Translations under genes and position numbers: made by a program
Notes under the pieces: generated by a model
Databases searched by the model: none
The model's input: only the letters and a program-made list of their open reading frames with translations
Told to the model about the DNA's origin: nothing
Assembly (NCBI GenBank): GCA_032718475.1
Contig: JAUCBJ010007946.1
Location: 43,152-107,151 of the forward strand
Length of the DNA: 64,000 nt
Direction: 5' to 3'
Origin: Nemertoderma westbladi
Taxonomy: Eukaryota; Animalia; Xenacoelomorpha
Shown here: piece by piece, positions 1 through 64,000 of the stretch
How the letters are laid out: every line of letters starts with the position of its first letter
How positions within the stretch are numbered: position 1 is the first letter of the stretch

Positions 1-302
1 ATGAGATATTAATTTCAAGAAAAATTACGCGATTCCTAAATTTGTACACTACCCGGTTATAAAGTACGCATGTGATGGGATTAGTCCTACAATTGCGCCA
101 ATAAAAGATAAGTTATTTTCGGTAAAATAAACTTATCATTCGAGGTTAAGACCCCTAGATCCCTTCCTGTAATAAATGTATCATAACAAACACCTCGAAA
201 AAATACAGCTTGCCAAAACCTTGTTACTATCAATAATAAAAATCAGGGGCTAATAAAATGGCAGCTGGCTTTGAAATTAATACTCCATATCTCAAGAACC
301 TG

Positions 303-355
303 TGGCCTAGTGGTTGTTGTCTCGGCTTCCACCTCGAGGTCCTAGGTTCGAATCC
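303..355 (+). promoter_or_regulatory. Internal RNA Pol III type-2 promoter (A box 303-313, B box 345-355), repeated in each unit
   Basis: TGGCCTAGTGG fits the TRGCNNARYGG consensus and GGTTCGAATCC is a perfect B box, at tRNA-like spacing. Confidence 0.78.
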
Positions 356-358
356 GAC

Positions 359-401
359 ACCACGCTGATGAGACCCAGTAAGGTCGAAACGCGTACGTGG
401 T
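359..401 (+). ncRNA. Type I hammerhead ribozyme (minimal stem III), copy 1
   Basis: Stem I ACCACG/CGTGGT, CTGATGA core, stem II GACC-cagtaa-GGTC, GAAA, palindromic ACGCGT stem III, predicted cleavage after GUA (395). Confidence 0.9.
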
Positions 402-770
402 TTGGAGAGATATGAGATATTAATTTCAAGAAAAATTACGCGATTCCTAAATTTGTACACTACCCGGTTATAAAGTACGCATGTGATGGGATTAGTCCTA
501 CAATTGCGCCAATAAAAGATAAGTTATTTTCGGTAAAATAAACTTATCATTCGAGGTTAAGACCCCTAGATCCCTTCCTGTAATAAATGTATCATAACAA
601 ACACCTCGAAAAAAATACAGCTTGCCAAAACCTTGTTACTATCAATAATAAAAATCAGGGGCTAATAAAATGGCAGCTGGCTTTGAAATTAATACTCCAT
701 ATCTCAAGAACCTGTGGCCTAGTGGTTGTTGTCTCGGCTTCCACCTCGAGGTCCTAGGTTCGAATCCGAC

Positions 771-813
771 ACCACGCTGATGAGACCCAGTAAGGTCGAA
801 ACGCGTACGTGGT
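771..813 (+). ncRNA. Type I hammerhead ribozyme, copy 2
   Basis: Identical to 359-401. Confidence 0.9.
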
Positions 814-1182
814 TTGGAGAGATATGAGATATTAATTTCAAGAAAAATTACGCGATTCCTAAATTTGTACACTACCCGGTTATAAAGTACGCATGTGATG
901 GGATTAGTCCTACAATTGCGCCAATAAAAGATAAGTTATTTTCGGTAAAATAAACTTATCATTCGAGGTTAAGACCCCTAGATCCCTTCCTGTAATAAAT
1001 GTATCATAACAAACACCTCGAAAAAAATACAGCTTGCCAAAACCTTGTTACTATCAATAATAAAAATCAGGGGCTAATAAAATGGCAGCTGGCTTTGAAA
1101 TTAATACTCCATATCTCAAGAACCTGTGGCCTAGTGGTTGTTGTCTCGGCTTCCACCTCGAGGTCCTAGGTTCGAATCCGAC

Positions 1183-1225
1183 ACCACGCTGATGAGACCC
1201 AGTAAGGTCGAAACGCGTACGTGGT
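1183..1225 (+). ncRNA. Type I hammerhead ribozyme, copy 3
   Basis: Identical to 359-401. Confidence 0.9.
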
Positions 1226-1595
1226 TTGGAGAGATATGAGATATTAATTTCAAGAAAAATTACGCGATTCCTAAATTTGTACACTACCCGGTTATAAAGT
1301 ACGCATGTGATGGGATTAGTCCTACAATTGCGCCAATAAAATATAAGTTATTTTCGGTAAAATAAACTTATCATTCGAGGTTAAGACCCCTAGATCCCTT
1401 CCTGTAATAAATGTATCATAACAAACACCTCGAAAAAAATACAGCTTGCCAAAACCTTGTTACTATCACATAATAAAAATCAGGGGCTAATAAAATGGCA
1501 GCTGGCTTTGAAATTAATACTCCATATCTCAAGAACCTGTGGCCTAGTGGTTGTTGTCTCGGCTTCCACCTCGAGGTCCTAGGTTCGAATCCGAC

Positions 1596-1638
1596 ACCAC
1601 GCTGATGAGACCCAGTAAGGTCGAAACGCGTACGTGGT
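1596..1638 (+). ncRNA. Type I hammerhead ribozyme, copy 4
   Basis: Identical to 359-401. Confidence 0.9.
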
Positions 1639-2097
1639 TTGGAGAGATATGAGATATTAATTTCAAGAAAAATTACGCGATTCCTAAATTTGTACACTAC
1701 CCGGTTATAAAGTACGCATGTGATGGGATTAGTCCTACAATTGCGCCAATAAAAGATAAGTTATTTTCGGTAAAATAAACTTATCATTCGAGGTTAAGAC
1801 CCCTAGATCCCTTCCTGTAATAAATGTATCATAACAAACACCTCGAAAAAAATACAGCTTGCCAAAACCTTGTTACTATCAATACTTAGAATTACTGACA
1901 TCGTCACTTGACATAGGCAAGCAAGGTGACTCGCCTACATTATGTAACAATAGGAATCATATTGATCACTATGGAGCCAGGCGTAGAGTGACCTAGATAC
2001 ACATTGTTAGACCACTTAGCTTATACATATTGCTAACTGTATTATGTTGATGTTCTAATATTGTTCGAGATTATTTATTACGTCGTTTCTGTTGCAG

Positions 2098-2253
2098 ACG
2101 AGATTGATCTTAACGAGTCTAAGATGACCGACGCCGAGAAGGCGATGTACCGCGCCCAGAGAGGTTTAAGCAAAGCTCACATATCAATGGATGACGATGA
2201 TGAAGATGAGGAAATGGACACAGATATTGAGGAAAACGATAACATTGAAATAG
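2098..2253 (+). CDS. Cav2: Cav2 exon, I-II linker (DEIDLNESKMTDAEKAMYRAQRGL...NIEI)
   Basis: ttgcag acceptor, ATAG|gtaccc donor, phase 1/1, in frame with the next exon. Confidence 0.75.
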
Positions 2254-4630
2254 GTACCCGTTACATTACAGATACCGTAACGCAATAACGGTTTATTAAT
2301 AGGTAACCGTTACACTACAGATACCGTAACGCAATAACAGTTTATTAATAGGTACCCGTTACATTACAGATACCGTAACGCAATAACGGTTTATTAATAG
2401 GTACCCGTTACATTACAGTTACCGTAACGCAATAACGGTTTATTAATAGGTAACCGTTACATTACAGATACCGTAACGCAATAACGGTTTTTTAATAGGT
2501 AACCGTTCCATTACAGATAAAGTAACACAATAACGGTTTAGTAATAGGTAACCGTTCCATTACAGATACTGTAACGCAATAACGGTTTATTAAAGGGTAA
2601 CCCTTACATTACAGATAACGTAACGCAATAACAGTTTATTAATAGGTAACCATTACATTACAGATACCGTAACACAATAACGGTTTATTAATAGGTAACC
2701 GTTTCATTACAGATACCGTAACACAATAACGGTTTATTAATAGGTACCCGTTCCATTACAGATACCGTGACGCAATAACGGTTTATTAATAGGTAACCGT
2801 TACATTACAGATACCGTAACGCAATAACGGTTTATTAATAGGTAACCGTTCCATTACAGATACCGTAACGCAATAACGGTTTATTAATAGGTAACCGCCG
2901 TTACATTACAGATACCGTAACGCAATAGCGGTTTATTATTAGGTAACCGTTACATTACAGATACCGTAACGCAATAACGGTTTATTATTAGGTAACCGTT
3001 ACATTACAGATAAAGTAACACAATAACGGTTTATTAATAGGTAACCGTTACATTACAGATACCGTAACGCAATAACGTTTTATTATTAGGTAACCGTTAC
3101 ATTACAGATACCGTAACGCAATAACGGTTTATTATTAGGTAACCATTACATTACAGATACCGTAACGTAATAATGGTTTATTAATAGGTAACCGTTACAT
3201 TACAGATACCGTAACGCAATAACGGTTTATTAATAGGACCGTTACATTACAGATAAAGTAACACAATAACGGTTTATTAATAGGTAACCGTTACATTACA
3301 GATACCGTAACGCAATAACGGTTTATTAATAGGTAACCGTTACATTACAGATAACGTAACTCAATAACGGTTTATTAATAGGTAACCGTTACATTACAGA
3401 TACCGTAACGCAATAACGGTTTATTAATAGGACCGTTACATTACAGATAAAGTAACACAATAACGGTTTATTAATAGGTAACCGTTACATTACAGATACC
3501 GTAACGCAATAACGGTTTATTAATAGGTAACCGTTACATTACAGATACCGTAACGCAATAACGGTTTATTAATAGGTAACCGTTACATTACAGATAACGT
3601 AACTCAATAACGGTTTATTAATAGGTAACCGTTACATTACAGATACCGTAACGCAATAACGGTTTATTTATAGGTAACCGTTACATTACATATAACGTAA
3701 CTCAATAACGGTTTATTAAGAGGTAACCGTTACATTACAGATACCGTAACGCAATAACGGTTTATTATTAGGTAACCGTTACATTACAGATAAAGTAACA
3801 CAATAACGGTTTATTAATAGGTAACCGTTACATTACAGATAAAGTAACACAATAACGGTTTATTAATAGGTAACCGTTACATTACAGATACCGTAACGCA
3901 ATAACGGTTTATTAATAGGTAACCGTTACATTACAGATACCGTAACGCAATAACGGTTTATTAATAGGTAACCGTTACATTACAGATACCGTAACACAAT
4001 AACGGTTTATTAATAGGTAACCGTTACATTACAGATACCGTAACGCAATAACGGTTTATTAATAGGTAACCGTTACATTACAGATACCGAAAACGCAATA
4101 ACTGTTTATTAATAGGTAACCGTTACATTACAGATACCGTAACGCAATAACGGTTTATTAATAGGTAACCGTTACATTACAGATACCGTAACGCAATACC
4201 GGTCTATTAATAGGTAACCGTTACATTACAGATACCGTAACGCAATAACGGTTTATTAATAGGTAACCGTTACATTACAGATACCGTAACGCAATAACGG
4301 TTTATTAATAGGTAACCGTTACATTACAGATACCGTAACGTAATAATGGTTTATTAATAGGTAACCGTTACATTTCAGATACCGTAACGCAATAACGGTT
4401 TATTAATAGGTAACCGTTACATTACAGATACCGTAACGCAATAACGGTTTATTAATAGGTAACCATTACATTACAGATACCGTAACGCAATAACGGTTTA
4501 TTAATAGGTAACCGTTACATTACAGATACCGTAACACAATAACGGTTTATTAATAGGTAACTGTTACATTACAGATAAAGTAACACAATAACGGTTTATT
4601 AATAGGTAACCGTTACATTACAGATAAAGT
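2249..4630 (+). repeat. 49-bp minisatellite (about 48 copies) starting at the exon/intron junction: AATAG|GTAACCGTTACATTACAGATACCGTAACGCAATAACGGTTTATT
   Basis: Direct periodicity; first unit overlaps the last 5 nt of exon 2098-2253. Confidence 0.95.
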
Positions 4631-4755
4631 AGCGATAACAAATTTTATTAAAATATCGCTTTTTTTTAAACGTGCACAATATCAACATTCGAAATATTTT
4701 AAATAGATATAATGTATATTGTAGCTCATTAACTCATTGTTCTACACTATTCCAG

Positions 4756-4980
4756 GTGCCGTCAACCCATTCACTCGGAGCCAACAGAGACGGAGACCCA
4801 CTAAATGCACTCTATTTTGCATCCGTTTCCGGAAACACGAGAAAAGCTTCCGGTTCTTCCTGAAACATGTTATTAAATCCCAGGCATTCTATTGGACTAT
4901 TATTGTCCTTGTCTTTCTCAATACGATATTTGTCGCAATAGAACATTACGACCAACCAGAGTGGTTGACAAAATTCCTAG
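4756..4980 (+). CDS. Cav2: Cav2 exon, end of I-II linker and IIS1 ([48 protein letters not shown])
   Basis: ttccag acceptor, gtatgt donor; classic IIS1 motif. Confidence 0.92.
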
Positions 4981-5104
4981 GTATGTGTTTCAATGGTTTC
5001 GATAATACCTAATTCCCTTTAGTGTTGAAGTAGCCCATTAGTGAAAATGTTTAAATAAATATTTTCATATTACCATTTGTACCTGTATCATGTATTCTAA
5101 TTGA

Positions 5105-5272
5105 ATAGACATTACTACCCATTTATCGACCAATCAATGATGAAAGCTTTAGTTAGGCTAGGCTGGAGTATTTATTGTGCTGTGCCCAACAGTGCTGCCA
5201 CATGTAGGGATCGAACAAGGGCCTCGTGATTGGATACCCAGAAATCTTTAAACCAAGCTGCTGCTTCCCTTA
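5105..5272 (-). mobile_element. Degenerate tRNA-derived SINE fragment
   Basis: Minus-strand B box GTTCGATCCC (5207-5216) and A-box-like AGCTTGGTT (about 5251-5259) at tRNA spacing; boundaries approximate. Confidence 0.45.
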
Positions 5273-6372
5273 TCCCTGATTTAGCGAGCGATGTTGACAT
5301 TATTTTCTCTCGGGCCTTTATTTGCCTCTCTTAAATAAGTTATTTATTTAATATGCAATAAAAGATGGCTAATTTGTTTATTACGTTGGAAAAAAGTCGC
5401 GTTTTTTTAATGGCTACCGCGAGATTTATGATTTGAAAACAAGTGCGAGCGTAGCGAACAAGGAGTGATTCCATATTATATAATCCCTTACCGATAATGA
5501 TCCAACAGAAACCTGAATTCTAGAACGCCGCCAAGGGGTGACAAACAACTCGGCATGACGAAACAAGGAGAGGAAGTAACGTAATTTAGAACTATTGCAT
5601 ATTACTATTACGTCATATACTATTACGTCATATACTATTACATATGGTAGAAATTACATGAAAGAATAATTCCCATATCACCAAATAGTAACTGAACCCA
5701 TATGTTATATGATGTAAACTTTCCACAGCGAACGATAACTAACAAAATTAATTCTACATCAAAGGGTTTCTTATGAGACATTATCGAAATGTTTTCATAT
5801 AATAAGAAATGTTATTCATCTTCATACGACCTAAATGGGCGGCGGGAAATAAAGCTAATTAAACATGTAGGCCTAATAAACATTATTCATTCTTTTTCAT
5901 TATAACTCTTATTCGTAATCATCAGTAAATAACTTGCATGGCTCCTTCTAATTATCGTCCAATAACTTCACATAATTTATGAGACCCTACAGACTTTATA
6001 TAAATTTTATTGGTTTAAGTTTTCAAAGTTCTGTAATGATTAATTTTCTTCCAACAATAATTATTCATAAATACAATAATTGATTCTAGATTCATACTAT
6101 ACTTATATATTCATACTATACTTATCAATATGGAACGTGCACTAAATAATTGTTTGTGAAAAAATGTTGTACATGAATCTCCAACGATATCCCCCTTATA
6201 TCGTGTTAAAATCCTAACAGATTTGCACCAGGTGAAAGAACTTATACAGATATAACTAGGGACAAGTAAAGTATGTTGATCTCGGAAAGCGCAATATATT
6301 AAAATATATTAATAAGTTTTGTTTTTTCAATTCTAGCGAATGTTAATGATGTATTACTTTTTATCATTATAG

Positions 6373-6485
6373 AAGTCACAGAATTCGTTTTCTTGGGTCT
6401 ATTTATATCTGAGATTTTACTGAAACTTTATGCCCTTCGACCCAAATTCTACTTCAGGAGTAACTTCAACATATTCGACTGTGTG
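6373..6485 (+). CDS. Cav2: Cav2 exon, IIS2-S3 ([38 protein letters not shown])
   Basis: ttatag acceptor, gtaagt donor; translated by hand, not in the ORF track. Confidence 0.9.
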
Positions 6486-6660
6486 GTAAGTTTCTTTATG
6501 CGACTTACTACATTACTTCCAGTTTATTGTTAGAATTTGAATTATCAATTTAATTGTAAAATTATAATTTGACCCATAACTGTATTTTTATTTTTTTCTT
6601 TATTTTCATATTATTATTTTTCAAGGTGTAAGTTACATTCTCATATTGTATTACTTTTAG

Positions 6661-6770
6661 GTTATCATTGGAAGTGTAATTGACATGATAATGTACAACG
6701 TTAATGGCACTCGCATAGGAATTCGGGTACTGAGGGCGCTGAGATTGCTACGAATATTCAAAGTCACCAA
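6661..6770 (+). CDS. Cav2: Cav2 exon, IIS3-S4 voltage sensor (VIIGSV...GIRVLRALRLLRIFKVTK)
   Basis: ttttag acceptor, gtgcgt donor; R-x-x S4 repeat. Confidence 0.92.
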
Positions 6771-6903
6771 GTGCGTTACATACTTCCGTAATATAAAAGG
6801 AAATATTGTGAACAATAACGTCACAACACAACGCATAACACTATGTAATAACGGGGATTTTTTGTTACTTTTATTTTAACATTTTATTCTAATTTGTTTA
6901 TAG

Positions 6904-7035
6904 GTATTGGAAATCGTTAAGGAATTTAGTCGTCTCGTTGCTCAACTCAATACGCGCTATATTATCTCTGCTGTTTCTTCTCTTTCTTTTCATCGTAATA
7001 TTCGCTCTACTGGGGATGCAGATATTTGGAGGGAG
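6904..7035 (+). CDS. Cav2: Cav2 exon, IIS4-S5 linker and IIS5 ([44 protein letters not shown])
   Basis: tatag acceptor, GGGAG|gttggt donor, phase matches the exon at 10876. Confidence 0.92.
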
Positions 7036-9486
7036 GTTGGTTTCATTATATTTGGAGGGAGGTTGGTTTCATTATATTTGGAGGGAGGTTGGTTTCATTA
7101 TATTTGGAGGGAGGTTGGTTTCATTATATTTGGAGGGAGGTTGGTTTCATTATATTTGGAGGGAGGTTGGTTTCATTATATTTGGAGGGAGGTTGGTTTC
7201 ATTATATTTGGAGGGAGGTTGGTTTCATTATATTTGGAGGGAGGTTGGTTTCATTATATTTGGAGGGAGGTTGGTTTCATTATATTGGGAGGGAGGTTGG
7301 TTTCATTATATTGGGAGGGAGGTTGGTTTCATTATATTTGGAGGGAGGTTGGTTTCATTGTATTTGGAGGGAGGTTGGTTTCATTATATTGGGAGGGAGG
7401 TTGGTTTCATTATATTGGGAGGGGGGTTGGTTTCATTATATTTGGAGGGAGGTTGGTTTCATTATATTTGGAGGGAGGTTGGTTTCATTATATTGGGAGG
7501 GAGGTTGGTTTCATTATATTTGGAGGGAGGTTGGTTTCATTATATTTGGAGGGAGGTTGGTTTCATTATATTTGGAGGGAGGTTGGTTTCATTATATTGG
7601 GAGGGAGGTTGGTTTCATTATATTTGGAGGGAGGTTGGTTTCATTATATTGGGAGGGAGGTTGGTTTCATTATATTTGGAGGGAGGTTGGTTTCATTATA
7701 TTTGGAGGGAGGTTGGTTTCATTATATTTGGAGGGAGGTTGGTTTCATTATATTTGGAGGGAGGTTGGTTTCATTATATTTGGAGGGAGGTTGGTTTCAT
7801 TATATTGGGAGGGAGGTTGGTTTCATTATATTGGGAGGGAGGTTGGTTTCATTATATTGGGAGGGAGGTTGGTTTCATTATATTGGGAGGGAGGTTGGTT
7901 TCATTATATTTGGAGGGAGGTTGGTTTCATTATATTGGGAGGGAGGTTGGTTTCATTATATTTGGAGGGAGGTTGGTTTCATTATATTTGGAGGGAGGTT
8001 GGTTTCATTATATTTGGAGGGAGGTTGGTTTCATTATATTTGGAGGGAGGTTGGTTTCATTATATTGGGAGGGAGGTTGGTTTCATTATATTGGGAGGGA
8101 GGTTGGTTTCATTATATTGGGAGGGAGGTTGGTTTCATTATATTGGGAGGGAGGTTGGTTTCATTATATTTGGAGGGAGGTTGGTTTCATTATATTTGGA
8201 GGGAGGTTGGTTTCATTATATTGGGAGGGAGGTTGGTTTCATTATATTTGGAGGGAGGTTGGTTTCATTATATTGGGAGGGAGGTTGGTTTCATTATATT
8301 TGGAGGGAGGTTGGTTTCATTATATTTGGAGGGAGGTTGGTTTCATTATATTGGGAGGGAGGTTGGTTTCATTATATTGGGAGGGAGGTTGGTTTCATTA
8401 TATTTGGAAGGGGGTTGGTTTCATTATATTTGGAGGGAGGTTGGTTTCATTATATTTGGAGGGAGGTTGGTTTCATTATATTTGGAGGGAGGTTGGTTTC
8501 ATTATATTGGGAGGGAGGTTGGTTTCATTATATTTGGAGGGAGGTTGGTTTCATTATATTTGGAGGGAGGTTGGTTTCATTGTATTTGGAGGGAGGTTGG
8601 TTTCATTGTATTTGGAGGGAGGTTGGTTTCATTATATTTGGAGGGAGGTTGGTTTCATTATATTTGGAGGGAGGTTGGTTTCATTATATTTGGAGGGAGG
8701 TTGGTTTCATTATATTTGGAGGGAGGTTGGTTTCATTATATTTGGAGGGAGGTTGGTTTCATTATATTTGGAGGGAGGTTGGTTTCATTATATTGGGAGG
8801 GAGGTTGGTTTCATTATATTTGGAGGGAGGTTGGTTTCATTATATTTGGAGGGAGGTTGGTTTCATTATATTTGGAGGGAGGTTGGTTTCATTATATTTG
8901 GAGGGAGGTTGGTTTCATTATATTTGGAGGGAGGTTGGTTTCATTATATTTGGAGGGAGGTTGGTTTCATTATATTTGGAGGGAGGTTGGTTTCATTATA
9001 TTTGGAGGGAGGTTGGTTTCATTATATTTGGAGGGAGGTTGGTTTCATTATATTTGGAGGGAGGTTGGTTTCATTATATTTGGAGGGAGGTTGGTTTCAT
9101 TATATTTGGAGGGAGGTTGGTTTCATTATATTTGGAGGGAGGTTGGTTTCATTATATTTGGAGGGAGGTTGGTTTCATTATATTTGGAGGGAGGTTGGTT
9201 TCATTATATTTGGAGGGAGGTTGGTTTCATTATATTTGGAGGGAGGTTGGTTTCATTATATTTGGAGGGAGGTTGGTTTCATTATATTTGGAGGGAGGTT
9301 GGTTTCATTATATTTGGAGGGAGGTTGGTTTCATTATATTTGGAGGGAGGTTGGTTTCATTATATTTGGAGGGAGGTTGGTTTCATTATATTTGGAGGGA
9401 GGTTGGTTTCATTATATTTGGAGGGAGGTTGGTTTCATTATATTTGGAGGGAGGTTGGTTTCATTATATTTGGAGGGAGGTTGGTT
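7022..9486 (+). repeat. 26-bp minisatellite (about 95 copies): ATATTTGGAGGGAG|GTTGGTTTCATT, last 14 exon nt plus first 12 intron nt
   Basis: Direct periodicity; one further unit resumes at 10089-10120 after an insertion. Confidence 0.96.
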
Positions 9487-10088
9487 TGTGAGCGGATTCA
9501 ATTCCGCCGCATTACCCTCACAAAGTTGGGAAGTGGCACCTTTTCAGCAATATTGGAGATACGAGATTGGCAATAACCAATCTCGTATCACAACCAACAC
9601 CGGGGACAACACAACCCCAAAGCCACACACAAAGGGAGGTTAGAGGTCAAATCACCTCGGGAGAGGGAACAACCAGCAGGGGCCAACAGCAGGGGGGAAA
9701 CACTCACAGAGAGGGGAGAGGCGTGAAGTAGATTATCAGCCAATAGGGGCGAGGGAGAGCATCCACTGGGTGAAAGGCCACAGCAGTGTAGGAGTAATAA
9801 TCACATATATATTATGTTGCATTCAATTACCGGTTCAGTTATTTCAGTCATCAGCTTGAGTGCAGACCGGTGACATCCTTCACCGTCACCGTCACCAATA
9901 TATCCACACCTACCGGTATACAATACTGTTATTTTACTGCCATCAACTGTGCTATCATTCATTATCCGTTTATTGATATTAATTACCGAGCATCAAAGAG
10001 ATAACAACGAACTCTTATTTTTCCCATTCTCAATACCACGGTGACGCGTAGTCTGATTAACCGGTCGGGATCCCTTGATCCCGTCACA
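9487..10088. mobile_element. Probable solo LTR (602 bp) inserted in the 26-bp array
   Basis: TGTGA...TCACA termini, 5-bp TSD TGGTT (9482-9486 and 10089-10093), higher GC than flanks, no long ORF of its own. Confidence 0.75.
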
Positions 10089-10875
10089 TGGTTTCATTAT
10101 ATTTGGAGGGAGGTTGGTTGGGAAGATGTGCGGTACATAGAATTGGAGCGCATCCCAGATGTTTTTGTGCCTGTATCTGCAGATAGTTGATTATTAGTAT
10201 TTAACTACCCCAACTGTGTTAACAGATGAAGCCAATTCGGCCGCCCATAAACAATTAATTATTAGTCGGCTTCAATGTAATTTTTCGAACATTCAAGGAG
10301 ATTATGTAAATCTCCATCATATTACTCCAATGCTAAGTTTCCATTCTTTCCATTGATAAGAAAATGAAAAATTTGTTGATGTTGACCAATGAGAAGAAAG
10401 AGTGAAATAGACAGACATAGAGATATATAGATAGGTAGTTATATACATACATATACCCCCATGATATACATATTTTCGATATTTCATATACATAAATCAT
10501 TTTGGGATCATGTTTCCCACATAACATGCTTGCTTTGAACGAACCTGCCAATTTACTCTTTCAATGTATACCAATTCAATTATTGTTCTAGGGTAGGGGT
10601 TACAAGCAAGGATCATCAGTCATTCCTGCAGGGTGAGGTTGGGTTTTGGCAATAAGATGTTACGGGTTGTGCAAGTTAGGCCTAATTTGTTAAATGAACA
10701 TGTATCTAATGTAATATGTACCCTGCGTGGCTACCTGGTGTAAATACTGTCAATCAAGCGATCTGATACAATATTCATAGCTTGACAACTGAGAAAAAAA
10801 ATTAGCATTATAGTATACCTTTAAGTATAGGTTTTCGTTATATAATAATGTAATTGTATATGGTAAATTTTTTAG

Positions 10876-11066
10876 GTTTAACTTTCCCGGCGGAAAACCC
10901 TCCGCTAACTTTGATACTTGGTCAATAGCAATGCTAACAGTCTTCCAGATTCTCACTGGTGAGGATTGGAACGCTGTGATGTACAACGGAATATACAGTC
11001 TGTCTAGTGGGGGGAAGGCCTGGAGCATGCTTGCTTCTGTGTACTTCATTCTTCTATGCCTGATAG
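10876..11066 (+). CDS. Cav2: Cav2 exon, domain II pore loop and start of IIS6 ([39 protein letters not shown])
   Basis: ttttag acceptor, gtgagt donor; TGEDWN filter motif. Confidence 0.93.
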
Positions 11067-11330
11067 GTGAGTAAGCGCAGCTCTCCGTTTAGTATAAACG
11101 TCACTTTTGAACTTCTCCATCCGTCAGTCTGTTGGCCGTCCCACCAGATGAGTACGAGGATGGCATCGATATAAAGCTTTGGTGGTGGGTTGTTATTTGT
11201 TCTGTTGGTAATTTGTTAATTATAATTTATACCCAGGAACTGGTGAAAAATGACTAGTGCAATTCAATTAGTTAAATTACTAAATATATGTATTTATTCA
11301 TTATATAATATTTATTAATGTGTTTTGCAG

Positions 11331-11452
11331 GAAATTACACGTTATTAAACGTATTTTTGGCCATCGCTGTCGATAACTTAGCTAGCGCACAGCAACTTAC
11401 GAAGGCAGAGGAAAGAGAAGAATTGGAAAAACAACTTAAAAACAATATTCAG
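11331..11452 (+). CDS. Cav2: Cav2 exon, IIS6 ([24 protein letters not shown]...)
   Basis: ttgcag acceptor, CAG|gttcag donor. Confidence 0.9.
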
Positions 11453-11644
11453 GTTCAGTTCACCTTATCTATAAACCTTGACCTACCGTACATCCTGCTG
11501 CTCTTGTTCATTTGCTTGGACATCCCATTTGACTCCCAGACTGTTTAAGTGTAGTACAATGCTGCCGGCCTTACTGCCTGAATAAAAGGGGGGGGGGGGG
11601 GGGGGGGGGGGGGGTCCGGTGGAGTACAGTTCTACCGGTTTATG

Positions 11645-13265
11645 GTCAACACTTCGAAAGACCATGTCAACACTTCGAAAAGGATTTGATGTGGTTAGGG
11701 TAGGTTATAGAATTAGTATATGGCAGTAAGAATATAAGGACAACTTATTATATAAGTTTCTTAGTAATAAGGAATAATATTGCGAAATATATGAATTACT
11801 TTGGTACTATCATTTCATATAATAGATTTTCGTTACCGGTGAAGAAACTGCTTGATTTGTTTCTGCCCTAAATCGTTGAACTCTGCCATCTCAGCCTGTT
11901 GACGTGTATCCCGAATTAATTAAACGCCACTAATTGAATGCCACCCCAAATCAGATGATTTAACACCAAAATAAATTATTTTGCACCAAATATATATTTT
12001 TTTGTAGCACCAATTCGCATCCCCCAAATTTGAATATCCTTCTCACCAAAAACAATTATTCGTCCCCCAAAAACAATTATTCATCCCCCAAAAACAATTA
12101 TTGATTCCCCAAAAACAATTATTCATCCCCCAAAAATAATTACTTGTCAACCTAAAAAAATTATTCCAGCACCAAATATTTTATATTAACTACGCTTTGG
12201 TCAGTTGCCATGCTTCAGTTACAGTATTCGTATCGATAGGCCTATTGCCTATCTATTATTGCCTATGGCGTATTACTTATTCTGTTATTAGGTTTCAGTA
12301 TTACGGCAGTACTGAAGTTTTCAGATAGGGGGGGAAACTGGACGCAAAAAAAATTCATCCTTCTCCAGAGGAAATTCGACGCAAGTAACAGCTGATTCTT
12401 CTCAAAAATAAAACTGTAACCTGTTCTATTGTGTTTAGTTTATTGTTAAAATAACGTGCCACTGTAACCTGCTCCTTTCCCTAAATTGAGAATTTAACAT
12501 TGAGGCGGGATATTAATTCGCCAAGGCGGGTTTTGCGTCCAATTTCCCCTCCTGTCTCGAAGTTTATATCTAAATTCCAGTATTTATTTTGGGGGATTAT
12601 GTATTTATTTTGGGCAAAAATGTATTTGTTTTGGGGGAAAATGTATTTTTATTTTGGGGGATAATGTATTTGTTTTGGGGGGGAATGTATTTGTTTTGGG
12701 CGAAAATGTATTTGTTTTGGGGGAAAATGTATTCGTTTTGGGGGAAAATGTATTTGTTTTGGTTGAAAATCTATTTGTTTTGGGGGAAAATGTATTTATT
12801 TTGGGCGAAAATATATTTGTTTTGGGAAAATTTTTAATTATTTGGGGGATTTGTCATTTATTTTGGTGCTAATAATTGGTTTTGGGGAGCATTTATTTAT
12901 TTTGGTATTGAATAATTTGTTTTTGGTGTTGAAAAATTTGTTTTGGTGTTTGAATAATTTATTTGGGGTGACTTTATTTTACAATCATTATTTGTCACAT
13001 TATTTAATTTGGTGGCATATTCGGTTTACACCGAATGGGGGTGTATATAATAATATTTATTCATTATTTAATTTGGTGTAAAATAATTTTTTTGGTGATA
13101 TTCTCATCAATTTTGAGATAACTTTAATTGGTAGCCTTAATTAAATTGTAACTAAAATAAATACGAAATTTTGTTTTCGTTTTTATTATTATTTCATTAT
13201 TATTTTTATGTGGTAACAGTGGCACTAAATTATTTTCGAAGTGTTGACTATTTCGAAGAGTTGAC
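11645..13265. mobile_element. Nested non-autonomous inverted-repeat elements (outer doubled GTCAACACTTCGAAA inverted repeat; foldback-like middle element about 11912-13147; inner MITE about 12322-12558)
   Basis: Three concentric pairs of inverted repeats; middle arms built of about 21-bp CCCCAAAAACAATTATT / AATGTATTTGTTTTGGGG subrepeats. Confidence 0.6.
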
Positions 13266-14448
13266 GCGGAATCATGCTGCCTACAAGCTACTGATTGCTG
13301 TATGATGCCTGCCTGTATTATTTTGTAATGTAAGCTGGCTTTGCTTGGTGTAACCCCGAGTTTCAAAATATTACCCAATCTAATATAGCACAATATGTAA
13401 ATAAATAACAAACAACATTAACTCACTATCTATAAATGCCTTTCTAATGTAAATTTGGTATGTAATTTTTTCTTACAAAGTTGTTACATCAGTAACAACT
13501 AAGAAAGTCTACACGTATGAATTTTTAACATTATGAATTGCTTCTATGATAGTGGAGATCAATTATTCATTAACTTACCTTGAATAACATGAAGTTAAAC
13601 TGTTAACAGACATGACGTATTTTAGCACGTTAAAACATATATATATTCTCATTTTTGGAAATATATGTTAAATGTTTATGATCAATATGACATCATTGGC
13701 AATAATAATTATTTATTACTTGGGAAAAAAGAGTACAACTTTTTTTTCATTATTCTTGAGGCATTTTATTTACCGAGCGCCTGGGAGGTTAATAAATGGT
13801 CGAGAGAATATTGAAAAAATAATATTCTGCGTTTTTTTATTTTTTAAACTTTTTTAAATTTTTAAATTTTAATTTTTAAATTTTTAAACGTAATTTTATT
13901 CTTAAATTGGTACTATTTTGTTGCTCAATTCTTTAATAAAAGATAGTGCAAATATTTATTACGAAAACTAAAAGAGCCGCTTAACTACACAAACCAATAT
14001 TGGATATTGAGTTCCGTTTTGAAGTACGCTTTGCAGACACTAAAATTGCAATAAATTCTGAGTGTGTGAAGGGATTTTGCTTAAATTACGTGGAAACCTT
14101 TTCTACTTCGATGCTCTTTAAACACATGCAATATAATTCAAGAGATTCCACCAAAAATATTTTAACTTACTTTTTTCGCCGGGAAAAATCCAATTGATAA
14201 CTTTTTTTATCTTGGGAAAAAGTACTTTTTCTCCCGATTTGATGTATATTCGAGCGAAAAAGTAACAATTTAAGATTAAAATTACTATTTTTAATATTCT
14301 ATTAATTAATAATTTGGAAGGGTTTACTGTGGAAGATCACCCATGGTGGTGAACAGGCATTCCTTGGCTTAACGAGCCTAAAAGATTCTCCCATTCATTA
14401 ATTTATTTTGCCCACTTGCGGACGTTATTGTTATATTTTACTTTATAG

Positions 14449-14807
14449 AATGCCTCTCCAATTCCATCCAAGGCACCTAGTCCAAAATTTATACACCCAG
14501 AAAAGGTGAAGACCACCAATCAATTATCAGTGCCAGATGAGAAACCACACGGGGTATTCAACGAAGCTTATCTCGACAACGAAGGTAGCCACCACCAACA
14601 ACACAATCCCTCAGAGCCGTATAGCGTGTCTTTCAGACTGGACAATAAATCATTGGAGGCTGATGGTGTGCCTACGACGCCCCCCAAGATAAGTAGACTG
14701 GACAAAATGAAAGGCATCACAGATGAAGATAACCCCGGTGATGACGACGATGGCCCCGTACCTATACTCCCTTATACATCTCTATTTATTTTGAGCTCCA
14801 CAAACAA
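14449..14807 (+). CDS. Cav2: Cav2 exon, II-III linker ending GPVPILPYTSLFILSSTN
   Basis: ttatag acceptor, gtaaga donor; conserved pre-IIIS1 motif. Confidence 0.87.
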
Positions 14808-14985
14808 GTAAGATGCATAGCAACATCTAAGCCGCAGTTGTTACTAGTTTTTTTTACAGTTATTGTATTATTTTTTACGACGATTAAACAACCTCGAAAT
14901 GAGAACAGATGTCATGTTCGTTTACAGATGTTTGAGAGTGGTTGTTTGCGGGAATAATAATCGAACATTTTAATGCGACCACAGA

Positions 14986-16051
14986 AGATTTATATGATCA
15001 CTGAGATTTTATATAATCACTGATATTTTATAGGATCACTGATATTTTATAGGGATCACCGATATTTTATAGGATCACTGATATTTTATAGGATCACTGT
15101 TATTTTATAGGATCACTGATATTTTATAGGATCACTGATATTTTATAGGATCACTGATATTTTATAGGATCACTGATATTTTATAGGATCACTTATATAT
15201 TATAGGATCACTGATATTTTATAGGATCACTGATATTTTATAGGATCACTGATATTTTATAGGATCACTGATATTTTATATGATCACTGATATTTTATAG
15301 GATCACTGATATTTTATAGGATCACTGATATTTTATAGGATCACTGATATTTTATAGGATCACTGATATTTTATAGGATCACTGATATTTTATAGGATCA
15401 CTGATATTTTATAGGATCACTGATATTTTATAGGATCACTGATATTTTATAGGATCACTGATATTTTATAGGATCACTGATATTTTATAGGATCACTGAT
15501 ATTTTATAGGATCACTGATAATTTATAGGATCACTGATATTTTATAGGATCACTGATATTTTATAGGATCACTGATATTTTATAGGATCACTGATAATTT
15601 ATAGGATCACTGATATTTTATAGGATCACTGATATTTTATAGGATCACTGATATTTTATAGGATCACTGATATTTTATAGGATCACTGATATTTTATAGG
15701 ATCACTGATATTTTATAGGATCACTTATATATTATAGGATCACTGATATTTTATAGGATCACTTATATATTATAGGATCACTGATATTTTATAGGATCAC
15801 TGATATTTTATAGGATCACTGATATTTTATAGGATCACTGATATTTTATAGGATCACTGATATTTTATATGATCACTGATATTTTATAGGATCACTGATA
15901 TTTTATAGGATCACTGATATTTTATAGGATCACTGATATTTTATAGGATCACTGATATTTTATAGGATCACTGACATTTTATAGGTTCACTGATATTTTA
16001 TAGGATCACTGATATTTTATAGGATCACTGATATTTTATAGGATTACTGAT
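14986..16051 (+). repeat. 19-bp minisatellite (about 55 copies) GATCACTGATATTTTATAG
   Basis: Direct periodicity. Confidence 0.95.
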
Positions 16052-16135
16052 AGTACGATGGTAAAATTAGTAACATTTCATACGATCATTAATATTTCAT
16101 ACCATTTTATTAATATTTTATGTGATTATTTGCAG

Positions 16136-16265
16136 GATTCGCATTGGAGCCCATTATATTGTAAATATGCGACACTTTGAGAACGTAATTCTTTCTCTTA
16201 TAATTCTGAGCAGTATCTCATTGGCGTTGGAAAGTCCTATTTATGTTAATGGTGATTTGAACAAT
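16136..16265 (+). CDS. Cav2: Cav2 exon, IIIS1 (IRIGAHYIVNMRHFENVILSLIILSSISLALESP)
   Basis: ttgcag acceptor, gtgagt donor. Confidence 0.92.
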
Positions 16266-16465
16266 GTGAGTGAAAAAAGTTCCTGCCTTATTTTGTAACT
16301 ATATTGATGACTATTACTATTGTATTTACTATTTAAGTGATGAACGAATTGAATTACTTCGTAAAATTTGAAAGGGCGAATATATATTTTTTAATTTATT
16401 CGCTAAAATTCACTATTATAATAAAACCGTTAAGATAGCTGTAAAAACATTCATTATGTTTTTAG

Positions 16466-16525
16466 GTGATTCAAAAATTAGACTATGGTTTTACTGCTGT
16501 TTTCCTGATGGAGTTTTGTTTAAAG
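16466..16525 (+). CDS. Cav2: Cav2 exon, IIIS2 (VIQKLDYGFTAVFLMEFCLK)
   Basis: ttttag acceptor, gtaagt donor; 60 nt, phase 0/0. Confidence 0.9.
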
Positions 16526-16809
16526 GTAAGTAAATTTCAAGTGTGTAGTGGCGAATAGTAAGGGGGGGGGGGGGGGGGGACCAAAACAATCGACTTGTGT
16601 TAGAAATAGTGAAAGGAAACTAATTCCATTATTAAGCATTATTGTTGAATCAGAAACATTTCGATCCGACCCAATTGTTAGAACTTGTCATTTCATTCAT
16701 TTTATTGTCTAGTTCGGTAGGGTTTCGGTCAAGACAATATTGTTAAATATAGACAATAATATTAAAGTTGTTGTTTACTTATTTTTGCTACATTATATTT
16801 CCCGTTCAG

Positions 16810-16919
16810 GTAACAGACTTGGGATTGGTTTTGCATCCTGGTGCTTATTTTCGTGACGGATGGAATATAATTGACGCGGTCGCTTGTATTTGCGCTACAA
16901 TCAGTGTAATACTACAATT
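16810..16919 (+). CDS. Cav2: Cav2 exon, IIIS2-S3 (VTDLGLVLHPGAYFRDGWNIIDAV)
   Basis: ttcag acceptor, gtaaga donor. Confidence 0.92.
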
Positions 16920-17185
16920 GTAAGACTTTATTTCTATTGTAAAACATATTTAATTGAAACAAAAATACATTTAATATTTAATACAACTGTCAATTTAAGA
17001 TTGTTACCTAAGAAATAATGAGTTAAACAAAATGTAAGGTTGTTTTAATTAATTATAAGTTGAGTTACAATAATGTAAGGTTGTTTCAAAAAGTAAAGCT
17101 TCAGTAATGTAATGATTGTTTCCATTAAATATAATGTTAAGCTACAATAATGTAGGTTGTTACTAAATCTAATTTGTTTCCAAAG

Positions 17186-17282
17186 GACGGACGTTGGTGG
17201 TAGCGCAGGTGGAATTAGATCTTTGCGGGTTTTAAGAGTTCTTCGGCCACTGAAAACGATTAAACGGGTTCCCAAACTAAAG
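17186..17282 (+). CDS. Cav2: Cav2 exon, IIIS4 voltage sensor ([23 protein letters not shown])
   Basis: caaag acceptor, AAG|gttggt donor; continues in frame into AVFDCVV at 60077. Confidence 0.92.
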
Positions 17283-20200
17283 GTTGGTTATTATTTACGG
17301 GTTCCCAAACTAAAGGTTAGTTATTATTTACGGGTTCCCAAACTAAAGTTTAGTTATTATTTACGGGTTCCCAAACTAAAGGTGGGTTATTATTTACGGG
17401 TTCCCAAACTAAAGTTTGGTTATTATTTACGGGTTCCCAAACTAAAGGTTAGTTATTATTTACGGGTTCCCAAACTAAAGGTTAGTTATTATTTACGGGT
17501 TCCCAAACTAAAGGTGGGTTATTATTTACGGGTTCCCAAACTAAAGGTTAGTTATTATTTACGGGTTCCCAAACTAAAGTTTGGTTATTATATTTACGGG
17601 TTCCCAAACTAAGGGTTGGTTATTATTTACGGATTCCCAAACTAAAGGTTAGTTATTATTTACGGGTTCCCAAACTAAAGGTTGGTTATTATTTACGGGT
17701 TCCCAAACTAAAGTTTAGTTATTCTTTACGGGTTCCCAAACTAAAGGTTGGTTATTATTTACGGGTTCCCAAACTAAAGTTTGGTTATTATTTACGGGTT
17801 CCCAAACTAAGGGTTGGTTATTATTTACGGGTTCCCAAACTAAAGGTTGGTTATTATTTACGGGTTCCCAAACTAAAGTTTAGTTATTCTTTACGGGTTC
17901 CCAAACTAAAGGTTGGTTATTATTTACGGGTTCCCAAACTAAAGTTTGGTTATTATTTACGGGTTCCCAAACTAAGGGTTGGTTATTATTTACGGGTTCC
18001 CAAACTAAAGGTTGGTTATTATTTACGGGTTCCCAAACTAAGGTTTAGTTATTATTTACGGGTTCCCAAACTAAAGGTTAGTTATTATTTACGGGTTCCC
18101 AAACTAAAGTTTGGTTATTATTTACGGGTTCCCAAACTAAAGGTTGGTTATTATATTTACGGGTTCCCAAACTAAAGGTTGGTTATTATTTACGGGTTCC
18201 CAAACTAAAGTTTAGTTATTATTTACGGGTTCCCAAACTAAAGGTTGGTTATTATATTTACGGGTTCCCAAACTAAAGGTTGGTTATTATTTACGGGTTC
18301 CCAAACTAAAGTTTGGTTATTATTTACGGGTTCCCAAACTAAAGGTTGGTTATTATTTACGGGTTCCCAAACTAAAGGTGGGTTATTATTTACGGGTTCC
18401 CAAACTAAAGTATAGTTATTATTTACGGGTTCCCAAACTAAAGGTTGGTTATTATATTTACGGGTTCCCAAACTAAAGGTGGGTTATTATTTACGGGTTC
18501 CCAAACTAAAGTATAGTTATTATTTACGGGTTCCCAAACTAAAGGTTGGTTATTATTTACGGGTTCCCAAACTAAAGGTTAGTTATTATTTACGGGTTCC
18601 CAAACTAAAGTTTGGTTATTATATTTACGGGTTCCCAAACTAAAGTTTGGTTATTATTTACGGGTTCCCAAACTAAAGGTTAGTTATTATTTACGGGTTC
18701 CCAAACTAAAGGTTAGTTATTATTTACGGGTTCCCAAACTAAAGGTTGGTTATTATTTACGGGTTCCCAAACTAAAGGTTAGTTATTATTTACGGGTTCC
18801 CAAACTAAAGTTTGGTTATTATATTTACGGGTTCCCAAACTAAAGGTTAGTTATTATATTTACGGGTTCCCAAACTAAAGTTTAGTTATTATTTACGGGT
18901 TCCCAAACTAAAGGTTGGTTATTATTTACGGGTTCCCAAACTAAAGGTTGGTTATTATTTACGGGTTCCCAAACTAAAGGTTGGTTATTATTTACGGGTT
19001 CCCAAACTAAAGGTTGGTTATTATATTTACGGGTTCCCAAACTAAAGGTTAGTTATTATATTTACGGGTTCCCAAACTAAAGTTTAGTTATTATTTACGG
19101 GTTCCCAAACTAAAGGTTGGTTATTATTTACGGGTTCCCAAACTAAAGGTTGGTTATTATTTACGGGTTCCCAAACTAAAGGTTGGTTATTATTTACGGG
19201 TTCCCAAACTAAAGGTTGGTTATTATATTTACGGGTTCCCAAACTAAAGGTTGGTTATTATTTACGGGTTCCCAAACTAAAGGTTGGTTATTATTTACGG
19301 GTTCCCAAACTAAAGGTTGGTTATTATTTACGGGTTCCCAAACTAAAGGTTGGTTATTATTTACGGGTTCCCAAACTAAAGGTTAGTTATTATTTACGGG
19401 TTCCCAAACTAAAGGTTGGTTATTATTTACGGGTTCCCAAACTAAATGTTAGTTATTATTTACGGGTTCCCAAACTAAAGGTTGGTTATTATTTACGGGT
19501 TCCTAAACTAAAGGTGGGTTATTATTTACGGATTCCCAAACTAAAGGTTGGTTATTATTTACGGGTTCCCAAACTAAAGGTTGGTTATTATATTTACGGG
19601 TTCCCAAACTAAAGGTTGGTTATTATTTACGGGTTCCCAAACTAAAGGTTAGTTATTATATTTACGGGTTCCCAAACTAAAGGTTGGTTATTATTTACGG
19701 GTTCCCAAACTAAAGGTTGGTTATTATATTTACGGGTTCCCAAACTAAAGGTTGGTTATTATTTACGGGTTCCCAAACTAAAGTTTGGTTATTATATTTA
19801 CGGGTTCCCAAACTAAAGGTTGGTTATTATTTACGGGTTCCCAAACTAAAGGTTGGTTATTATTTACGGGTTCCCAAACTAAAGGTTGGTTATTATTTAC
19901 GGGTTCCCAAACTAAAGGTTAGTTATTATTTACGGGTTCCCAAACTAAAGTTTAGTTATTATATTTACGGGTTCCCAAACTAAAGGTTAGTTATTATTTA
20001 CGGGTTCCCAAACTAAAGGTTAGTTATTATTTACGGGTTCCCAAACTAAAGGTTAGTTATTATTTACGGGTTCCCAAACTAAAGGTTAGTTATTATTTAC
20101 GGGTTCCCAAACTAAAGGTTGGTTATTATTTTCGGATTCCCAAACTAAAGGTTAGTTATTATTTACGGGTTCCCAAACTAAAGTATAGTTATTATTTACG

Positions 20201-22055
20201 GGTTCCCAAACTAAAGGTTAGTTATTATTTACGGGTTCCCAAACTAAAGTATAGTTATTATTTACGGGTTCCCAAACTAAAGGTTAGTTATTATTTACGG
20301 GTTCCCAAACTAAAGGTTGGTTATTATTTACGGGTTCCCAAACTAAAGGTGGGTTATTATTTACGGGTTCCCAAACTAAAGTATAGTTATTATTTACGGG
20401 TTCCCAAACTAAAGGTTGGTTATTATATTTACGGGTTCCCAAACTAAAGGTGGGTTATTATTTACGGGTTCCCAAACTAAAGTATAGTTATTATTTACGG
20501 GTTCCCAAACTAAAGGTTGGTTATTATTTACGGGTTCCCAAACTAAAGTTTGGTTATTATTTACGGATTCCCAAACTAAAGGTTAGTTATTATTTACGGG
20601 TTCCCAAACTAAAGTTTGGTTATTATATTTACGGGTTCCCAAACTAAAGTTTGGTTATTATTTACGGGTTCCCAAACTAAAGGTTAGTTATTATTTACGG
20701 GTTCCTAAACTAAAGGTGGGTTATTATTTACGGATTCCCAAACTAAAGGTTGGTTATTATTTACGGGTTCCCAAACTAAAGGTTGGTTATTATATTTACG
20801 GGTTCCCAAACTAAAGGTTGGTTATTATTTACGGGTTCCCAAACTAAAGGTTAGTTATTATATTTACGGGTTCCCAAACTAAAGGTTGGTTATTATTTAC
20901 GGGTTCCCAAACTAAAGGTTGGTTATTATATTTACGGGTTCCCAAACTAAAGGTTGGTTATTATTTACGGGTTCCCAAACTAAAGTTTGGTTATTATATT
21001 TACGGGTTCCCAAACTAAAGGTTGGTTATTATTTACGGGTTCCCAAACTAAAGGTTGGTTATTATTTACGGGTTCCCAAACTAAAGGTTGGTTATTATTT
21101 ACGGGTTCCCAAACTAAAGGTTGGTTATTATTTACGGGTTCCCAAACTAAAGGTTAGTTATTATTTACGGGTTCCCAAACTAAAGTTTAGTTATTATATT
21201 TACGGGTTCCCAAACTAAAGGTTAGTTATTATTTACGGGTTCCCAAACTAAAGGTTAGTTATTATTTACGGGTTCCCAAACTAAAGGTTAGTTATTATTT
21301 ACGGGTTCCCAAACTAAAGGTTAGTTATTATTTACGGGTTCCCAAACTAAAGGTTGGTTATTATTTACGGGTTCCCAAACTAAAGGTTAGTTATTATTTA
21401 CGGGTTCCCAAACTAAAGTTTAGTTATTATATTTACGGGTTCCCAAACTAAAGGTTAGTTATTATATTTACGGGTTCCCAAACTAAAGGTTAGTTATTAT
21501 TTACGGGTTCCCAAACTAAAGGTTAGTTATTATTTACGGGTTCCCAAACTAAGGTTTGGTTATTATATTTACGGGTTCCCAAACTAAAGGTTGGTTATTA
21601 TTTACGGGTTCCCAAACTAAAGGTTAGTTATTATTTACGGGTTCCCAAACTAAAGGTTAGTTATTATTTACGGGTTCCTAAACTAAAGGTTAGTTATTAT
21701 TTACGGGTTCCCAAACTAAAGGTTGGTTATTATATTTACGGGTTCCCAAACTAAAGGTTAGTTATTATTTACGGGTTCCCAAACTAAAGTTTGGTTATTA
21801 TTTACGGGTTCCCAAACTAAAGGTTGGTTATTATTTACGAGTTCCCAAACTAAAGGTTGGTTATTATTTACTTATTGATAGTAACAATGTGTTGGCAAGC
21901 TGTATTTTTCGAGGTGTTTGTTATTATAGATTTATTATAGGAAGGGCTAATATAATGGCAGCTGGCTTTGAAATTAATACTCCATATCTCAAGAACCTGT
22001 GGCCTAGTGGTTGTAGTCTCGGCTTCCACCTCGAGGTCCCAGGTTCGAATCCGAC

Positions 22056-22098
22056 ACCACGCTGATGAGACCCAGTAAGGTCGAAACGCGTACGTGGT
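22056..22098 (+). ncRNA. Type I hammerhead ribozyme, copy 5
   Basis: Core and stems identical to 359-401. Confidence 0.9.
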
Positions 22099-22425
22099 TT
22101 GGAGAGATATGAGATATTAATTTCAAGAAAAATTACGCGATTCTTAAATTTGTACACTACCCGGTTAAAAAGTACGCATGTGATTGGATTAGTCCTAAAA
22201 TTGCGCCAATAAAAGATAAGCTATTTTCGGTAAAATAAACTTATCATTCGAGGTAAAGACCCCTAGATCCCTTCCTATAATAACATTGTTACTATCAATA
22301 ATCAAAAACTCAGGGGCTAATATAATGGCAGCTGGCTTTGAAATTAATACTCCATATCTCAAGAACCTGTGGCCTAGTGGTTGTAGTCTCGGCTTCCACC
22401 TCGAGGTCCCAGGTTCGAATCCGAC

Positions 22426-22468
22426 ACCACGCTGATGAGACCCAGTAAGGTCGAAACGCGTACGTGGT
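22426..22468 (+). ncRNA. Type I hammerhead ribozyme, copy 6
   Basis: Core and stems identical to 359-401; 370 bp from copy 5. Confidence 0.9.
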
Positions 22469-25400
22469 TTGGAGAGATATGAGATATTAATTTCAAGAAA
22501 AATTACGCGATTCTTAAATTTGTACACTACCCGGTTAAAAAGTACGCATGTGATTGGATTAGTCCTAAAATTGCGCCAATAAAAGATAAGCTATTTTCGG
22601 TAAAATAAACTTATCATTCGAGGTAAAGACCCCTAGATCCCTTCCTATAATAAATTTATTATTTACTGGTTCCCAAACTAAAGGTTAGTTATTATTTACG
22701 GGTTCCCAAACTAAAGTTTGGTTATTATTTACGGGTTCCCAAACTAAAGGTTGGTTATTATTTTCGGATTCCCAAACTAAAGGTTAGTTATTATTTACGG
22801 GTTCCCAAACTAAAGGTTAGTTATTATTTACGGGTTCCCAAACTAAAGGTTGGTTATTATTTTCGGATTCCCAAACTAAAGGTTAGTTATTATTTACGGG
22901 TTCCCAAACTAAAGTATAGTTATTATTTACGGGTTCCCAAACTAAAGGTTAGTTATTATTTACGGGTTCCCAAACTAAAGTTTAGTTATTATTTACGGGT
23001 TCCCAAACTAAAGGTTAGTTATTATTTACGGGTTCCCAAACTAAAGGTTAGTTATTATTTACGGGTTCCCAAACTAAAGGTTAGTTATTATTTACGGGTT
23101 CCCAAACTAAAGGTTGGTTATTATTTACGGGTTCCCAAACTAAAGTATAGTTATTATTTACGGGTTCCCAAACTAAAGGTTAGTTATTATTTACGGGTTC
23201 CCAAACTAAAGTATAGTTATTATTTACGGGTTCCCAAACTAAAGGTTAGTTATTATTTACGGGTTCCCAAACTAAAGGTTAGTTATTATTTACGGGTTCC
23301 CAAACTAAAGGTGGGTTATTATATTTACGGGTTCCCAAACTAAAGGTGGGTTATTATATTTACGGGTTCCCAAACTAAAGTTTGGTTATTATTTACGGGT
23401 TCCCAAACTAAAGGTTGGTTATTATTTACGGGTTCCCAAACTAAAGGTTAGTTATTATTTACGGGTTCCCAAACTAAAGGTGGGTTATTATATTTACGGG
23501 TTCCCAAACTAAAGGTGGGTTATTATATTTACGGGTTCCCAAACTAAAGTTTGGTTATTATTTACGGGTTCCCAAACTAAAGGTTGGTTATTATTTACGG
23601 GTTCCCAAACTAAAGGTTAGTTATTATTTACGGGTTCCCAAACTAAAGGTGGGTTATTATATTTACGGGTTCCCAAACTAAAGGTTAGTTATTATTTACG
23701 GGTTCCCAAACTAAAGGTTAGTTATTATTTACGGGTTCCCAAACTAAAGGTTAGTTATTATTTTCGGATTCCCAAACTAAAGGTTAGTTATTATTTACGG
23801 GTTCCCAAACTAAAGTATAGTTATTATTTACGGGTTCCCAAACTAAAGTATAGTTATTATTTACGGGTTCCCAAACTAAAGGTTAGTTATTATTTACGGG
23901 TTCCCAAACTAAAGGTTGGTTATTATTTACGGGTTCCCAAACTAAAGGTTAGTTATTATTTACGGGTTCCCAAACTAAAGGTTAGTTATTATTTACGGGT
24001 TCCCAAAGTAAAGGTTAGTTATTATTTACGGGTTCCCAAACTAAAGGTTAGTTATTATTTACGGGTTCCCAAACTAAAGGTTAGTTATTATTTACGGGTT
24101 CCCAAACTAAAGGTTAGTTATTATTTACGGGTTCCCAAACTAAAGGTTAGTTATTATTTACGGGTTCCCAAACTAAAGGTTAGTTATTATTTACGGGTTC
24201 CCAAACTAAAGGTTAGTTATTATTTACGGGTTCCCAAACTAAAGGTTAGTTATTATTTACGGGTTCCCAAACTAAAGTATAGTTATTATTTACGGGTTCC
24301 CAAACTAAAGTATAGTTATTATTTACGGGTTCCCAAACTAAAGGTTAGTTATTATTTACGGGTTCCCAAACTAAAGGTTGGTTATTATTTACGGGTTCCC
24401 AAACTAAAGTTTGGTTATTATTTACGGGTTCCCAAACTAAAGGTTAGTTATTATTTACGGGTTCCCAAACTAAAGTTTGGTTATTATTTACGGGTTCCCA
24501 AACTAAAGGATAGTTATTATTTACGGGTTCCCAAACTAAAGTATAGTTATTATTTACGGGTTCCCAAACTAAAGTATAGTTATTATTTACGGGTTCCCAA
24601 ACTAAAGGTTGGTTATTATTTACGGGTTCCCAAACTAAAGGTTAGTTATTATTTACGGGTTCCCAAACTAAAGGTTGGTTATTATTTTCGGATTCCCAAA
24701 CTAAAGGTTAGTTATTATTTACGGGTTCCCAAACTAAAGGTTAGTTATTATTTACGGGTTCCCAAACTAAAGTTTGGTTATTATTTACGGGTTCCCAAAC
24801 TAAAGGTTAGTTATTATTTACGGGTTCCCAAACTAAAGGTTAGTTATTATTTACGGGTTCCCAAACTAAAGTATAGTTATTATTTACGGGTTCCCAAACT
24901 AAAGGTTAGTTATTATTTACGGGTTCCCAAACTAAAGTATAGTTATTATTTACGGGTTCCCAAACTAAAGGTTAGTTATTATTTACGGGTTCCCAAACTA
25001 AAGGTTGGTTATTATTTACGGGTTCCCAAACTAAAGGTTAGTTATTATTTACGGGTTCCCAAACTAAAGGTTGGTTATTATTTACGGGTTCCCAAACTAA
25101 AGGTTAGTTATTATTTACGGGTTCCCAAACTAAAGGTTAGTTATTATTTACGGGTTCCCAAACTAAAGGTTAGTTATTATTTACGGGTTCCCAAACTAAA
25201 GGTTGGTTATTATTTACGGGTTCCCAAACTAAAGTTTGGTTATTATTTACGGGTTCCCAAACTAAAGGTTAGTTATTATTTACGGGATCCCAAACTAAAG
25301 GTTGGTTATTATTTACGGGTTCCCAAACTAAAGGTTAGTTATTATTTACGGGTTCCCAAACTAAAGGTTGGTTATTATTTACGGGTTCCCAAACTAAAGG

Positions 25401-28400
25401 TTAGTTATTATTTACGGGTTCCCAAACTAAAGGTTAGTTATTGTTTACGGGTTCCCAAACTAAAGGTTAGTTATTATTTACGGGTTCCCAAACTAAAGTT
25501 TGGTTATTATTTACGGGTTCCCAAACTAAAGGTTGGTTATTATTTACGGGTTCCCAAACTAAAGGTTGGTTATTATTTACGGGTTCCCAAACTAAAGTAT
25601 AGTTATTATTTACGGGTTCCCAAACTAAAGTTTGGTTATTATTTACGGGTTCCCAAACTAAAGTTTGGTTATTATTTACGGATTCCCAAACTAAAGGTTG
25701 GTTATTATTTACGGGTTCCCAAACTAAAGGTTGGTTATTATTTACGGGTTCCCAAACTAAAGTTTGGTTATTATTTACGGGTTCCCAAACTAAAGGTTAG
25801 TTATTATGTTTACGGGTTCCCAAACTAAAGGTTAGTTATTATTTACGGGTTCCCAAACTAAAGTATAGTTATTATTTACGGGTTCCCAAACTAAAGGTTA
25901 GTTATTATTTACGGGTTCCCAAACTAAAGGTTGGTTATTATTTACGGGTTCCCAAACTAAAGGTTAGTTATTATTTACGGGTTCCCAAACTAAAGGTTGG
26001 TTATTATTTACGGGTTCCCAAACTAAAGGTTAGTTATTATTTACGGGTTCCCAAACTAAAGGTTAGTTATTATTTACGGGTTCCCAAACTAAAGGTTAGT
26101 TATTATTTACGGGTTCCCAAACTAAAGGTTGGTTATTATTTACGGGTTCCCAAACTAAAGTTTGGTTATTATTTACGGGTTCCCAAACTAAAGGTTAGTT
26201 ATTATTTACGGGTTCCCAAACTAAAGGTTGGTTATTATTTACGGGTTCCCAAACTAAAGGTTAGTTATTATTTACGGGTTCCCAAACTAAAGGTTGGTTA
26301 TTATTTACGGGTTCCCAAACTAAAGGTTAGTTATTATTTACGGGTTCCCAAACTAAAGGTTAGTTATTGTTTACGGGTTCCCAAACTAAAGGTTAGTTAT
26401 TATTTACGGGTTCCCAAACTAAAGTTTGGTTATTATTTACGGGTTCCCAAACTAAAGGTTGGTTATTATTTACGGGTTCCCAAACTAAAGGTTGGTTATT
26501 ATTTACGGGTTCCCAAACTAAAGTATAGTTATTATTTACGGGTTCCCAAACTAAAGTTTGGTTATTATTTACGGGTTCCCAAACTAAAGTTTGGTTATTA
26601 TTTACGGATTCCCAAACTAAAGGTTGGTTATTATTTACGGGTTCCCAAACTAAAGGTTGGTTATTATTTACGGGTTCCCAAACTAAAGTTTGGTTATTAT
26701 TTACGGGTTCCCAAACTAAAGGTTAGTTATTATGTTTACGGGTTCCCAAACTAAAGGTTAGTTATTATTTACGGTTTCCCAAACTAAAGGTTGGTTATTA
26801 TTTACGGGTTCCCAAACTAAAGGTTAGTTATTATTTACGGGTTCCCAAACTAAAGTTTGGTTATTATTTACGGGTTCCCAAACTAAAGGTTAGTTATTAT
26901 TTACGGGTTCCCAAACTAAAGGTTGGTTATTATTTACGGGTTCCCAAACTAAAGGTGGGTTATTATTTACGGGTTCCCAAACTAAAGGTTAGTTATTATT
27001 TACGGGTTCCCAAACTATAGGTTAGTTATTATTTACGGGTTCCCAAACTAAAGGTTAGTTATTATTTACGGGTTCCCAAACTAAAGGTTAGTTATTATTT
27101 ACGGGTTCCCAAACTAAAGGTTGGTTATTATTTACGGGTTCCCAAACTAAAGTTTGGTTATTATTTACGGGTTCCCAAACTAAAGGTTAGTTATTATTTA
27201 CGGGTTCCCAAACTAAAGGTTGGTTATTATTTACGGGTTCCCAAACTAAAGGTTAGTTATTATTTACGGGTTCCCAAACTAAAGGTTGGTTATTATTTAC
27301 GGGTTCCCAAACTAAAGGTTAGTTATTATTTACGGGTTCCCAAACTAAAGGTTAGTTATTGTTTACGGGTTCCCAAACTAAAGGTTAGTTATTATTTACG
27401 GGTTCCCAAACTAAAGTTTGGTTATTATTTACGGGTTCCCAAACTAAAGGTTGGTTATTATTTACGGGTTCCCAAACTAAAGGTTGGTTATTATTTACGG
27501 GTTCCCAAACTAAAGTATAGTTATTATTTACGGGTTCCCAAACTAAAGTTTGGTTATTATTTACGGGTTCCCAAACTAAAGTTTGGTTATTATTTACGGA
27601 TTCCCAAACTAAAGGTTGGTTATTATTTACGGGTTCCCAAACTAAAGGTTGGTTATTATTTACGGGTTCCCAAACTAAAGTTTGGTTATTATTTACGGGT
27701 TCCCAAACTAAAGGTTAGTTATTATGTTTACGGGTTCCCAAACTAAAGGTTAGTTATTATTTACGGGTTCCCAAACTAAAGTATAGTTATTATTTACGGG
27801 TTCCCAAACTAAAGGTTAGTTATTATTTACGGGTTCCCAAACTAAAGGTTGGTTATTATTTACGGGTTCCCAAACTAAAGGTTAGTTATTATTTACGGGT
27901 TCCCAAACTAAAGGTTGGTTATTATTTACGGGTTCCCAAACTAAAGGTTAGTTATTATTTACGGGTTCCCAAACTAAAGGTTAGTTATTATTTACGGGTT
28001 CCCAAACTAAAGGTTAGTTATTATTTACGGGTTCCCAAACTAAAGGTTGGTTATTATTTACGGGTTCCCAAACTAAAGTTTGGTTATTATTTACGGGTTC
28101 CCAAACTAAAGGTTAGTTATTATTTACGGGTTCCCAAACTAAAGGTTGGTTATTATTTACGGGTTCCCAAACTAAAGGTTAGTTATTATTTACGGGTTCC
28201 CAAACTAAAGGTTGGTTATTATTTACGGGTTCCCAAACTAAAGGTTAGTTATTATTTACGGGTTCCCAAACTAAAGGTTAGTTATTGTTTACGGGTTCCC
28301 AAACTAAAGGTTAGTTATTATTTACGGGTTCCCAAACTAAAGTTTGGTTATTATTTACGGGTTCCCAAACTAAAGGTTGGTTATTATTTACGGGTTCCCA

Positions 28401-31400
28401 AACTAAAGGTTGGTTATTATTTACGGGTTCCCAAACTAAAGTATAGTTATTATTTACGGGTTCCCAAACTAAAGTTTGGTTATTATTTACGGGTTCCCAA
28501 ACTAAAGTTTGGTTATTATTTACGGATTCCCAAACTAAAGGTTGGTTATTATTTACGGGTTCCCAAACTAAAGGTTGGTTATTATTTACGGGTTCCCAAA
28601 CTAAAGTTTGGTTATTATTTACGGGTTCCCAAACTAAAGGTTAGTTATTATGTTTACGGGTTCCCAAACTAAAGGTTAGTTATTATTTACGGTTTCCCAA
28701 ACTAAAGGTTGGTTATTATTTACGGGTTCCCAAACTAAAGGTTAGTTATTATTTACGGGTTCCCAAACTAAAGTTTGGTTATTATTTACGGGTTCCCAAA
28801 CTAAAGGTTAGTTATTATTTACGGGTTCCCAAACTAAAGGTTGGTTATTATTTACGGGTTCCCAAACTAAAGGTGGGTTATTATTTACGGGTTCCCAAAC
28901 TAAAGGTTAGTTATTATTTACGGGTTCCCAAACTATAGGTTAGTTATTATTTACGGGTTCCCAAACTAAAGTTTGGTTATTATTTACGGGTTCCCAAACT
29001 AAAGTTTAGTTAATATTTACGGGTTCCCAAACTAAAGGTGGGTTATTATTTACGGGTCCCCAAACTAAAGTTTGGTTATTATTTACGGGTTCCCAAACTA
29101 AAGTTTGGTTATTATTTACGGGTTCCCAAACTAAAGGTGGGTTATTATTTACGGGTCCCCAAACTAAAGTTTGGTTATTATTTACGGGTTCCCAAACTAA
29201 AGTTTGGTTATTATTTACGGGTTCCCAAACTAAAGTATAGTTATTATTTACGGGTTCCCAAACTAAAGGTTGGTTATTATATTTACGGGTTCCCAAACTA
29301 AAGTTTGGTTATTATATTTACGGGTTCCCAAACTAAAGTTTGGTTATTATATTTACGGGTTCCCAAACTAAAGGTTGGTTATTATTTACGGGTTCCCAAA
29401 CTAAAGTTTAGTTATTATTTACGGGTTCCCAAACTAAAGGTTAGTTATTATTTACGGGTTCCCAAACTAAAGTTTGGTTATTATTTACGGGTTCCCAAAC
29501 TAAAGTTTGGTTATTATTTACGGGTTCCCAAACTAAAGGTTAGTTATTATTTACGGGTTCCCAAACTATAGGTTGGTTATTATTTACGGGTTCCCAAACT
29601 AAAGGTTAGTTATTATTTACGGGTTCCCAAACTAAAGTTTAGTTATTATTTACGGGTTCCCAAACTAAAGGTTAGTTATTATTTACGGGTTCCCAAACTA
29701 TAGGTTGGTTATTATTTACGGGTTCCCAAACTAAAGGTTAGTTATTATTTACGGGTTCCCAAACTAAAGGTTAGTTATTATTTACGGGTTCCCAAACTAA
29801 AGTTTAGTTATTATTTACGGGTTCCCAAACTAAAGGTTAGTTATTATTTACGGGTTCCCAAACTATAGGTTGGTTATTATTTACGGGTTCCCAAACTAAA
29901 GGTTAGTTATTATTTACGGGTCCCCAAACTAAAGGTTAGTTATTATATTTACGGGTTCCCAAACTAAAGGTTGGTTATTATATTTACGGGTTCCCAAACT
30001 AAAGGTTGGTTATTATTTACGGGTTCCCAAACTAAAGTTTAGTTATTATTTACGGGTTCCCAAACGTTATTATTTACGGGTTCCCAAACTAAAGATTAGT
30101 TATTATTTACGGGTTCCCAAACTATAGGTTGGTTATTATTTACGGGTTCCCAAACTAAAGGTTAGTTATTATTTACGGGTTCCCAAACTAAAGTTTAGTT
30201 ATTATTTACGGGTTCCCAAACTAAAGGTTAGTTATTATTTACGGGTTTCCAAACGTTATTATTTACGGGTTCCCAAACTAAAGTTTAGTTATTATTTACG
30301 GGTTCCCAAACTATAGGTTAGTTATTATTTACGGGTTCCCAAACTAAAGGTTAGTTATTATTTACGGGTTCCCAAACTATAGGTTAGTTATTATTTACGG
30401 GTTCCCAAACTAAAGGTTAGTTATTATTTACGGGTTCCCAAACTATAGGTTGGTTATTATATTTACGGGTTTCCAAACGTTATTATTTACGGGTTCCCAA
30501 ACTAAAGTTTAGTTATTATTTACGGGTTCCCAAACTAAAGGTTAGTTATTATTTACGGGTTCCCAAACTAAAGGTTAGTTATTATTTACGGGTTCCCAAA
30601 CTATAGGTTAGTTATTATTTACGGGTTCCCAAACTAAAGGTTAGTTATTATTTACGGGTTCCCAAACTATAGGTTGGTTATTATATTTACGGGTTTCCAA
30701 ACTAAAGGTTAGTTATTATTTACGGGTTCCCAAACTAAAGGTTGGTTATTATTTACGGGTTCCCAAACTAAAGTTTGGTTATTATTTACGGGTTCCTAAA
30801 CGTTATTATTTACGGGTTCCCAAACTAAAGTTTGGTTATTATTTACGGGTTCCCAAACTAAAGTTTGGTTATTATTTACGGGTTCCCAAACTAAAGGTTA
30901 GTTATTATTTACGGGTTCCCAAACTAAAGGTTAGTTATTATTTACGGGTTCCCAAACTAAAGGTTAGTTATTATTTACGGGTTCCCAAACGTTATTATTT
31001 ACGGGTTCCCAAACTAAAGGTTAGTTATTATATTTACGGGTTCCCAAACTATAGGTTAGTTATTATTTACGGGTTCCCAAACTAAAGGTTAGTTATTATT
31101 TACGGGTTCCCAAACTAAAGGTTAGTTATTATTTACGGGTTCCCAAACTAAAGTTTGGTTATTATTTACGGGTTCCCAAACTAAAGGTTAGTTATTATTT
31201 ACGGGTTCCCAAACTAAAGTATAGTTATTATTTACGGGTTCCCAAACTAAAGGTTAGTTATTATTTACGGGTTCCCAAACTAAAGGTTAGTTATTATTTA
31301 CGGGTTCCCAAACTAAAGGTTAGTTATTATTTACGGGTTCCCAAACTAAAGTTTGGTTATTATTTACGGGTTCCCAAACTAAAGGTTAGTTATTATTTAC

Positions 31401-34400
31401 GGGTTCCCAAACTAAAGGTTAGTTATTATTTACGGGTTCCCAAACTAAAGGTTAGTTATTATTTACGGGTTCCCAAACTAAAGGTTAGTTATTATTTACG
31501 GGTTCCCAAACTAAAGGTTGGTTATTATTTACGGGTTCCCAAACTAAAGGTTAGTTATTATTTACGGGTTCCCAAACTAAAGGTTAGTTATTGTTTACGG
31601 GTTCCCAAACTAAAGGTTAGTTATTATTTACGGGTTCCCAAACTAAAGTTTGGTTATTATTTACGGGTTCCCAAACTAAAGGTTGGTTATTATTTACGGG
31701 TTCCCAAACTAAAGGTTGGTTATTATTTACGGGTTCCCAAACTAAAGTATAGTTATTATTTACGGGTTCCCAAACTAAAGTTTGGTTATTATTTACGGGT
31801 TCCCAAACTAAAGTTTGGTTATTATTTACGGATTCCCAAACTAAAGGTTGGTTATTATTTACGGGTTCCCAAACTAAAGGTTGGTTATTATTTACGGGTT
31901 CCCAAACTAAAGTTTGGTTATTATTTACGGGTTCCCAAACTAAAGGTTAGTTATTATGTTTACGGGTTCCCAAACTAAAGGTTAGTTATTATTTACGGTT
32001 TCCCAAACTAAAGGTTGGTTATTATTTACGGGTTCCCAAACTAAAGGTTAGTTATTATTTACGGGTTCCCAAACTAAAGTTTGGTTATTATTTACGGGTT
32101 CCCAAACTAAAGGTTAGTTATTATTTACGGGTTCCCAAACTAAAGGTTGGTTATTATTTACGGGTTCCCAAACTAAAGGTGGGTTATTATTTACGGGTTC
32201 CCAAACTAAAGGTTAGTTATTATTTACGGGTTCCCAAACTATAGGTTAGTTATTATTTACGGGTTCCCAAACTAAAGTTTGGTTATTATTTACGGGTTCC
32301 CAAACTAAAGTTTAGTTAATATTTACGGGTTCCCAAACTAAAGGTGGGTTATTATTTACGGGTCCCCAAACTAAAGTTTGGTTATTATTTACGGGTTCCC
32401 AAACTAAAGTTTGGTTATTATTTACGGGTTCCCAAACTAAAGGTGGGTTATTATTTACGGGTCCCCAAACTAAAGTTTGGTTATTATTTACGGGTTCCCA
32501 AACTAAAGTTTGGTTATTATTTACGGGTTCCCAAACTAAAGTATAGTTATTATTTACGGGTTCCCAAACTAAAGGTTGGTTATTATATTTACGGGTTCCC
32601 AAACTAAAGTTTGGTTATTATATTTACGGGTTCCCAAACTAAAGTTTGGTTATTATATTTACGGGTTCCCAAACTAAAGGTTGGTTATTATTTACGGGTT
32701 CCCAAACTAAAGTTTAGTTATTATTTACGGGTTCCCAAACTAAAGGTTAGTTATTATTTACGGGTTCCCAAACTAAAGTTTGGTTATTATTTACGGGTTC
32801 CCAAACTAAAGTTTGGTTATTATTTACGGGTTCCCAAACTAAAGGTTAGTTATTATTTACGGGTTCCCAAACTATAGGTTGGTTATTATTTACGGGTTCC
32901 CAAACTAAAGGTTAGTTATTATTTACGGGTTCCCAAACTAAAGTTTAGTTATTATTTACGGGTTCCCAAACTAAAGGTTAGTTATTATTTACGGGTTCCC
33001 AAACTATAGGTTGGTTATTATTTACGGGTTCCCAAACTAAAGGTTAGTTATTATTTACGGGTTCCCAAACTAAAGGTTAGTTATTATTTACGGGTTCCCA
33101 AACTAAAGTTTAGTTATTATTTACGGGTTCCCAAACTAAAGGTTAGTTATTATTTACGGGTTCCCAAACTATAGGTTGGTTATTATTTACGGGTTCCCAA
33201 ACTAAAGGTTAGTTATTATTTACGGGTCCCCAAACTAAAGGTTAGTTATTATATTTACGGGTTCCCAAACTAAAGGTTGGTTATTATATTTACGGGTTCC
33301 CAAACTAAAGGTTGGTTATTATTTACGGGTTCCCAAACTAAAGTTTAGTTATTATTTACGGGTTCCCAAACGTTATTATTTACGGGTTCCCAAACTAAAG
33401 ATTAGTTATTATTTACGGGTTCCCAAACTATAGGTTGGTTATTATTTACGGGTTCCCAAACTAAAGGTTAGTTATTATTTACGGGTTCCCAAACTAAAGT
33501 TTAGTTATTATTTACGGGTTCCCAAACTAAAGGTTAGTTATTATTTACGGGTTTCCAAACGTTATTATTTACGGGTTCCCAAACTAAAGTTTAGTTATTA
33601 TTTACGGGTTCCCAAACTATAGGTTAGTTATTATTTACGGGTTCCCAAACTAAAGGTTAGTTATTATTTACGGGTTCCCAAACTATAGGTTAGTTATTAT
33701 TTACGGGTTCCCAAACTAAAGGTTAGTTATTATTTACGGGTTCCCAAACTATAGGTTGGTTATTATATTTACGGGTTTCCAAACGTTATTATTTACGGGT
33801 TCCCAAACTAAAGTTTAGTTATTATTTACGGGTTCCCAAACTAAAGGTTAGTTATTATTTACGGGTTCCCAAACTAAAGGTTAGTTATTATTTACGGGTT
33901 CCCAAACTATAGGTTAGTTATTATTTACGGGTTCCCAAACTAAAGGTTAGTTATTATTTACGGGTTCCCAAACTATAGGTTGGTTATTATATTTACGGGT
34001 TTCCAAACTAAAGGTTAGTTATTATTTACGGGTTCCCAAACTAAAGGTTGGTTATTATTTACGGGTTCCCAAACTAAAGTTTGGTTATTATTTACGGGTT
34101 CCCAAACTAAAGTTTGGTTATTATTTACGGGTTCCTAAACGTTATTATTTACGGGTTCCCAAACTAAAGTTTGGTTATTATTTACGGGTTCCCAAACTAA
34201 AGTTTGGTTATTATTTACGGGTTCCCAAACTAAAGTTTGGTTATTATTTACGGGTTCCCAAACTAAAGGTTAGTTATTATTTACGGGTTCCTAAACGTTA
34301 TTATTTACGGGTTCCCAAACTAAAGTTTGGTTATTATTTACGGGTTCCCAAACTAAAGTTTGGTTATTATTTACGGGTTCCCAAACTAAAGGTTAGTTAT

Positions 34401-37400
34401 TATTTACGGGTTCCCAAACTAAAGGTTAGTTATTATTTACGGGTTCCCAAACTAAAGGTTAGTTATTATTTACGGGTTCCCAAACGTTATTATTTACGGG
34501 TTCCCAAACTAAAGGTTAGTTATTATATTTACGGGTTCCCAAACTATAGGTTAGTTATTATTTACGGGTTCCCAAACTAAAGGTTAGTTATTATTTACGG
34601 GTTCCCAAACTAAAGGTTAGTTATTATTTACGGGTTCCCAAACTAAAGTTTGGTTATTATTTACGGGTTCCCAAACTAAAGGTTAGTTATTATTTACGGG
34701 TTCCCAAACTAAAGTATAGTTATTATTTACGGGTTCCCAAACTAAAGGTTAGTTATTATTTACGGGTTCCCAAACTAAAGGTTAGTTATTATTTACGGGT
34801 TCCCAAACTAAAGGTTAGTTATTATTTACGGGTTCCCAAACTAAAGTTTGGTTATTATTTACGGGTTCCCAAACTAAAGGTTAGTTATTATTTACGGGTT
34901 CCCAAACTAAAGGTTAGTTATTATTTACGGGTTCCCAAACTAAAGGTTGGTTATTATTTACGGGTTCCCAAACTAAAGGTTAGTTATTATTTACGGGTTC
35001 CCAAACTAAAGGTTAGTTATTATTTACGGGTTCCCAAACTAAAGGTTAGTTATTATTTACGGGTTCCCAAACTAAAGGTTAGTTATTATTTACGGGTTCC
35101 CAAACTAAAGGTTAGTTATTATTTACGGGTTCCCAAACTAAAGGTTAGTTATTATTTACGGGTTCCCAAACTAAAGGTTAGTTATTATTTACGGGTTCCC
35201 AAACTAAAGGTTAGTTATTATTTACGGGTTCCCAAACTAAAGTTTGGTTATTATTTACGGGTTCCCAAACTAAAGGTTAGTTATTATTTACGGGTTCCCA
35301 AACTAAAGGTTAGTTATTATTTACGGGTTCCCAAACTAAAGGTTGGTTATTATTTACGGGTTCCCAAACTAAAGGTTAGTTATTATTTACGGGTTCCCAA
35401 ACTAAAGGTTAGTTATTATTTACGGGTTCCCAAACTAAAGGTTAGTTATTATTTACGGGTTCCCAAACTAAAGGTTAGTTATTATTTACGGGTTCCCAAA
35501 CTAAAGGTTAGTTATTATTTACGGGTTCCCAAACGTTATTATTTACGGGTTCCCAAACTAAAGGTTAGTTATTATTTACGGGTTCCCAAACTAAAGGTTA
35601 GTTATTATTTACGGGTTCCCAAACTAAAGGTTAGTTATTATTTACGGGTTCCCAAACTAAAGGTTAGTTATTATTTACGGGTTCCCAAACTAAAGGTTGG
35701 TTATTATTTACGGGTTCCCAAACTAAAGGTTAGTTATTATTTACGGGTTCCCAAACTAAAGGTTAGTTATTATTTACGGGTTCCCAAACTAAAGGTTAGT
35801 TATTATTTACGGGTTCCCAAACTAAAGGTTAGTTATTATTTACGGGTTCCCAAACGTTATTATTTACGGGTTCCCAAACTAAAGTTTGGTTATTATATTT
35901 ACGGGTTCCCAAACTAAAGGTTAGTTATTATTTACGGGTTCCCAAACTAAAGGTTAGTTATTATTTACGGGTTCCCAAACTAAAGGTTTGTTATTATTTA
36001 CGGGTTCCCAAACTAAAGGTTAGTTATTATTTACGGGTTCCCAAACTAAAGGTTTGTTATTATTTACGGGTTCCCAAACGTTATTATTTACGGGTTCCCA
36101 AACTAAAGTTTGGTTATTATATTTACGGGTTCCCAAACTAAAGTTTGGTTATTATATTTACGGGTTCCCAAACTAAAGGTTAGTTATTATTTACGGGTTC
36201 CCAAACTAAAGTATAGTTATTATATTTACGGGTTCCCAAACTAAAGGTTAGTTATTATTTACGGGTTCCCAAACTAAAGGTTAGTTATTATTTACGGGTT
36301 CCCAAACTAAAGGTTTGTTATTATTTACGGGTTCCCAAACGTTATTATTTACGGGTTCCCAAACTAAAGGTTAGTTATTATTTACGGGTTCCCAAACTAA
36401 AGGTTGGTTATTATTTACGGGTTCCCAAACTAAAGTTTAGTTATTATTTACGGGTTCCCAAACTAAAGGTTAGTTATTATTTACGGGTTCCCAAACGTTA
36501 TTATTTACGGGTTCCCAAACTAAAGTTTGGTTATTATATTTACGGGTTCCCAAACTAAAGGTTGGTTATTATTTACGGGTTCCCAAACGTTATTATTTAC
36601 GGGTTCCCAAACTAAAGGTTGGTTATTATTTACGGGTTCCCAAACGTTATTATTTACGGGTTCCCAAACTAAAGTTTAGTTATTATTTACGGGTTCCCAA
36701 ACTAAAGGTTAGTTATTATTTACGGGTTCCCAAACTAAAGGTTAGTTATTATTTACGGGTTCCCAAACTAAAGGTTAGTTATTATTTACGGGTTCCCAAA
36801 CGTTATTATTTACGGGTTCCCAAACGTTATTATTTACGGGTTCCCAAACTAAAGTTTAGTTATTATTTACGGGTTCCCAAACTAAAGGTTAGTTATTATT
36901 TACGGGTTCCCAAACTAAAGGTTAGTTATTATTTACGGGTTCCCAAACTAAAGGTTAGTTATTATTTACGGGTTCCCAAACGTTATTATTTACGGGTTCC
37001 CAAACTAAAGTTTAGTTATTATTTACGGGTTCCCAAACTAAAGGTTAGTTATTATTTACGGGTTCCCAAACTAAAGGTTAGTTATTATTTACGGGTTCCC
37101 AAACTAAAGGTTAGTTATTATTTACGGGTTCCCAAACTATAGGTTGGTTATTATTTACGGGTTCCCAAACTATAGGTTAGTTATTATTTACGGGTTCCCA
37201 AACTAAAGGTTGGTTATTATTTACGGGTTCCCAAACTAAAGGTTGGTTATTATTTACGAGTTCCCAAACTAAAGGTTAGTTATTATTTACGGGTTCCCAA
37301 ACTAAAGGTTAGTTATTATTTACGGGTTCCCAAACTAAAGGTTAGTTATTATTTACGGGTTCCCAAACTATAGGTTAGTTATTATTTACGGGTTCCCAAA

Positions 37401-40400
37401 CTAAAGTTTAGTTATTATTTACGGGTTCCCAAACTAAAGTTTAGTTATTATTTACGGGTTCCCAAACTAAAGGTTAGTTATTATTTACGGGTTCCCAAAC
37501 TATAGGTTGGTTATTATTTACGGGTTCCCAAACTAAAGGTTAGTTATTATTTACGGGTTCCCAAACTAAAGGTTAGTTATTATTTACGGGTTCCCAAACT
37601 ATAGGTTGGTTATTATTTACGGGTTCCCAAACTAAAGGTTAGTTATTATTTACGGGTTCCCAAACTAAAGGTTGGTTATTATTTACGGGTTCCCAAACTA
37701 AAGGTTAGTTATTATTTACGGGTTCCCAAACTAAAGGTTAGTTATTATTTACGGGTTCCCAAACTATAGGTTGGTTATTATTTACGGGTTCCCAAACTAA
37801 AGGTTGGTTATTATTTACGGGTTCCCAAACTAAAGGTTAGTTATTATTTACGGGTTCCCAAACTAAAGGTTAGTTATTATTTACGGGTTCCCAAACTAAA
37901 GTTTAGTTATTATTTACGGGTTCCCAAACTAAAGGTTAGTTATTATTTACGGGTTCCCAAACTAAAGGTTAGTTATTATTTACGGGTTCCCAAACTAAAG
38001 GTTAGTTATTATTTACGGGTTCCCAAACGTTATTATTTACGGGTTCCCAAACTAAAGGTTGGTTATTATATTAACGGGTTCCCAAACTAAAGTTTAGTTA
38101 TTATTTACGGGTTCCCAAACTAAAGGTTAGTTATTATTTACGGGTTCCCAAACTAAAGGTTAGTTATTATTTACGGGTTCCCAAACTATAGGTTAGTTAT
38201 TATTTACGGGTTCCCAAACTAAAGTTTAGTTATTATTTACGGATTCCCAAACTAAAGGTTAGTTATTATTTACGGGTTCCCAAACTAAAGTTTGGTTATT
38301 ATTTACGGGTTCCCAAACTAAAGTTTAGTTATTATTTACGGGTTCCCAAACTAAAGGTTAGTTATTATTTACGGGTTCCCAAACTATAGGTTGGTTATTA
38401 TTTACGGGTTCCCAAACTAAAGGTTAGTTATTATTTACGGGTTCCCAAACTAAAGGTTGGTTATTATTTACGGGTTCCCAAACTAAAGGTTAGTTATTAT
38501 TTACGGGTTCCCAAACTAAAGGTTAGTTATTATTTACGGGTTCCCAAACTAAAGGTTAGTTATTATTTACGGGTTCCCAAACGTTATTATTTACGGGTTC
38601 CCAAACTAAAGGTTAGTTATTATTTACGGGTTCCCAAACTAAAGGTTAGTTATTATTTACGGGTTCCCAAACTAAAGGTTAGTTATTATTTACGGGTTCC
38701 CAAACTATAGGTTAGTTATTATTTACGGGTTCCCAAACTAAAGTTTAGTTATTATTTACGGATTCCCAAACTAAAGGTTAGTTATTATTTACGGGTTCCC
38801 AAACTAAAGTTTGGTTATTATTTACGGGTTCCCAAACTAAAGTTTAGTTATTATTTACGGGTTCCCAAACTAAAGGTTAGTTATTATTTACGGGTTCCCA
38901 AACTATAGGTTGGTTATTATTTACGGGTTCCCAAACTAAAGGTTAGTTATTATTTACGGGTTCCCAAACTAAAGGTTGGTTATTATTTACGGGTTCCCAA
39001 ACTAAAGGTTAGTTATTATTTACGGGTTCCCAAACTAAAGGTTAGTTATTATTTACGGGTTCCCAAACTAAAGGTTAGTTATTATTTACGGGTTCCCAAA
39101 CGTTATTATTTACGGGTTCCCAAACTAAAGGTTAGTTATTATTTACGGGTTCCCAAACTATAGGTTGGTTATTATTTACGGGTTCCCAAACTAAAGGTTG
39201 GTTATTATTTACGGGTTCCCAAACTAAAGGTTAGTTATTATTTACGGGTTCCCAAACTAAAGGTTAGTTATTATTTACGGGTTCCCAAACTAAAGGTTAG
39301 TTATTATTTACGGGTTCCCAAACTAAAGGTTAGTTATTATTTACGGGTTCCCAAACGTTATTATTTACGGGTTCCCAAACTAAAGGTTGGTTATTATTTA
39401 CGGGTTCCCAAACTAAAGTTTGGTTATTATATTTACGGGTTCCCAAACTAAAGGTTGGTTATTATATTTACGGGTTCCCAAACTAAAGTTTGGTTATTAT
39501 ATTTACGGGTTCCCAAACTAAAGGTTGGTTATTATTTACGGGTTCCCAAACTAAAGTTTGGTTATTATATTTACGGGTTCCCAAACTAAAGGTTAGTTAT
39601 TATATTTACGGGTTCCCAAACTAAAGGTTAGTTATTATTTACGGGTTCCCAAACTAAAGGTTAGTTATTATATTTACGGGTTCCCAAACTAAAGGTTAGT
39701 TATTATTTACGGGTTCCCAAACTAAAGGTTAGTTATTATTTACGGGTTCCCAAACTAAAGGTTGGTTATTATTTACGGGTTCCCAAACGTTATTATTTAC
39801 GGGTTCCCAAACTAAAGTTTAGTTATTATTTACGGGTTCCCAAACTAAAGGTTAGTTATTATTTACGGGTTCCCAAACTAAAGGTTAGTTATTATTTACG
39901 GGTTCCCAAACTAAAGGTTAGTTATTATTTACGGGTTCCCAAACGTTATTATTTACGGGTTCCCAAACTAAAGGTTGGTTATTATTTACGGGTTCCCAAA
40001 CTAAAGGTTAGTTATTATTTACGGGTTCCCAAACTAAAGGTTAGTTATTATTTACGGGTTCCCAAACTAAAGGTTAGTTATTATTTACGGGTTCCCAAAC
40101 TAAAGGTTAGTTATTATTTACGGGTTCCCAAACTATAGGTTAGTTATTATTTACGGGTTCCCAAACTAAAGTTTAGTTATTATTTACGGATTCCCAAACT
40201 AAAGGTTAGTTATTATTTACGGGTTCCCAAACTAAAGTTTGGTTATTATTTACGGGTTCCCAAACTAAAGTTTAGTTATTATTTACGGGTTCCAAAATTA
40301 AAGGTTAGTTATTATTTACGGGTTCCCAAACTATAGGTTGGTTATTATTTACGGGTTCCCAAACTAAAGGTTAGTTATTATTTACGGGTTCCCAAACTAA

Positions 40401-43400
40401 AGGTTGGTTATTATTTACGGGTTCCCAAACTAAAGGTTAGTTATTATTTACGGGTTCCCAAACTAAAGGTTAGTTATTATTTACGGGTTCCCAAACTAAA
40501 GGTTAGTTATTATTTACGGGTTCCCAAACTAAAGGTTAGTTATTATTTACGGGTTCCCAAACTAAAGTTTAGTTATTATTTACGGGTTCCAAAATTAAAG
40601 GTTAGTTATTATTTACGGGTTCCCAAACTATAGGTTGGTTATTATTTACGGGTTCCCAAACTAAAGGTTAGTTATTATTTACGGGTTCCCAAACTAAAGG
40701 TTGGTTATTATTTACGGGTTCCCAAACTAAAGGTTAGTTATTATTTACGGGTTCCCAAACTAAAGGTTAGTTATTATTTACGGGTTCCCAAACTAAAGGT
40801 TGGTTATTATTTACGGGTTCCCAAACTAAAGGTTAGTTATTATTTACGGGTTCCCAAACTAAAGGTTGGTTATTATTTACGGGTTCCCAAACTAAAGGTT
40901 AGTTATTATTTACGGGTTCCCAAACTAAAGGTTGGTTATTATTTACGGGTTCCCAAACTAAAGGTTAGTTATTATTTACGGATTCCCAAACTAAAGGTTG
41001 GTTATTATATTTACGGATTCCCAAACTAAAGGTTGGTTATTATTTACGGGTTCCCAAACTAAAGGTTAGTTATTATTTACGGGTTCCCAAACTAAAGGTT
41101 GGTTATTATTTACGGGTTCCCAAACTAAAGGTTAGTTATTATTTACGGATTCCCAAACTAAAGGTTGGTTATTATATTTACGGGTTCCCAAACTAAAGGT
41201 TGGTTATTATTTACGGCTTCCCAAACTAAAGTATAGTTATTATTTACGGGTTCCCAAACTAAAGGTTAGTTATTATTTACGGGTTCCCAAACTAAAGGTT
41301 AGTTATTATTTACGGGTTCCCAAACTAAAGGTTAGTTATTATTTACGGGTTCCCAAACTATAGGTTGGTTATTATTTACGGGTTCCCAAACTAAAGGTTG
41401 GTTATTATTTACGGGTTCCCAAACTAAAGGTTAGTTATTATTTACGGGTTCCCAAACTAAAGGTTAGTTATTATTTACGGGTTCCCAAACTAAAGGTTAG
41501 TTATTATTTACGGGTTCCCAAACTAAAGGTTGGTTATTATTTACGGGTTCCCAAACTAAAGGTTAGTTATTATTTACGGGTTCCCAAACTAAAGTATAGT
41601 TATTATTTACGGGTTCCCAAACTAAAGGTTAGTTATTATTTACGGGTTCCCAAACTAAAGTTTAGTTATTATTTACGGGTTCCCAAACTAAAGGTTAGTT
41701 ATTATTTACGGGTTCCCAAACTAAAGGTTAGTTATTATTTACGGGTTCCCAAACTAAAGGTTGGTTATTATTTACGGGTTCCCAAACTATAGGTTGGTTA
41801 TTATTTACGGGTTCCCAAACTAAAGGTTAGTTATTATTTACGGGTTCCCAAACTAAAGGTTGGTTATTATTTACGGGTTCCCAAACTAAAGGTTAGTTAT
41901 TATTTACGGGTTCCCAAACTAAAGGTTGGTTATTATTTACGGGTTCCCAAACTATAGGTTGGTTATTATTTACGGGTTCCCAAACTAAAGGTTGGTTATT
42001 ATTTACGGGTTCCCAAACTATAGGTTGGTTATTATTTACGGGTTCCCAAACTAAAGGTTAGTTATTATTTACGGGTTCCCAAACTAAAGGTTGGTTATTA
42101 TTTACGGGTTCCCAAACTAAAGGTTAATTATTATTTACGGGTTCCCAAACTAAAGGTTAGTTATTATTTACGGGTTCCCAACCTAAAGGTTGGTTATTAT
42201 TTACGGGTTCCCAAACTAAAGTTTGGTTATTATTTACGGGTTCCCAAACTAAAGGTTGGTTATTATTTACGGGTTCCCAAACTAAAGTTTGGTTATTATT
42301 TACGGGTTCCCAAACTAAAGGTTAGTTATTATTTACGGGTTCCCAAACTATAGGTTAGTTATTATTTACGGGTTCCCAAACTAAAGTTTAGTTATTATTT
42401 ACGGATTCCCAAACTAAAGGTTAGTTATTATTTACGGGTTCCCAAACTAAAGGTTGGTTATTATTTACGGGTTCCCAAACTAAAGGTTAGTTATTATTTA
42501 CGGGTTCCCAAACTAAAGGTTAGTTATTATTTACGGGTTCCCAAACTAAAGGTTAGTTATTATTTACGGGTTCCCAAACTATAGGTTGGTTATTATTTAC
42601 GGGTTCCCAAACTAAAGGTTGGTTATTATTTACGGGTTCCCAAACTAAAGGTTAGTTATTATTTACGGGTTCCCAAACTAAAGGTTAGTTATTATTTACG
42701 GGTTCCCAAACTATAGGTTGGTTATTATTTACGGGTTCCCAAACTAAAGGTTAGTTATTATTTACGGGTTCCCAAACTATAGGTTGGTTATTATTTACGG
42801 GTTCCCAAACTAAAGGTTAGTTATTATTTACGGGTTCCCAAACTAAAGTTTAGTTAATATTTACGGGTTCCCAAACTATAGGTTGGTTATTATTTACGGG
42901 TTCCCAAACTAAAGGTTAGTTATTATTTACGGGTTCCCAAACTATAGGTTGGTTATTATTTACGGGTTCCCAAACTAAAGGTTGGTTATTATTTACGGGT
43001 TCCCAAACTATAGGTTGGTTATTATTTACGGGTTCCCAAACTAAAGGTTAGTTATTATTTACGGGTTCCCAAACTATAGGTTGGTTATTATTTACGGGTT
43101 CCCAAACTAAAGGTTGGTTATTATTTACGGGTTCCCAAACTAAAGGTTAGTTATTATTTACGGGTTCCCAAACTAAAGTATAGTTATTATTTACGGGTTC
43201 CCAAACTATAGGTTAGTTATTATTTACGGGTTCCCAAACTAAAGGTTAGTTATTATTTACGGGTTCCCAAAATATAGGTTGGTTATTATTTACGGGTTCC
43301 CAAACTATAGGTTGGTTATTATTTACGGGTTCCCAAACTAAAGGTTGGTTATTATTTACGGGTTCCCAAACTAAAGGTTAGTTATTATTTACGGGTTCCC

Positions 43401-46400
43401 AAACTAAAGGTTGGTTATTATTTACGGGTTCCCAAACTAAAGGTTGGTTATTATTTACGGGTTCCCAAACTAAAGGTTAGTTATTATTTACGGGTTCCCA
43501 AACTAAAGGTTAGTTATTATTTACGGGTTCCCAAACTATAGGTTGGTTATTATTTACGGGTTCCCAAACTAAAGGTTGGTTATTATTTACGGGTTCCCAA
43601 ACTAAAGGTTAGTTATTATTTACGGGTTCCCAAACTATAGGTTGGTTATTATTTACGGGTTCCCAAACTAAAGGTTGGTTATTATTTACTGGTTCCCAAA
43701 CTAAAGGTTAGTTATTATTTACGGGTTCCCAAACTATAGGTTGGTTATTATTTACGGGTTCCCAAACTAAAGGTTGGTTATTATTTACGGGTTCCCAAAC
43801 TAAAGGTTAGTTATTATTTACGGGTTCCCAAACTAAAGTATAGTTATTATTTACGGGTTCCCAAACTATAGGTTAGTTATTATTTACGGGTTCCCAAACT
43901 AAAGGTTAGTTATTATTTACGGGTTCCCAAAATATAGGTTGGTTATTATTTACGGGTTCCCAAACTATAGTTTGGTTATTATTTACGGGTTCCCAAACTA
44001 AAGGTTGGTTATTATTTACGGGTTCCCAAACTAAAGGTTAGTTATTATTTACGGGTTCCCAAACTAAAGGTTGGTTATTATTTACGGGTTCCCAAACTAA
44101 AGGTTGGTTATTATTTACGGGTTCCCAAACTAAAGGTTGGTTATTATTTACGGGTTCCCAAACTATAGGTTAGTTATTATTTACGGGTTCCCAAACTAAA
44201 GGTTAGTTATTATTTACGGGTTCCCAAACTATAGGTTGGTTATTATTTACGGGTTCCCAAACTAAAGGTTAGTTATTATTTACGGGTTCCCAAACTATAG
44301 GTTGGTTATTATTTACGGGTTCCCAAACTAAAGGTTGGTTATTATTTACGGGTTCCCAAACTAAAGGTTAGTTATTATTTACGGGTTCCCAAACTAAAGG
44401 TTAGTTATTATTTACGGGTTCCCAAACTAAAGTATAGTTATTATTTACGGGTTCCCAAACTATAGGTTGGTTATTATTTACGGGTTCCCAAACTAAAGGT
44501 TAGTTATTATTTACGGGTTCCCAAACTATAGGTTGGTTATTATTTACGGGTTCCCAAACTAAAGGTTAGTTATTATTTACGGGTTCCCAAACTAAAGTAT
44601 AGTTATTATTTACGGGTTCCCAAACTATACGTTGGTTATTATTTACGGGTTCCCAAACTAAAGGTTAGTTATTATTTACGGGTTCCCAAACTATAGGTTG
44701 GTTATTATTTACGGGTTCCCAAACTATAGGTTGGTTATTATTTACGGGTTCCCAAACTAAAGGTTAGTTATTATTTACGGGTTCCCAAACTAAAGTATAG
44801 TTATTATTTACGGGTTCCCAAACTAAAGGTTAGTTATTATTTACGGGTTCCCAAACTAAAGTATAGTTATTATTTACGGGTTCCCAAACTATAGGTTGGT
44901 TATTATTTACGGGTTCCCAAACTAAAGGTTAGTTATTATTTACGGGTTCCCAAACTAAAGTATAGTTATTATTTACGGGTTCCCAAACTATAGGTTGGTT
45001 ATTATTTACGGGTTCCCAAACTAAAGGTTAGTTATTATTTACGGGTTCCCAAACTATAGGTTGGTTATTATTTACGGGTTCCCAAACTATAGGTTGGTTA
45101 TTATTTACGGGTTCCCAAACTAAAGTATAGTTATTATTTACGGGTTCCCAAACTATAGGTTGGTTATTATTTACGGGTTCCCAAACTAAAGGTTAGTTAT
45201 TATTTACGGGTTCCCAAACTAAAGTATAGTTATTATTTACGGGTTCCCAAACTATAGGTTGGTTATTATTTACGGGTTCCCAAACTAAAGGTTGGTTATT
45301 ATTTACGGGTTCCCAAACTAAAGGTTGGTTATTATTTACGGGTTCCCAAACTAAAGGTTAGTTATTATTTACGGGTTCCCAAACTATAGGTTGGTTATTA
45401 TTTACGGGTTCCCAAACTATAGGTTGGTTATTATTTACGGGTTCCCAAACTAAAGGTTGGTTATTATTTACGGGTTCCCAAACTATAGGTTAGTTATTAT
45501 TTACGGGTTCCCAAACTAAAGGTTAGTTATTATTTACGGGTTCCCAAACTATAGGTTGGTTATTATTTACGGGTTCCCAAACTAAAGGTTAGTTATTATT
45601 TACGGGTTCCCAAACTATAGGTTGGTTATTATTTACGGGTTCCCAAACTAAAGGTTGGTTATTATTTACGGGTTCCCAAACTAAAGGTTAGTTATTATTT
45701 ACGGGTTCCCAAACTAAAGGTTAGTTATTATTTACGGGTTCCCAAACTAAAGGTTAGTTATTATTTACGGGTTCCCAAACTATAGGTTGGTTATTATTTA
45801 CGGGTTCCCAAACTATAGGTTGGTTATTATTTACGGGTTCCCAAACTAAAGGTTGGTTATTATTTACGGGTTCCCAAACTATAGGTTAGTTATTATTTAC
45901 GGGTTCCCAAACTAAAGGTTAGTTATTATTTACGGGTTCCCAAACTATAGGTTGGTTATTATTTACGGGTTCCCAAACTAAAGGTTAGTTATTATTTACG
46001 GGTTCCCAAACTATAGGTTGGTTATTATTTACGGGTTCCCAAACTAAAGGTTGGTTATTATTTACGGGTTCCCAAACTAAAGGTTAGTTATTATTTACGG
46101 GTTCCCAAACTAAAGGTTAGTTATTATTTACGGGTTCCCAAACTATAGGTTGGTTATTATTTACGGGTTCCCAAACTAAAGGTTAGTTATTATTTACGGG
46201 TTCCCAAACTATAGGTTGGTTATTATTTACGGGTTCCCAAACTAAAGGTTAGTTATTATTTACGGGTTCCCAAACTAAAGGTTAGTTATTATTTACGGGT
46301 TCCCAAACTAAAGGTTAGTTATTATTTACGGGTTCCCAAACGTTATTATTTACGGGTTCCCAAACTAAAGTTTGGTTATTATTTACGGGTTCCCAAACTA

Positions 46401-49400
46401 AAGGTTGGTTATTATTTACGGGTTCCCAAACTAAAGGTTAGTTATTATTTACGGGTTCCCAAACTAAAGGTTAGTTATTATTTACGGGTTCCCAAACTAA
46501 AGGTTAGTTATTATTTACGGGTTCCCAAACTAAAGGTTAGTTATTATTTACGGGTTCCCAAACGTTATTATTTACGGGTTCCCAAACTAAAGTTTGGTTA
46601 TTATTTACGGGTTTCCAAACTAAAGGTTAGTTATTATTTACGGGTTCCCAAACGTTATTATTTACGGGTTCCCAAACTAAAGGTTAGTTATTATTTACGG
46701 GTTCCCAAACTAAAGGTTAGTTATTATTTACGGGTTCCCAAACTAAAGGTGGGTTATTATTTACGGGTTCCCAAACTAAAGGTTAGTTATTATTTACGGG
46801 TTCCCAAACTAAAGGTTAGTTATTATTTACGGGTTCCCAAACGTTATTATTTACGGGTTCCCAAACTAAAGTTTGGTTATTATTTACGGGTTTCCAAACT
46901 AAAGGTTAGTTATTATTTACGGGTTTCCAAACTAAAGGTTAGTTATTATTTACGGGTTCCCAAACTAAAGGTTAGTTATTATTTACGGGTTCCCAAACTA
47001 TAGGTTGGTTATTATTTACGGGTTCCCAAACTAAAGTTTGGTTATTATTTACGGGTTCCCAAACTAAAGGTTAGTTATTATTTACGGGTTCCCAAACTAA
47101 AGGTTAGTTATTATTTACGGGTTCCCAAACTATAGGTTGGTTATTATTTACGGGTTCCCAAACTAAAGGTTAGTTATTATTTACGGGTTCCCAAACTATA
47201 GGTTGGTTATTATTTACGGGTTCCCAAACTAAAGTTTGGTTATTATTTACGGGTTCCCAAACTAAAGGTTAGTTATTATTTACGGGTTCCCAAACTAAAG
47301 GTTAGTTATTATTTACGGGTTCCCAAACGTTATTATTTACGGGTTCCCAAACTAAAGTTTGGTTATTATTTACGGGTTTCCAAACTAAAGGTTAGTTATT
47401 ATTTACGGGTTCCCAAACTAAAGTTTAGTTATTATTTACGGGTTCCCAAACTAAAGGTTGGTTATTATTTACGGGTTCCCAAACGTTATTATTTACGGGT
47501 TCCCAAACTAAAGTTTGGTTATTATATTTACGGGTTCCCAAACTAAAGTTTAGTTATTATTTACGGGTTTCCAAACTAAAGGTTAGTTATTATTTACGGG
47601 TTCCCAAACTAAAGGTTAGTTATTATTTACGGGTTCCCAAACTAAAGGTTAGTTATTATTTACGGGTTCCCAAACTATAGGTTGGTTATTATTTACGGGT
47701 TCCCAAACTAAAGGTTGGTTATTATTTACGGGTTCCCAAACTAAAGGTTAGTTATTATTTACGGGTTCCCAAACTAAAGGTTAGTTATTATTTACGGGTT
47801 CCCAAACTAAAGTTTAGTTATTATTTACGGGTTCCGAAACTAAAGGTTAGTTATTATTTACGGGTTCCCAAACTAAAGTTTGGTTATTATTTACGGGTTC
47901 CCAAACTATAGGTTAGTTATTATTTACGGGTTCCCAAACTAAAGGTTAGTTATTATTTACGGGTTCCCAAACTAAAGGTTAGTTATTATTTACGGGTTCC
48001 CAAACTAAAGGTTAGTTATTATTTACGGGTTCCCAAACTAAAGGTTAGTTATTATTTACGGGTTCCCAAACTATAGGTTGGTTATTATTTACGGGTTCCC
48101 AAACTAAAGGTTAGTTATTATTTACGGGTTCCCAAACTAAAGGTTAGTTATTATTTACGGGTTCCCAAACTAAAGTTTGGTTATTATTTACGGGTTCCCA
48201 AACTAAAGGTTAGTTATTATTTACGGGTTCCAGAACTAAAGGTTAGTTATTATTTACGGGTTCCCAAACTAAAGTTTAGTTATTATTTACGGGTTCCCAA
48301 ACTAAAGGTTAGTTATTATTTACGGGTTCCCAAACTAAATGTTAGTTATTATTTACGGGTTCCCAAACTAAAGGTTAGTTATTATTTACGGGTTCCCAAA
48401 CTAAAGGTTAGTTATTATTTACGGGTTCCCAAACTAAAGGTTAGTTATTATTTACGGGTTCCCAAACTAAATGTTAGTTATTATTTACGGGTTCCCAAAC
48501 TAAAGGTTAGTTATTATTTACGGGTTCCCAAACGTTATTATTTACGGGTTCCCAAACTAAAGTTTGGTTATTATTTACGGGTTCCCAAACTAAAGGTTAG
48601 TTATTATTTACGGGTTCCCAAACTATAGGTTGGTTATTATTTACGGGTTCCCAAACTAAAGGTTAGTTATTATTTACGGGTTCCAGAACTAAAGGTTAGT
48701 TATTATTTACGGGTTCCCAAACTAAAGGTTAGTTATTATTTACGGGTTCCCAAACTAAAGGTTAGTTATTATTTACGGGTTCCAGAACTAAAGGTTAGTT
48801 ATTATTTACGGGTTCCCAAACTAAAGTTTAGTTATTATTTACGGGTTCCCAAACTAAAGGTTAGTTATTATATTTACGGGTTCCCAAACTAAAGGTTAGT
48901 TATTATTTACGGGTTCCCAAACTAAAGGTTAGTTATTATTTACGGGTTCCCAAACTAAAGGTTAGTTATTATTTACGGGTTCCCAAACTAAAGGTTAGTT
49001 ATTATTTACGGGTTCCCAAACTAAAGGTTGATTATTATATTTACGGGTTCCCAAACTAAAGGTTAGTTATTATTTACGGGTTCCCAAACGTTATTATTTA
49101 CGGGTTCCCAAACTATAGGTTGGTTATTATTTACGGGTTCCCAAACTAAAGGTTAGTTATTATTTACGGGTTCCAGAACTAAAGGTTAGTTATTATTTAC
49201 GGGTTCCCAAACTAAAGGTTAGTTATTATTTACGGGTTCCCAAACTAAAGGTTAGTTATTATTTACGGGTTCCCAAACTATAGGTTGGTTATTATTTACG
49301 GGTTCCCAAACTAAAGGTTAGTTATTATTTACGGGTTCCAGAACTAAAGGTTAGTTATTATTTACGGGTTCCCAAACTAAAGGTTAGTTATTATTTACGG

Positions 49401-52400
49401 GTTCCCAAACTAAAGGTTAGTTATTATTTACGGGTTCCAGAACTAAAGGTTAGTTATTATTTACGGGTTCCCAAACTAAAGTTTAGTTATTATTTACGGG
49501 TTCCCAAACTAAAGGTTAGTTATTATATTTACGGGTTCCCAAACTAAAGGTTGGTTATTATTTACGGGTTCCCAAACTAAAGGTTAGTTATTATTTACGG
49601 GTTCCCAAACTATAGGTTAGTTATTATTTACGGGTTCCCAAACTAAAGGTTAGTTATTATTTACGGGTTCCCAAACTATAGGTTGGTTATTATTTACGGG
49701 TTTCCAAACTAAAGGTTAGTTATTATTTACGGGTTCCCAAACTAAAGGTTAGTTATTATTTACGGGTTCCCAAACTAAAGTTTGGTTATTATATTTACGG
49801 GTTCCCAAACTAAAGTTTAGTTATTATTTACGGGTTCCCAAACTAAAGGTTAGTTATTATTTACGGGTTCCCAAACTAAAGTTTGGTTATTATATTTACG
49901 GGTTCCCAAACTAAAGGTTGGTTATTATTTACGGGTTCCCAAACTAAAGTTTGGTTATTATATTTACGGGTTCCCAAACTAAAGGTTGGTTATTATTTAC
50001 GGGTTCCCAAACTATAGGTTGGTTATTATTTACGGGTTTCCAAACTAAAGGTTAGTTATTATTTACGGGTTCCCAAACTAAAGGTTAGTTATTATTTACG
50101 GGTTCCCAAACTAAAGGTTAGTTATTATTTACGGGTTCCCAAACGTTATTATTTACGGGTTCCCAAACTAAAGGTTGGTTATTATTTACGGGTTCCCAAA
50201 CTAAAGTTTGGTTATTATATTTACGGGTTCCCAAACTAAAGGTTGGTTATTATTTACGGGTTCCCAAACTAAAGTTTGGTTATTATATTTACGGGTTCCC
50301 AAACTAAAGGTTGGTTATTATTTACGGGTTCCCAAACTAAAGGTTAGTTATTATTTACGGGTTCCCAAACTAAAGGTTGGTTATTATATTTACGGGTTCC
50401 CAAACTAAAGGTTGGTTATTATTTACGGGTTCCCAAACTAAAGGTTAGTTATTATTTACGGGTTTCCAAACTAAAGGTTAGTTATTATTTACGGGTTCCC
50501 AAACTAAAGGTTAGTTATTATTTACGGGTTCCCAAACTAAAGGTTAGTTATTATTTACGGGTTCCCAAACTAAAGGTTAGTTATTATTTACGGGTTCCCA
50601 AACTAAAGGTTAGTTATTATTTACGGGTTCCCAAACTAAAGGTTAGTTATTATTTACGGGTTCCCAAACTAAAGGTTGGTTATTATTTACGGGTTCCCAA
50701 ACTAAAGGTTAGTTATTATTTACGGGTTCCCAAACTAAAGGTTAGTTATTATTTACGGGTTTCCAAACTAAAGGTTAGTTATTATTTACGGGTTCCCAAA
50801 CTAAAGGTTAGTTATTATTTACGGGTTCCCAAACTAAAGGTTAGTTATTATTTACGGGTTCCCAAACTAAAGGTTAGTTATTATTTACGGGTTCCCAAAC
50901 TAAAGGTTAGTTATTATTTACGGGTTCCCAAACTAAAGGTTAGTTATTATTTACGGATTCCCAAACTAAAGGTTAGTTATTATTTACGGGTTCCCAAACT
51001 AAAGGTTGGTTATTATTTACGGGTTCCCAAACTAAAGTTTGGTTATTATTTACGGGTTCCCAAACTAAAGGTTGGTTATTATTTACGGGTTCCCAAAACT
51101 AAAGGTTAGTTATTATTTACGGGTTCCCAAACTAAAGGTTAGTTATTATTTACGGGCTCCCAAACTAAGGGTTAGTTATTATTTACGGGTTCCCAAACTA
51201 AAGGTTGGTTATTATTTACGGGTTCCCAAACTAAAGGTTGGTTATTATATTTACGGGTTCCCAAACTAAAGTTTAGTTATTATTTACGGGTTCCCAAACT
51301 AAAGGTTAGTTATTATTTACGGGTTCCCAAACTAAAGGTTAGTTATTATTTACGGGTTCCCAAACTAAAGGTTGGTTATTATTTACGGGTTCCCAAACTA
51401 AAGTATAGTTATTATTTACGGGTTCCCAAACTAAAGTATAGTTATTATTTACGGGTTCCCAAACTAAAGGTTAGTTATTATTTACGGGTTCCCAAACTAA
51501 AGGTTAGTTATTATTTACGGGTTCCCAAACTAAAGGTTAGTTATTATTTACGGGTTCCCAAACTAAAGGTTGGTTATTATTTACGGGTTCCCAAACTAAA
51601 GGTTAGTTATTATTTACGGGTTCCCAAACTAAAGGTTAGTTATTATTTACGGGTTCCCAAACTAAAGGTTAGTTATTATTTACGGGTTCCCAAACTAAAG
51701 GTTGGTTATTATTTACGGGTTCCCAAACTAAAGTATAGTTATTATTTACGGGTTCCCAAACTAAAGTTTAGTTATTATTTACGGGTTCCCAAACTAAAGG
51801 TTAGTTATTATTTACGGGTTCCCAAACTAAAGGTTGGTTATTATTTACGGGTTCCCAAACTAAAGGTTAGTTATTATTTACGGGTTCCCAAACTAAAGGT
51901 TGGTTATTATTTACGGGTTCCCAAACTAAAGGTTAGTTATTATTTACGGGTTCCCAAACTAAAGGTTAGTTATTATTTACGGGTTCCCAAACTAAAGGTT
52001 GGTTATTATTTACGGGTTCCCAAACTAAAGGTTAGTTATTATTTACGGGTTCCCAAACTAAAGGTTGGTTATTATTTACGGGTTCCCAAACTAAAGTATA
52101 GTTATTATTTACGGGTTCCCAAACTAAAGTTTAGTTATTATTTACGGGTTCCCAAACTAAAGGTTAGTTATTATTTACGGGTTCCCAAACTAAAGGTTGG
52201 TTATTATTTACGGGTTCCCAAACTAAAGGTTAGTTATTATTTACGGGTTCCCAAACTAAAGGTTGGTTATTATTTACGGGTTCCCAAACTAAAGGTTAGT
52301 TATTATTTACGGGTTCCCAAACTAAAGGTTAGTTATTATTTACGGGTTCCCAAACTAAAGGTTGGTTATTATATTTACGGGTTCCCAAACTAAAGGTTGG

Positions 52401-54188
52401 TTATTATATTTACGGGTTCCCAAACTAAAGGTTGGTTATTATTTACGGGTTCCCAAACTAAAGGTTAGTTATTATTTACGGGTTCCCAAACTAAAGGTTG
52501 GTTATTATTTACGGGTTCCCAAACTAAAGGTTGGTTATTATTTACGGGTTCCCAAACTAAAGGTTAGTTATTATTTACGGGTTCCCAAACTAAAGGTTAG
52601 TTATTATTTACGGGTTCCCAAACTAAAGTTTGGTTATTATTTACGGGTTCCCAAACTAAAGGTTGGTTATTATTTACGGGTTCCCAAACTAAAGTTTGGT
52701 TATTATTTACGGGTTCCCAAACTAAAGGTTAGTTATTATTTACGGGTTCCCAAACTAAAGGTTAGTTATTATTTACGGGTTCCCAAACTAAAGGTTAGTT
52801 ATTATTTACGGGTTCCCAAACTAAAGGTTGGTTATTATTTACGGGTTCCCAAACTAAAGGTTGGTTATTATTTACGGGTTCCCAAACTAAAGGTTAGTTA
52901 TTATTTACGGGTTCCCAAACTAAAGGTTAGTTATTATTTACGGGTTCCCAAACTAAAGGTTAGTTATTATATTTACGGGTTCCCAAACTAAAGGTTGGTT
53001 ATTATATTTACGGGTTCCCAAACTAAAGGTTGGTTATTATTTACGGGTTCCCAAACTAAAGGTTGGTTATTATTTACGGGTTCCCAAACTATAGGTTGGT
53101 TATTATTTACGGGTTCCCAAACTAAAGGTTGGTTATTATTTACGGGTTCCCAAGTTTGGTTATTATTTACGGGTTCCCAAACTAAAGGTTACTTATTATT
53201 TACGGGTTCCCAAACTAAAGGTTGGTTATTATTTACGGGTTCCCAAACTAAAGGTTGGTTATTATTTACGGGTTCCCAAACTAAAGGTTGGTTATTATTT
53301 ACGGGTTCCCAAACTAAAGGTTAGTTATTATTTACGGGTTCCCAAACTAAAGGTTAGTTATTATTTACGGGTTCCCAAACTAAAGGTTAGTTATTATATT
53401 TACGGGTTCCCAAACTAAAGGTTGGTTATTATATTTACGGGTTCCCAAACTAAAGGTTGGTTATTATTTACGGGTTCCCAAACTAAAGGTTGGTTATTAT
53501 ATTTACGGGTTCCCAAACTAAAGGTTGGTTATTATTTACGGGTTCCCAAACTAAAGGTTGGGTATTATTTACGGGTTCCCAAACTATAGGTTGGTTATTA
53601 TTTACGGGTTCCCAAACTAAAGGTTAGTTATTATTTACGGGTTCCCAAACTAAAGGTTGGTTATTATTTACGGGTTCCCAAACTAAAGGTTGGTTATTAT
53701 TTACGGGTTCCCAAACTAAAGGTTAGTTATTATTTACGGGTTCCCAAACTAAAGGTTAGTTATTATATTTACGGGTTCCCAAACTAAAGGTTGGTTATTA
53801 TATTTACGGGTTCCCAAACTAAAGGTTAGTTATTATTTACGGGTTCCCAAACTAAAGGTTAGTTATTATTTACGGGTTCCCAAACTAAAGGTTGGTTATT
53901 ATTTACGGGTTCCCAAACTATAGGTTGGTTATTATTTACGGGTTCCCAAACTAAAGGTTAGTTATTATTTACGGGTTCCCAAACTAAAGTTTGGTTATTA
54001 TTTACGGGTTCCCAAACTAAAGGTTAGTTATTATTTACGGGTTCCCAAACTAAAGGTTAGTTATTATATTTACGGGTTCCCAAACTAAAGTTTGGTTATT
54101 ATTTACGGGTTCCCAAACTAAAGTTTGGTTATTATTTACGGGTTCCCAAACTAAAGTTTGGTTATTATTTACGGGTTCCCAAACTAAA

Positions 54189-57100
54189 AGGTGTGGTTCA
54201 AACTGGTAACTCCTCAAGTGTAGGTGTATGTGTGAAGGAACTCCTACAGGTGGGGATCTAACTGGAAAACTCCTCAAGTGTAGGTGTATGTGTGAAGGAA
54301 CTCCTACAGGTGGGGTTCAAACTGGTAACTCCTCAAGTGTAGGTGTATGTGTGAAGGAACACCTACAGGTTGGGATCTAACTGGAAAACTCCTCAAGTGT
54401 AGGTGTATGTGTGAAGGAACAGCTACAGGTGGGGTTCAAACTGGTAACTCCTCAAGTGTAGGTGTATGTGTGAAGGAACTCTTACAGGTGGGGATCTAAC
54501 TGGTAACTCCACAAGTGTAGGTGTATGTGTGAAGGAACTCTTACAGGTGGGGATCTAACTGGTAACTCCTCAAGTGTAGGTGTATGTGTGAAGGAACTCC
54601 TACAGGTGGGGATCTAACTGGTAACTCCTCAAGTGTAGGTGTATGTGTGAAGGAACTCCTACAGGTGGGGATCAAACTGGTAACTCCTCAAGTGTATGTG
54701 TATGTGTGAAGGAACACCTACAGGTGGGGTTCAAACTGGTAACTCCTCAAGTGTATGTGTATGTGTGAAGGAACTCTTACAGGTGGGGATCTAACTGGTA
54801 ACTCCTCAAGTGTAGGTGTATGTGTGAAGGAACTCTTACAGGTGGGGATCTAACTGGTAACTCCTCAAGTGTAGGTGTATGTGTGAAGGAACTCTTACAG
54901 GTGGGGATCTAACTGGTAACTCCTCAAGTGTAGGTGTATGTGTGAAGGAACTCTTACAGGTGGGGATCTAACTGGTAACTCCTCAAGTGTAGGTGTATGT
55001 GTGAAGGAACTCCTACAGGTGGGGATCTAACTGGTAACTCCTCAAGTGTAGGTGTATGTGTGAAGGAACTCCTACAGGTGGGGATCAAACTGGTAACTCC
55101 TCAAGTGTATGTGTATGTGTGAAGGAACACCTACAGGTGGGGTTCAAACTGGTAACTCCTCAAGTGTATGTGTATGTGTGAAGGAACACCTACAGGTGGG
55201 GTTCAAACTGGTAACTCCTCAAGTGTATGTGTATGTGTGAAGGAACTCTTACAGGTGGGGATCTAACTGGTAACTCCTCAAGTGTAGGTGTATGTGTGAA
55301 GGAACTCTTACAGGTGGGGATCTAACTGGTAACTCCACAAGTGTAGGTGTATGTGTGAAGGAACTCTTACAGGTGGGGATCTAACTGGTAACTCCTCAAG
55401 TGTAGGTGTATGTGTGAAGGAACTCCTACAGGTGGGGATCTAACTGGTAACTCCTCAAGTGTAGGTGTATGTGTGAAGGAACTCCTACAGGTGGGGATCA
55501 AACTGGTAACTCCTCAAGTGTATGTGTATGTGTGAAGGAACACCTACAGGTGGGGTTCAAACTGGTAACTCCTCAAGTGTAGGTGTATGTGTGAAGGAAC
55601 ACCTACAGGTGGGGTTCAAACTGGTAACTCCTCAAGTGTAGGTGTATGTGTGAAGGAACTCCTACAGGTGGGGATCTAACTGGTAACTCCACAAGTGTAG
55701 GTTTATGTGTGAAGGAACTCCTACAGGTGGGGTTCAAACTGGTAACTCCTCAAGTGTAGGTATATGTGTGAAGGAACTCCTACAGGTGGGGATCTAACTG
55801 GAAACTCCTCAAGTGTAGGTTTATGTGTGAAGGAACACCTACTGGTGGGATCAAACTGGTAACTCCTCAAGTGTAGGTGTATGTGTGAAGGAAGGAACAC
55901 CTACAGGTGGGTATCAAACTGGTAACTCCTCAAGTGTAGGTGTATGTGTGAAGGAACTCCTACAGGTGGGGATCTAACTGGTAACTCCTCAAGTGTAGGT
56001 GTATGTGTGAAGGAACTCCTACAGGTGGGGATCTAACTGGTAACTCCTCAAGTGTAGGTGTATGTGTGAAGGAATTCCTACAGGTGGGGATCTAACTGGT
56101 AACTCCTCAAGTGTATGTGTATGTGTGAAGGAACACCTACAGATGGGGTTCAAACTGGTAACTCCTCAAGTGTAGGTGTATGTGTGAAGGAACACCTACA
56201 GGTGGGGTTCAAACTGGTAACTCCTCAAGTGTAGGTGTATGTGTGAAGGAACACCTACATGTGGGGTTCAAACTGGTAACTCCTCAAGTGTAGGTGTATG
56301 TGTGAAGGAACTCCTACAGGTGGGGATCTAACTGGTAACTCCACAAGTGTAGGTGTATGAGTGAAGGAACTCCTACAGGTGGGGATCTAACTGGTAACTC
56401 CACAAGTGTAGGTGTATGTGTGAAGGAACTCCTACAGGTGGGGTTCAAACTGGTAACTCCTCACGTGTAGGTGTATGTGTGAAGGAACACCTACAGGTGG
56501 GGTTCAAACTGGTAACTCCTCAAGTGTAGGTGTATGTGTGAAGGAACTCCTACAGGTGGGGATCTAACTGGTAACTCTTCAAGTGTAGGTGTATGTGTGA
56601 AGGAACACCTACAGGTGGGGTTCAAACTGGTAACTCCTCAAGTGTGGGTGTATTTGTGAAGGAACACCTACAGGTTGGATCAAACTGGTAACTCCTCAAG
56701 TGTAGGTGTATGTGTGAAGGAACTCCTACAGGTGGGGATCTAACTGGTAACTCCTCAAGTGTAGGTGTATGTGTGAAGGAACTCCTACAGGTGGGGATCT
56801 AATTGGTAACTCCACAAGTGTAGGTGTATGTGTGAAGGAACTCCTACAGGTGGGTATCTAACTGGTACCTCCACAAGTGTAGGTGTATGTGTGAAGGAAC
56901 ACCTACAGGTGGGGTTCAAACTGGTAACTCCTCAGTGTAGGTGCATGTGTGAAGGAACTCCTACAGGTGGGGATCTAACTGGTAACTCCACAAGTGTAGG
57001 TGTATGTGTGAAGGAACTCCTACAGGTGGGTATCTAACTGGTACCTCCACAAGTGTAGGTGTATGTGTGAAGGAACTCCTACAGGTGGGTATCTAACTGG

Positions 57101-59419
57101 TAACTCCACAAGTGTAGGTGTATGTGTGAAGGAACTCCTACAGGTGGGGATCTAACTGGTAACTCCTCAAGTGTAGGTGTATGTGTGAAGGAACTCCTAC
57201 AGGTGGGGATCAAACTGGTAACTCCTCAAGTGTAGGTGTATGTGTGAAGGAACTCCTACAGGTGGGGATCTAACTGGTAACTCCACAAGTGTAGGTGTAT
57301 GTGTGAAGGAACTCCTACAGGTGGGGATCTAACTGGTAACTCCTCAAGTGTAGGTGTATGTGTGAAGGAACTCCTACAGGTGGGGATCAAACTGGTAACA
57401 CCTCAAGTGTAGGTGTATGTGTGAAGGAAGGAACATACAGGTGGGGATCTAACTGGTAACTCCTCAAGTGTAGGTGTATGTGTGAAGGAACTCCTACAGG
57501 TGGGGTTCAAACTGGTAACTCCTCAAGTGTAGGTGTATGTGTGAAGGAACTCCTACAGGTGGGGATCTAACTGGTAACTCCTCAAGTGTAGGTGTATGTG
57601 TGAAGGAACTCCTACAGGTGGGCCGGACTCCCTCAACTGGCTAACTCCCACAAGTGTAGGTGTATGTGTGAAGGAACACCTACAGGTGGGGATCTAACTG
57701 GTAACTCCTCAAGTGTAGGTGTATGTGTGAAGGAACTCCTACAGGTGGGGTTCAAACTGGTAACTCCTCAAGTGTAGGTGTATGTGTGAAGGAACTCCTA
57801 CAGGTGGGGATCTAACTGGTAACTCCTCAAGTGTAGGTGTATGTGTGAAGGAACTCCTACAGGTGGGGATCTAACTGGTAACTCCTCAAGTGTAGGTGTA
57901 TGTGTGAAGGAACAGCTACAGGTGGGGTTCAAACTGGTAACACCTCAAGTGTAGGTGTATGTGTGAAGGAACCCCTACAGGTGGGGATCAAACTGGTAAC
58001 TCCTCAAGTGTAGGTGTATGTGTGAAGGAACTCCTACAGGTGGGGATCAAACTGGTAACTCCTCAAGTGTAGGTGTATGTGTGAAGGAACTCCTACAGGT
58101 GGGGTTCAAACTGGTAACTCCTCAAGTGTAGGTGTATGTGTGAAGGAACCCCTACAGGTGGGGATCAAACTGGTAACTCCTCAAGTGTAGGTGTATGTGT
58201 GAAGGAACTCCTACAGGTGGGGATCTAACTGGTAACTCCTCAAGTGTAGGTGTATGTGTGAAGGAACTCCTACAGGTGGGGATCTAACTGGTAACTCCTC
58301 AAGTGTAGGTGTATGTGTGAAGGAACCCCTACAGGTGGGGATCAAACTGGTAACTCCTCAAGTGTAGGTGTATGTGTGAAGGAACTCCTACAGGTGGGGA
58401 TCTAACTGGTAACTCCTCAAGTGTAGGTGTATGTGTGAAGGAACTCCTACAGGTGGGGATCTAACTGGTAACTCCTCAAGTGTAGGTGTATGTGTGAAGG
58501 AACACCTACAGGTGGGGATCAAACTGGTAACTCCTCAAGTGTAGGTGTATGTGTGAAGGAACTCCTACAGGTGGGGTTCAAACTGGTAACTCCACAAGTG
58601 TGGGTGTATGTGTGAAGGAACAGCTACAGGTGGGGATCAAACTGGTAACTCCTCAAGTGTAGGTGTATGTGTGAAGGAAGGAACAACAGGTGGGGATCTA
58701 ACTGGTAACTCCACAAGTGTACGTGTATGTGTGAAGGAAGGAACTCCTACAGGTGGGGATCTAACTGGTAACTCCTTCAAGTGTAGGTGTACGTGTGAAG
58801 GAACTCCTACAGGTGGGGATCTAACTGGTAACTCCTCAAGTGTAGGTGTATGTGTGAAGGAACTCCTACAGGTGGGGATCAAACTGGTAACTCCTCACGT
58901 GTAGGTGTATGTGTGAAGGAACACCTACAGGTGGGGATCTAACTGGTAACTCCACAAGTGTAGGTGTATGTGTGAAGGAACTCCTACAGGTGGGGATCTA
59001 ACTGGTAACTCCACAAGTGTAGGTGTATGTGTGAAGGAACACCTACAGGTGGGGTTCAAACTGGTAACTCCTCAAGTGTGGGTGTATGTGTGAAGGAACA
59101 CCTACAGGTGGGGATCAAACTGGTAACTCCTCAAGTGTAGGTGTATGTGTGAAGGAACTCCTACAGGTGGGGATCTAACTGGTAACTCCTCAAGTGTAGG
59201 TGTATGTGTGAAGGAAGCACCTACAGGTGGGGATCTAACTGGTAACTCCACAAGTGTAGGTGTATGTGTGAAGGAACTCCTACAGGTGGGGATCTAACTG
59301 GTAACTCCTCAAGTGTAGGTGTATGTGTGAAGGAAGGAACACCTACAGGTGGGGTTCTAACTGGTAACTCCTCAAGTGTAGGTGTATGTGTGAAGGAACT
59401 CCTACAGGTGGGGATCCAA
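54189..59419 (+). repeat. 59-bp satellite (about 88 copies) AGGTGGGGATCTAACTGGTAACTCCTCAAGTGTAGGTGTATGTGTGAAGGAACTCCTAC
   Basis: Direct periodicity, abutting the 33-bp array with no spacer. Confidence 0.95.
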
Positions 59420-60076
59420 CGGCAATTAAACCGTTTCTAATCTTCAAAAAGATCTAAAGAAAATCTTCTAATCTTTTTCAAAATATGTTAGGCCTACTTT
59501 ACTACTTGTCGCTTCTTTCATTAATTTATTTTTATTTATATATATATATTATATTATATATTTTATTTTAATTTATAATAATTTTAATTTAATTTATAAT
59601 AATAATAATTTATTAATTTAATTAATTAATTTTCTGGAAGCTAAATTCCCTCTCCTCTCCGTCGCACTATTGAAACCAGTCGCTATTTTAATGTTGTCCA
59701 ACATTATTGTGCAATTATATTCCTTTTGTCTTTTTCATCTGGCCTATTACAGTATTATGTTAATACTAATTTAGTTTAATAAAAGTATCCCTTATCCTTC
59801 TTAAATTTAAAATCTAGCTGGCGCAAGGCAATTCAGTTTTCAAGTACTATTCAATTTTCAAGTTATACTTATGATTATTTATATTTATTTATACCCGTAC
59901 TGTATTTGCTGTTTCTATAATTTGAACTGTGTTACCGGTATTACTTTGTTATAGAATCTGTGTCAATTTCATTAATTTGAATGTCAAATTAAACGTACCA
60001 ACTAATTTAAAAGTTAAATTAAATCTATAATAATTTTTCTCATCGATCCATATGAATTGTACAAATTGTATTTCAG

Positions 60077-60237
60077 GCTGTGTTTGATTGCGTTGTTGAA
60101 GCTGTTAGAAATGTTTCCAATATATTGGTTGTCTACTTACTATTTCATTTTATATTTTCCGTGATCGGCGTTCAACTTTTCCAAGGAAAATTCTTCTATT
60201 GCACAGATTCAACACAATTAACAAAGGAGACTTGCCA
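60077..60237 (+). CDS. Cav2: Cav2 exon, IIIS5 ([44 protein letters not shown])
   Basis: tttcag acceptor, gtaagt donor. Confidence 0.93.
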
Positions 60238-60562
60238 GTAAGTTCAATTAAATTTGCAGCGTTTTTTATTGATTCCATCATAATAATTTAAGCATTAAAT
60301 CATACAATTAATCTTATTAACCTTGTTTACTACGACAAGTAGTTTTATATACACAATTTTAAACAAATTAATTTATTTTATTAATAATCAAGATGTAACG
60401 TTTATAATAATAAAGTTAATAATTTAAGTCAAATTCGAAACGATTGTAATTATTATCACATTGGTTGTATAATTTTGAGACCACGGTGTATTAAGAGAGA
60501 AAGTTATTTTGCAATTATATTATTAGTATCTGTTGATAAGATTTCTCCGATTATATTTCTAG

Positions 60563-60700
60563 AGGCGAGTTTATAACGATGGTTGACGGTGAATACCAAA
60601 GTGTTGATCGGGAATGGGAGAAGTGGAATTTCCATTTCGACAACACAGCGGAATCAATGTTAACCTTGTTTACAGTCACTACAGGGGAGGGATGGCCAGA
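60563..60700 (+). CDS. Cav2: Cav2 exon, domain III pore loop (FHFDNTAESMLTLFTVTTGEGWP)
   Basis: ttctag acceptor, gttagt donor; TGEGW filter motif. Confidence 0.93.
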
Positions 60701-61081
60701 GTTAGTACAGAAGATAATTTATATCACACGAGTTTATAAAGTTACACATTTTAACACGAAACGGGGTATAAACCCGATGAAAGGGTATAACTCTCCATTT
60801 TACAATTCTGTGTTTTGAAAAATATAACAAGTCCACTTTAATTCTGAAATGGGCTTAGTTGATGAGTCCTACGTCAGGAACGCTACGCCTCTACCGGCGT
60901 AACTTGGGCTTCTTAAACAAGAAGCCCAAATTATTATCATATATATTATCATATTTTTAACATATTGGAGAAATTCTACAGCCTTATGAAAATAACTAAT
61001 TTCTTTAATTGTTCATTTACATACTTTGTATTGTTGAAATACTTCTGCAGTACTAACTCTAACATATTTTTTTTATTACAG

Positions 61082-61280
61082 AATTCTGCAGCACAGTATT
61101 GATGCGACGAACGTGAATGAAGGCCCCATACCTTACTATTCTGTGCAGCACTCACTGTTCTATATCGTGTTCTTCGTTGTCTTTCCTTTCTTCTTTGTAA
61201 ACATATTCGTTGCTCTGATAATATTAACATTTCAAGAGGAAGGAGAAATAGATCTCGTTGGTGATTTTGATAAAAATGTG
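61082..61280 (+). CDS. Cav2: Cav2 exon, IIIS6 ([32 protein letters not shown])
   Basis: ttacag acceptor, gtatgt donor. Confidence 0.93.
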
Positions 61281-61935
61281 GTATGTTTATTTCATAGTTT
61301 ATTTCAATTCACAGGTCCGATGGAGGTAGAAAATTCATATTAGTAATAAATTATGGAAATTAAGGATTAATTTTGGAGCAGTCTGCTTTTATAGGCCTAG
61401 TGTGATATTTTGTAAACTCCAAGAAGACCCAATTTTGACAGTTAACATCGACAGTCCTCAGTAAATATCTGATCGTATGAGCATAAGCTCTAAGTATGGC
61501 TTACTTGAGCATTTGGATGAGCTACTGCTTGGGATCATGGATCCGGAAGTCAGGTGAAGAGCTTCGGATACATAAGGGGAAGGCATTGAATAATCTGTCC
61601 AGTATTTGGAAGTCTCGCAGATCTCAAGCACCTCAAGGTTCGATTATTTAGGGCAGCAGTAAGGCCAGTACTCCTACAATTACGCATATATTTTATGTCA
61701 ATTCATATGAAATCCAGTCTGACCCTTTTACCTGTTTCACTTAATCGAATAATTATCATGGCTCTTTTAATGAAACATTATTTTTATCTATTATATTGTT
61801 GTGCCGGCACAATAATGATAGAAGAGCGAAAAATGAGATATGTTTCGGAGTGTCTGAAGAATACAACAATTTTTACTTCAGTATCTTACATAATTTTGAC
61901 TATTTATTGCTTAAATATTATTTATAATTATTTAG

Positions 61936-62100
61936 GCATCTTGTATCTCCTATTGTTGGTCAGCCAAGCCTATAGACAAGCACATGCCAAATGATCGGGA
62001 TTCATTCTGCTACAGAGTTTGGAAGATTGTTATTTCCGATGCCTTCGAATATATTATAATGCTCTTCATTATTCTTAATACAATTGCGTTAATGGTTAAG
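61936..62100 (+). CDS. Cav2: Cav2 exon, III-IV linker and IVS1 (ASCISYCWSAKPIDKHMP...FEYIIMLFIILNTIALMVK)
   Basis: tttag acceptor, AAG|gttagc donor. Confidence 0.9.
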
Positions 62101-62154
62101 GTTAGCAACTCCTGCAATATAATTTAATTATGTTTCGCATTTAATTCAAAATTA

Positions 62155-62608
62155 TTAAGGGGGGGGGTACCCCCTCCTTGGGTAAAATTTTCACATTTTT
62201 GGTTTTCTATTTTATCTGATGCAGAATTTAATGGGGAGTTAAAATCTTGAAACAGTTTGGCGAGATCTTCTTTAGTTCTTGAGTTATTGCTGTCTTTCTG
62301 TCTATCAGTTTGTCCGTCAAAATTTAGAAGACAGACAGACAGACATATTAGATGCCACCAAACATTAAAACTGACATCAGAAATGAAATCACCGACCCCA
62401 AAAACTAGTAGTGTTTTCAGTGAAATATTTAATTCTGCCACTCGCCGCTAGAGGGAAACAAAAAAATTTAAAATTTTAATTTTTGTTGCTCTTTGGCCTT
62501 CCCCACGTTGGCTGAACACAACATAACAATGATATTGACCTGCAACACGAAGTTTGAGCTGTTTAATAAAAAACTCTCCTGAGGGGGTACCCCCCCCCCC
62601 CCTCCTTA
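62155..62608. mobile_element. Non-autonomous element with inverted ends and a (GACA)n core, possibly Helentron/HINE- or MITE-like
   Basis: TTAAG(G)nTACCCCCTC at 62155 versus GAGGGGGTA(C)n..CTTAA at 62581-62608; internal CTGTCT.../GACAGACAGACAGACA. Confidence 0.4.
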
Positions 62609-62632
62609 AGGGCCGCCATTTAAGAGCCTATA

Positions 62633-63946
62633 GGGGGGGGGGGGGGGTTGAATGGGTCTATTTTTTTTAGATGACGTTTTTGCTTTTGATCTTTCATTAT
62701 GAAATAAAAACATTATCTAACGTAACATTGTATTATTCTAGTTTCTGAATTTATAAGAATCGACAGTAGAGTACCATTCTATGGAAAGATATTTCAGTTT
62801 TTAAAAGTAATGAATCGTCGGGAAAAATGGGTCAAGTGTGGGGTTAAATGTGTCTATGTTGAATCTTTGGCAAAATTAGCTATATATTGTGGGATTTAAA
62901 GCGGGTTGAATGGGTCGTTGAAAAGCAGAACAAAATTTGCAAAAATTTGATATATAGATTGTATACATTTTAACTTATATTTTGTCAAAATGTAAGTTCA
63001 AAATATTAAATTTAATATTAGAATGTTCTCCTAAATAAGAGTCCTAAATATTATTTAAAAGTTCACGGCAGAAACAATCAAGTGGTAGCTCTTCTTCTCC
63101 GAAGGTGTTTATTTCAAAGCGAAACGTGCGTTGCACACGTTTAGTATCTCCTGCCGCAACTGGTATGTTTAACTTTCTCCTAATCTCCGAGAATGAATGA
63201 CAACCATACTCCGGTGGATCCGTTAGTACAACCGTAACACTAACTTCAATCTTGTTGCAAGCTTTTACACGCGATGCATAATGTACAGTAATCTCCATGT
63301 TATCATTATTTACCTCAATAACCTTAGAAACATAATTCTTTGACACTCCACGACTTCCGGCCACCTCGACTAACATCCAGTCCCCCACCATTAGGCTTGA
63401 AGTTAATTCCGCCAGTGTATGTTGCTTTTTAGTTCAAGTTTCCCTCTAAAATCAATTTCCATCGCTTACAGGGCCTATCGATCTGATCTACAGTGGCTTT
63501 AAATTCCCGTCAGTTTTTTTTTTAACATTTTACCCCACTCTAAAAATTCAGATAGACCCATTTTCCCCGTTTTACAAATTGATCGTTTCTCCTCGTTTAA
63601 AACGCTCCATGATACACTACTATATATGAAACGATAGCTTGGTAAATGGGGAATCTCAACAATCCATTCCTCAACGTCCCACACTAACCAGAACAAAGAA
63701 AATCGCTTAGCAAAATTGAGTGTTTTTTATGGCGGGAAAATAGATTTTTTTCACCAGCAATAATTAACATGAAGTAAATCTTCAAATGCTAACATATTAG
63801 AGGTCCATAAAAAGGAAATTAATTAGACTACTAGAAGCAATTAAATTATTGTGGTCATCGTAAGTATTTTTCGAAATATGACAGAAAATATCGAATAGAC
63901 CCATTCAGCCCCACGACCCATTCAACCCCCCCCCCCCCCCCCCCCC
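62633..63946 (-). mobile_element. Internally deleted cut-and-paste DNA transposon with a transposase C-terminal remnant (ORF 63044-63391)
   Basis: Terminal inverted repeats (G)nTTGAATGGGTC / GACCCATTCAA(C)n, both flanked by TA; internal copies of the repeat motif; ORF VGDWMLVEV...YVSKVIEV...IRRKLNIP resembles, from memory, the C-terminal domain of invertebrate DDE transposases. Confidence 0.65.
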
Positions 63947-64000
63947 TACCAGATTAAATTACAATACCAAATACTAAATTTAATGCATACAACAACTAAT

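What the first reader, a model, noticed from the sequence alone, without database searches (positions are those of the whole stretch)
1..1884. tRNA-headed hammerhead retroelement: Pol III promoter fused to a self-cleaving ribozyme in tandem 412-bp units
Seen: each unit has an A box (303-313) and a B box (345-355), followed 3 nt later by a complete type I hammerhead (ACCACG-CTGATGA-GACC/GGTC-GAAA-CGCGTA-CGTGGT). The core is invariant in all six copies, while flanks differ between the two loci. Established: tandem few-hundred-nt repeats with type I hammerheads are the architecture of metazoan non-LTR retrozymes, newt satellite 2 and Schistosoma Sm-alpha; their multimeric transcripts self-cleave to monomers that can circularise. 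Inference: this is a mobile non-coding SINE/retrozyme hybrid with its own promoter, spreading through a self-cleaving, possibly circular RNA with a borrowed (perhaps Penelope-like) reverse transcriptase. Whether this family is already described cannot be judged from the sequence.
Basis: partly seen in the sequence, partly recalled or inferred. Interest (0 to 1): 0.9.

Follow-up and report, generated by a model that had tools for sequence, protein, structure and literature searches.

The report
Jumping repeat with self-cutting RNA motif
An animal genome carries many copies of a 412-base non-coding repeat in which a tRNA-like promoter motif sits just before a hammerhead ribozyme motif, a design already known from blood flukes; its insertion scars suggest it likely still jumps with a borrowed Penelope-type reverse transcriptase, while self-cleavage, promoter use and RNA circles are predicted but untested.

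Summary
In detail: 4.6 tandem 412-bp units, each with A box, B box and a canonical type I hammerhead; 0 of 3000 shuffles give either motif set. Six copies lie at two loci, in introns of a Cav2-type channel gene of an unplaced animal. The design (Pol III promoter directly before a hammerhead, in tandem) is that of Schistosoma Sm-alpha/Sj-alpha and of metazoan non-LTR retrozymes, so it is not new. The tools add evidence of mobility. The second locus (21873-22655) sits in a satellite with an 11-12 bp target duplication and a 75-bp inverted copy at its 5' side. Over a thousand contigs in each of two DNA runs match the unit. One sample lacks the element at the 1884/1885 junction. Copies tend to end at two internal sites 59 nt apart, not at the ribozyme cut and without poly(A). 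That is the tail-plus-inverted-copy signature of Penelope-like elements. No RNA, cleavage, circle or partner RT was shown. A T4 run lies between promoter and next ribozyme. Verdict: new, apparently active member of a known kind; interest 0.4.

The parts
1..1884 (+). Locus 1: tandem array of 412-bp units (4.6 copies in the window; left end outside). 3' end at 1884 = unit site 2
   Evidence: junction held by X3 contig 16, absent from X1 contig 8
296..358 (+). Degenerate tRNA-like head; folds as one hairpin 296-349 rather than a cloverleaf
   Evidence: ARAGORN relaxed 300-366, score 86.6; no call at default
303..313 (+). A box of a type 2 Pol III promoter (also 715, 1127, 1540, 22000, 22370)
   Evidence: consensus recalled
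345..355 (+). B box (also 757, 1169, 1582, 22042, 22412)
   Evidence: consensus recalled
359..401 (+). Type I hammerhead motif, stems 6/4/2 bp, palindromic stem III, predicted cut after 395 (also after 807, 1219, 1632, 22092, 22462)
402..430 (+). Predicted extension of stem I: pairs with 682-705 and 765-769 of the next unit's upstream part, closing a monomer or circle into a rod
   Evidence: z -5.0 linear, -4.4 circular; 0 of 100 shuffles as stable
527..530 (+). Only T4 run of the unit's sense strand: possible Pol III terminator between promoter and next ribozyme
   Evidence: PMC5356446 passages
589..647 (+). 59-nt A/C-rich 'tail' between the two preferred 3' ends (site 1 = 588, 1412; site 2 = 647, 1884); inferred reverse-transcription start sites
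21861..21872 (+). Left copy of the 11-12 bp AT-rich target-site duplication
21873..21946 (-). Locus 2: inverted, 5'-truncated copy (unit 572-648, ends at site 2); 3-nt overlap with the start of the direct part
21944..22655 (+). Locus 2: direct, 5'-truncated partial tandem with two heads and two ribozymes 370 bp apart (44-nt deletion, 2-nt insertion); ends at site 1
22656..22667 (+). Right copy of the target-site duplication; the 33-bp satellite resumes in register
4782..62109 (+). Host context: exons of a Cav2-type voltage-gated calcium channel alpha-1 gene; locus 2 is intronic, locus 1 likely so; both in sense orientation

Best explanation
This is a non-coding, high-copy, tandem repeat with a tRNA-like promoter motif and a type I hammerhead motif in every unit (an Sm-alpha-type non-LTR retrozyme) that has inserted at new sites, likely through RNA copied by a Penelope-like reverse transcriptase borrowed from an autonomous element. 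Steps: (1) inferred, about 0.65: Pol III starts near 296 from the internal A/B boxes and has to read through the T4 at 527-530; Pol II read-through from host introns can also supply RNA. (2) Predicted, about 0.85: the hammerhead cuts after 395, probably best as a dimer through the palindromic stem III; the cut leaves the promoter at the 3' end of each 412-nt monomer, so only tandem copies stay self-expressing. (3) Predicted, about 0.55: monomers are ligated to rod-like circles by a host tRNA ligase. (4) Shown at DNA level: insertions have an AT-rich target duplication, truncated 5' ends, 3' ends at two internal sites 59 nt apart and an inverted tail copy. Inferred, about 0.65: a Penelope-like protein nicks both target strands and primes cDNA internally on an uncut multimer or a circle, one strand from site 1 and the other from site 2. 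(5) Inferred: long homogeneous arrays such as locus 1 come from multimer copying, later unequal exchange, or both.
For: Motifs far beyond chance. Stem lengths 6/4/2 with a palindromic stem III match the canonical metazoan type I hammerhead (PMC4209133 passages). No ORF over 56 codons in a dimer. Locus 2: 11-12 bp duplication with the satellite back in register, 75-bp inverted copy, 5'-truncated partial tandem. 3148 and 1186 contigs of DNA runs X1 and X3 lay on 1300-2248, of which 289 and 276 only partly. Of 14 loose-end rows shown (446 in all), the 4 with 7 or more contigs and mixed flanks (agreement 0.46-0.50) are all 3' ends, at 1411 (7), 1416 (9) and 1884 (16, 12); none shown is at the cut (1632). 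5 of 15 joint rows shown (85 in all) join antisense tail to sense body, 2 of them in both X1 and X3. X1 contig 8 lays on 1885-2248 and goes on for 286 nt that do not lay on the unit, whereas X3 contig 16 holds the junction. Inverted 5'-truncated copy, partial tandems and a tail are hallmarks of Penelope-like insertions (PMC8557442 passages); a Penelope-like protein cuts and extends both strands of AT-rich DNA and starts at two internal RNA sites that define the tail (PMC11167929). In 3 contigs of a diverged relative (X7), the 3 listed A-box changes fall on degenerate positions, 8 fall in the spacer, none is listed in the B box or ribozyme.
Against: No cleavage, circle, Pol III occupancy or partner RT was observed, and no Penelope-like element sharing the unit was found (no genome held). 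The tail is 59 nt against 30-40 nt in described elements. Site 2 coincides with the edge of the repeat in both laid queries, X1's loose ends there are short (median 25 nt) and begin like the unit's own continuation, so some may be run-ons; only site 1 is free of that bias. The tables show only the best-supported rows (14 of 446; 15 of 85), joints have short sides (23-30 nt) at 85% likeness, and the 286 nt of the empty allele were not displayed. Four T suffice for Pol III termination in humans, though read-through is common; T4 is not depleted beyond chance (P=0.49). A 2020 review states that metazoan retrozymes seem to lack promoters (PMC7761336). Only 1 of 9 Xenopus retrozyme dimers cleaved in vitro (bioRxiv 10.64898/2026.07.22.740005). 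The 370-nt unit folds less distinctively (z -2.4, 2 of 100 shuffles). The inverted copy at locus 2 keeps 44 nt that the neighbouring unit lacks, which a single uniform circle would not give without an RT jump.
Confidence: 0.7

Rival explanations
1. Same retrozyme, but the tRNA head is a relic or structural part; RNA comes from Pol II read-through (as for newt satellite 2), here from host introns.
For: Both loci are in sense orientation within or just upstream of matched Cav2 exons; the head is not a proper cloverleaf; a T4 lies 231 nt after the predicted start; newt transcripts are Pol II products; reviews see no promoter in metazoan retrozymes.
Against: Both boxes and their spacing match consensus in 6 of 6 copies, 0 of 3000 shuffles; box-sparing divergence in X7; Sm-alpha precedent.
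Confidence: 0.15
2. An ordinary tRNA-derived SINE with a captured hammerhead, moved by a LINE (L1- or RTE-type); the inversion is twin priming (recalled mechanism).
For: A/B-box head; an 11-12 bp AT-rich duplication and a 5' inversion with a 3-nt overlap are also produced by LINE priming (recalled); LINEs are named as possible partners (PMC7229834 passage).
Against: No poly(A) or simple-repeat tail at either 3' end in the window; locus 2 does not begin at the head; two 3' sites 59 nt apart; recurrent inverted-tail joints.
Confidence: 0.1
3. A satellite DNA spread at DNA level (unequal exchange, extrachromosomal circles captured at breaks); the ribozyme is a passenger from an old Penelope-like terminal repeat.
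For: The window is satellite-rich; locus 1 units are 99.5-100% identical; local amplification from Penelope-like termini is proposed in bioRxiv 10.64898/2026.07.22.740005.
Against: Target duplication, strand-polar ends (fixed 3', variable 5'), repeated inverted-tail joints, intact core in 6 of 6 copies.
Confidence: 0.05

Closest known systems
Sm-alpha / Sj-alpha SINE-like hammerhead retroposons of Schistosoma (PMC6765202, PMC2770079, PMC8490949 passages; Ferbeyre 1998 not held)
   Same: [quoted passage not shown]
   Different: Different host (Cav2 exon at most 74% identical to the 120 listed relatives, fluke included); 412 bp against 335 bp for the Sm-alpha-like W36.2; Sm-alpha head is tRNA-Gln-like, here the parent tRNA is unassigned (Gly/Trp-like loop). 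Sequence homology to Sm-alpha was not tested. Activity is shown there, not here.
Metazoan non-LTR retrozymes (coral, mussel, axolotl; PMC7229834 section 13 and passages; bioRxiv 10.64898/2026.07.22.740005 parts 1 and 3 of 5)
   Same: 150-450 bp tandem units, one type I hammerhead each, GC below 50%, no LTR/ORF, duplications longer than 4 bp, self-paired predicted monomer, Penelope-like elements proposed as partner.
   Different: Carries a tRNA-type promoter motif, which those papers do not report (0 occurrences of tRNA, Pol III or promoter in the preprint's main text; 'no promoters' in PMC7761336). Circles not shown here. Copies here are intronic, while Xenopus copies avoid introns.
Penelope-like elements and their non-autonomous derivatives, e.g. 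MRC1 (PMC8557442 passages, PMC11167929 passages and part of the main text)
   Same: 5' truncation, partial tandems, inverted 5'-truncated copy, tail between two 3' ends, AT-rich target, type I hammerhead.
   Different: No RT or GIY-YIG ORF; canonical rather than minimal hammerhead; tRNA-type promoter; 59-nt rather than 30-40-nt tail; no shared pLTR sequence shown.

Membership tests
Metazoan non-LTR retrozyme | Tandem units of 150-450 bp, each with a complete type I hammerhead | tested here: met
   412- and 370-bp units, 6 of 6 cores intact
Metazoan non-LTR retrozyme | No ORF, no LTR structure, GC below 50% | tested here: met
   longest ATG ORF 56 codons; 162 of 412 bases G or C; PBS/PPT not searched separately
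Metazoan non-LTR retrozyme | Dispersed copies with target duplications longer than 4 bp | tested here: met
   11-12 bp at locus 2, the only locus with both ends visible (1 of 1); many junction contigs
Metazoan non-LTR retrozyme | Highly self-paired monomer/circle | tested here: met
   prediction only: z -4.4, 0 of 100 shuffles for the 412-nt circle; z -2.4, 2 of 100 for the 370-nt circle
Metazoan non-LTR retrozyme | Self-cleavage of the RNA | not testable with these tools
   motif only
Metazoan non-LTR retrozyme | Unit-length linear and circular RNA in vivo | not testable with these tools
   only contigs were available; contigs cannot show RNA ends or circles
Sm-alpha-type tRNA-promoter hammerhead SINE (as a design) | A and B boxes at tRNA spacing immediately 5' of the hammerhead | tested here: met
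   31-nt spacing, 3 nt to stem I, 6 of 6 copies
Sm-alpha-type tRNA-promoter hammerhead SINE (as a design) | Head derived from a tRNA | tested here: inconclusive
   only a relaxed ARAGORN call (86.6; 1 of 300 shuffles at 85%), no Rfam tRNA hit
Sm-alpha-type tRNA-promoter hammerhead SINE (as a design) | Transcription by Pol III | not testable with these tools
   a T4 at 527-530 must be read through
Sm-alpha / Sj-alpha (the sequence family itself) | Sequence homology to Sm-alpha | not tested
   no Sm-alpha sequence came from a tool; no Repbase/Dfam on hand
Classical LINE-driven tRNA SINE | Monomeric copy from head to poly(A) or simple-repeat tail | tested here: not met
   both visible 3' ends are internal unit positions without such a tail; locus 2 starts upstream of the head after an inverted piece
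Non-autonomous Penelope-like derivative | 5' truncation, partial tandem, inverted 5' copy, tail between two 3' ends | tested here: met
   locus 2 anatomy; loose ends and joints (partial tables); tail 59 nt rather than 30-40
Non-autonomous Penelope-like derivative | Shares pLTR/3' sequence with an autonomous element of the same genome | not testable with these tools
   no genome held; no RT-like ORF noticed among ORFs of 120+ codons in the window

The most novel reading that the evidence does not exclude
A currently active Pol III 'SINE' moved by a Penelope-like protein rather than a LINE: its insertions record priming of both target strands from two fixed internal RNA sites (588 and 647 of the unit), independent of the ribozyme cut. 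It would give junction-level proof of which enzyme moves animal retrozymes, map the cis signal that Penelope proteins read to about 100 nt (550-650), and supply a compact promoter-ribozyme-circle-insertion cassette.
Probability: 0.45. Interest if true: 0.6.

Novelty: new member of a known kind. Interest (0 to 1): 0.4.

Why it matters
The design is known, but two points are open in the papers read: which reverse transcriptase moves animal retrozymes (Penelope-like elements are argued from co-occurrence and pLTR homology) and where their transcription comes from. A young, presence/absence-polymorphic family with its own promoter motif and Penelope-type insertion scars lets both be tested from junction sequences alone. 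It also places six predicted self-cleaving motifs in sense orientation within a calcium-channel pre-mRNA, which may affect its processing.

Tried and rejected
Whole-genome copy and junction analysis: no genome held. Expression: no RNA holder listed. X4 is only guessed to be RNA; its single 441-nt contig (depth 13.8) equals one unit plus assembly overlap, which a trace of tandem DNA would also give, so it is not used. Summed contig depth over the unit is about four orders above the unique flank but the tool says it is no copy number; not used as one. Relatives in public collections: a B-box-plus-hammerhead pattern gave 2 hits in metagenome contigs, both rejected as chance (L001 lies in a bacterial-looking coding region, L002 at the end of a bacterial-looking tRNA; neither is repeated in tandem); the family core gave 0 hits in genome contigs and 0 in viral contigs. 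Rfam mir-7386 and Yar_1 matches (E 1.3, 4.4) are chance. Terminator avoidance as evidence for Pol III: T4 count not below chance (P=0.49). Core invariance between the two loci as evidence for selection: p=0.23 for the ribozyme alone; p=0.02 for a 102-nt stretch chosen after seeing the data. Host placement: one 53-aa exon gave 169 hits, best 72-74% identical (flies, rotifer, fluke), so only 'animal, Cav2-type gene'. The joint 21866-22693 may be satellite-to-satellite and is not taken as the empty site of locus 2. First translations of the exon were out of frame (correct). PMC10886601 and PMC5680766 passages added nothing decisive. Earlier findings by sequence and by place: none. Literature searches listed no paper describing a Penelope-type tail or inverted copy at retrozyme or SINE junctions (0 papers held SINE + hammerhead ribozyme + tRNA-derived + B box); subscription papers, Repbase/Dfam and the preprint's supplements were not seen, so this is no proof of absence.

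Full report
Observation. The window opens inside a tandem array, 1-1884, of period 412 with 4.6 copies at 99% identity. Each unit has an A box (303-313), a B box 31 nt further (345-355) and, 3 nt on, a type I hammerhead motif: stem I of 6 bp, the conserved core, stem II of 4 bp with a 6-nt loop, and stem III of 2 bp within a 6-nt palindrome; the predicted cut follows 395. The 33-nt core occurs six times in the window and in 0 of 100 shuffles: four copies here and two at 22058 and 22428. In 3000 dinucleotide shuffles of a unit the hammerhead descriptor and the spaced box pair each occurred 0 times (the consensus expressions are recalled). Rfam gives nothing at gathering score and a sub-threshold hammerhead match at E about 1e-4. 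These stem lengths are those of the canonical metazoan type I ribozyme, which often needs a dimer (PMC4209133 passages). The tRNA is degenerate: 0 genes at default, a relaxed score of 86.6 with 1 of 300 shuffles called at that level, and the head folds as a hairpin. The invariance of the core between loci is weak evidence because only 12 substitutions separate them. A dimer has no ORF above 56 codons.

Context. The window holds exons of a Cav2-type calcium channel gene on the + strand (tblastn hits 4782-62109; one exon is at most 74% identical to the 120 of 169 relatives listed), so the host is an animal that I could not place. Locus 2 is intronic; locus 1 lies upstream of the first matched exon, which starts at residue 411 of the fly protein, so it is likely intronic too.

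Locus 2 is an insertion. It interrupts a 33-bp satellite; 11-12 AT-rich bases are duplicated (21861-21872, 22656-22667) and the satellite resumes in register. Inside are a 75-bp inverted copy of unit positions 572-648, then with a 3-nt overlap a direct part that starts at unit position 659, runs through two heads and two ribozymes 370 bp apart and stops at unit position 588. Locus 1 stops at unit position 647, the point at which the inverted copy ends. Neither end is the ribozyme cut and neither has a poly(A) tail.

The family beyond the window. No genome is held, but 7 of 10 listed runs hold part of the unit. On 1300-2248, 3148 contigs of X1 and 1186 of X3 were laid, 289 and 276 only partly. 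Of 14 loose-end rows shown out of 446, four have 7 or more contigs with mixed flanks; all are 3' ends, at 1411 (X1, 7 contigs, median 171 nt), 1416 (X3, 9, 255 nt) and 1884 (16 and 12). These equal unit sites 588-592 and 647. The first is inside the query's repeat and so unbiased; the second is the query's own edge, and X1's ends there are short (25 nt), so some may be run-ons. No shown row lies at the cut; 432 rows were not shown. On locus 2, 5 of 15 joint rows shown (85 in all) link antisense tail to sense body at other positions, two of them in both X1 and X3; the sides are only 23-30 nt. X3 contig 16 spans the 1884/1885 junction, whereas X1 contig 8 lays on 1885-2248 and continues for 286 nt that do not lay on the unit (orientation read from X4 contig 17). 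I read this as an empty allele and hence recent mobility; the 286 nt were not displayed. Three low-depth contigs of X7 show a diverged relative: 3 listed changes in the A box, all at degenerate positions, 8 in the spacer, none listed in the B box or ribozyme, which fits selection on the promoter boxes but rests on three contigs.

Mechanism. Shown: the anatomy, the duplication, the inversion, the abundance and, with the caveats above, two preferred 3' ends. Inferred: Pol III starts near 296; the only T4 of the sense strand (527-530) could stop it, since four T suffice in humans although read-through is common (PMC5356446 passages), and both 3' sites and the next ribozyme lie beyond it. Predicted: cleavage releases 412-nt monomers whose two ends pair into a long stem (396-430 with 682-705 and 765-776; z -5.0 linear, -4.4 circular, 0 of 100 shuffles), suited to ligation by a tRNA ligase as in coral, mussel and axolotl (PMC7229834 passages and section 13); the 370-nt variant scores lower (z -2.4). 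Inferred: integration uses an uncut multimer or circle, since locus 2 spans two cut sites and ends internally. Partial tandems, an inverted 5'-truncated copy and a tail are the described marks of Penelope-like insertions (PMC8557442 passages), and the anole Poseidon protein cuts and extends both strands of AT-rich DNA, starting at two internal sites in A/C-rich RNA that define the tail, without needing ribozyme cleavage (PMC11167929 passages and first part of the main text). Locus 2 fits one strand primed at site 588 and the other at site 647. Against: the tail is 59 nt rather than 30-40, LINE twin priming also yields inversions with duplications (recalled), no partner was found, and the inverted copy keeps 44 nt missing from the adjacent unit, which one uniform circle would not give without a jump.

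Comparison. Schistosoma Sm-alpha elements are described as a promoter followed by a hammerhead, in tandem, transcribed by Pol III, with the promoter left at the 3' end of cleaved monomers (PMC6765202 passages), related to tRNA-Gln (PMC2770079 passages), about 335 bp (PMC8490949 passages); the original paper was not held. The unit meets every sequence-level criterion of metazoan non-LTR retrozymes that I could test. Penelope-like elements are already proposed as their partner from co-occurrence and pLTR homology (bioRxiv 10.64898/2026.07.22.740005, parts 1 and 3 of 5; supplements not seen), and that preprint found cleavage in only 1 of 9 dimers. A 2020 review says metazoan retrozymes seem to lack promoters (PMC7761336 passages), so the head is unusual among them but not unprecedented. 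An earlier AI note from another genome reports a similar design (e1-9924037); it is a lead only. My searches listed no paper on Penelope-type junction marks in retrozymes or SINEs, but Repbase, Dfam and most subscription papers were out of reach, so whether this family is already named is open.

Verdict. Observation confirmed; interpretation supported but not new in design. A new, apparently active member of the Sm-alpha-type non-LTR retrozymes, confidence 0.7 for the full mechanism. Its added value is junction evidence on the mobilising enzyme. Interest 0.4; most novel reading (a Pol III SINE moved by a Penelope-like protein from two internal start sites) probability 0.45, interest 0.6 if true.

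Noticed in passing
window 2249-4626, 7022-9487, 17264-54188: Three of the window's five long satellites (49, 26 and 33 bp units) start inside the 3' end of a Cav2 exon (the first exon inferred, the other two matched by tblastn) and repeat the exon end plus its 5' splice site 48, 95 and about 1120 times. The 33-bp unit is an open 11-codon frame, so use of a later donor would add in-frame repeats. The 19- and 59-bp satellites do not start at exons.
   Followed up: partly
window 1-1884 and 21873-22655: All six hammerhead motifs lie on the sense strand of the channel gene, so the pre-mRNA could be cut inside introns.
   Followed up: no
window about 17283-60076: A 43-kb intron made almost wholly of the 33-bp and 59-bp satellites splits the channel's coding sequence between tblastn hits at 17190-17315 and 60071-60277.
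   Followed up: no
window 22270-22313: The middle unit of locus 2 lacks 44 nt of the tail that the inverted copy of the same insertion keeps: a mixed template, two RNAs or an RT jump.
   Followed up: partly
run X5, contig 20 (1831 nt, depth 401), laid on window 22387-22495: A decayed head-plus-ribozyme piece with changes in the catalytic core sits in a high-depth contig, probably carried inside another repeat.
   Followed up: no
run X7, contigs 18-20, laid on window 1510-1655: A diverged relative (12-13 differences in 96 nt of the head, 2 in 80 nt over the ribozyme) with unlike sequence on both sides: the head-plus-ribozyme module occurs with another body.
   Followed up: partly

Follow-up and report, generated by a model that had tools for sequence, protein, structure and literature searches.

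How can three unrelated tandem repeats each begin at the end of an exon of one and the same gene, and how is that gene still spliced? The question is posed by a 64,000-nt stretch of DNA from Nemertoderma westbladi (the window), in which 16 exons bounded by AG/GT yield, once joined, a single frame of 822 codons without stops. This intact frame bears out the exon ends at 2253, 7035 and 17282 proposed in the preliminary description. The Ion_trans domain is found in all six exons of the gene that were tested. Among solved structures, exons 5, 12 and 15 match P/Q-, N- or R-type channels best, while exon 13 matches an L-type channel best, so that three of the four exons searched in this way would place the host gene nearer to the P/Q, N and R types than to the L type. 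The assignment to Cav2 is thus one of per-exon best matches. Protein matches to exon 15, among the best 120 of 1,460, carry the names type A or N, and the 55 matches to exon 2 are for the most part of L type. No spliced protein from this species or from a near relation is among these 55 or the best 120 for exon 15 (top identity 69%, proteins of at most 2,000 residues). Exon 8 finds no match among 1.84 billion protein representatives, also of at most 2,000 residues, and Rfam gives none at the gathering threshold in positions 1-17400.

Table 1. Features of the channel gene and its arrays, with positions in the window.
Feature	Position	Strand	Remarks
Cav2-type (by best matches) voltage-gated calcium channel alpha-1 gene, 16 internal coding exons	2098..62100	+	I-II loop to start of domain IV
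Exon 1; final 5 nt open the 49-mer array	2098..2253	+	exon joining and array split
49-nt donor-spanning array, ~49 units, 46 with GT	2249..4650	+	TRF, unit splitting
Exon 5; final 14 nt open the 26-mer array	6904..7035	+	exon joining and array split
26-nt donor-spanning array, 96 units	7022..10119	+	TRF, unit splitting
602-bp insertion, TG...CA ends and 5-bp target duplication	9487..10088		in second-last 26-mer unit
19-nt array, ~56 units to 16052, degenerate copies beyond	14989..16126	+	acceptor score, tail alignment
Exon 12, IIIS4 and S4-S5 linker; final 19 nt open the 33-mer array	17186..17282	+	exon joining, structure match
33-nt donor-spanning array, 1,100 split units, 845 with GT	17264..54190	+	unit splitting
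Inserted copy of hammerhead-bearing 412-nt element	21870..22655	+	inverted 5' piece; 9-12-nt target duplication
59-nt array, ~88 units	54189..59420	+	opens on AG|GT (first four bases) of last 33-mer donor copy
Exon 13, joined to exon 12 over a 42.8-kb intron	60077..60237	+	exon joining

The three arrays were first described as arising from an exon end plus its 5' splice site and running only intronward, and both Tandem Repeats Finder (TRF) and unit splitting confirm this. TRF returns periods of 49 (2249-4626), 26 (7022-9487) and 33 (17264-54188). Copy 1 crosses the donor in each case, with 5, 14 and 19 exon bases inside it, and the end of the unit is unmatched by the sequence upstream of copy 1 in all three arrays; the exon-end match and the intronward polarity are direct observations. 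When all 16 donors and 16 acceptors are scanned for boundary copies, only donors 1, 5 and 12 are positive (0 of 300 shuffles each), and none of the remaining 29 splice sites does better than 13 of 300 shuffles. Strict boundary copies therefore number three at donors and none at acceptors. The monomers had been called unrelated, which holds overall even though the 26- and 33-mers have their first 7 intron bases in common; a single ancestry was rejected, the top pair scoring 17 and no pair being convincing. Probes of 18 nt with 2 mismatches allowed find no further match to the monomers on either strand of the window. A local origin of each array at its own donor is supported.

Each array also has its own distinctive features. 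The 49-mer unit reaches +44, and the last unit, 78% diverged, brings the array to within ~105 nt of the acceptor. The 26-mer units, ~95 of them GT-bearing, lie 1.1% from their consensus and remain open in the exon frame throughout (869 codons). This array continues beyond the 602-bp insertion, which we take to be solo-LTR-like, to 10119, past the TRF end at 9487. Most of the 33-mer units are 33 nt long (973), with 87 of 35 nt and 36 of 24 nt; variants occur in patches, and blocks of 3,306 and 1,918 nt are duplicated, as seen from exact repeats at these two offsets, including an exact block of more than 2.6 kb at 3,306. About 23% of the 33-mer units lack the GT, the +1 G being among the most frequently altered bases. 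The array units are young, at 1-3% from consensus. The final 26- and 33-mer units end 7-8 nt past the donor copy (7 nt for the 26-mer). Target-duplicated insertions, both transposon-like, lie inside two of the arrays, which argues that these are real, aged DNA.

Two neighbouring arrays also bear on splice signals. Degenerate copies of the 19-mer end 10 nt ahead of the exon 9 acceptor, and the unit has a strong acceptor score (8.0). Aligned with a multimer of the unit, the tail scores 48, as high as none of 1,889 control windows, while the exon 9 acceptor proper matches the 19-mer at 12 of 19 positions, as do two other acceptors equally well. Judged from these alignments, the 19-mer is likely an acceptor-side array. 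The 59-mer unit holds donor-like sites of its own; it was rejected as a degenerate exon 12 end, since 80-405 of 1,248 controls were as good. Degenerate repeats in intron 11 were likewise rejected as copies of donor 11 (104 of 333 controls as good), and set against acceptor 12 they are equalled by 3 of 333 controls, a post hoc comparison. All five large local arrays are in contact with a splice site, with a decoy donor or with an acceptor tract.

The explanation that we favour, and consider probable, is that these are three separate exon-edge ('mirage') arrays, formed by local duplication, enlarged by unequal exchange and removed with the intron through use of the first donor. The founding event would likely be a local duplication of 26-49 nt containing the exon end and the donor, and growth would likely follow by ordinary unequal exchange or conversion. 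Since splicing would take the first donor, the arrays would likely leave with the intron; such use may come about, as for human F7, through exon definition combined with scanning from 5' to 3'. Why exon edges should be preferred is a separate matter. Recombinational repair might slip at the exon/intron border, where an exon conserved between homologous chromosomes adjoins an unconserved intron, but we regard this as a weak proposal, more doubtful than not. It would need no transcription and would predict both donor-side and acceptor-side arrays, a prediction in keeping with the 19-mer array and with the lancelet cases, where both boundaries are affected; the strict count of three donors and no acceptors leans instead to a donor-specific cause and counts against it.

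The decoys created in this way are numerous, although the figure of over a thousand per intron was overstated, since GT is present in 845 of the 1,100 33-mer units, the real donor included. In the 33-mer array 506 of the 844 decoys (60%) resemble the U1 consensus more closely than the real donor does, and the majority of 49-mer decoys also match U1 better than theirs. The cell nevertheless likely still splices at the first donor. A first-donor rule, as previously suggested, is thus likely, but it is no new implication, having already been demonstrated for human F7 (PMC1557585). Because the second copy of the 33-mer keeps the frame, has no stop and exceeds the real donor by one base in its match to the U1 consensus, and most decoys likewise match it better, some leakage to downstream 33-mer decoys is likely. 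Use of any 49-mer decoy would lead to a stop after 11 codons. Recursive splicing, the other possibility raised earlier, would fit only the 49-mer, each unit of which resembles a small GT...AG intron with an acceptor score of 5.1; the 26-mer (-2.3) and 33-mer (-4.5) fall below the range of 3.8-9.4 of 15 of the 16 real acceptors, on a matrix built from 16 acceptors only, under which 128 intronic AGs have a 95th percentile of 5.0.

A link to intron gain had also been suggested, and it finds no support. The arrays fall short of their acceptors, with ~105, 756 and more than 600 nt of unique DNA ahead of acceptors 2, 6 and 13. Intron 5 has identical position and phase in channel genes L059 and L017, and intron 12 in channel gene L015; both are missing from the contiguous alignments of L006, L008 and L016, and L033 is ambiguous. 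The comparison covers introns 5 and 12, intron 1 being unalignable. Based on these positions, introns 5 and 12 appear to predate their arrays, and intron gain by tandem duplication is rejected.

The most serious alternative is chance with ascertainment: in a minisatellite-prone genome, three arrays happened to fall on donors and the window surfaced for that, with no seeding bias. We consider this possible but on balance unlikely. Between 0.31 and 0.58 donor-spanning arrays are expected by chance in the window, and three are seen; the probability of at least three is 0.002 for the five large arrays, 0.003 for six arrays and 0.018 for the 14 repeat loci of the TRF table. With 14 loci the value rises to 0.07 for any exon edge; in addition, the test is a post hoc one, applied to a window taken from a very large scan. 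Against chance stand values of 0.002-0.004 for the five or six clean arrays, the position of all five large arrays on splice signals, and the several lancelet genes with the same pattern (PMC3087553, PMC3902484). The null already excludes placements that break exons, and the enrichment persists with ~0.3 arrays expected; therefore tolerance by selection, offered earlier as an alternative, fails as the sole cause. A seeding bias towards exon edges is plausible, and its evidence is the enrichment in this one window.

AG|GT is present at all three amplified donors, as had been pointed out, but it is undistinctive and was rejected as a special feature because 8 of the 16 donors have it. A preference for weak donors was rejected too (5, 6 and 6 of 9 at the amplified donors, within the range of 5-8 for all 16), and hairpin or G4 seeds are unsupported: hairpin z is 0.5-1.4 in the first copies, and the only high G4 score among amplified donors is that of donor 5 (1.36), with unamplified donor 14 at 1.12. 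Nothing in the data points specifically to the R-loops, splicing-coupled breaks or rolling-circle repair once put forward. Seeding coupled to transcription or splicing, in which breaks brought about at the donor by a paused polymerase, bound U1 or an R-loop are end-joined as short duplications, is improbable. It would account for strict cases at donors alone, although three against none is not significant. U1 pairing ends about 7-8 nt past the donor, where the last 26- and 33-mer units stop, and a founding duplication near +7 plus 5-7 filler bases would fit; however, later truncation explains these partial units equally well, the 49-mer extends far beyond, and the amplified donors are ordinary in hairpin energy and U1 match, with only donor 5 high in G4.

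Equally improbable is a growth filter by U1, under which arrays may start at any place but reach many kb only if they have sense U1 sites and lack poly(A) signals, U1 blocking premature cleavage and speeding the polymerase. In mammalian cells U1 suppresses premature cleavage and helps long introns (PMC12216098). All four arrays longer than 2 kb have sense U1-like sites, at 18.8-37.5 per kb (at least 6 of 9) compared with 6.1 in unique intron. Under the stricter match of 7 of 9, the sense density is 13.7 per kb for the 33-mer and 15.9 for the 59-mer, against 0-0.2 on the opposite strand. The poly(A) hexamer of the 49-mer lies antisense (19.6 vs 0.4 per kb), and the donor-free 19-mer array reaches 1 kb only. 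However, the 33-mer has no strand bias at 6 of 9 (22.9 vs 28.9), it has lost the GT from nearly a quarter of its units with +1 G prominent among the changes, the 412-nt array carries 12.2 sense poly(A) hexamers per kb, and 28% of random intronic 59-mers contain a 6-of-9 site. Such a filter would also give no reason for the sites being donors of the gene itself.

That the arrays are regulatory, in-frame decoys lengthening the channel or frameshifting decoys tuning its level through decay, is very unlikely. In-frame decoys free of stops number 31 in the 26-mer array and 6 in the 33-mer array, and the former array reads through entirely, but the units are young, short units often lack stops by chance, and the decoys show no sign of conservation. 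An in-frame 26-mer decoy would insert 26 residues directly after IIS5 and a 33-mer decoy 11 residues in the IIIS4-S5 linker, conserved pore and voltage-sensor junctions at which aligned homologues have no insertion. An assembly artefact, by assembler stutter or over-expansion of repeats, is the least credible reading, since the exact block at offset 3,306 could be a false duplication but patched unit variants, three unit lengths and two target-duplicated insertions are unlike stutter, and at worst the copy number would be wrong.

The class of boundary-spanning arrays has already been described and named; only the scale and clustering are unusual here. A genome-wide test of such arrays was not found in the literature searched, subscription papers lying mostly outside it, and a gene with all five large arrays on splice signals points to a genome that would lend such a test power. 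First-donor selection faces a severe natural test in the 33-mer array, with 844 decoys over 37 kb, and the first decoy there, being in frame, would be invisible to nonsense decay inside the voltage-sensor linker. More speculatively, exon edges might be a general nursery of satellites in some animal lineages, where repair seeds duplications, donor-bearing ones grow to tens of kb as U1 sites protect the transcript, and new arrays nucleate on the last decoy, as the 59-mer may have done. We think this rather unlikely as a whole; if true, giant satellite introns would be built from a gene's own splice signals.

The closest known systems are the 'mirage' minisatellites of lancelets, described in Adh3, the globins BflGb6 and BflGb9, troponin C and PGBD5, which occur at both intron boundaries and leave splicing undisturbed (PMC3087553, PMC3902484); the mechanism of their origin is given as unclear (PMC3087553). 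Like the arrays here, they are tandem copies of exon-intron boundaries with units unrelated between introns (10-72 bp in Adh3). The copy numbers given for them are 2-7, however, compared with ~49, 96 and 1,100 units (37 kb) in the channel gene, which also carries insertions of transposon-like character and, on the last decoy, a second array. Lancelet splicing was found normal by RT-PCR, while the channel-gene arrays are known from DNA. The Rogers model of intron gain through tandem duplication of AG/GT proto-splice sites (PMC3087553) resembles this locus in that the units contain AG|GT, but here the arrays start existing introns and supply no acceptor, and introns 5 and 12 are older.

In the 37-bp VNTR of human F7 intron 7, the most upstream site alone is used, even against strengthened pseudo-sites (PMC1557585). 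There too unit 1 takes in the final few bases of the exon together with the donor, followed by pseudo-donors, which in F7 are identical; in the channel gene most decoys, in their natural state, come nearer to the U1 consensus than the authentic donor does. F7 has 5-9 copies in one intron, whereas here three donors of one gene are involved, with up to 844 decoys. The minisatellites of human CBS intron 13, interferon-inducible 6-16, lamin B2 and PDGF repeat the donor 10-25 times, and for CBS and 6-16 splicing also uses the two pseudo-sites that follow (PMC1557585), the same leak as predicted for the 33-mer. In the published account these four amount to one locus per gene, with far fewer copies than are present here.

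Three donors of the host gene are each crossed by a tandem array that begins inside the exon and runs into the intron, as the preliminary description held; TRF starts agree, and of the 32 splice sites scanned only donors 1, 5 and 12 have a boundary copy nearby. The AG|GT junction, which had been pointed out at all three, is present but not special, being found at 8 of the 16 donors. The 49-mer array has about 49 units, with GT in 46; the 26-mer array has about 96, with GT in about 95 (97 regex matches, of which 2 inside an insertion were excluded); and the 33-mer array has about 1,100, with GT in 845, the real donor being counted in each case, so that the upper figure of the "tens to over a thousand" decoys per intron proposed earlier is too high. 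Mean divergence from the consensus is 2.9%, 1.1% and 2.6% for the 49-mer, 26-mer and 33-mer, respectively, and no monomer has a second site within the 64-kb window. In both the 26-mer and the 33-mer array the final unit stops 7-8 nt past the donor copy. This end is compatible with a founding duplication that reached about +7 and took in filler bases, as well as with truncation at a later stage. The 49-mer unit holds several short inverted repeats, and its commonest decoy is one base off the real donor, a change that perfects a small palindrome and betters the U1 match.

Positions of arrays and other elements in the window
Feature	Start	End	Remark
49-mer array	2249	4650	5 nt inside exon, donor at 2253; TRF, period 49
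26-mer array	7022		14 nt inside exon, donor at 7035; TRF, period 26
33-mer array	17264		19 nt inside exon, donor at 17282; TRF, period 33
19-mer array	14989	16126	intron 8
Degenerate 19-mer copies	16053	16126	end 10 nt before exon 9
59-mer array	54189	59420	after 33-mer array
412-nt tandem repeat	1	1884	4.6 copies, 99% alike; sense strand of gene
412-nt-element copy	21870	22655	in 33-mer array; sense strand of gene
602-bp TG...CA insertion	9487	10088	in 26-mer array
Foldback-like element	11640	13265	inverted ends
Inward-facing 21-nt array	12018	12166	in foldback-like element
Inward-facing 21-nt array	12580	12964	in foldback-like element
AT-rich degenerate repeats	17027	17186	reach exon 12 acceptor
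G- and C-tract motifs	62140	64000	past exon 16; inverted layout

The host gene is, judged from its sequence, a Cav2-type alpha-1 gene. Each of its 16 exons, placed by coordinate, is preceded by AG and followed by GT, their joining gives an 822-codon frame without a stop, and all six exons tested match Pfam Ion_trans. Exons 5, 12 and 15 have human P/Q-, N- or R-type channels as their best matches, and exon 13 has an L type. The named matches of exon 15, among the best 120 of 1,460, come from spiders, insects, a snail and a priapulid and are all type A or N channels (60-69% identity). No close relative of the source animal is among the channel-exon matches listed. In a homologous animal Cav2 gene (L016:2416-2868), the IIIS3 exon occurs in two tandem versions that look mutually exclusive.

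The donor-spanning arrays are very probably real DNA, even though exact unit counts rest on one assembly. The 33-mer array mixes units of 24, 33 and 35 nt, carries its variants in patches, has exact block repeats at offsets of 3,306 and 1,918, and contains a 412-nt-element copy that has a 5′ piece in inverted orientation and a target duplication of 9-12 nt. The 26-mer array contains the 602-bp insertion, presumably LTR-like, with a 5-bp target duplication. Since assembler stutter does not produce such features, it is an unlikely source. With 95 near-identical 26-mer units ahead of this insertion and one final unit behind, most growth of that array seems to postdate it. Common 33-mer variants fall nearly all at unit positions 15-23, around the donor and within a hairpin of 6 bp made perfect by the commonest variant; its folding energy is no better than that of shuffles. 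Most positions outside 15-23 vary in <2.5% of units, and a 9-nt deletion takes out the donor in 36 units.

The proposed link to intron gain by AGGT tandem duplication does not hold, since unique DNA lies between every donor array and its acceptor and introns 5 and 12 would most simply be older than the arrays, their positions being common to other channel loci. In the homologue set (exon 6 query, best 80 of 101 loci; 10 inspected by alignment, 4 at base level), most of the best 80 lack introns. Intron 5 is present at the matching place and phase in two loci (L059 and L017), a donor occupies the intron 12 position in a third (L015, L-type-like at this site as judged by a motif), and L006, L008 and L016 have neither intron. 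The alignment of L033 at the intron sites reads ambiguously, and intron 1 sits in a loop without alignment.

Chance placement, with no seeding bias at donors, is improbable, though not greatly so. When the arrays are reduced to one unit (10,929 nt), exon-breaking placements are discarded and coverage of donors by units is counted, 0.31-0.58 donor-covering arrays are expected against 3 observed; P for three or more is 0.002 with the 5 large arrays, 0.003 with 6, and 0.018 with 14 loci that take in transposon-internal and low-complexity repeats. For four cases with any edge within 10 nt, P is 0.002, 0.004 and 0.07. These tests are post hoc and on a selected window. Repair might instead slip where a conserved exon borders a divergent intron, a rather doubtful route that would be two-sided and independent of transcription, and would fit the 19-mer array as well as the lancelet arrays, which affect donor and acceptor boundaries alike. 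Donor-specific breaks coupled to transcription or U1 agree with three donor cases against no acceptor case, and with the +7 ends of the 26-mer and 33-mer arrays, but are distinctly unlikely; among the 16 donors, hairpins or weakness do not set the amplified ones apart, and G4 score does so only for donor 5. An equally poor prospect is that U1 sites filter which arrays grow: all four arrays over 2 kb have sense U1-like sites and nearly no sense poly(A) hexamers, and U1 is described as protecting long introns in mammalian cells (PMC12216098), but GT is lost in 23% of 33-mer units, and sense poly(A) hexamers abound in the 412-nt array. The combined reading, in which satellites are seeded at exon edges and then enabled to grow by U1 sites, is fairly unlikely. 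Tolerance by selection of exon-touching duplications, suggested earlier, does not explain the donor excess, because that filter is already built into the null.

At the acceptor side, the 19-mer unit scores 8.0 as an acceptor (leave-one-out, one real acceptor scores -4.8 and fifteen 3.8-9.4), and its degenerate copies reach almost to exon 9 (score 48; 0 of 1,889 control windows). Since only 12 of 19 positions match the acceptor proper, the array is best called acceptor-abutting rather than acceptor-spanning. The AT-rich repeats before exon 12, equalled by 3 of 333 controls, are possibly an old acceptor-side array. The 59-mer array starts on the AG|GT of the final 33-mer donor copy and may be an older array at an ancestral donor or a second-generation array; its likeness to the end of exon 12 is not significant.

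Donor strength was scored simply by how many of 9 bases agree with the U1 consensus, rather than by a trained model. By this measure 42 of 45 49-mer decoys and 506 of 844 33-mer decoys score above the real donor, and 26-mer decoys score the same. In the 49-mer array a stop at codon 12 precedes every decoy. The 26-mer array is open for 869 codons and includes 31 in-frame decoys, against 6 in the 33-mer array, of which the earliest is at +33 nt. A functional channel would thus probably depend on use of the first donor. The first-donor rule that had been implied is thus likely here, but it is not new: in human F7 solely the most upstream site is reported to be used, and pseudo-sites raised to consensus value 91 do not compete (PMC1557585). 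Because human 6-16 and CBS also use the next two sites (PMC1557585), a small leak at the +33 decoy is predicted. Recursive splicing, also suggested, is plausible by acceptor scoring for removal of the 49-mer intron, not for the 26- or 33-mer.

In the 412-nt repeat the Rfam model HH9 matches a hammerhead motif at E 3e-4, short of the gathering threshold, and the repeat resembles the metazoan non-LTR retrozymes described in PMC7229834. Since its copy in the 33-mer array lies on the sense strand, a cut in the pre-mRNA some 4.8 kb past donor 12 is possible and would put the bulk of the decoys on another fragment; cleavage may require a dimer, given how short stem III is. The repeated G- and C-tract motifs past exon 16 are probably further non-autonomous transposon ends.

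In all three arrays unit 1 spans the real boundary and splice-site copies run head-to-tail into the intron, two structural features of the lancelet mirages, which are described as tandem exon-intron boundary copies (PMC3087553, PMC3902484). The minisatellites of human F7, CBS, 6-16, lamin B2 and PDGF are described likewise (PMC1557585), and the N. westbladi arrays resemble both the lancelet mirages and the F7/CBS/6-16 class in reiterating an exon-intron boundary. The class of boundary-spanning arrays is thus already known, and among the cases compared this locus is extreme in both size and density.
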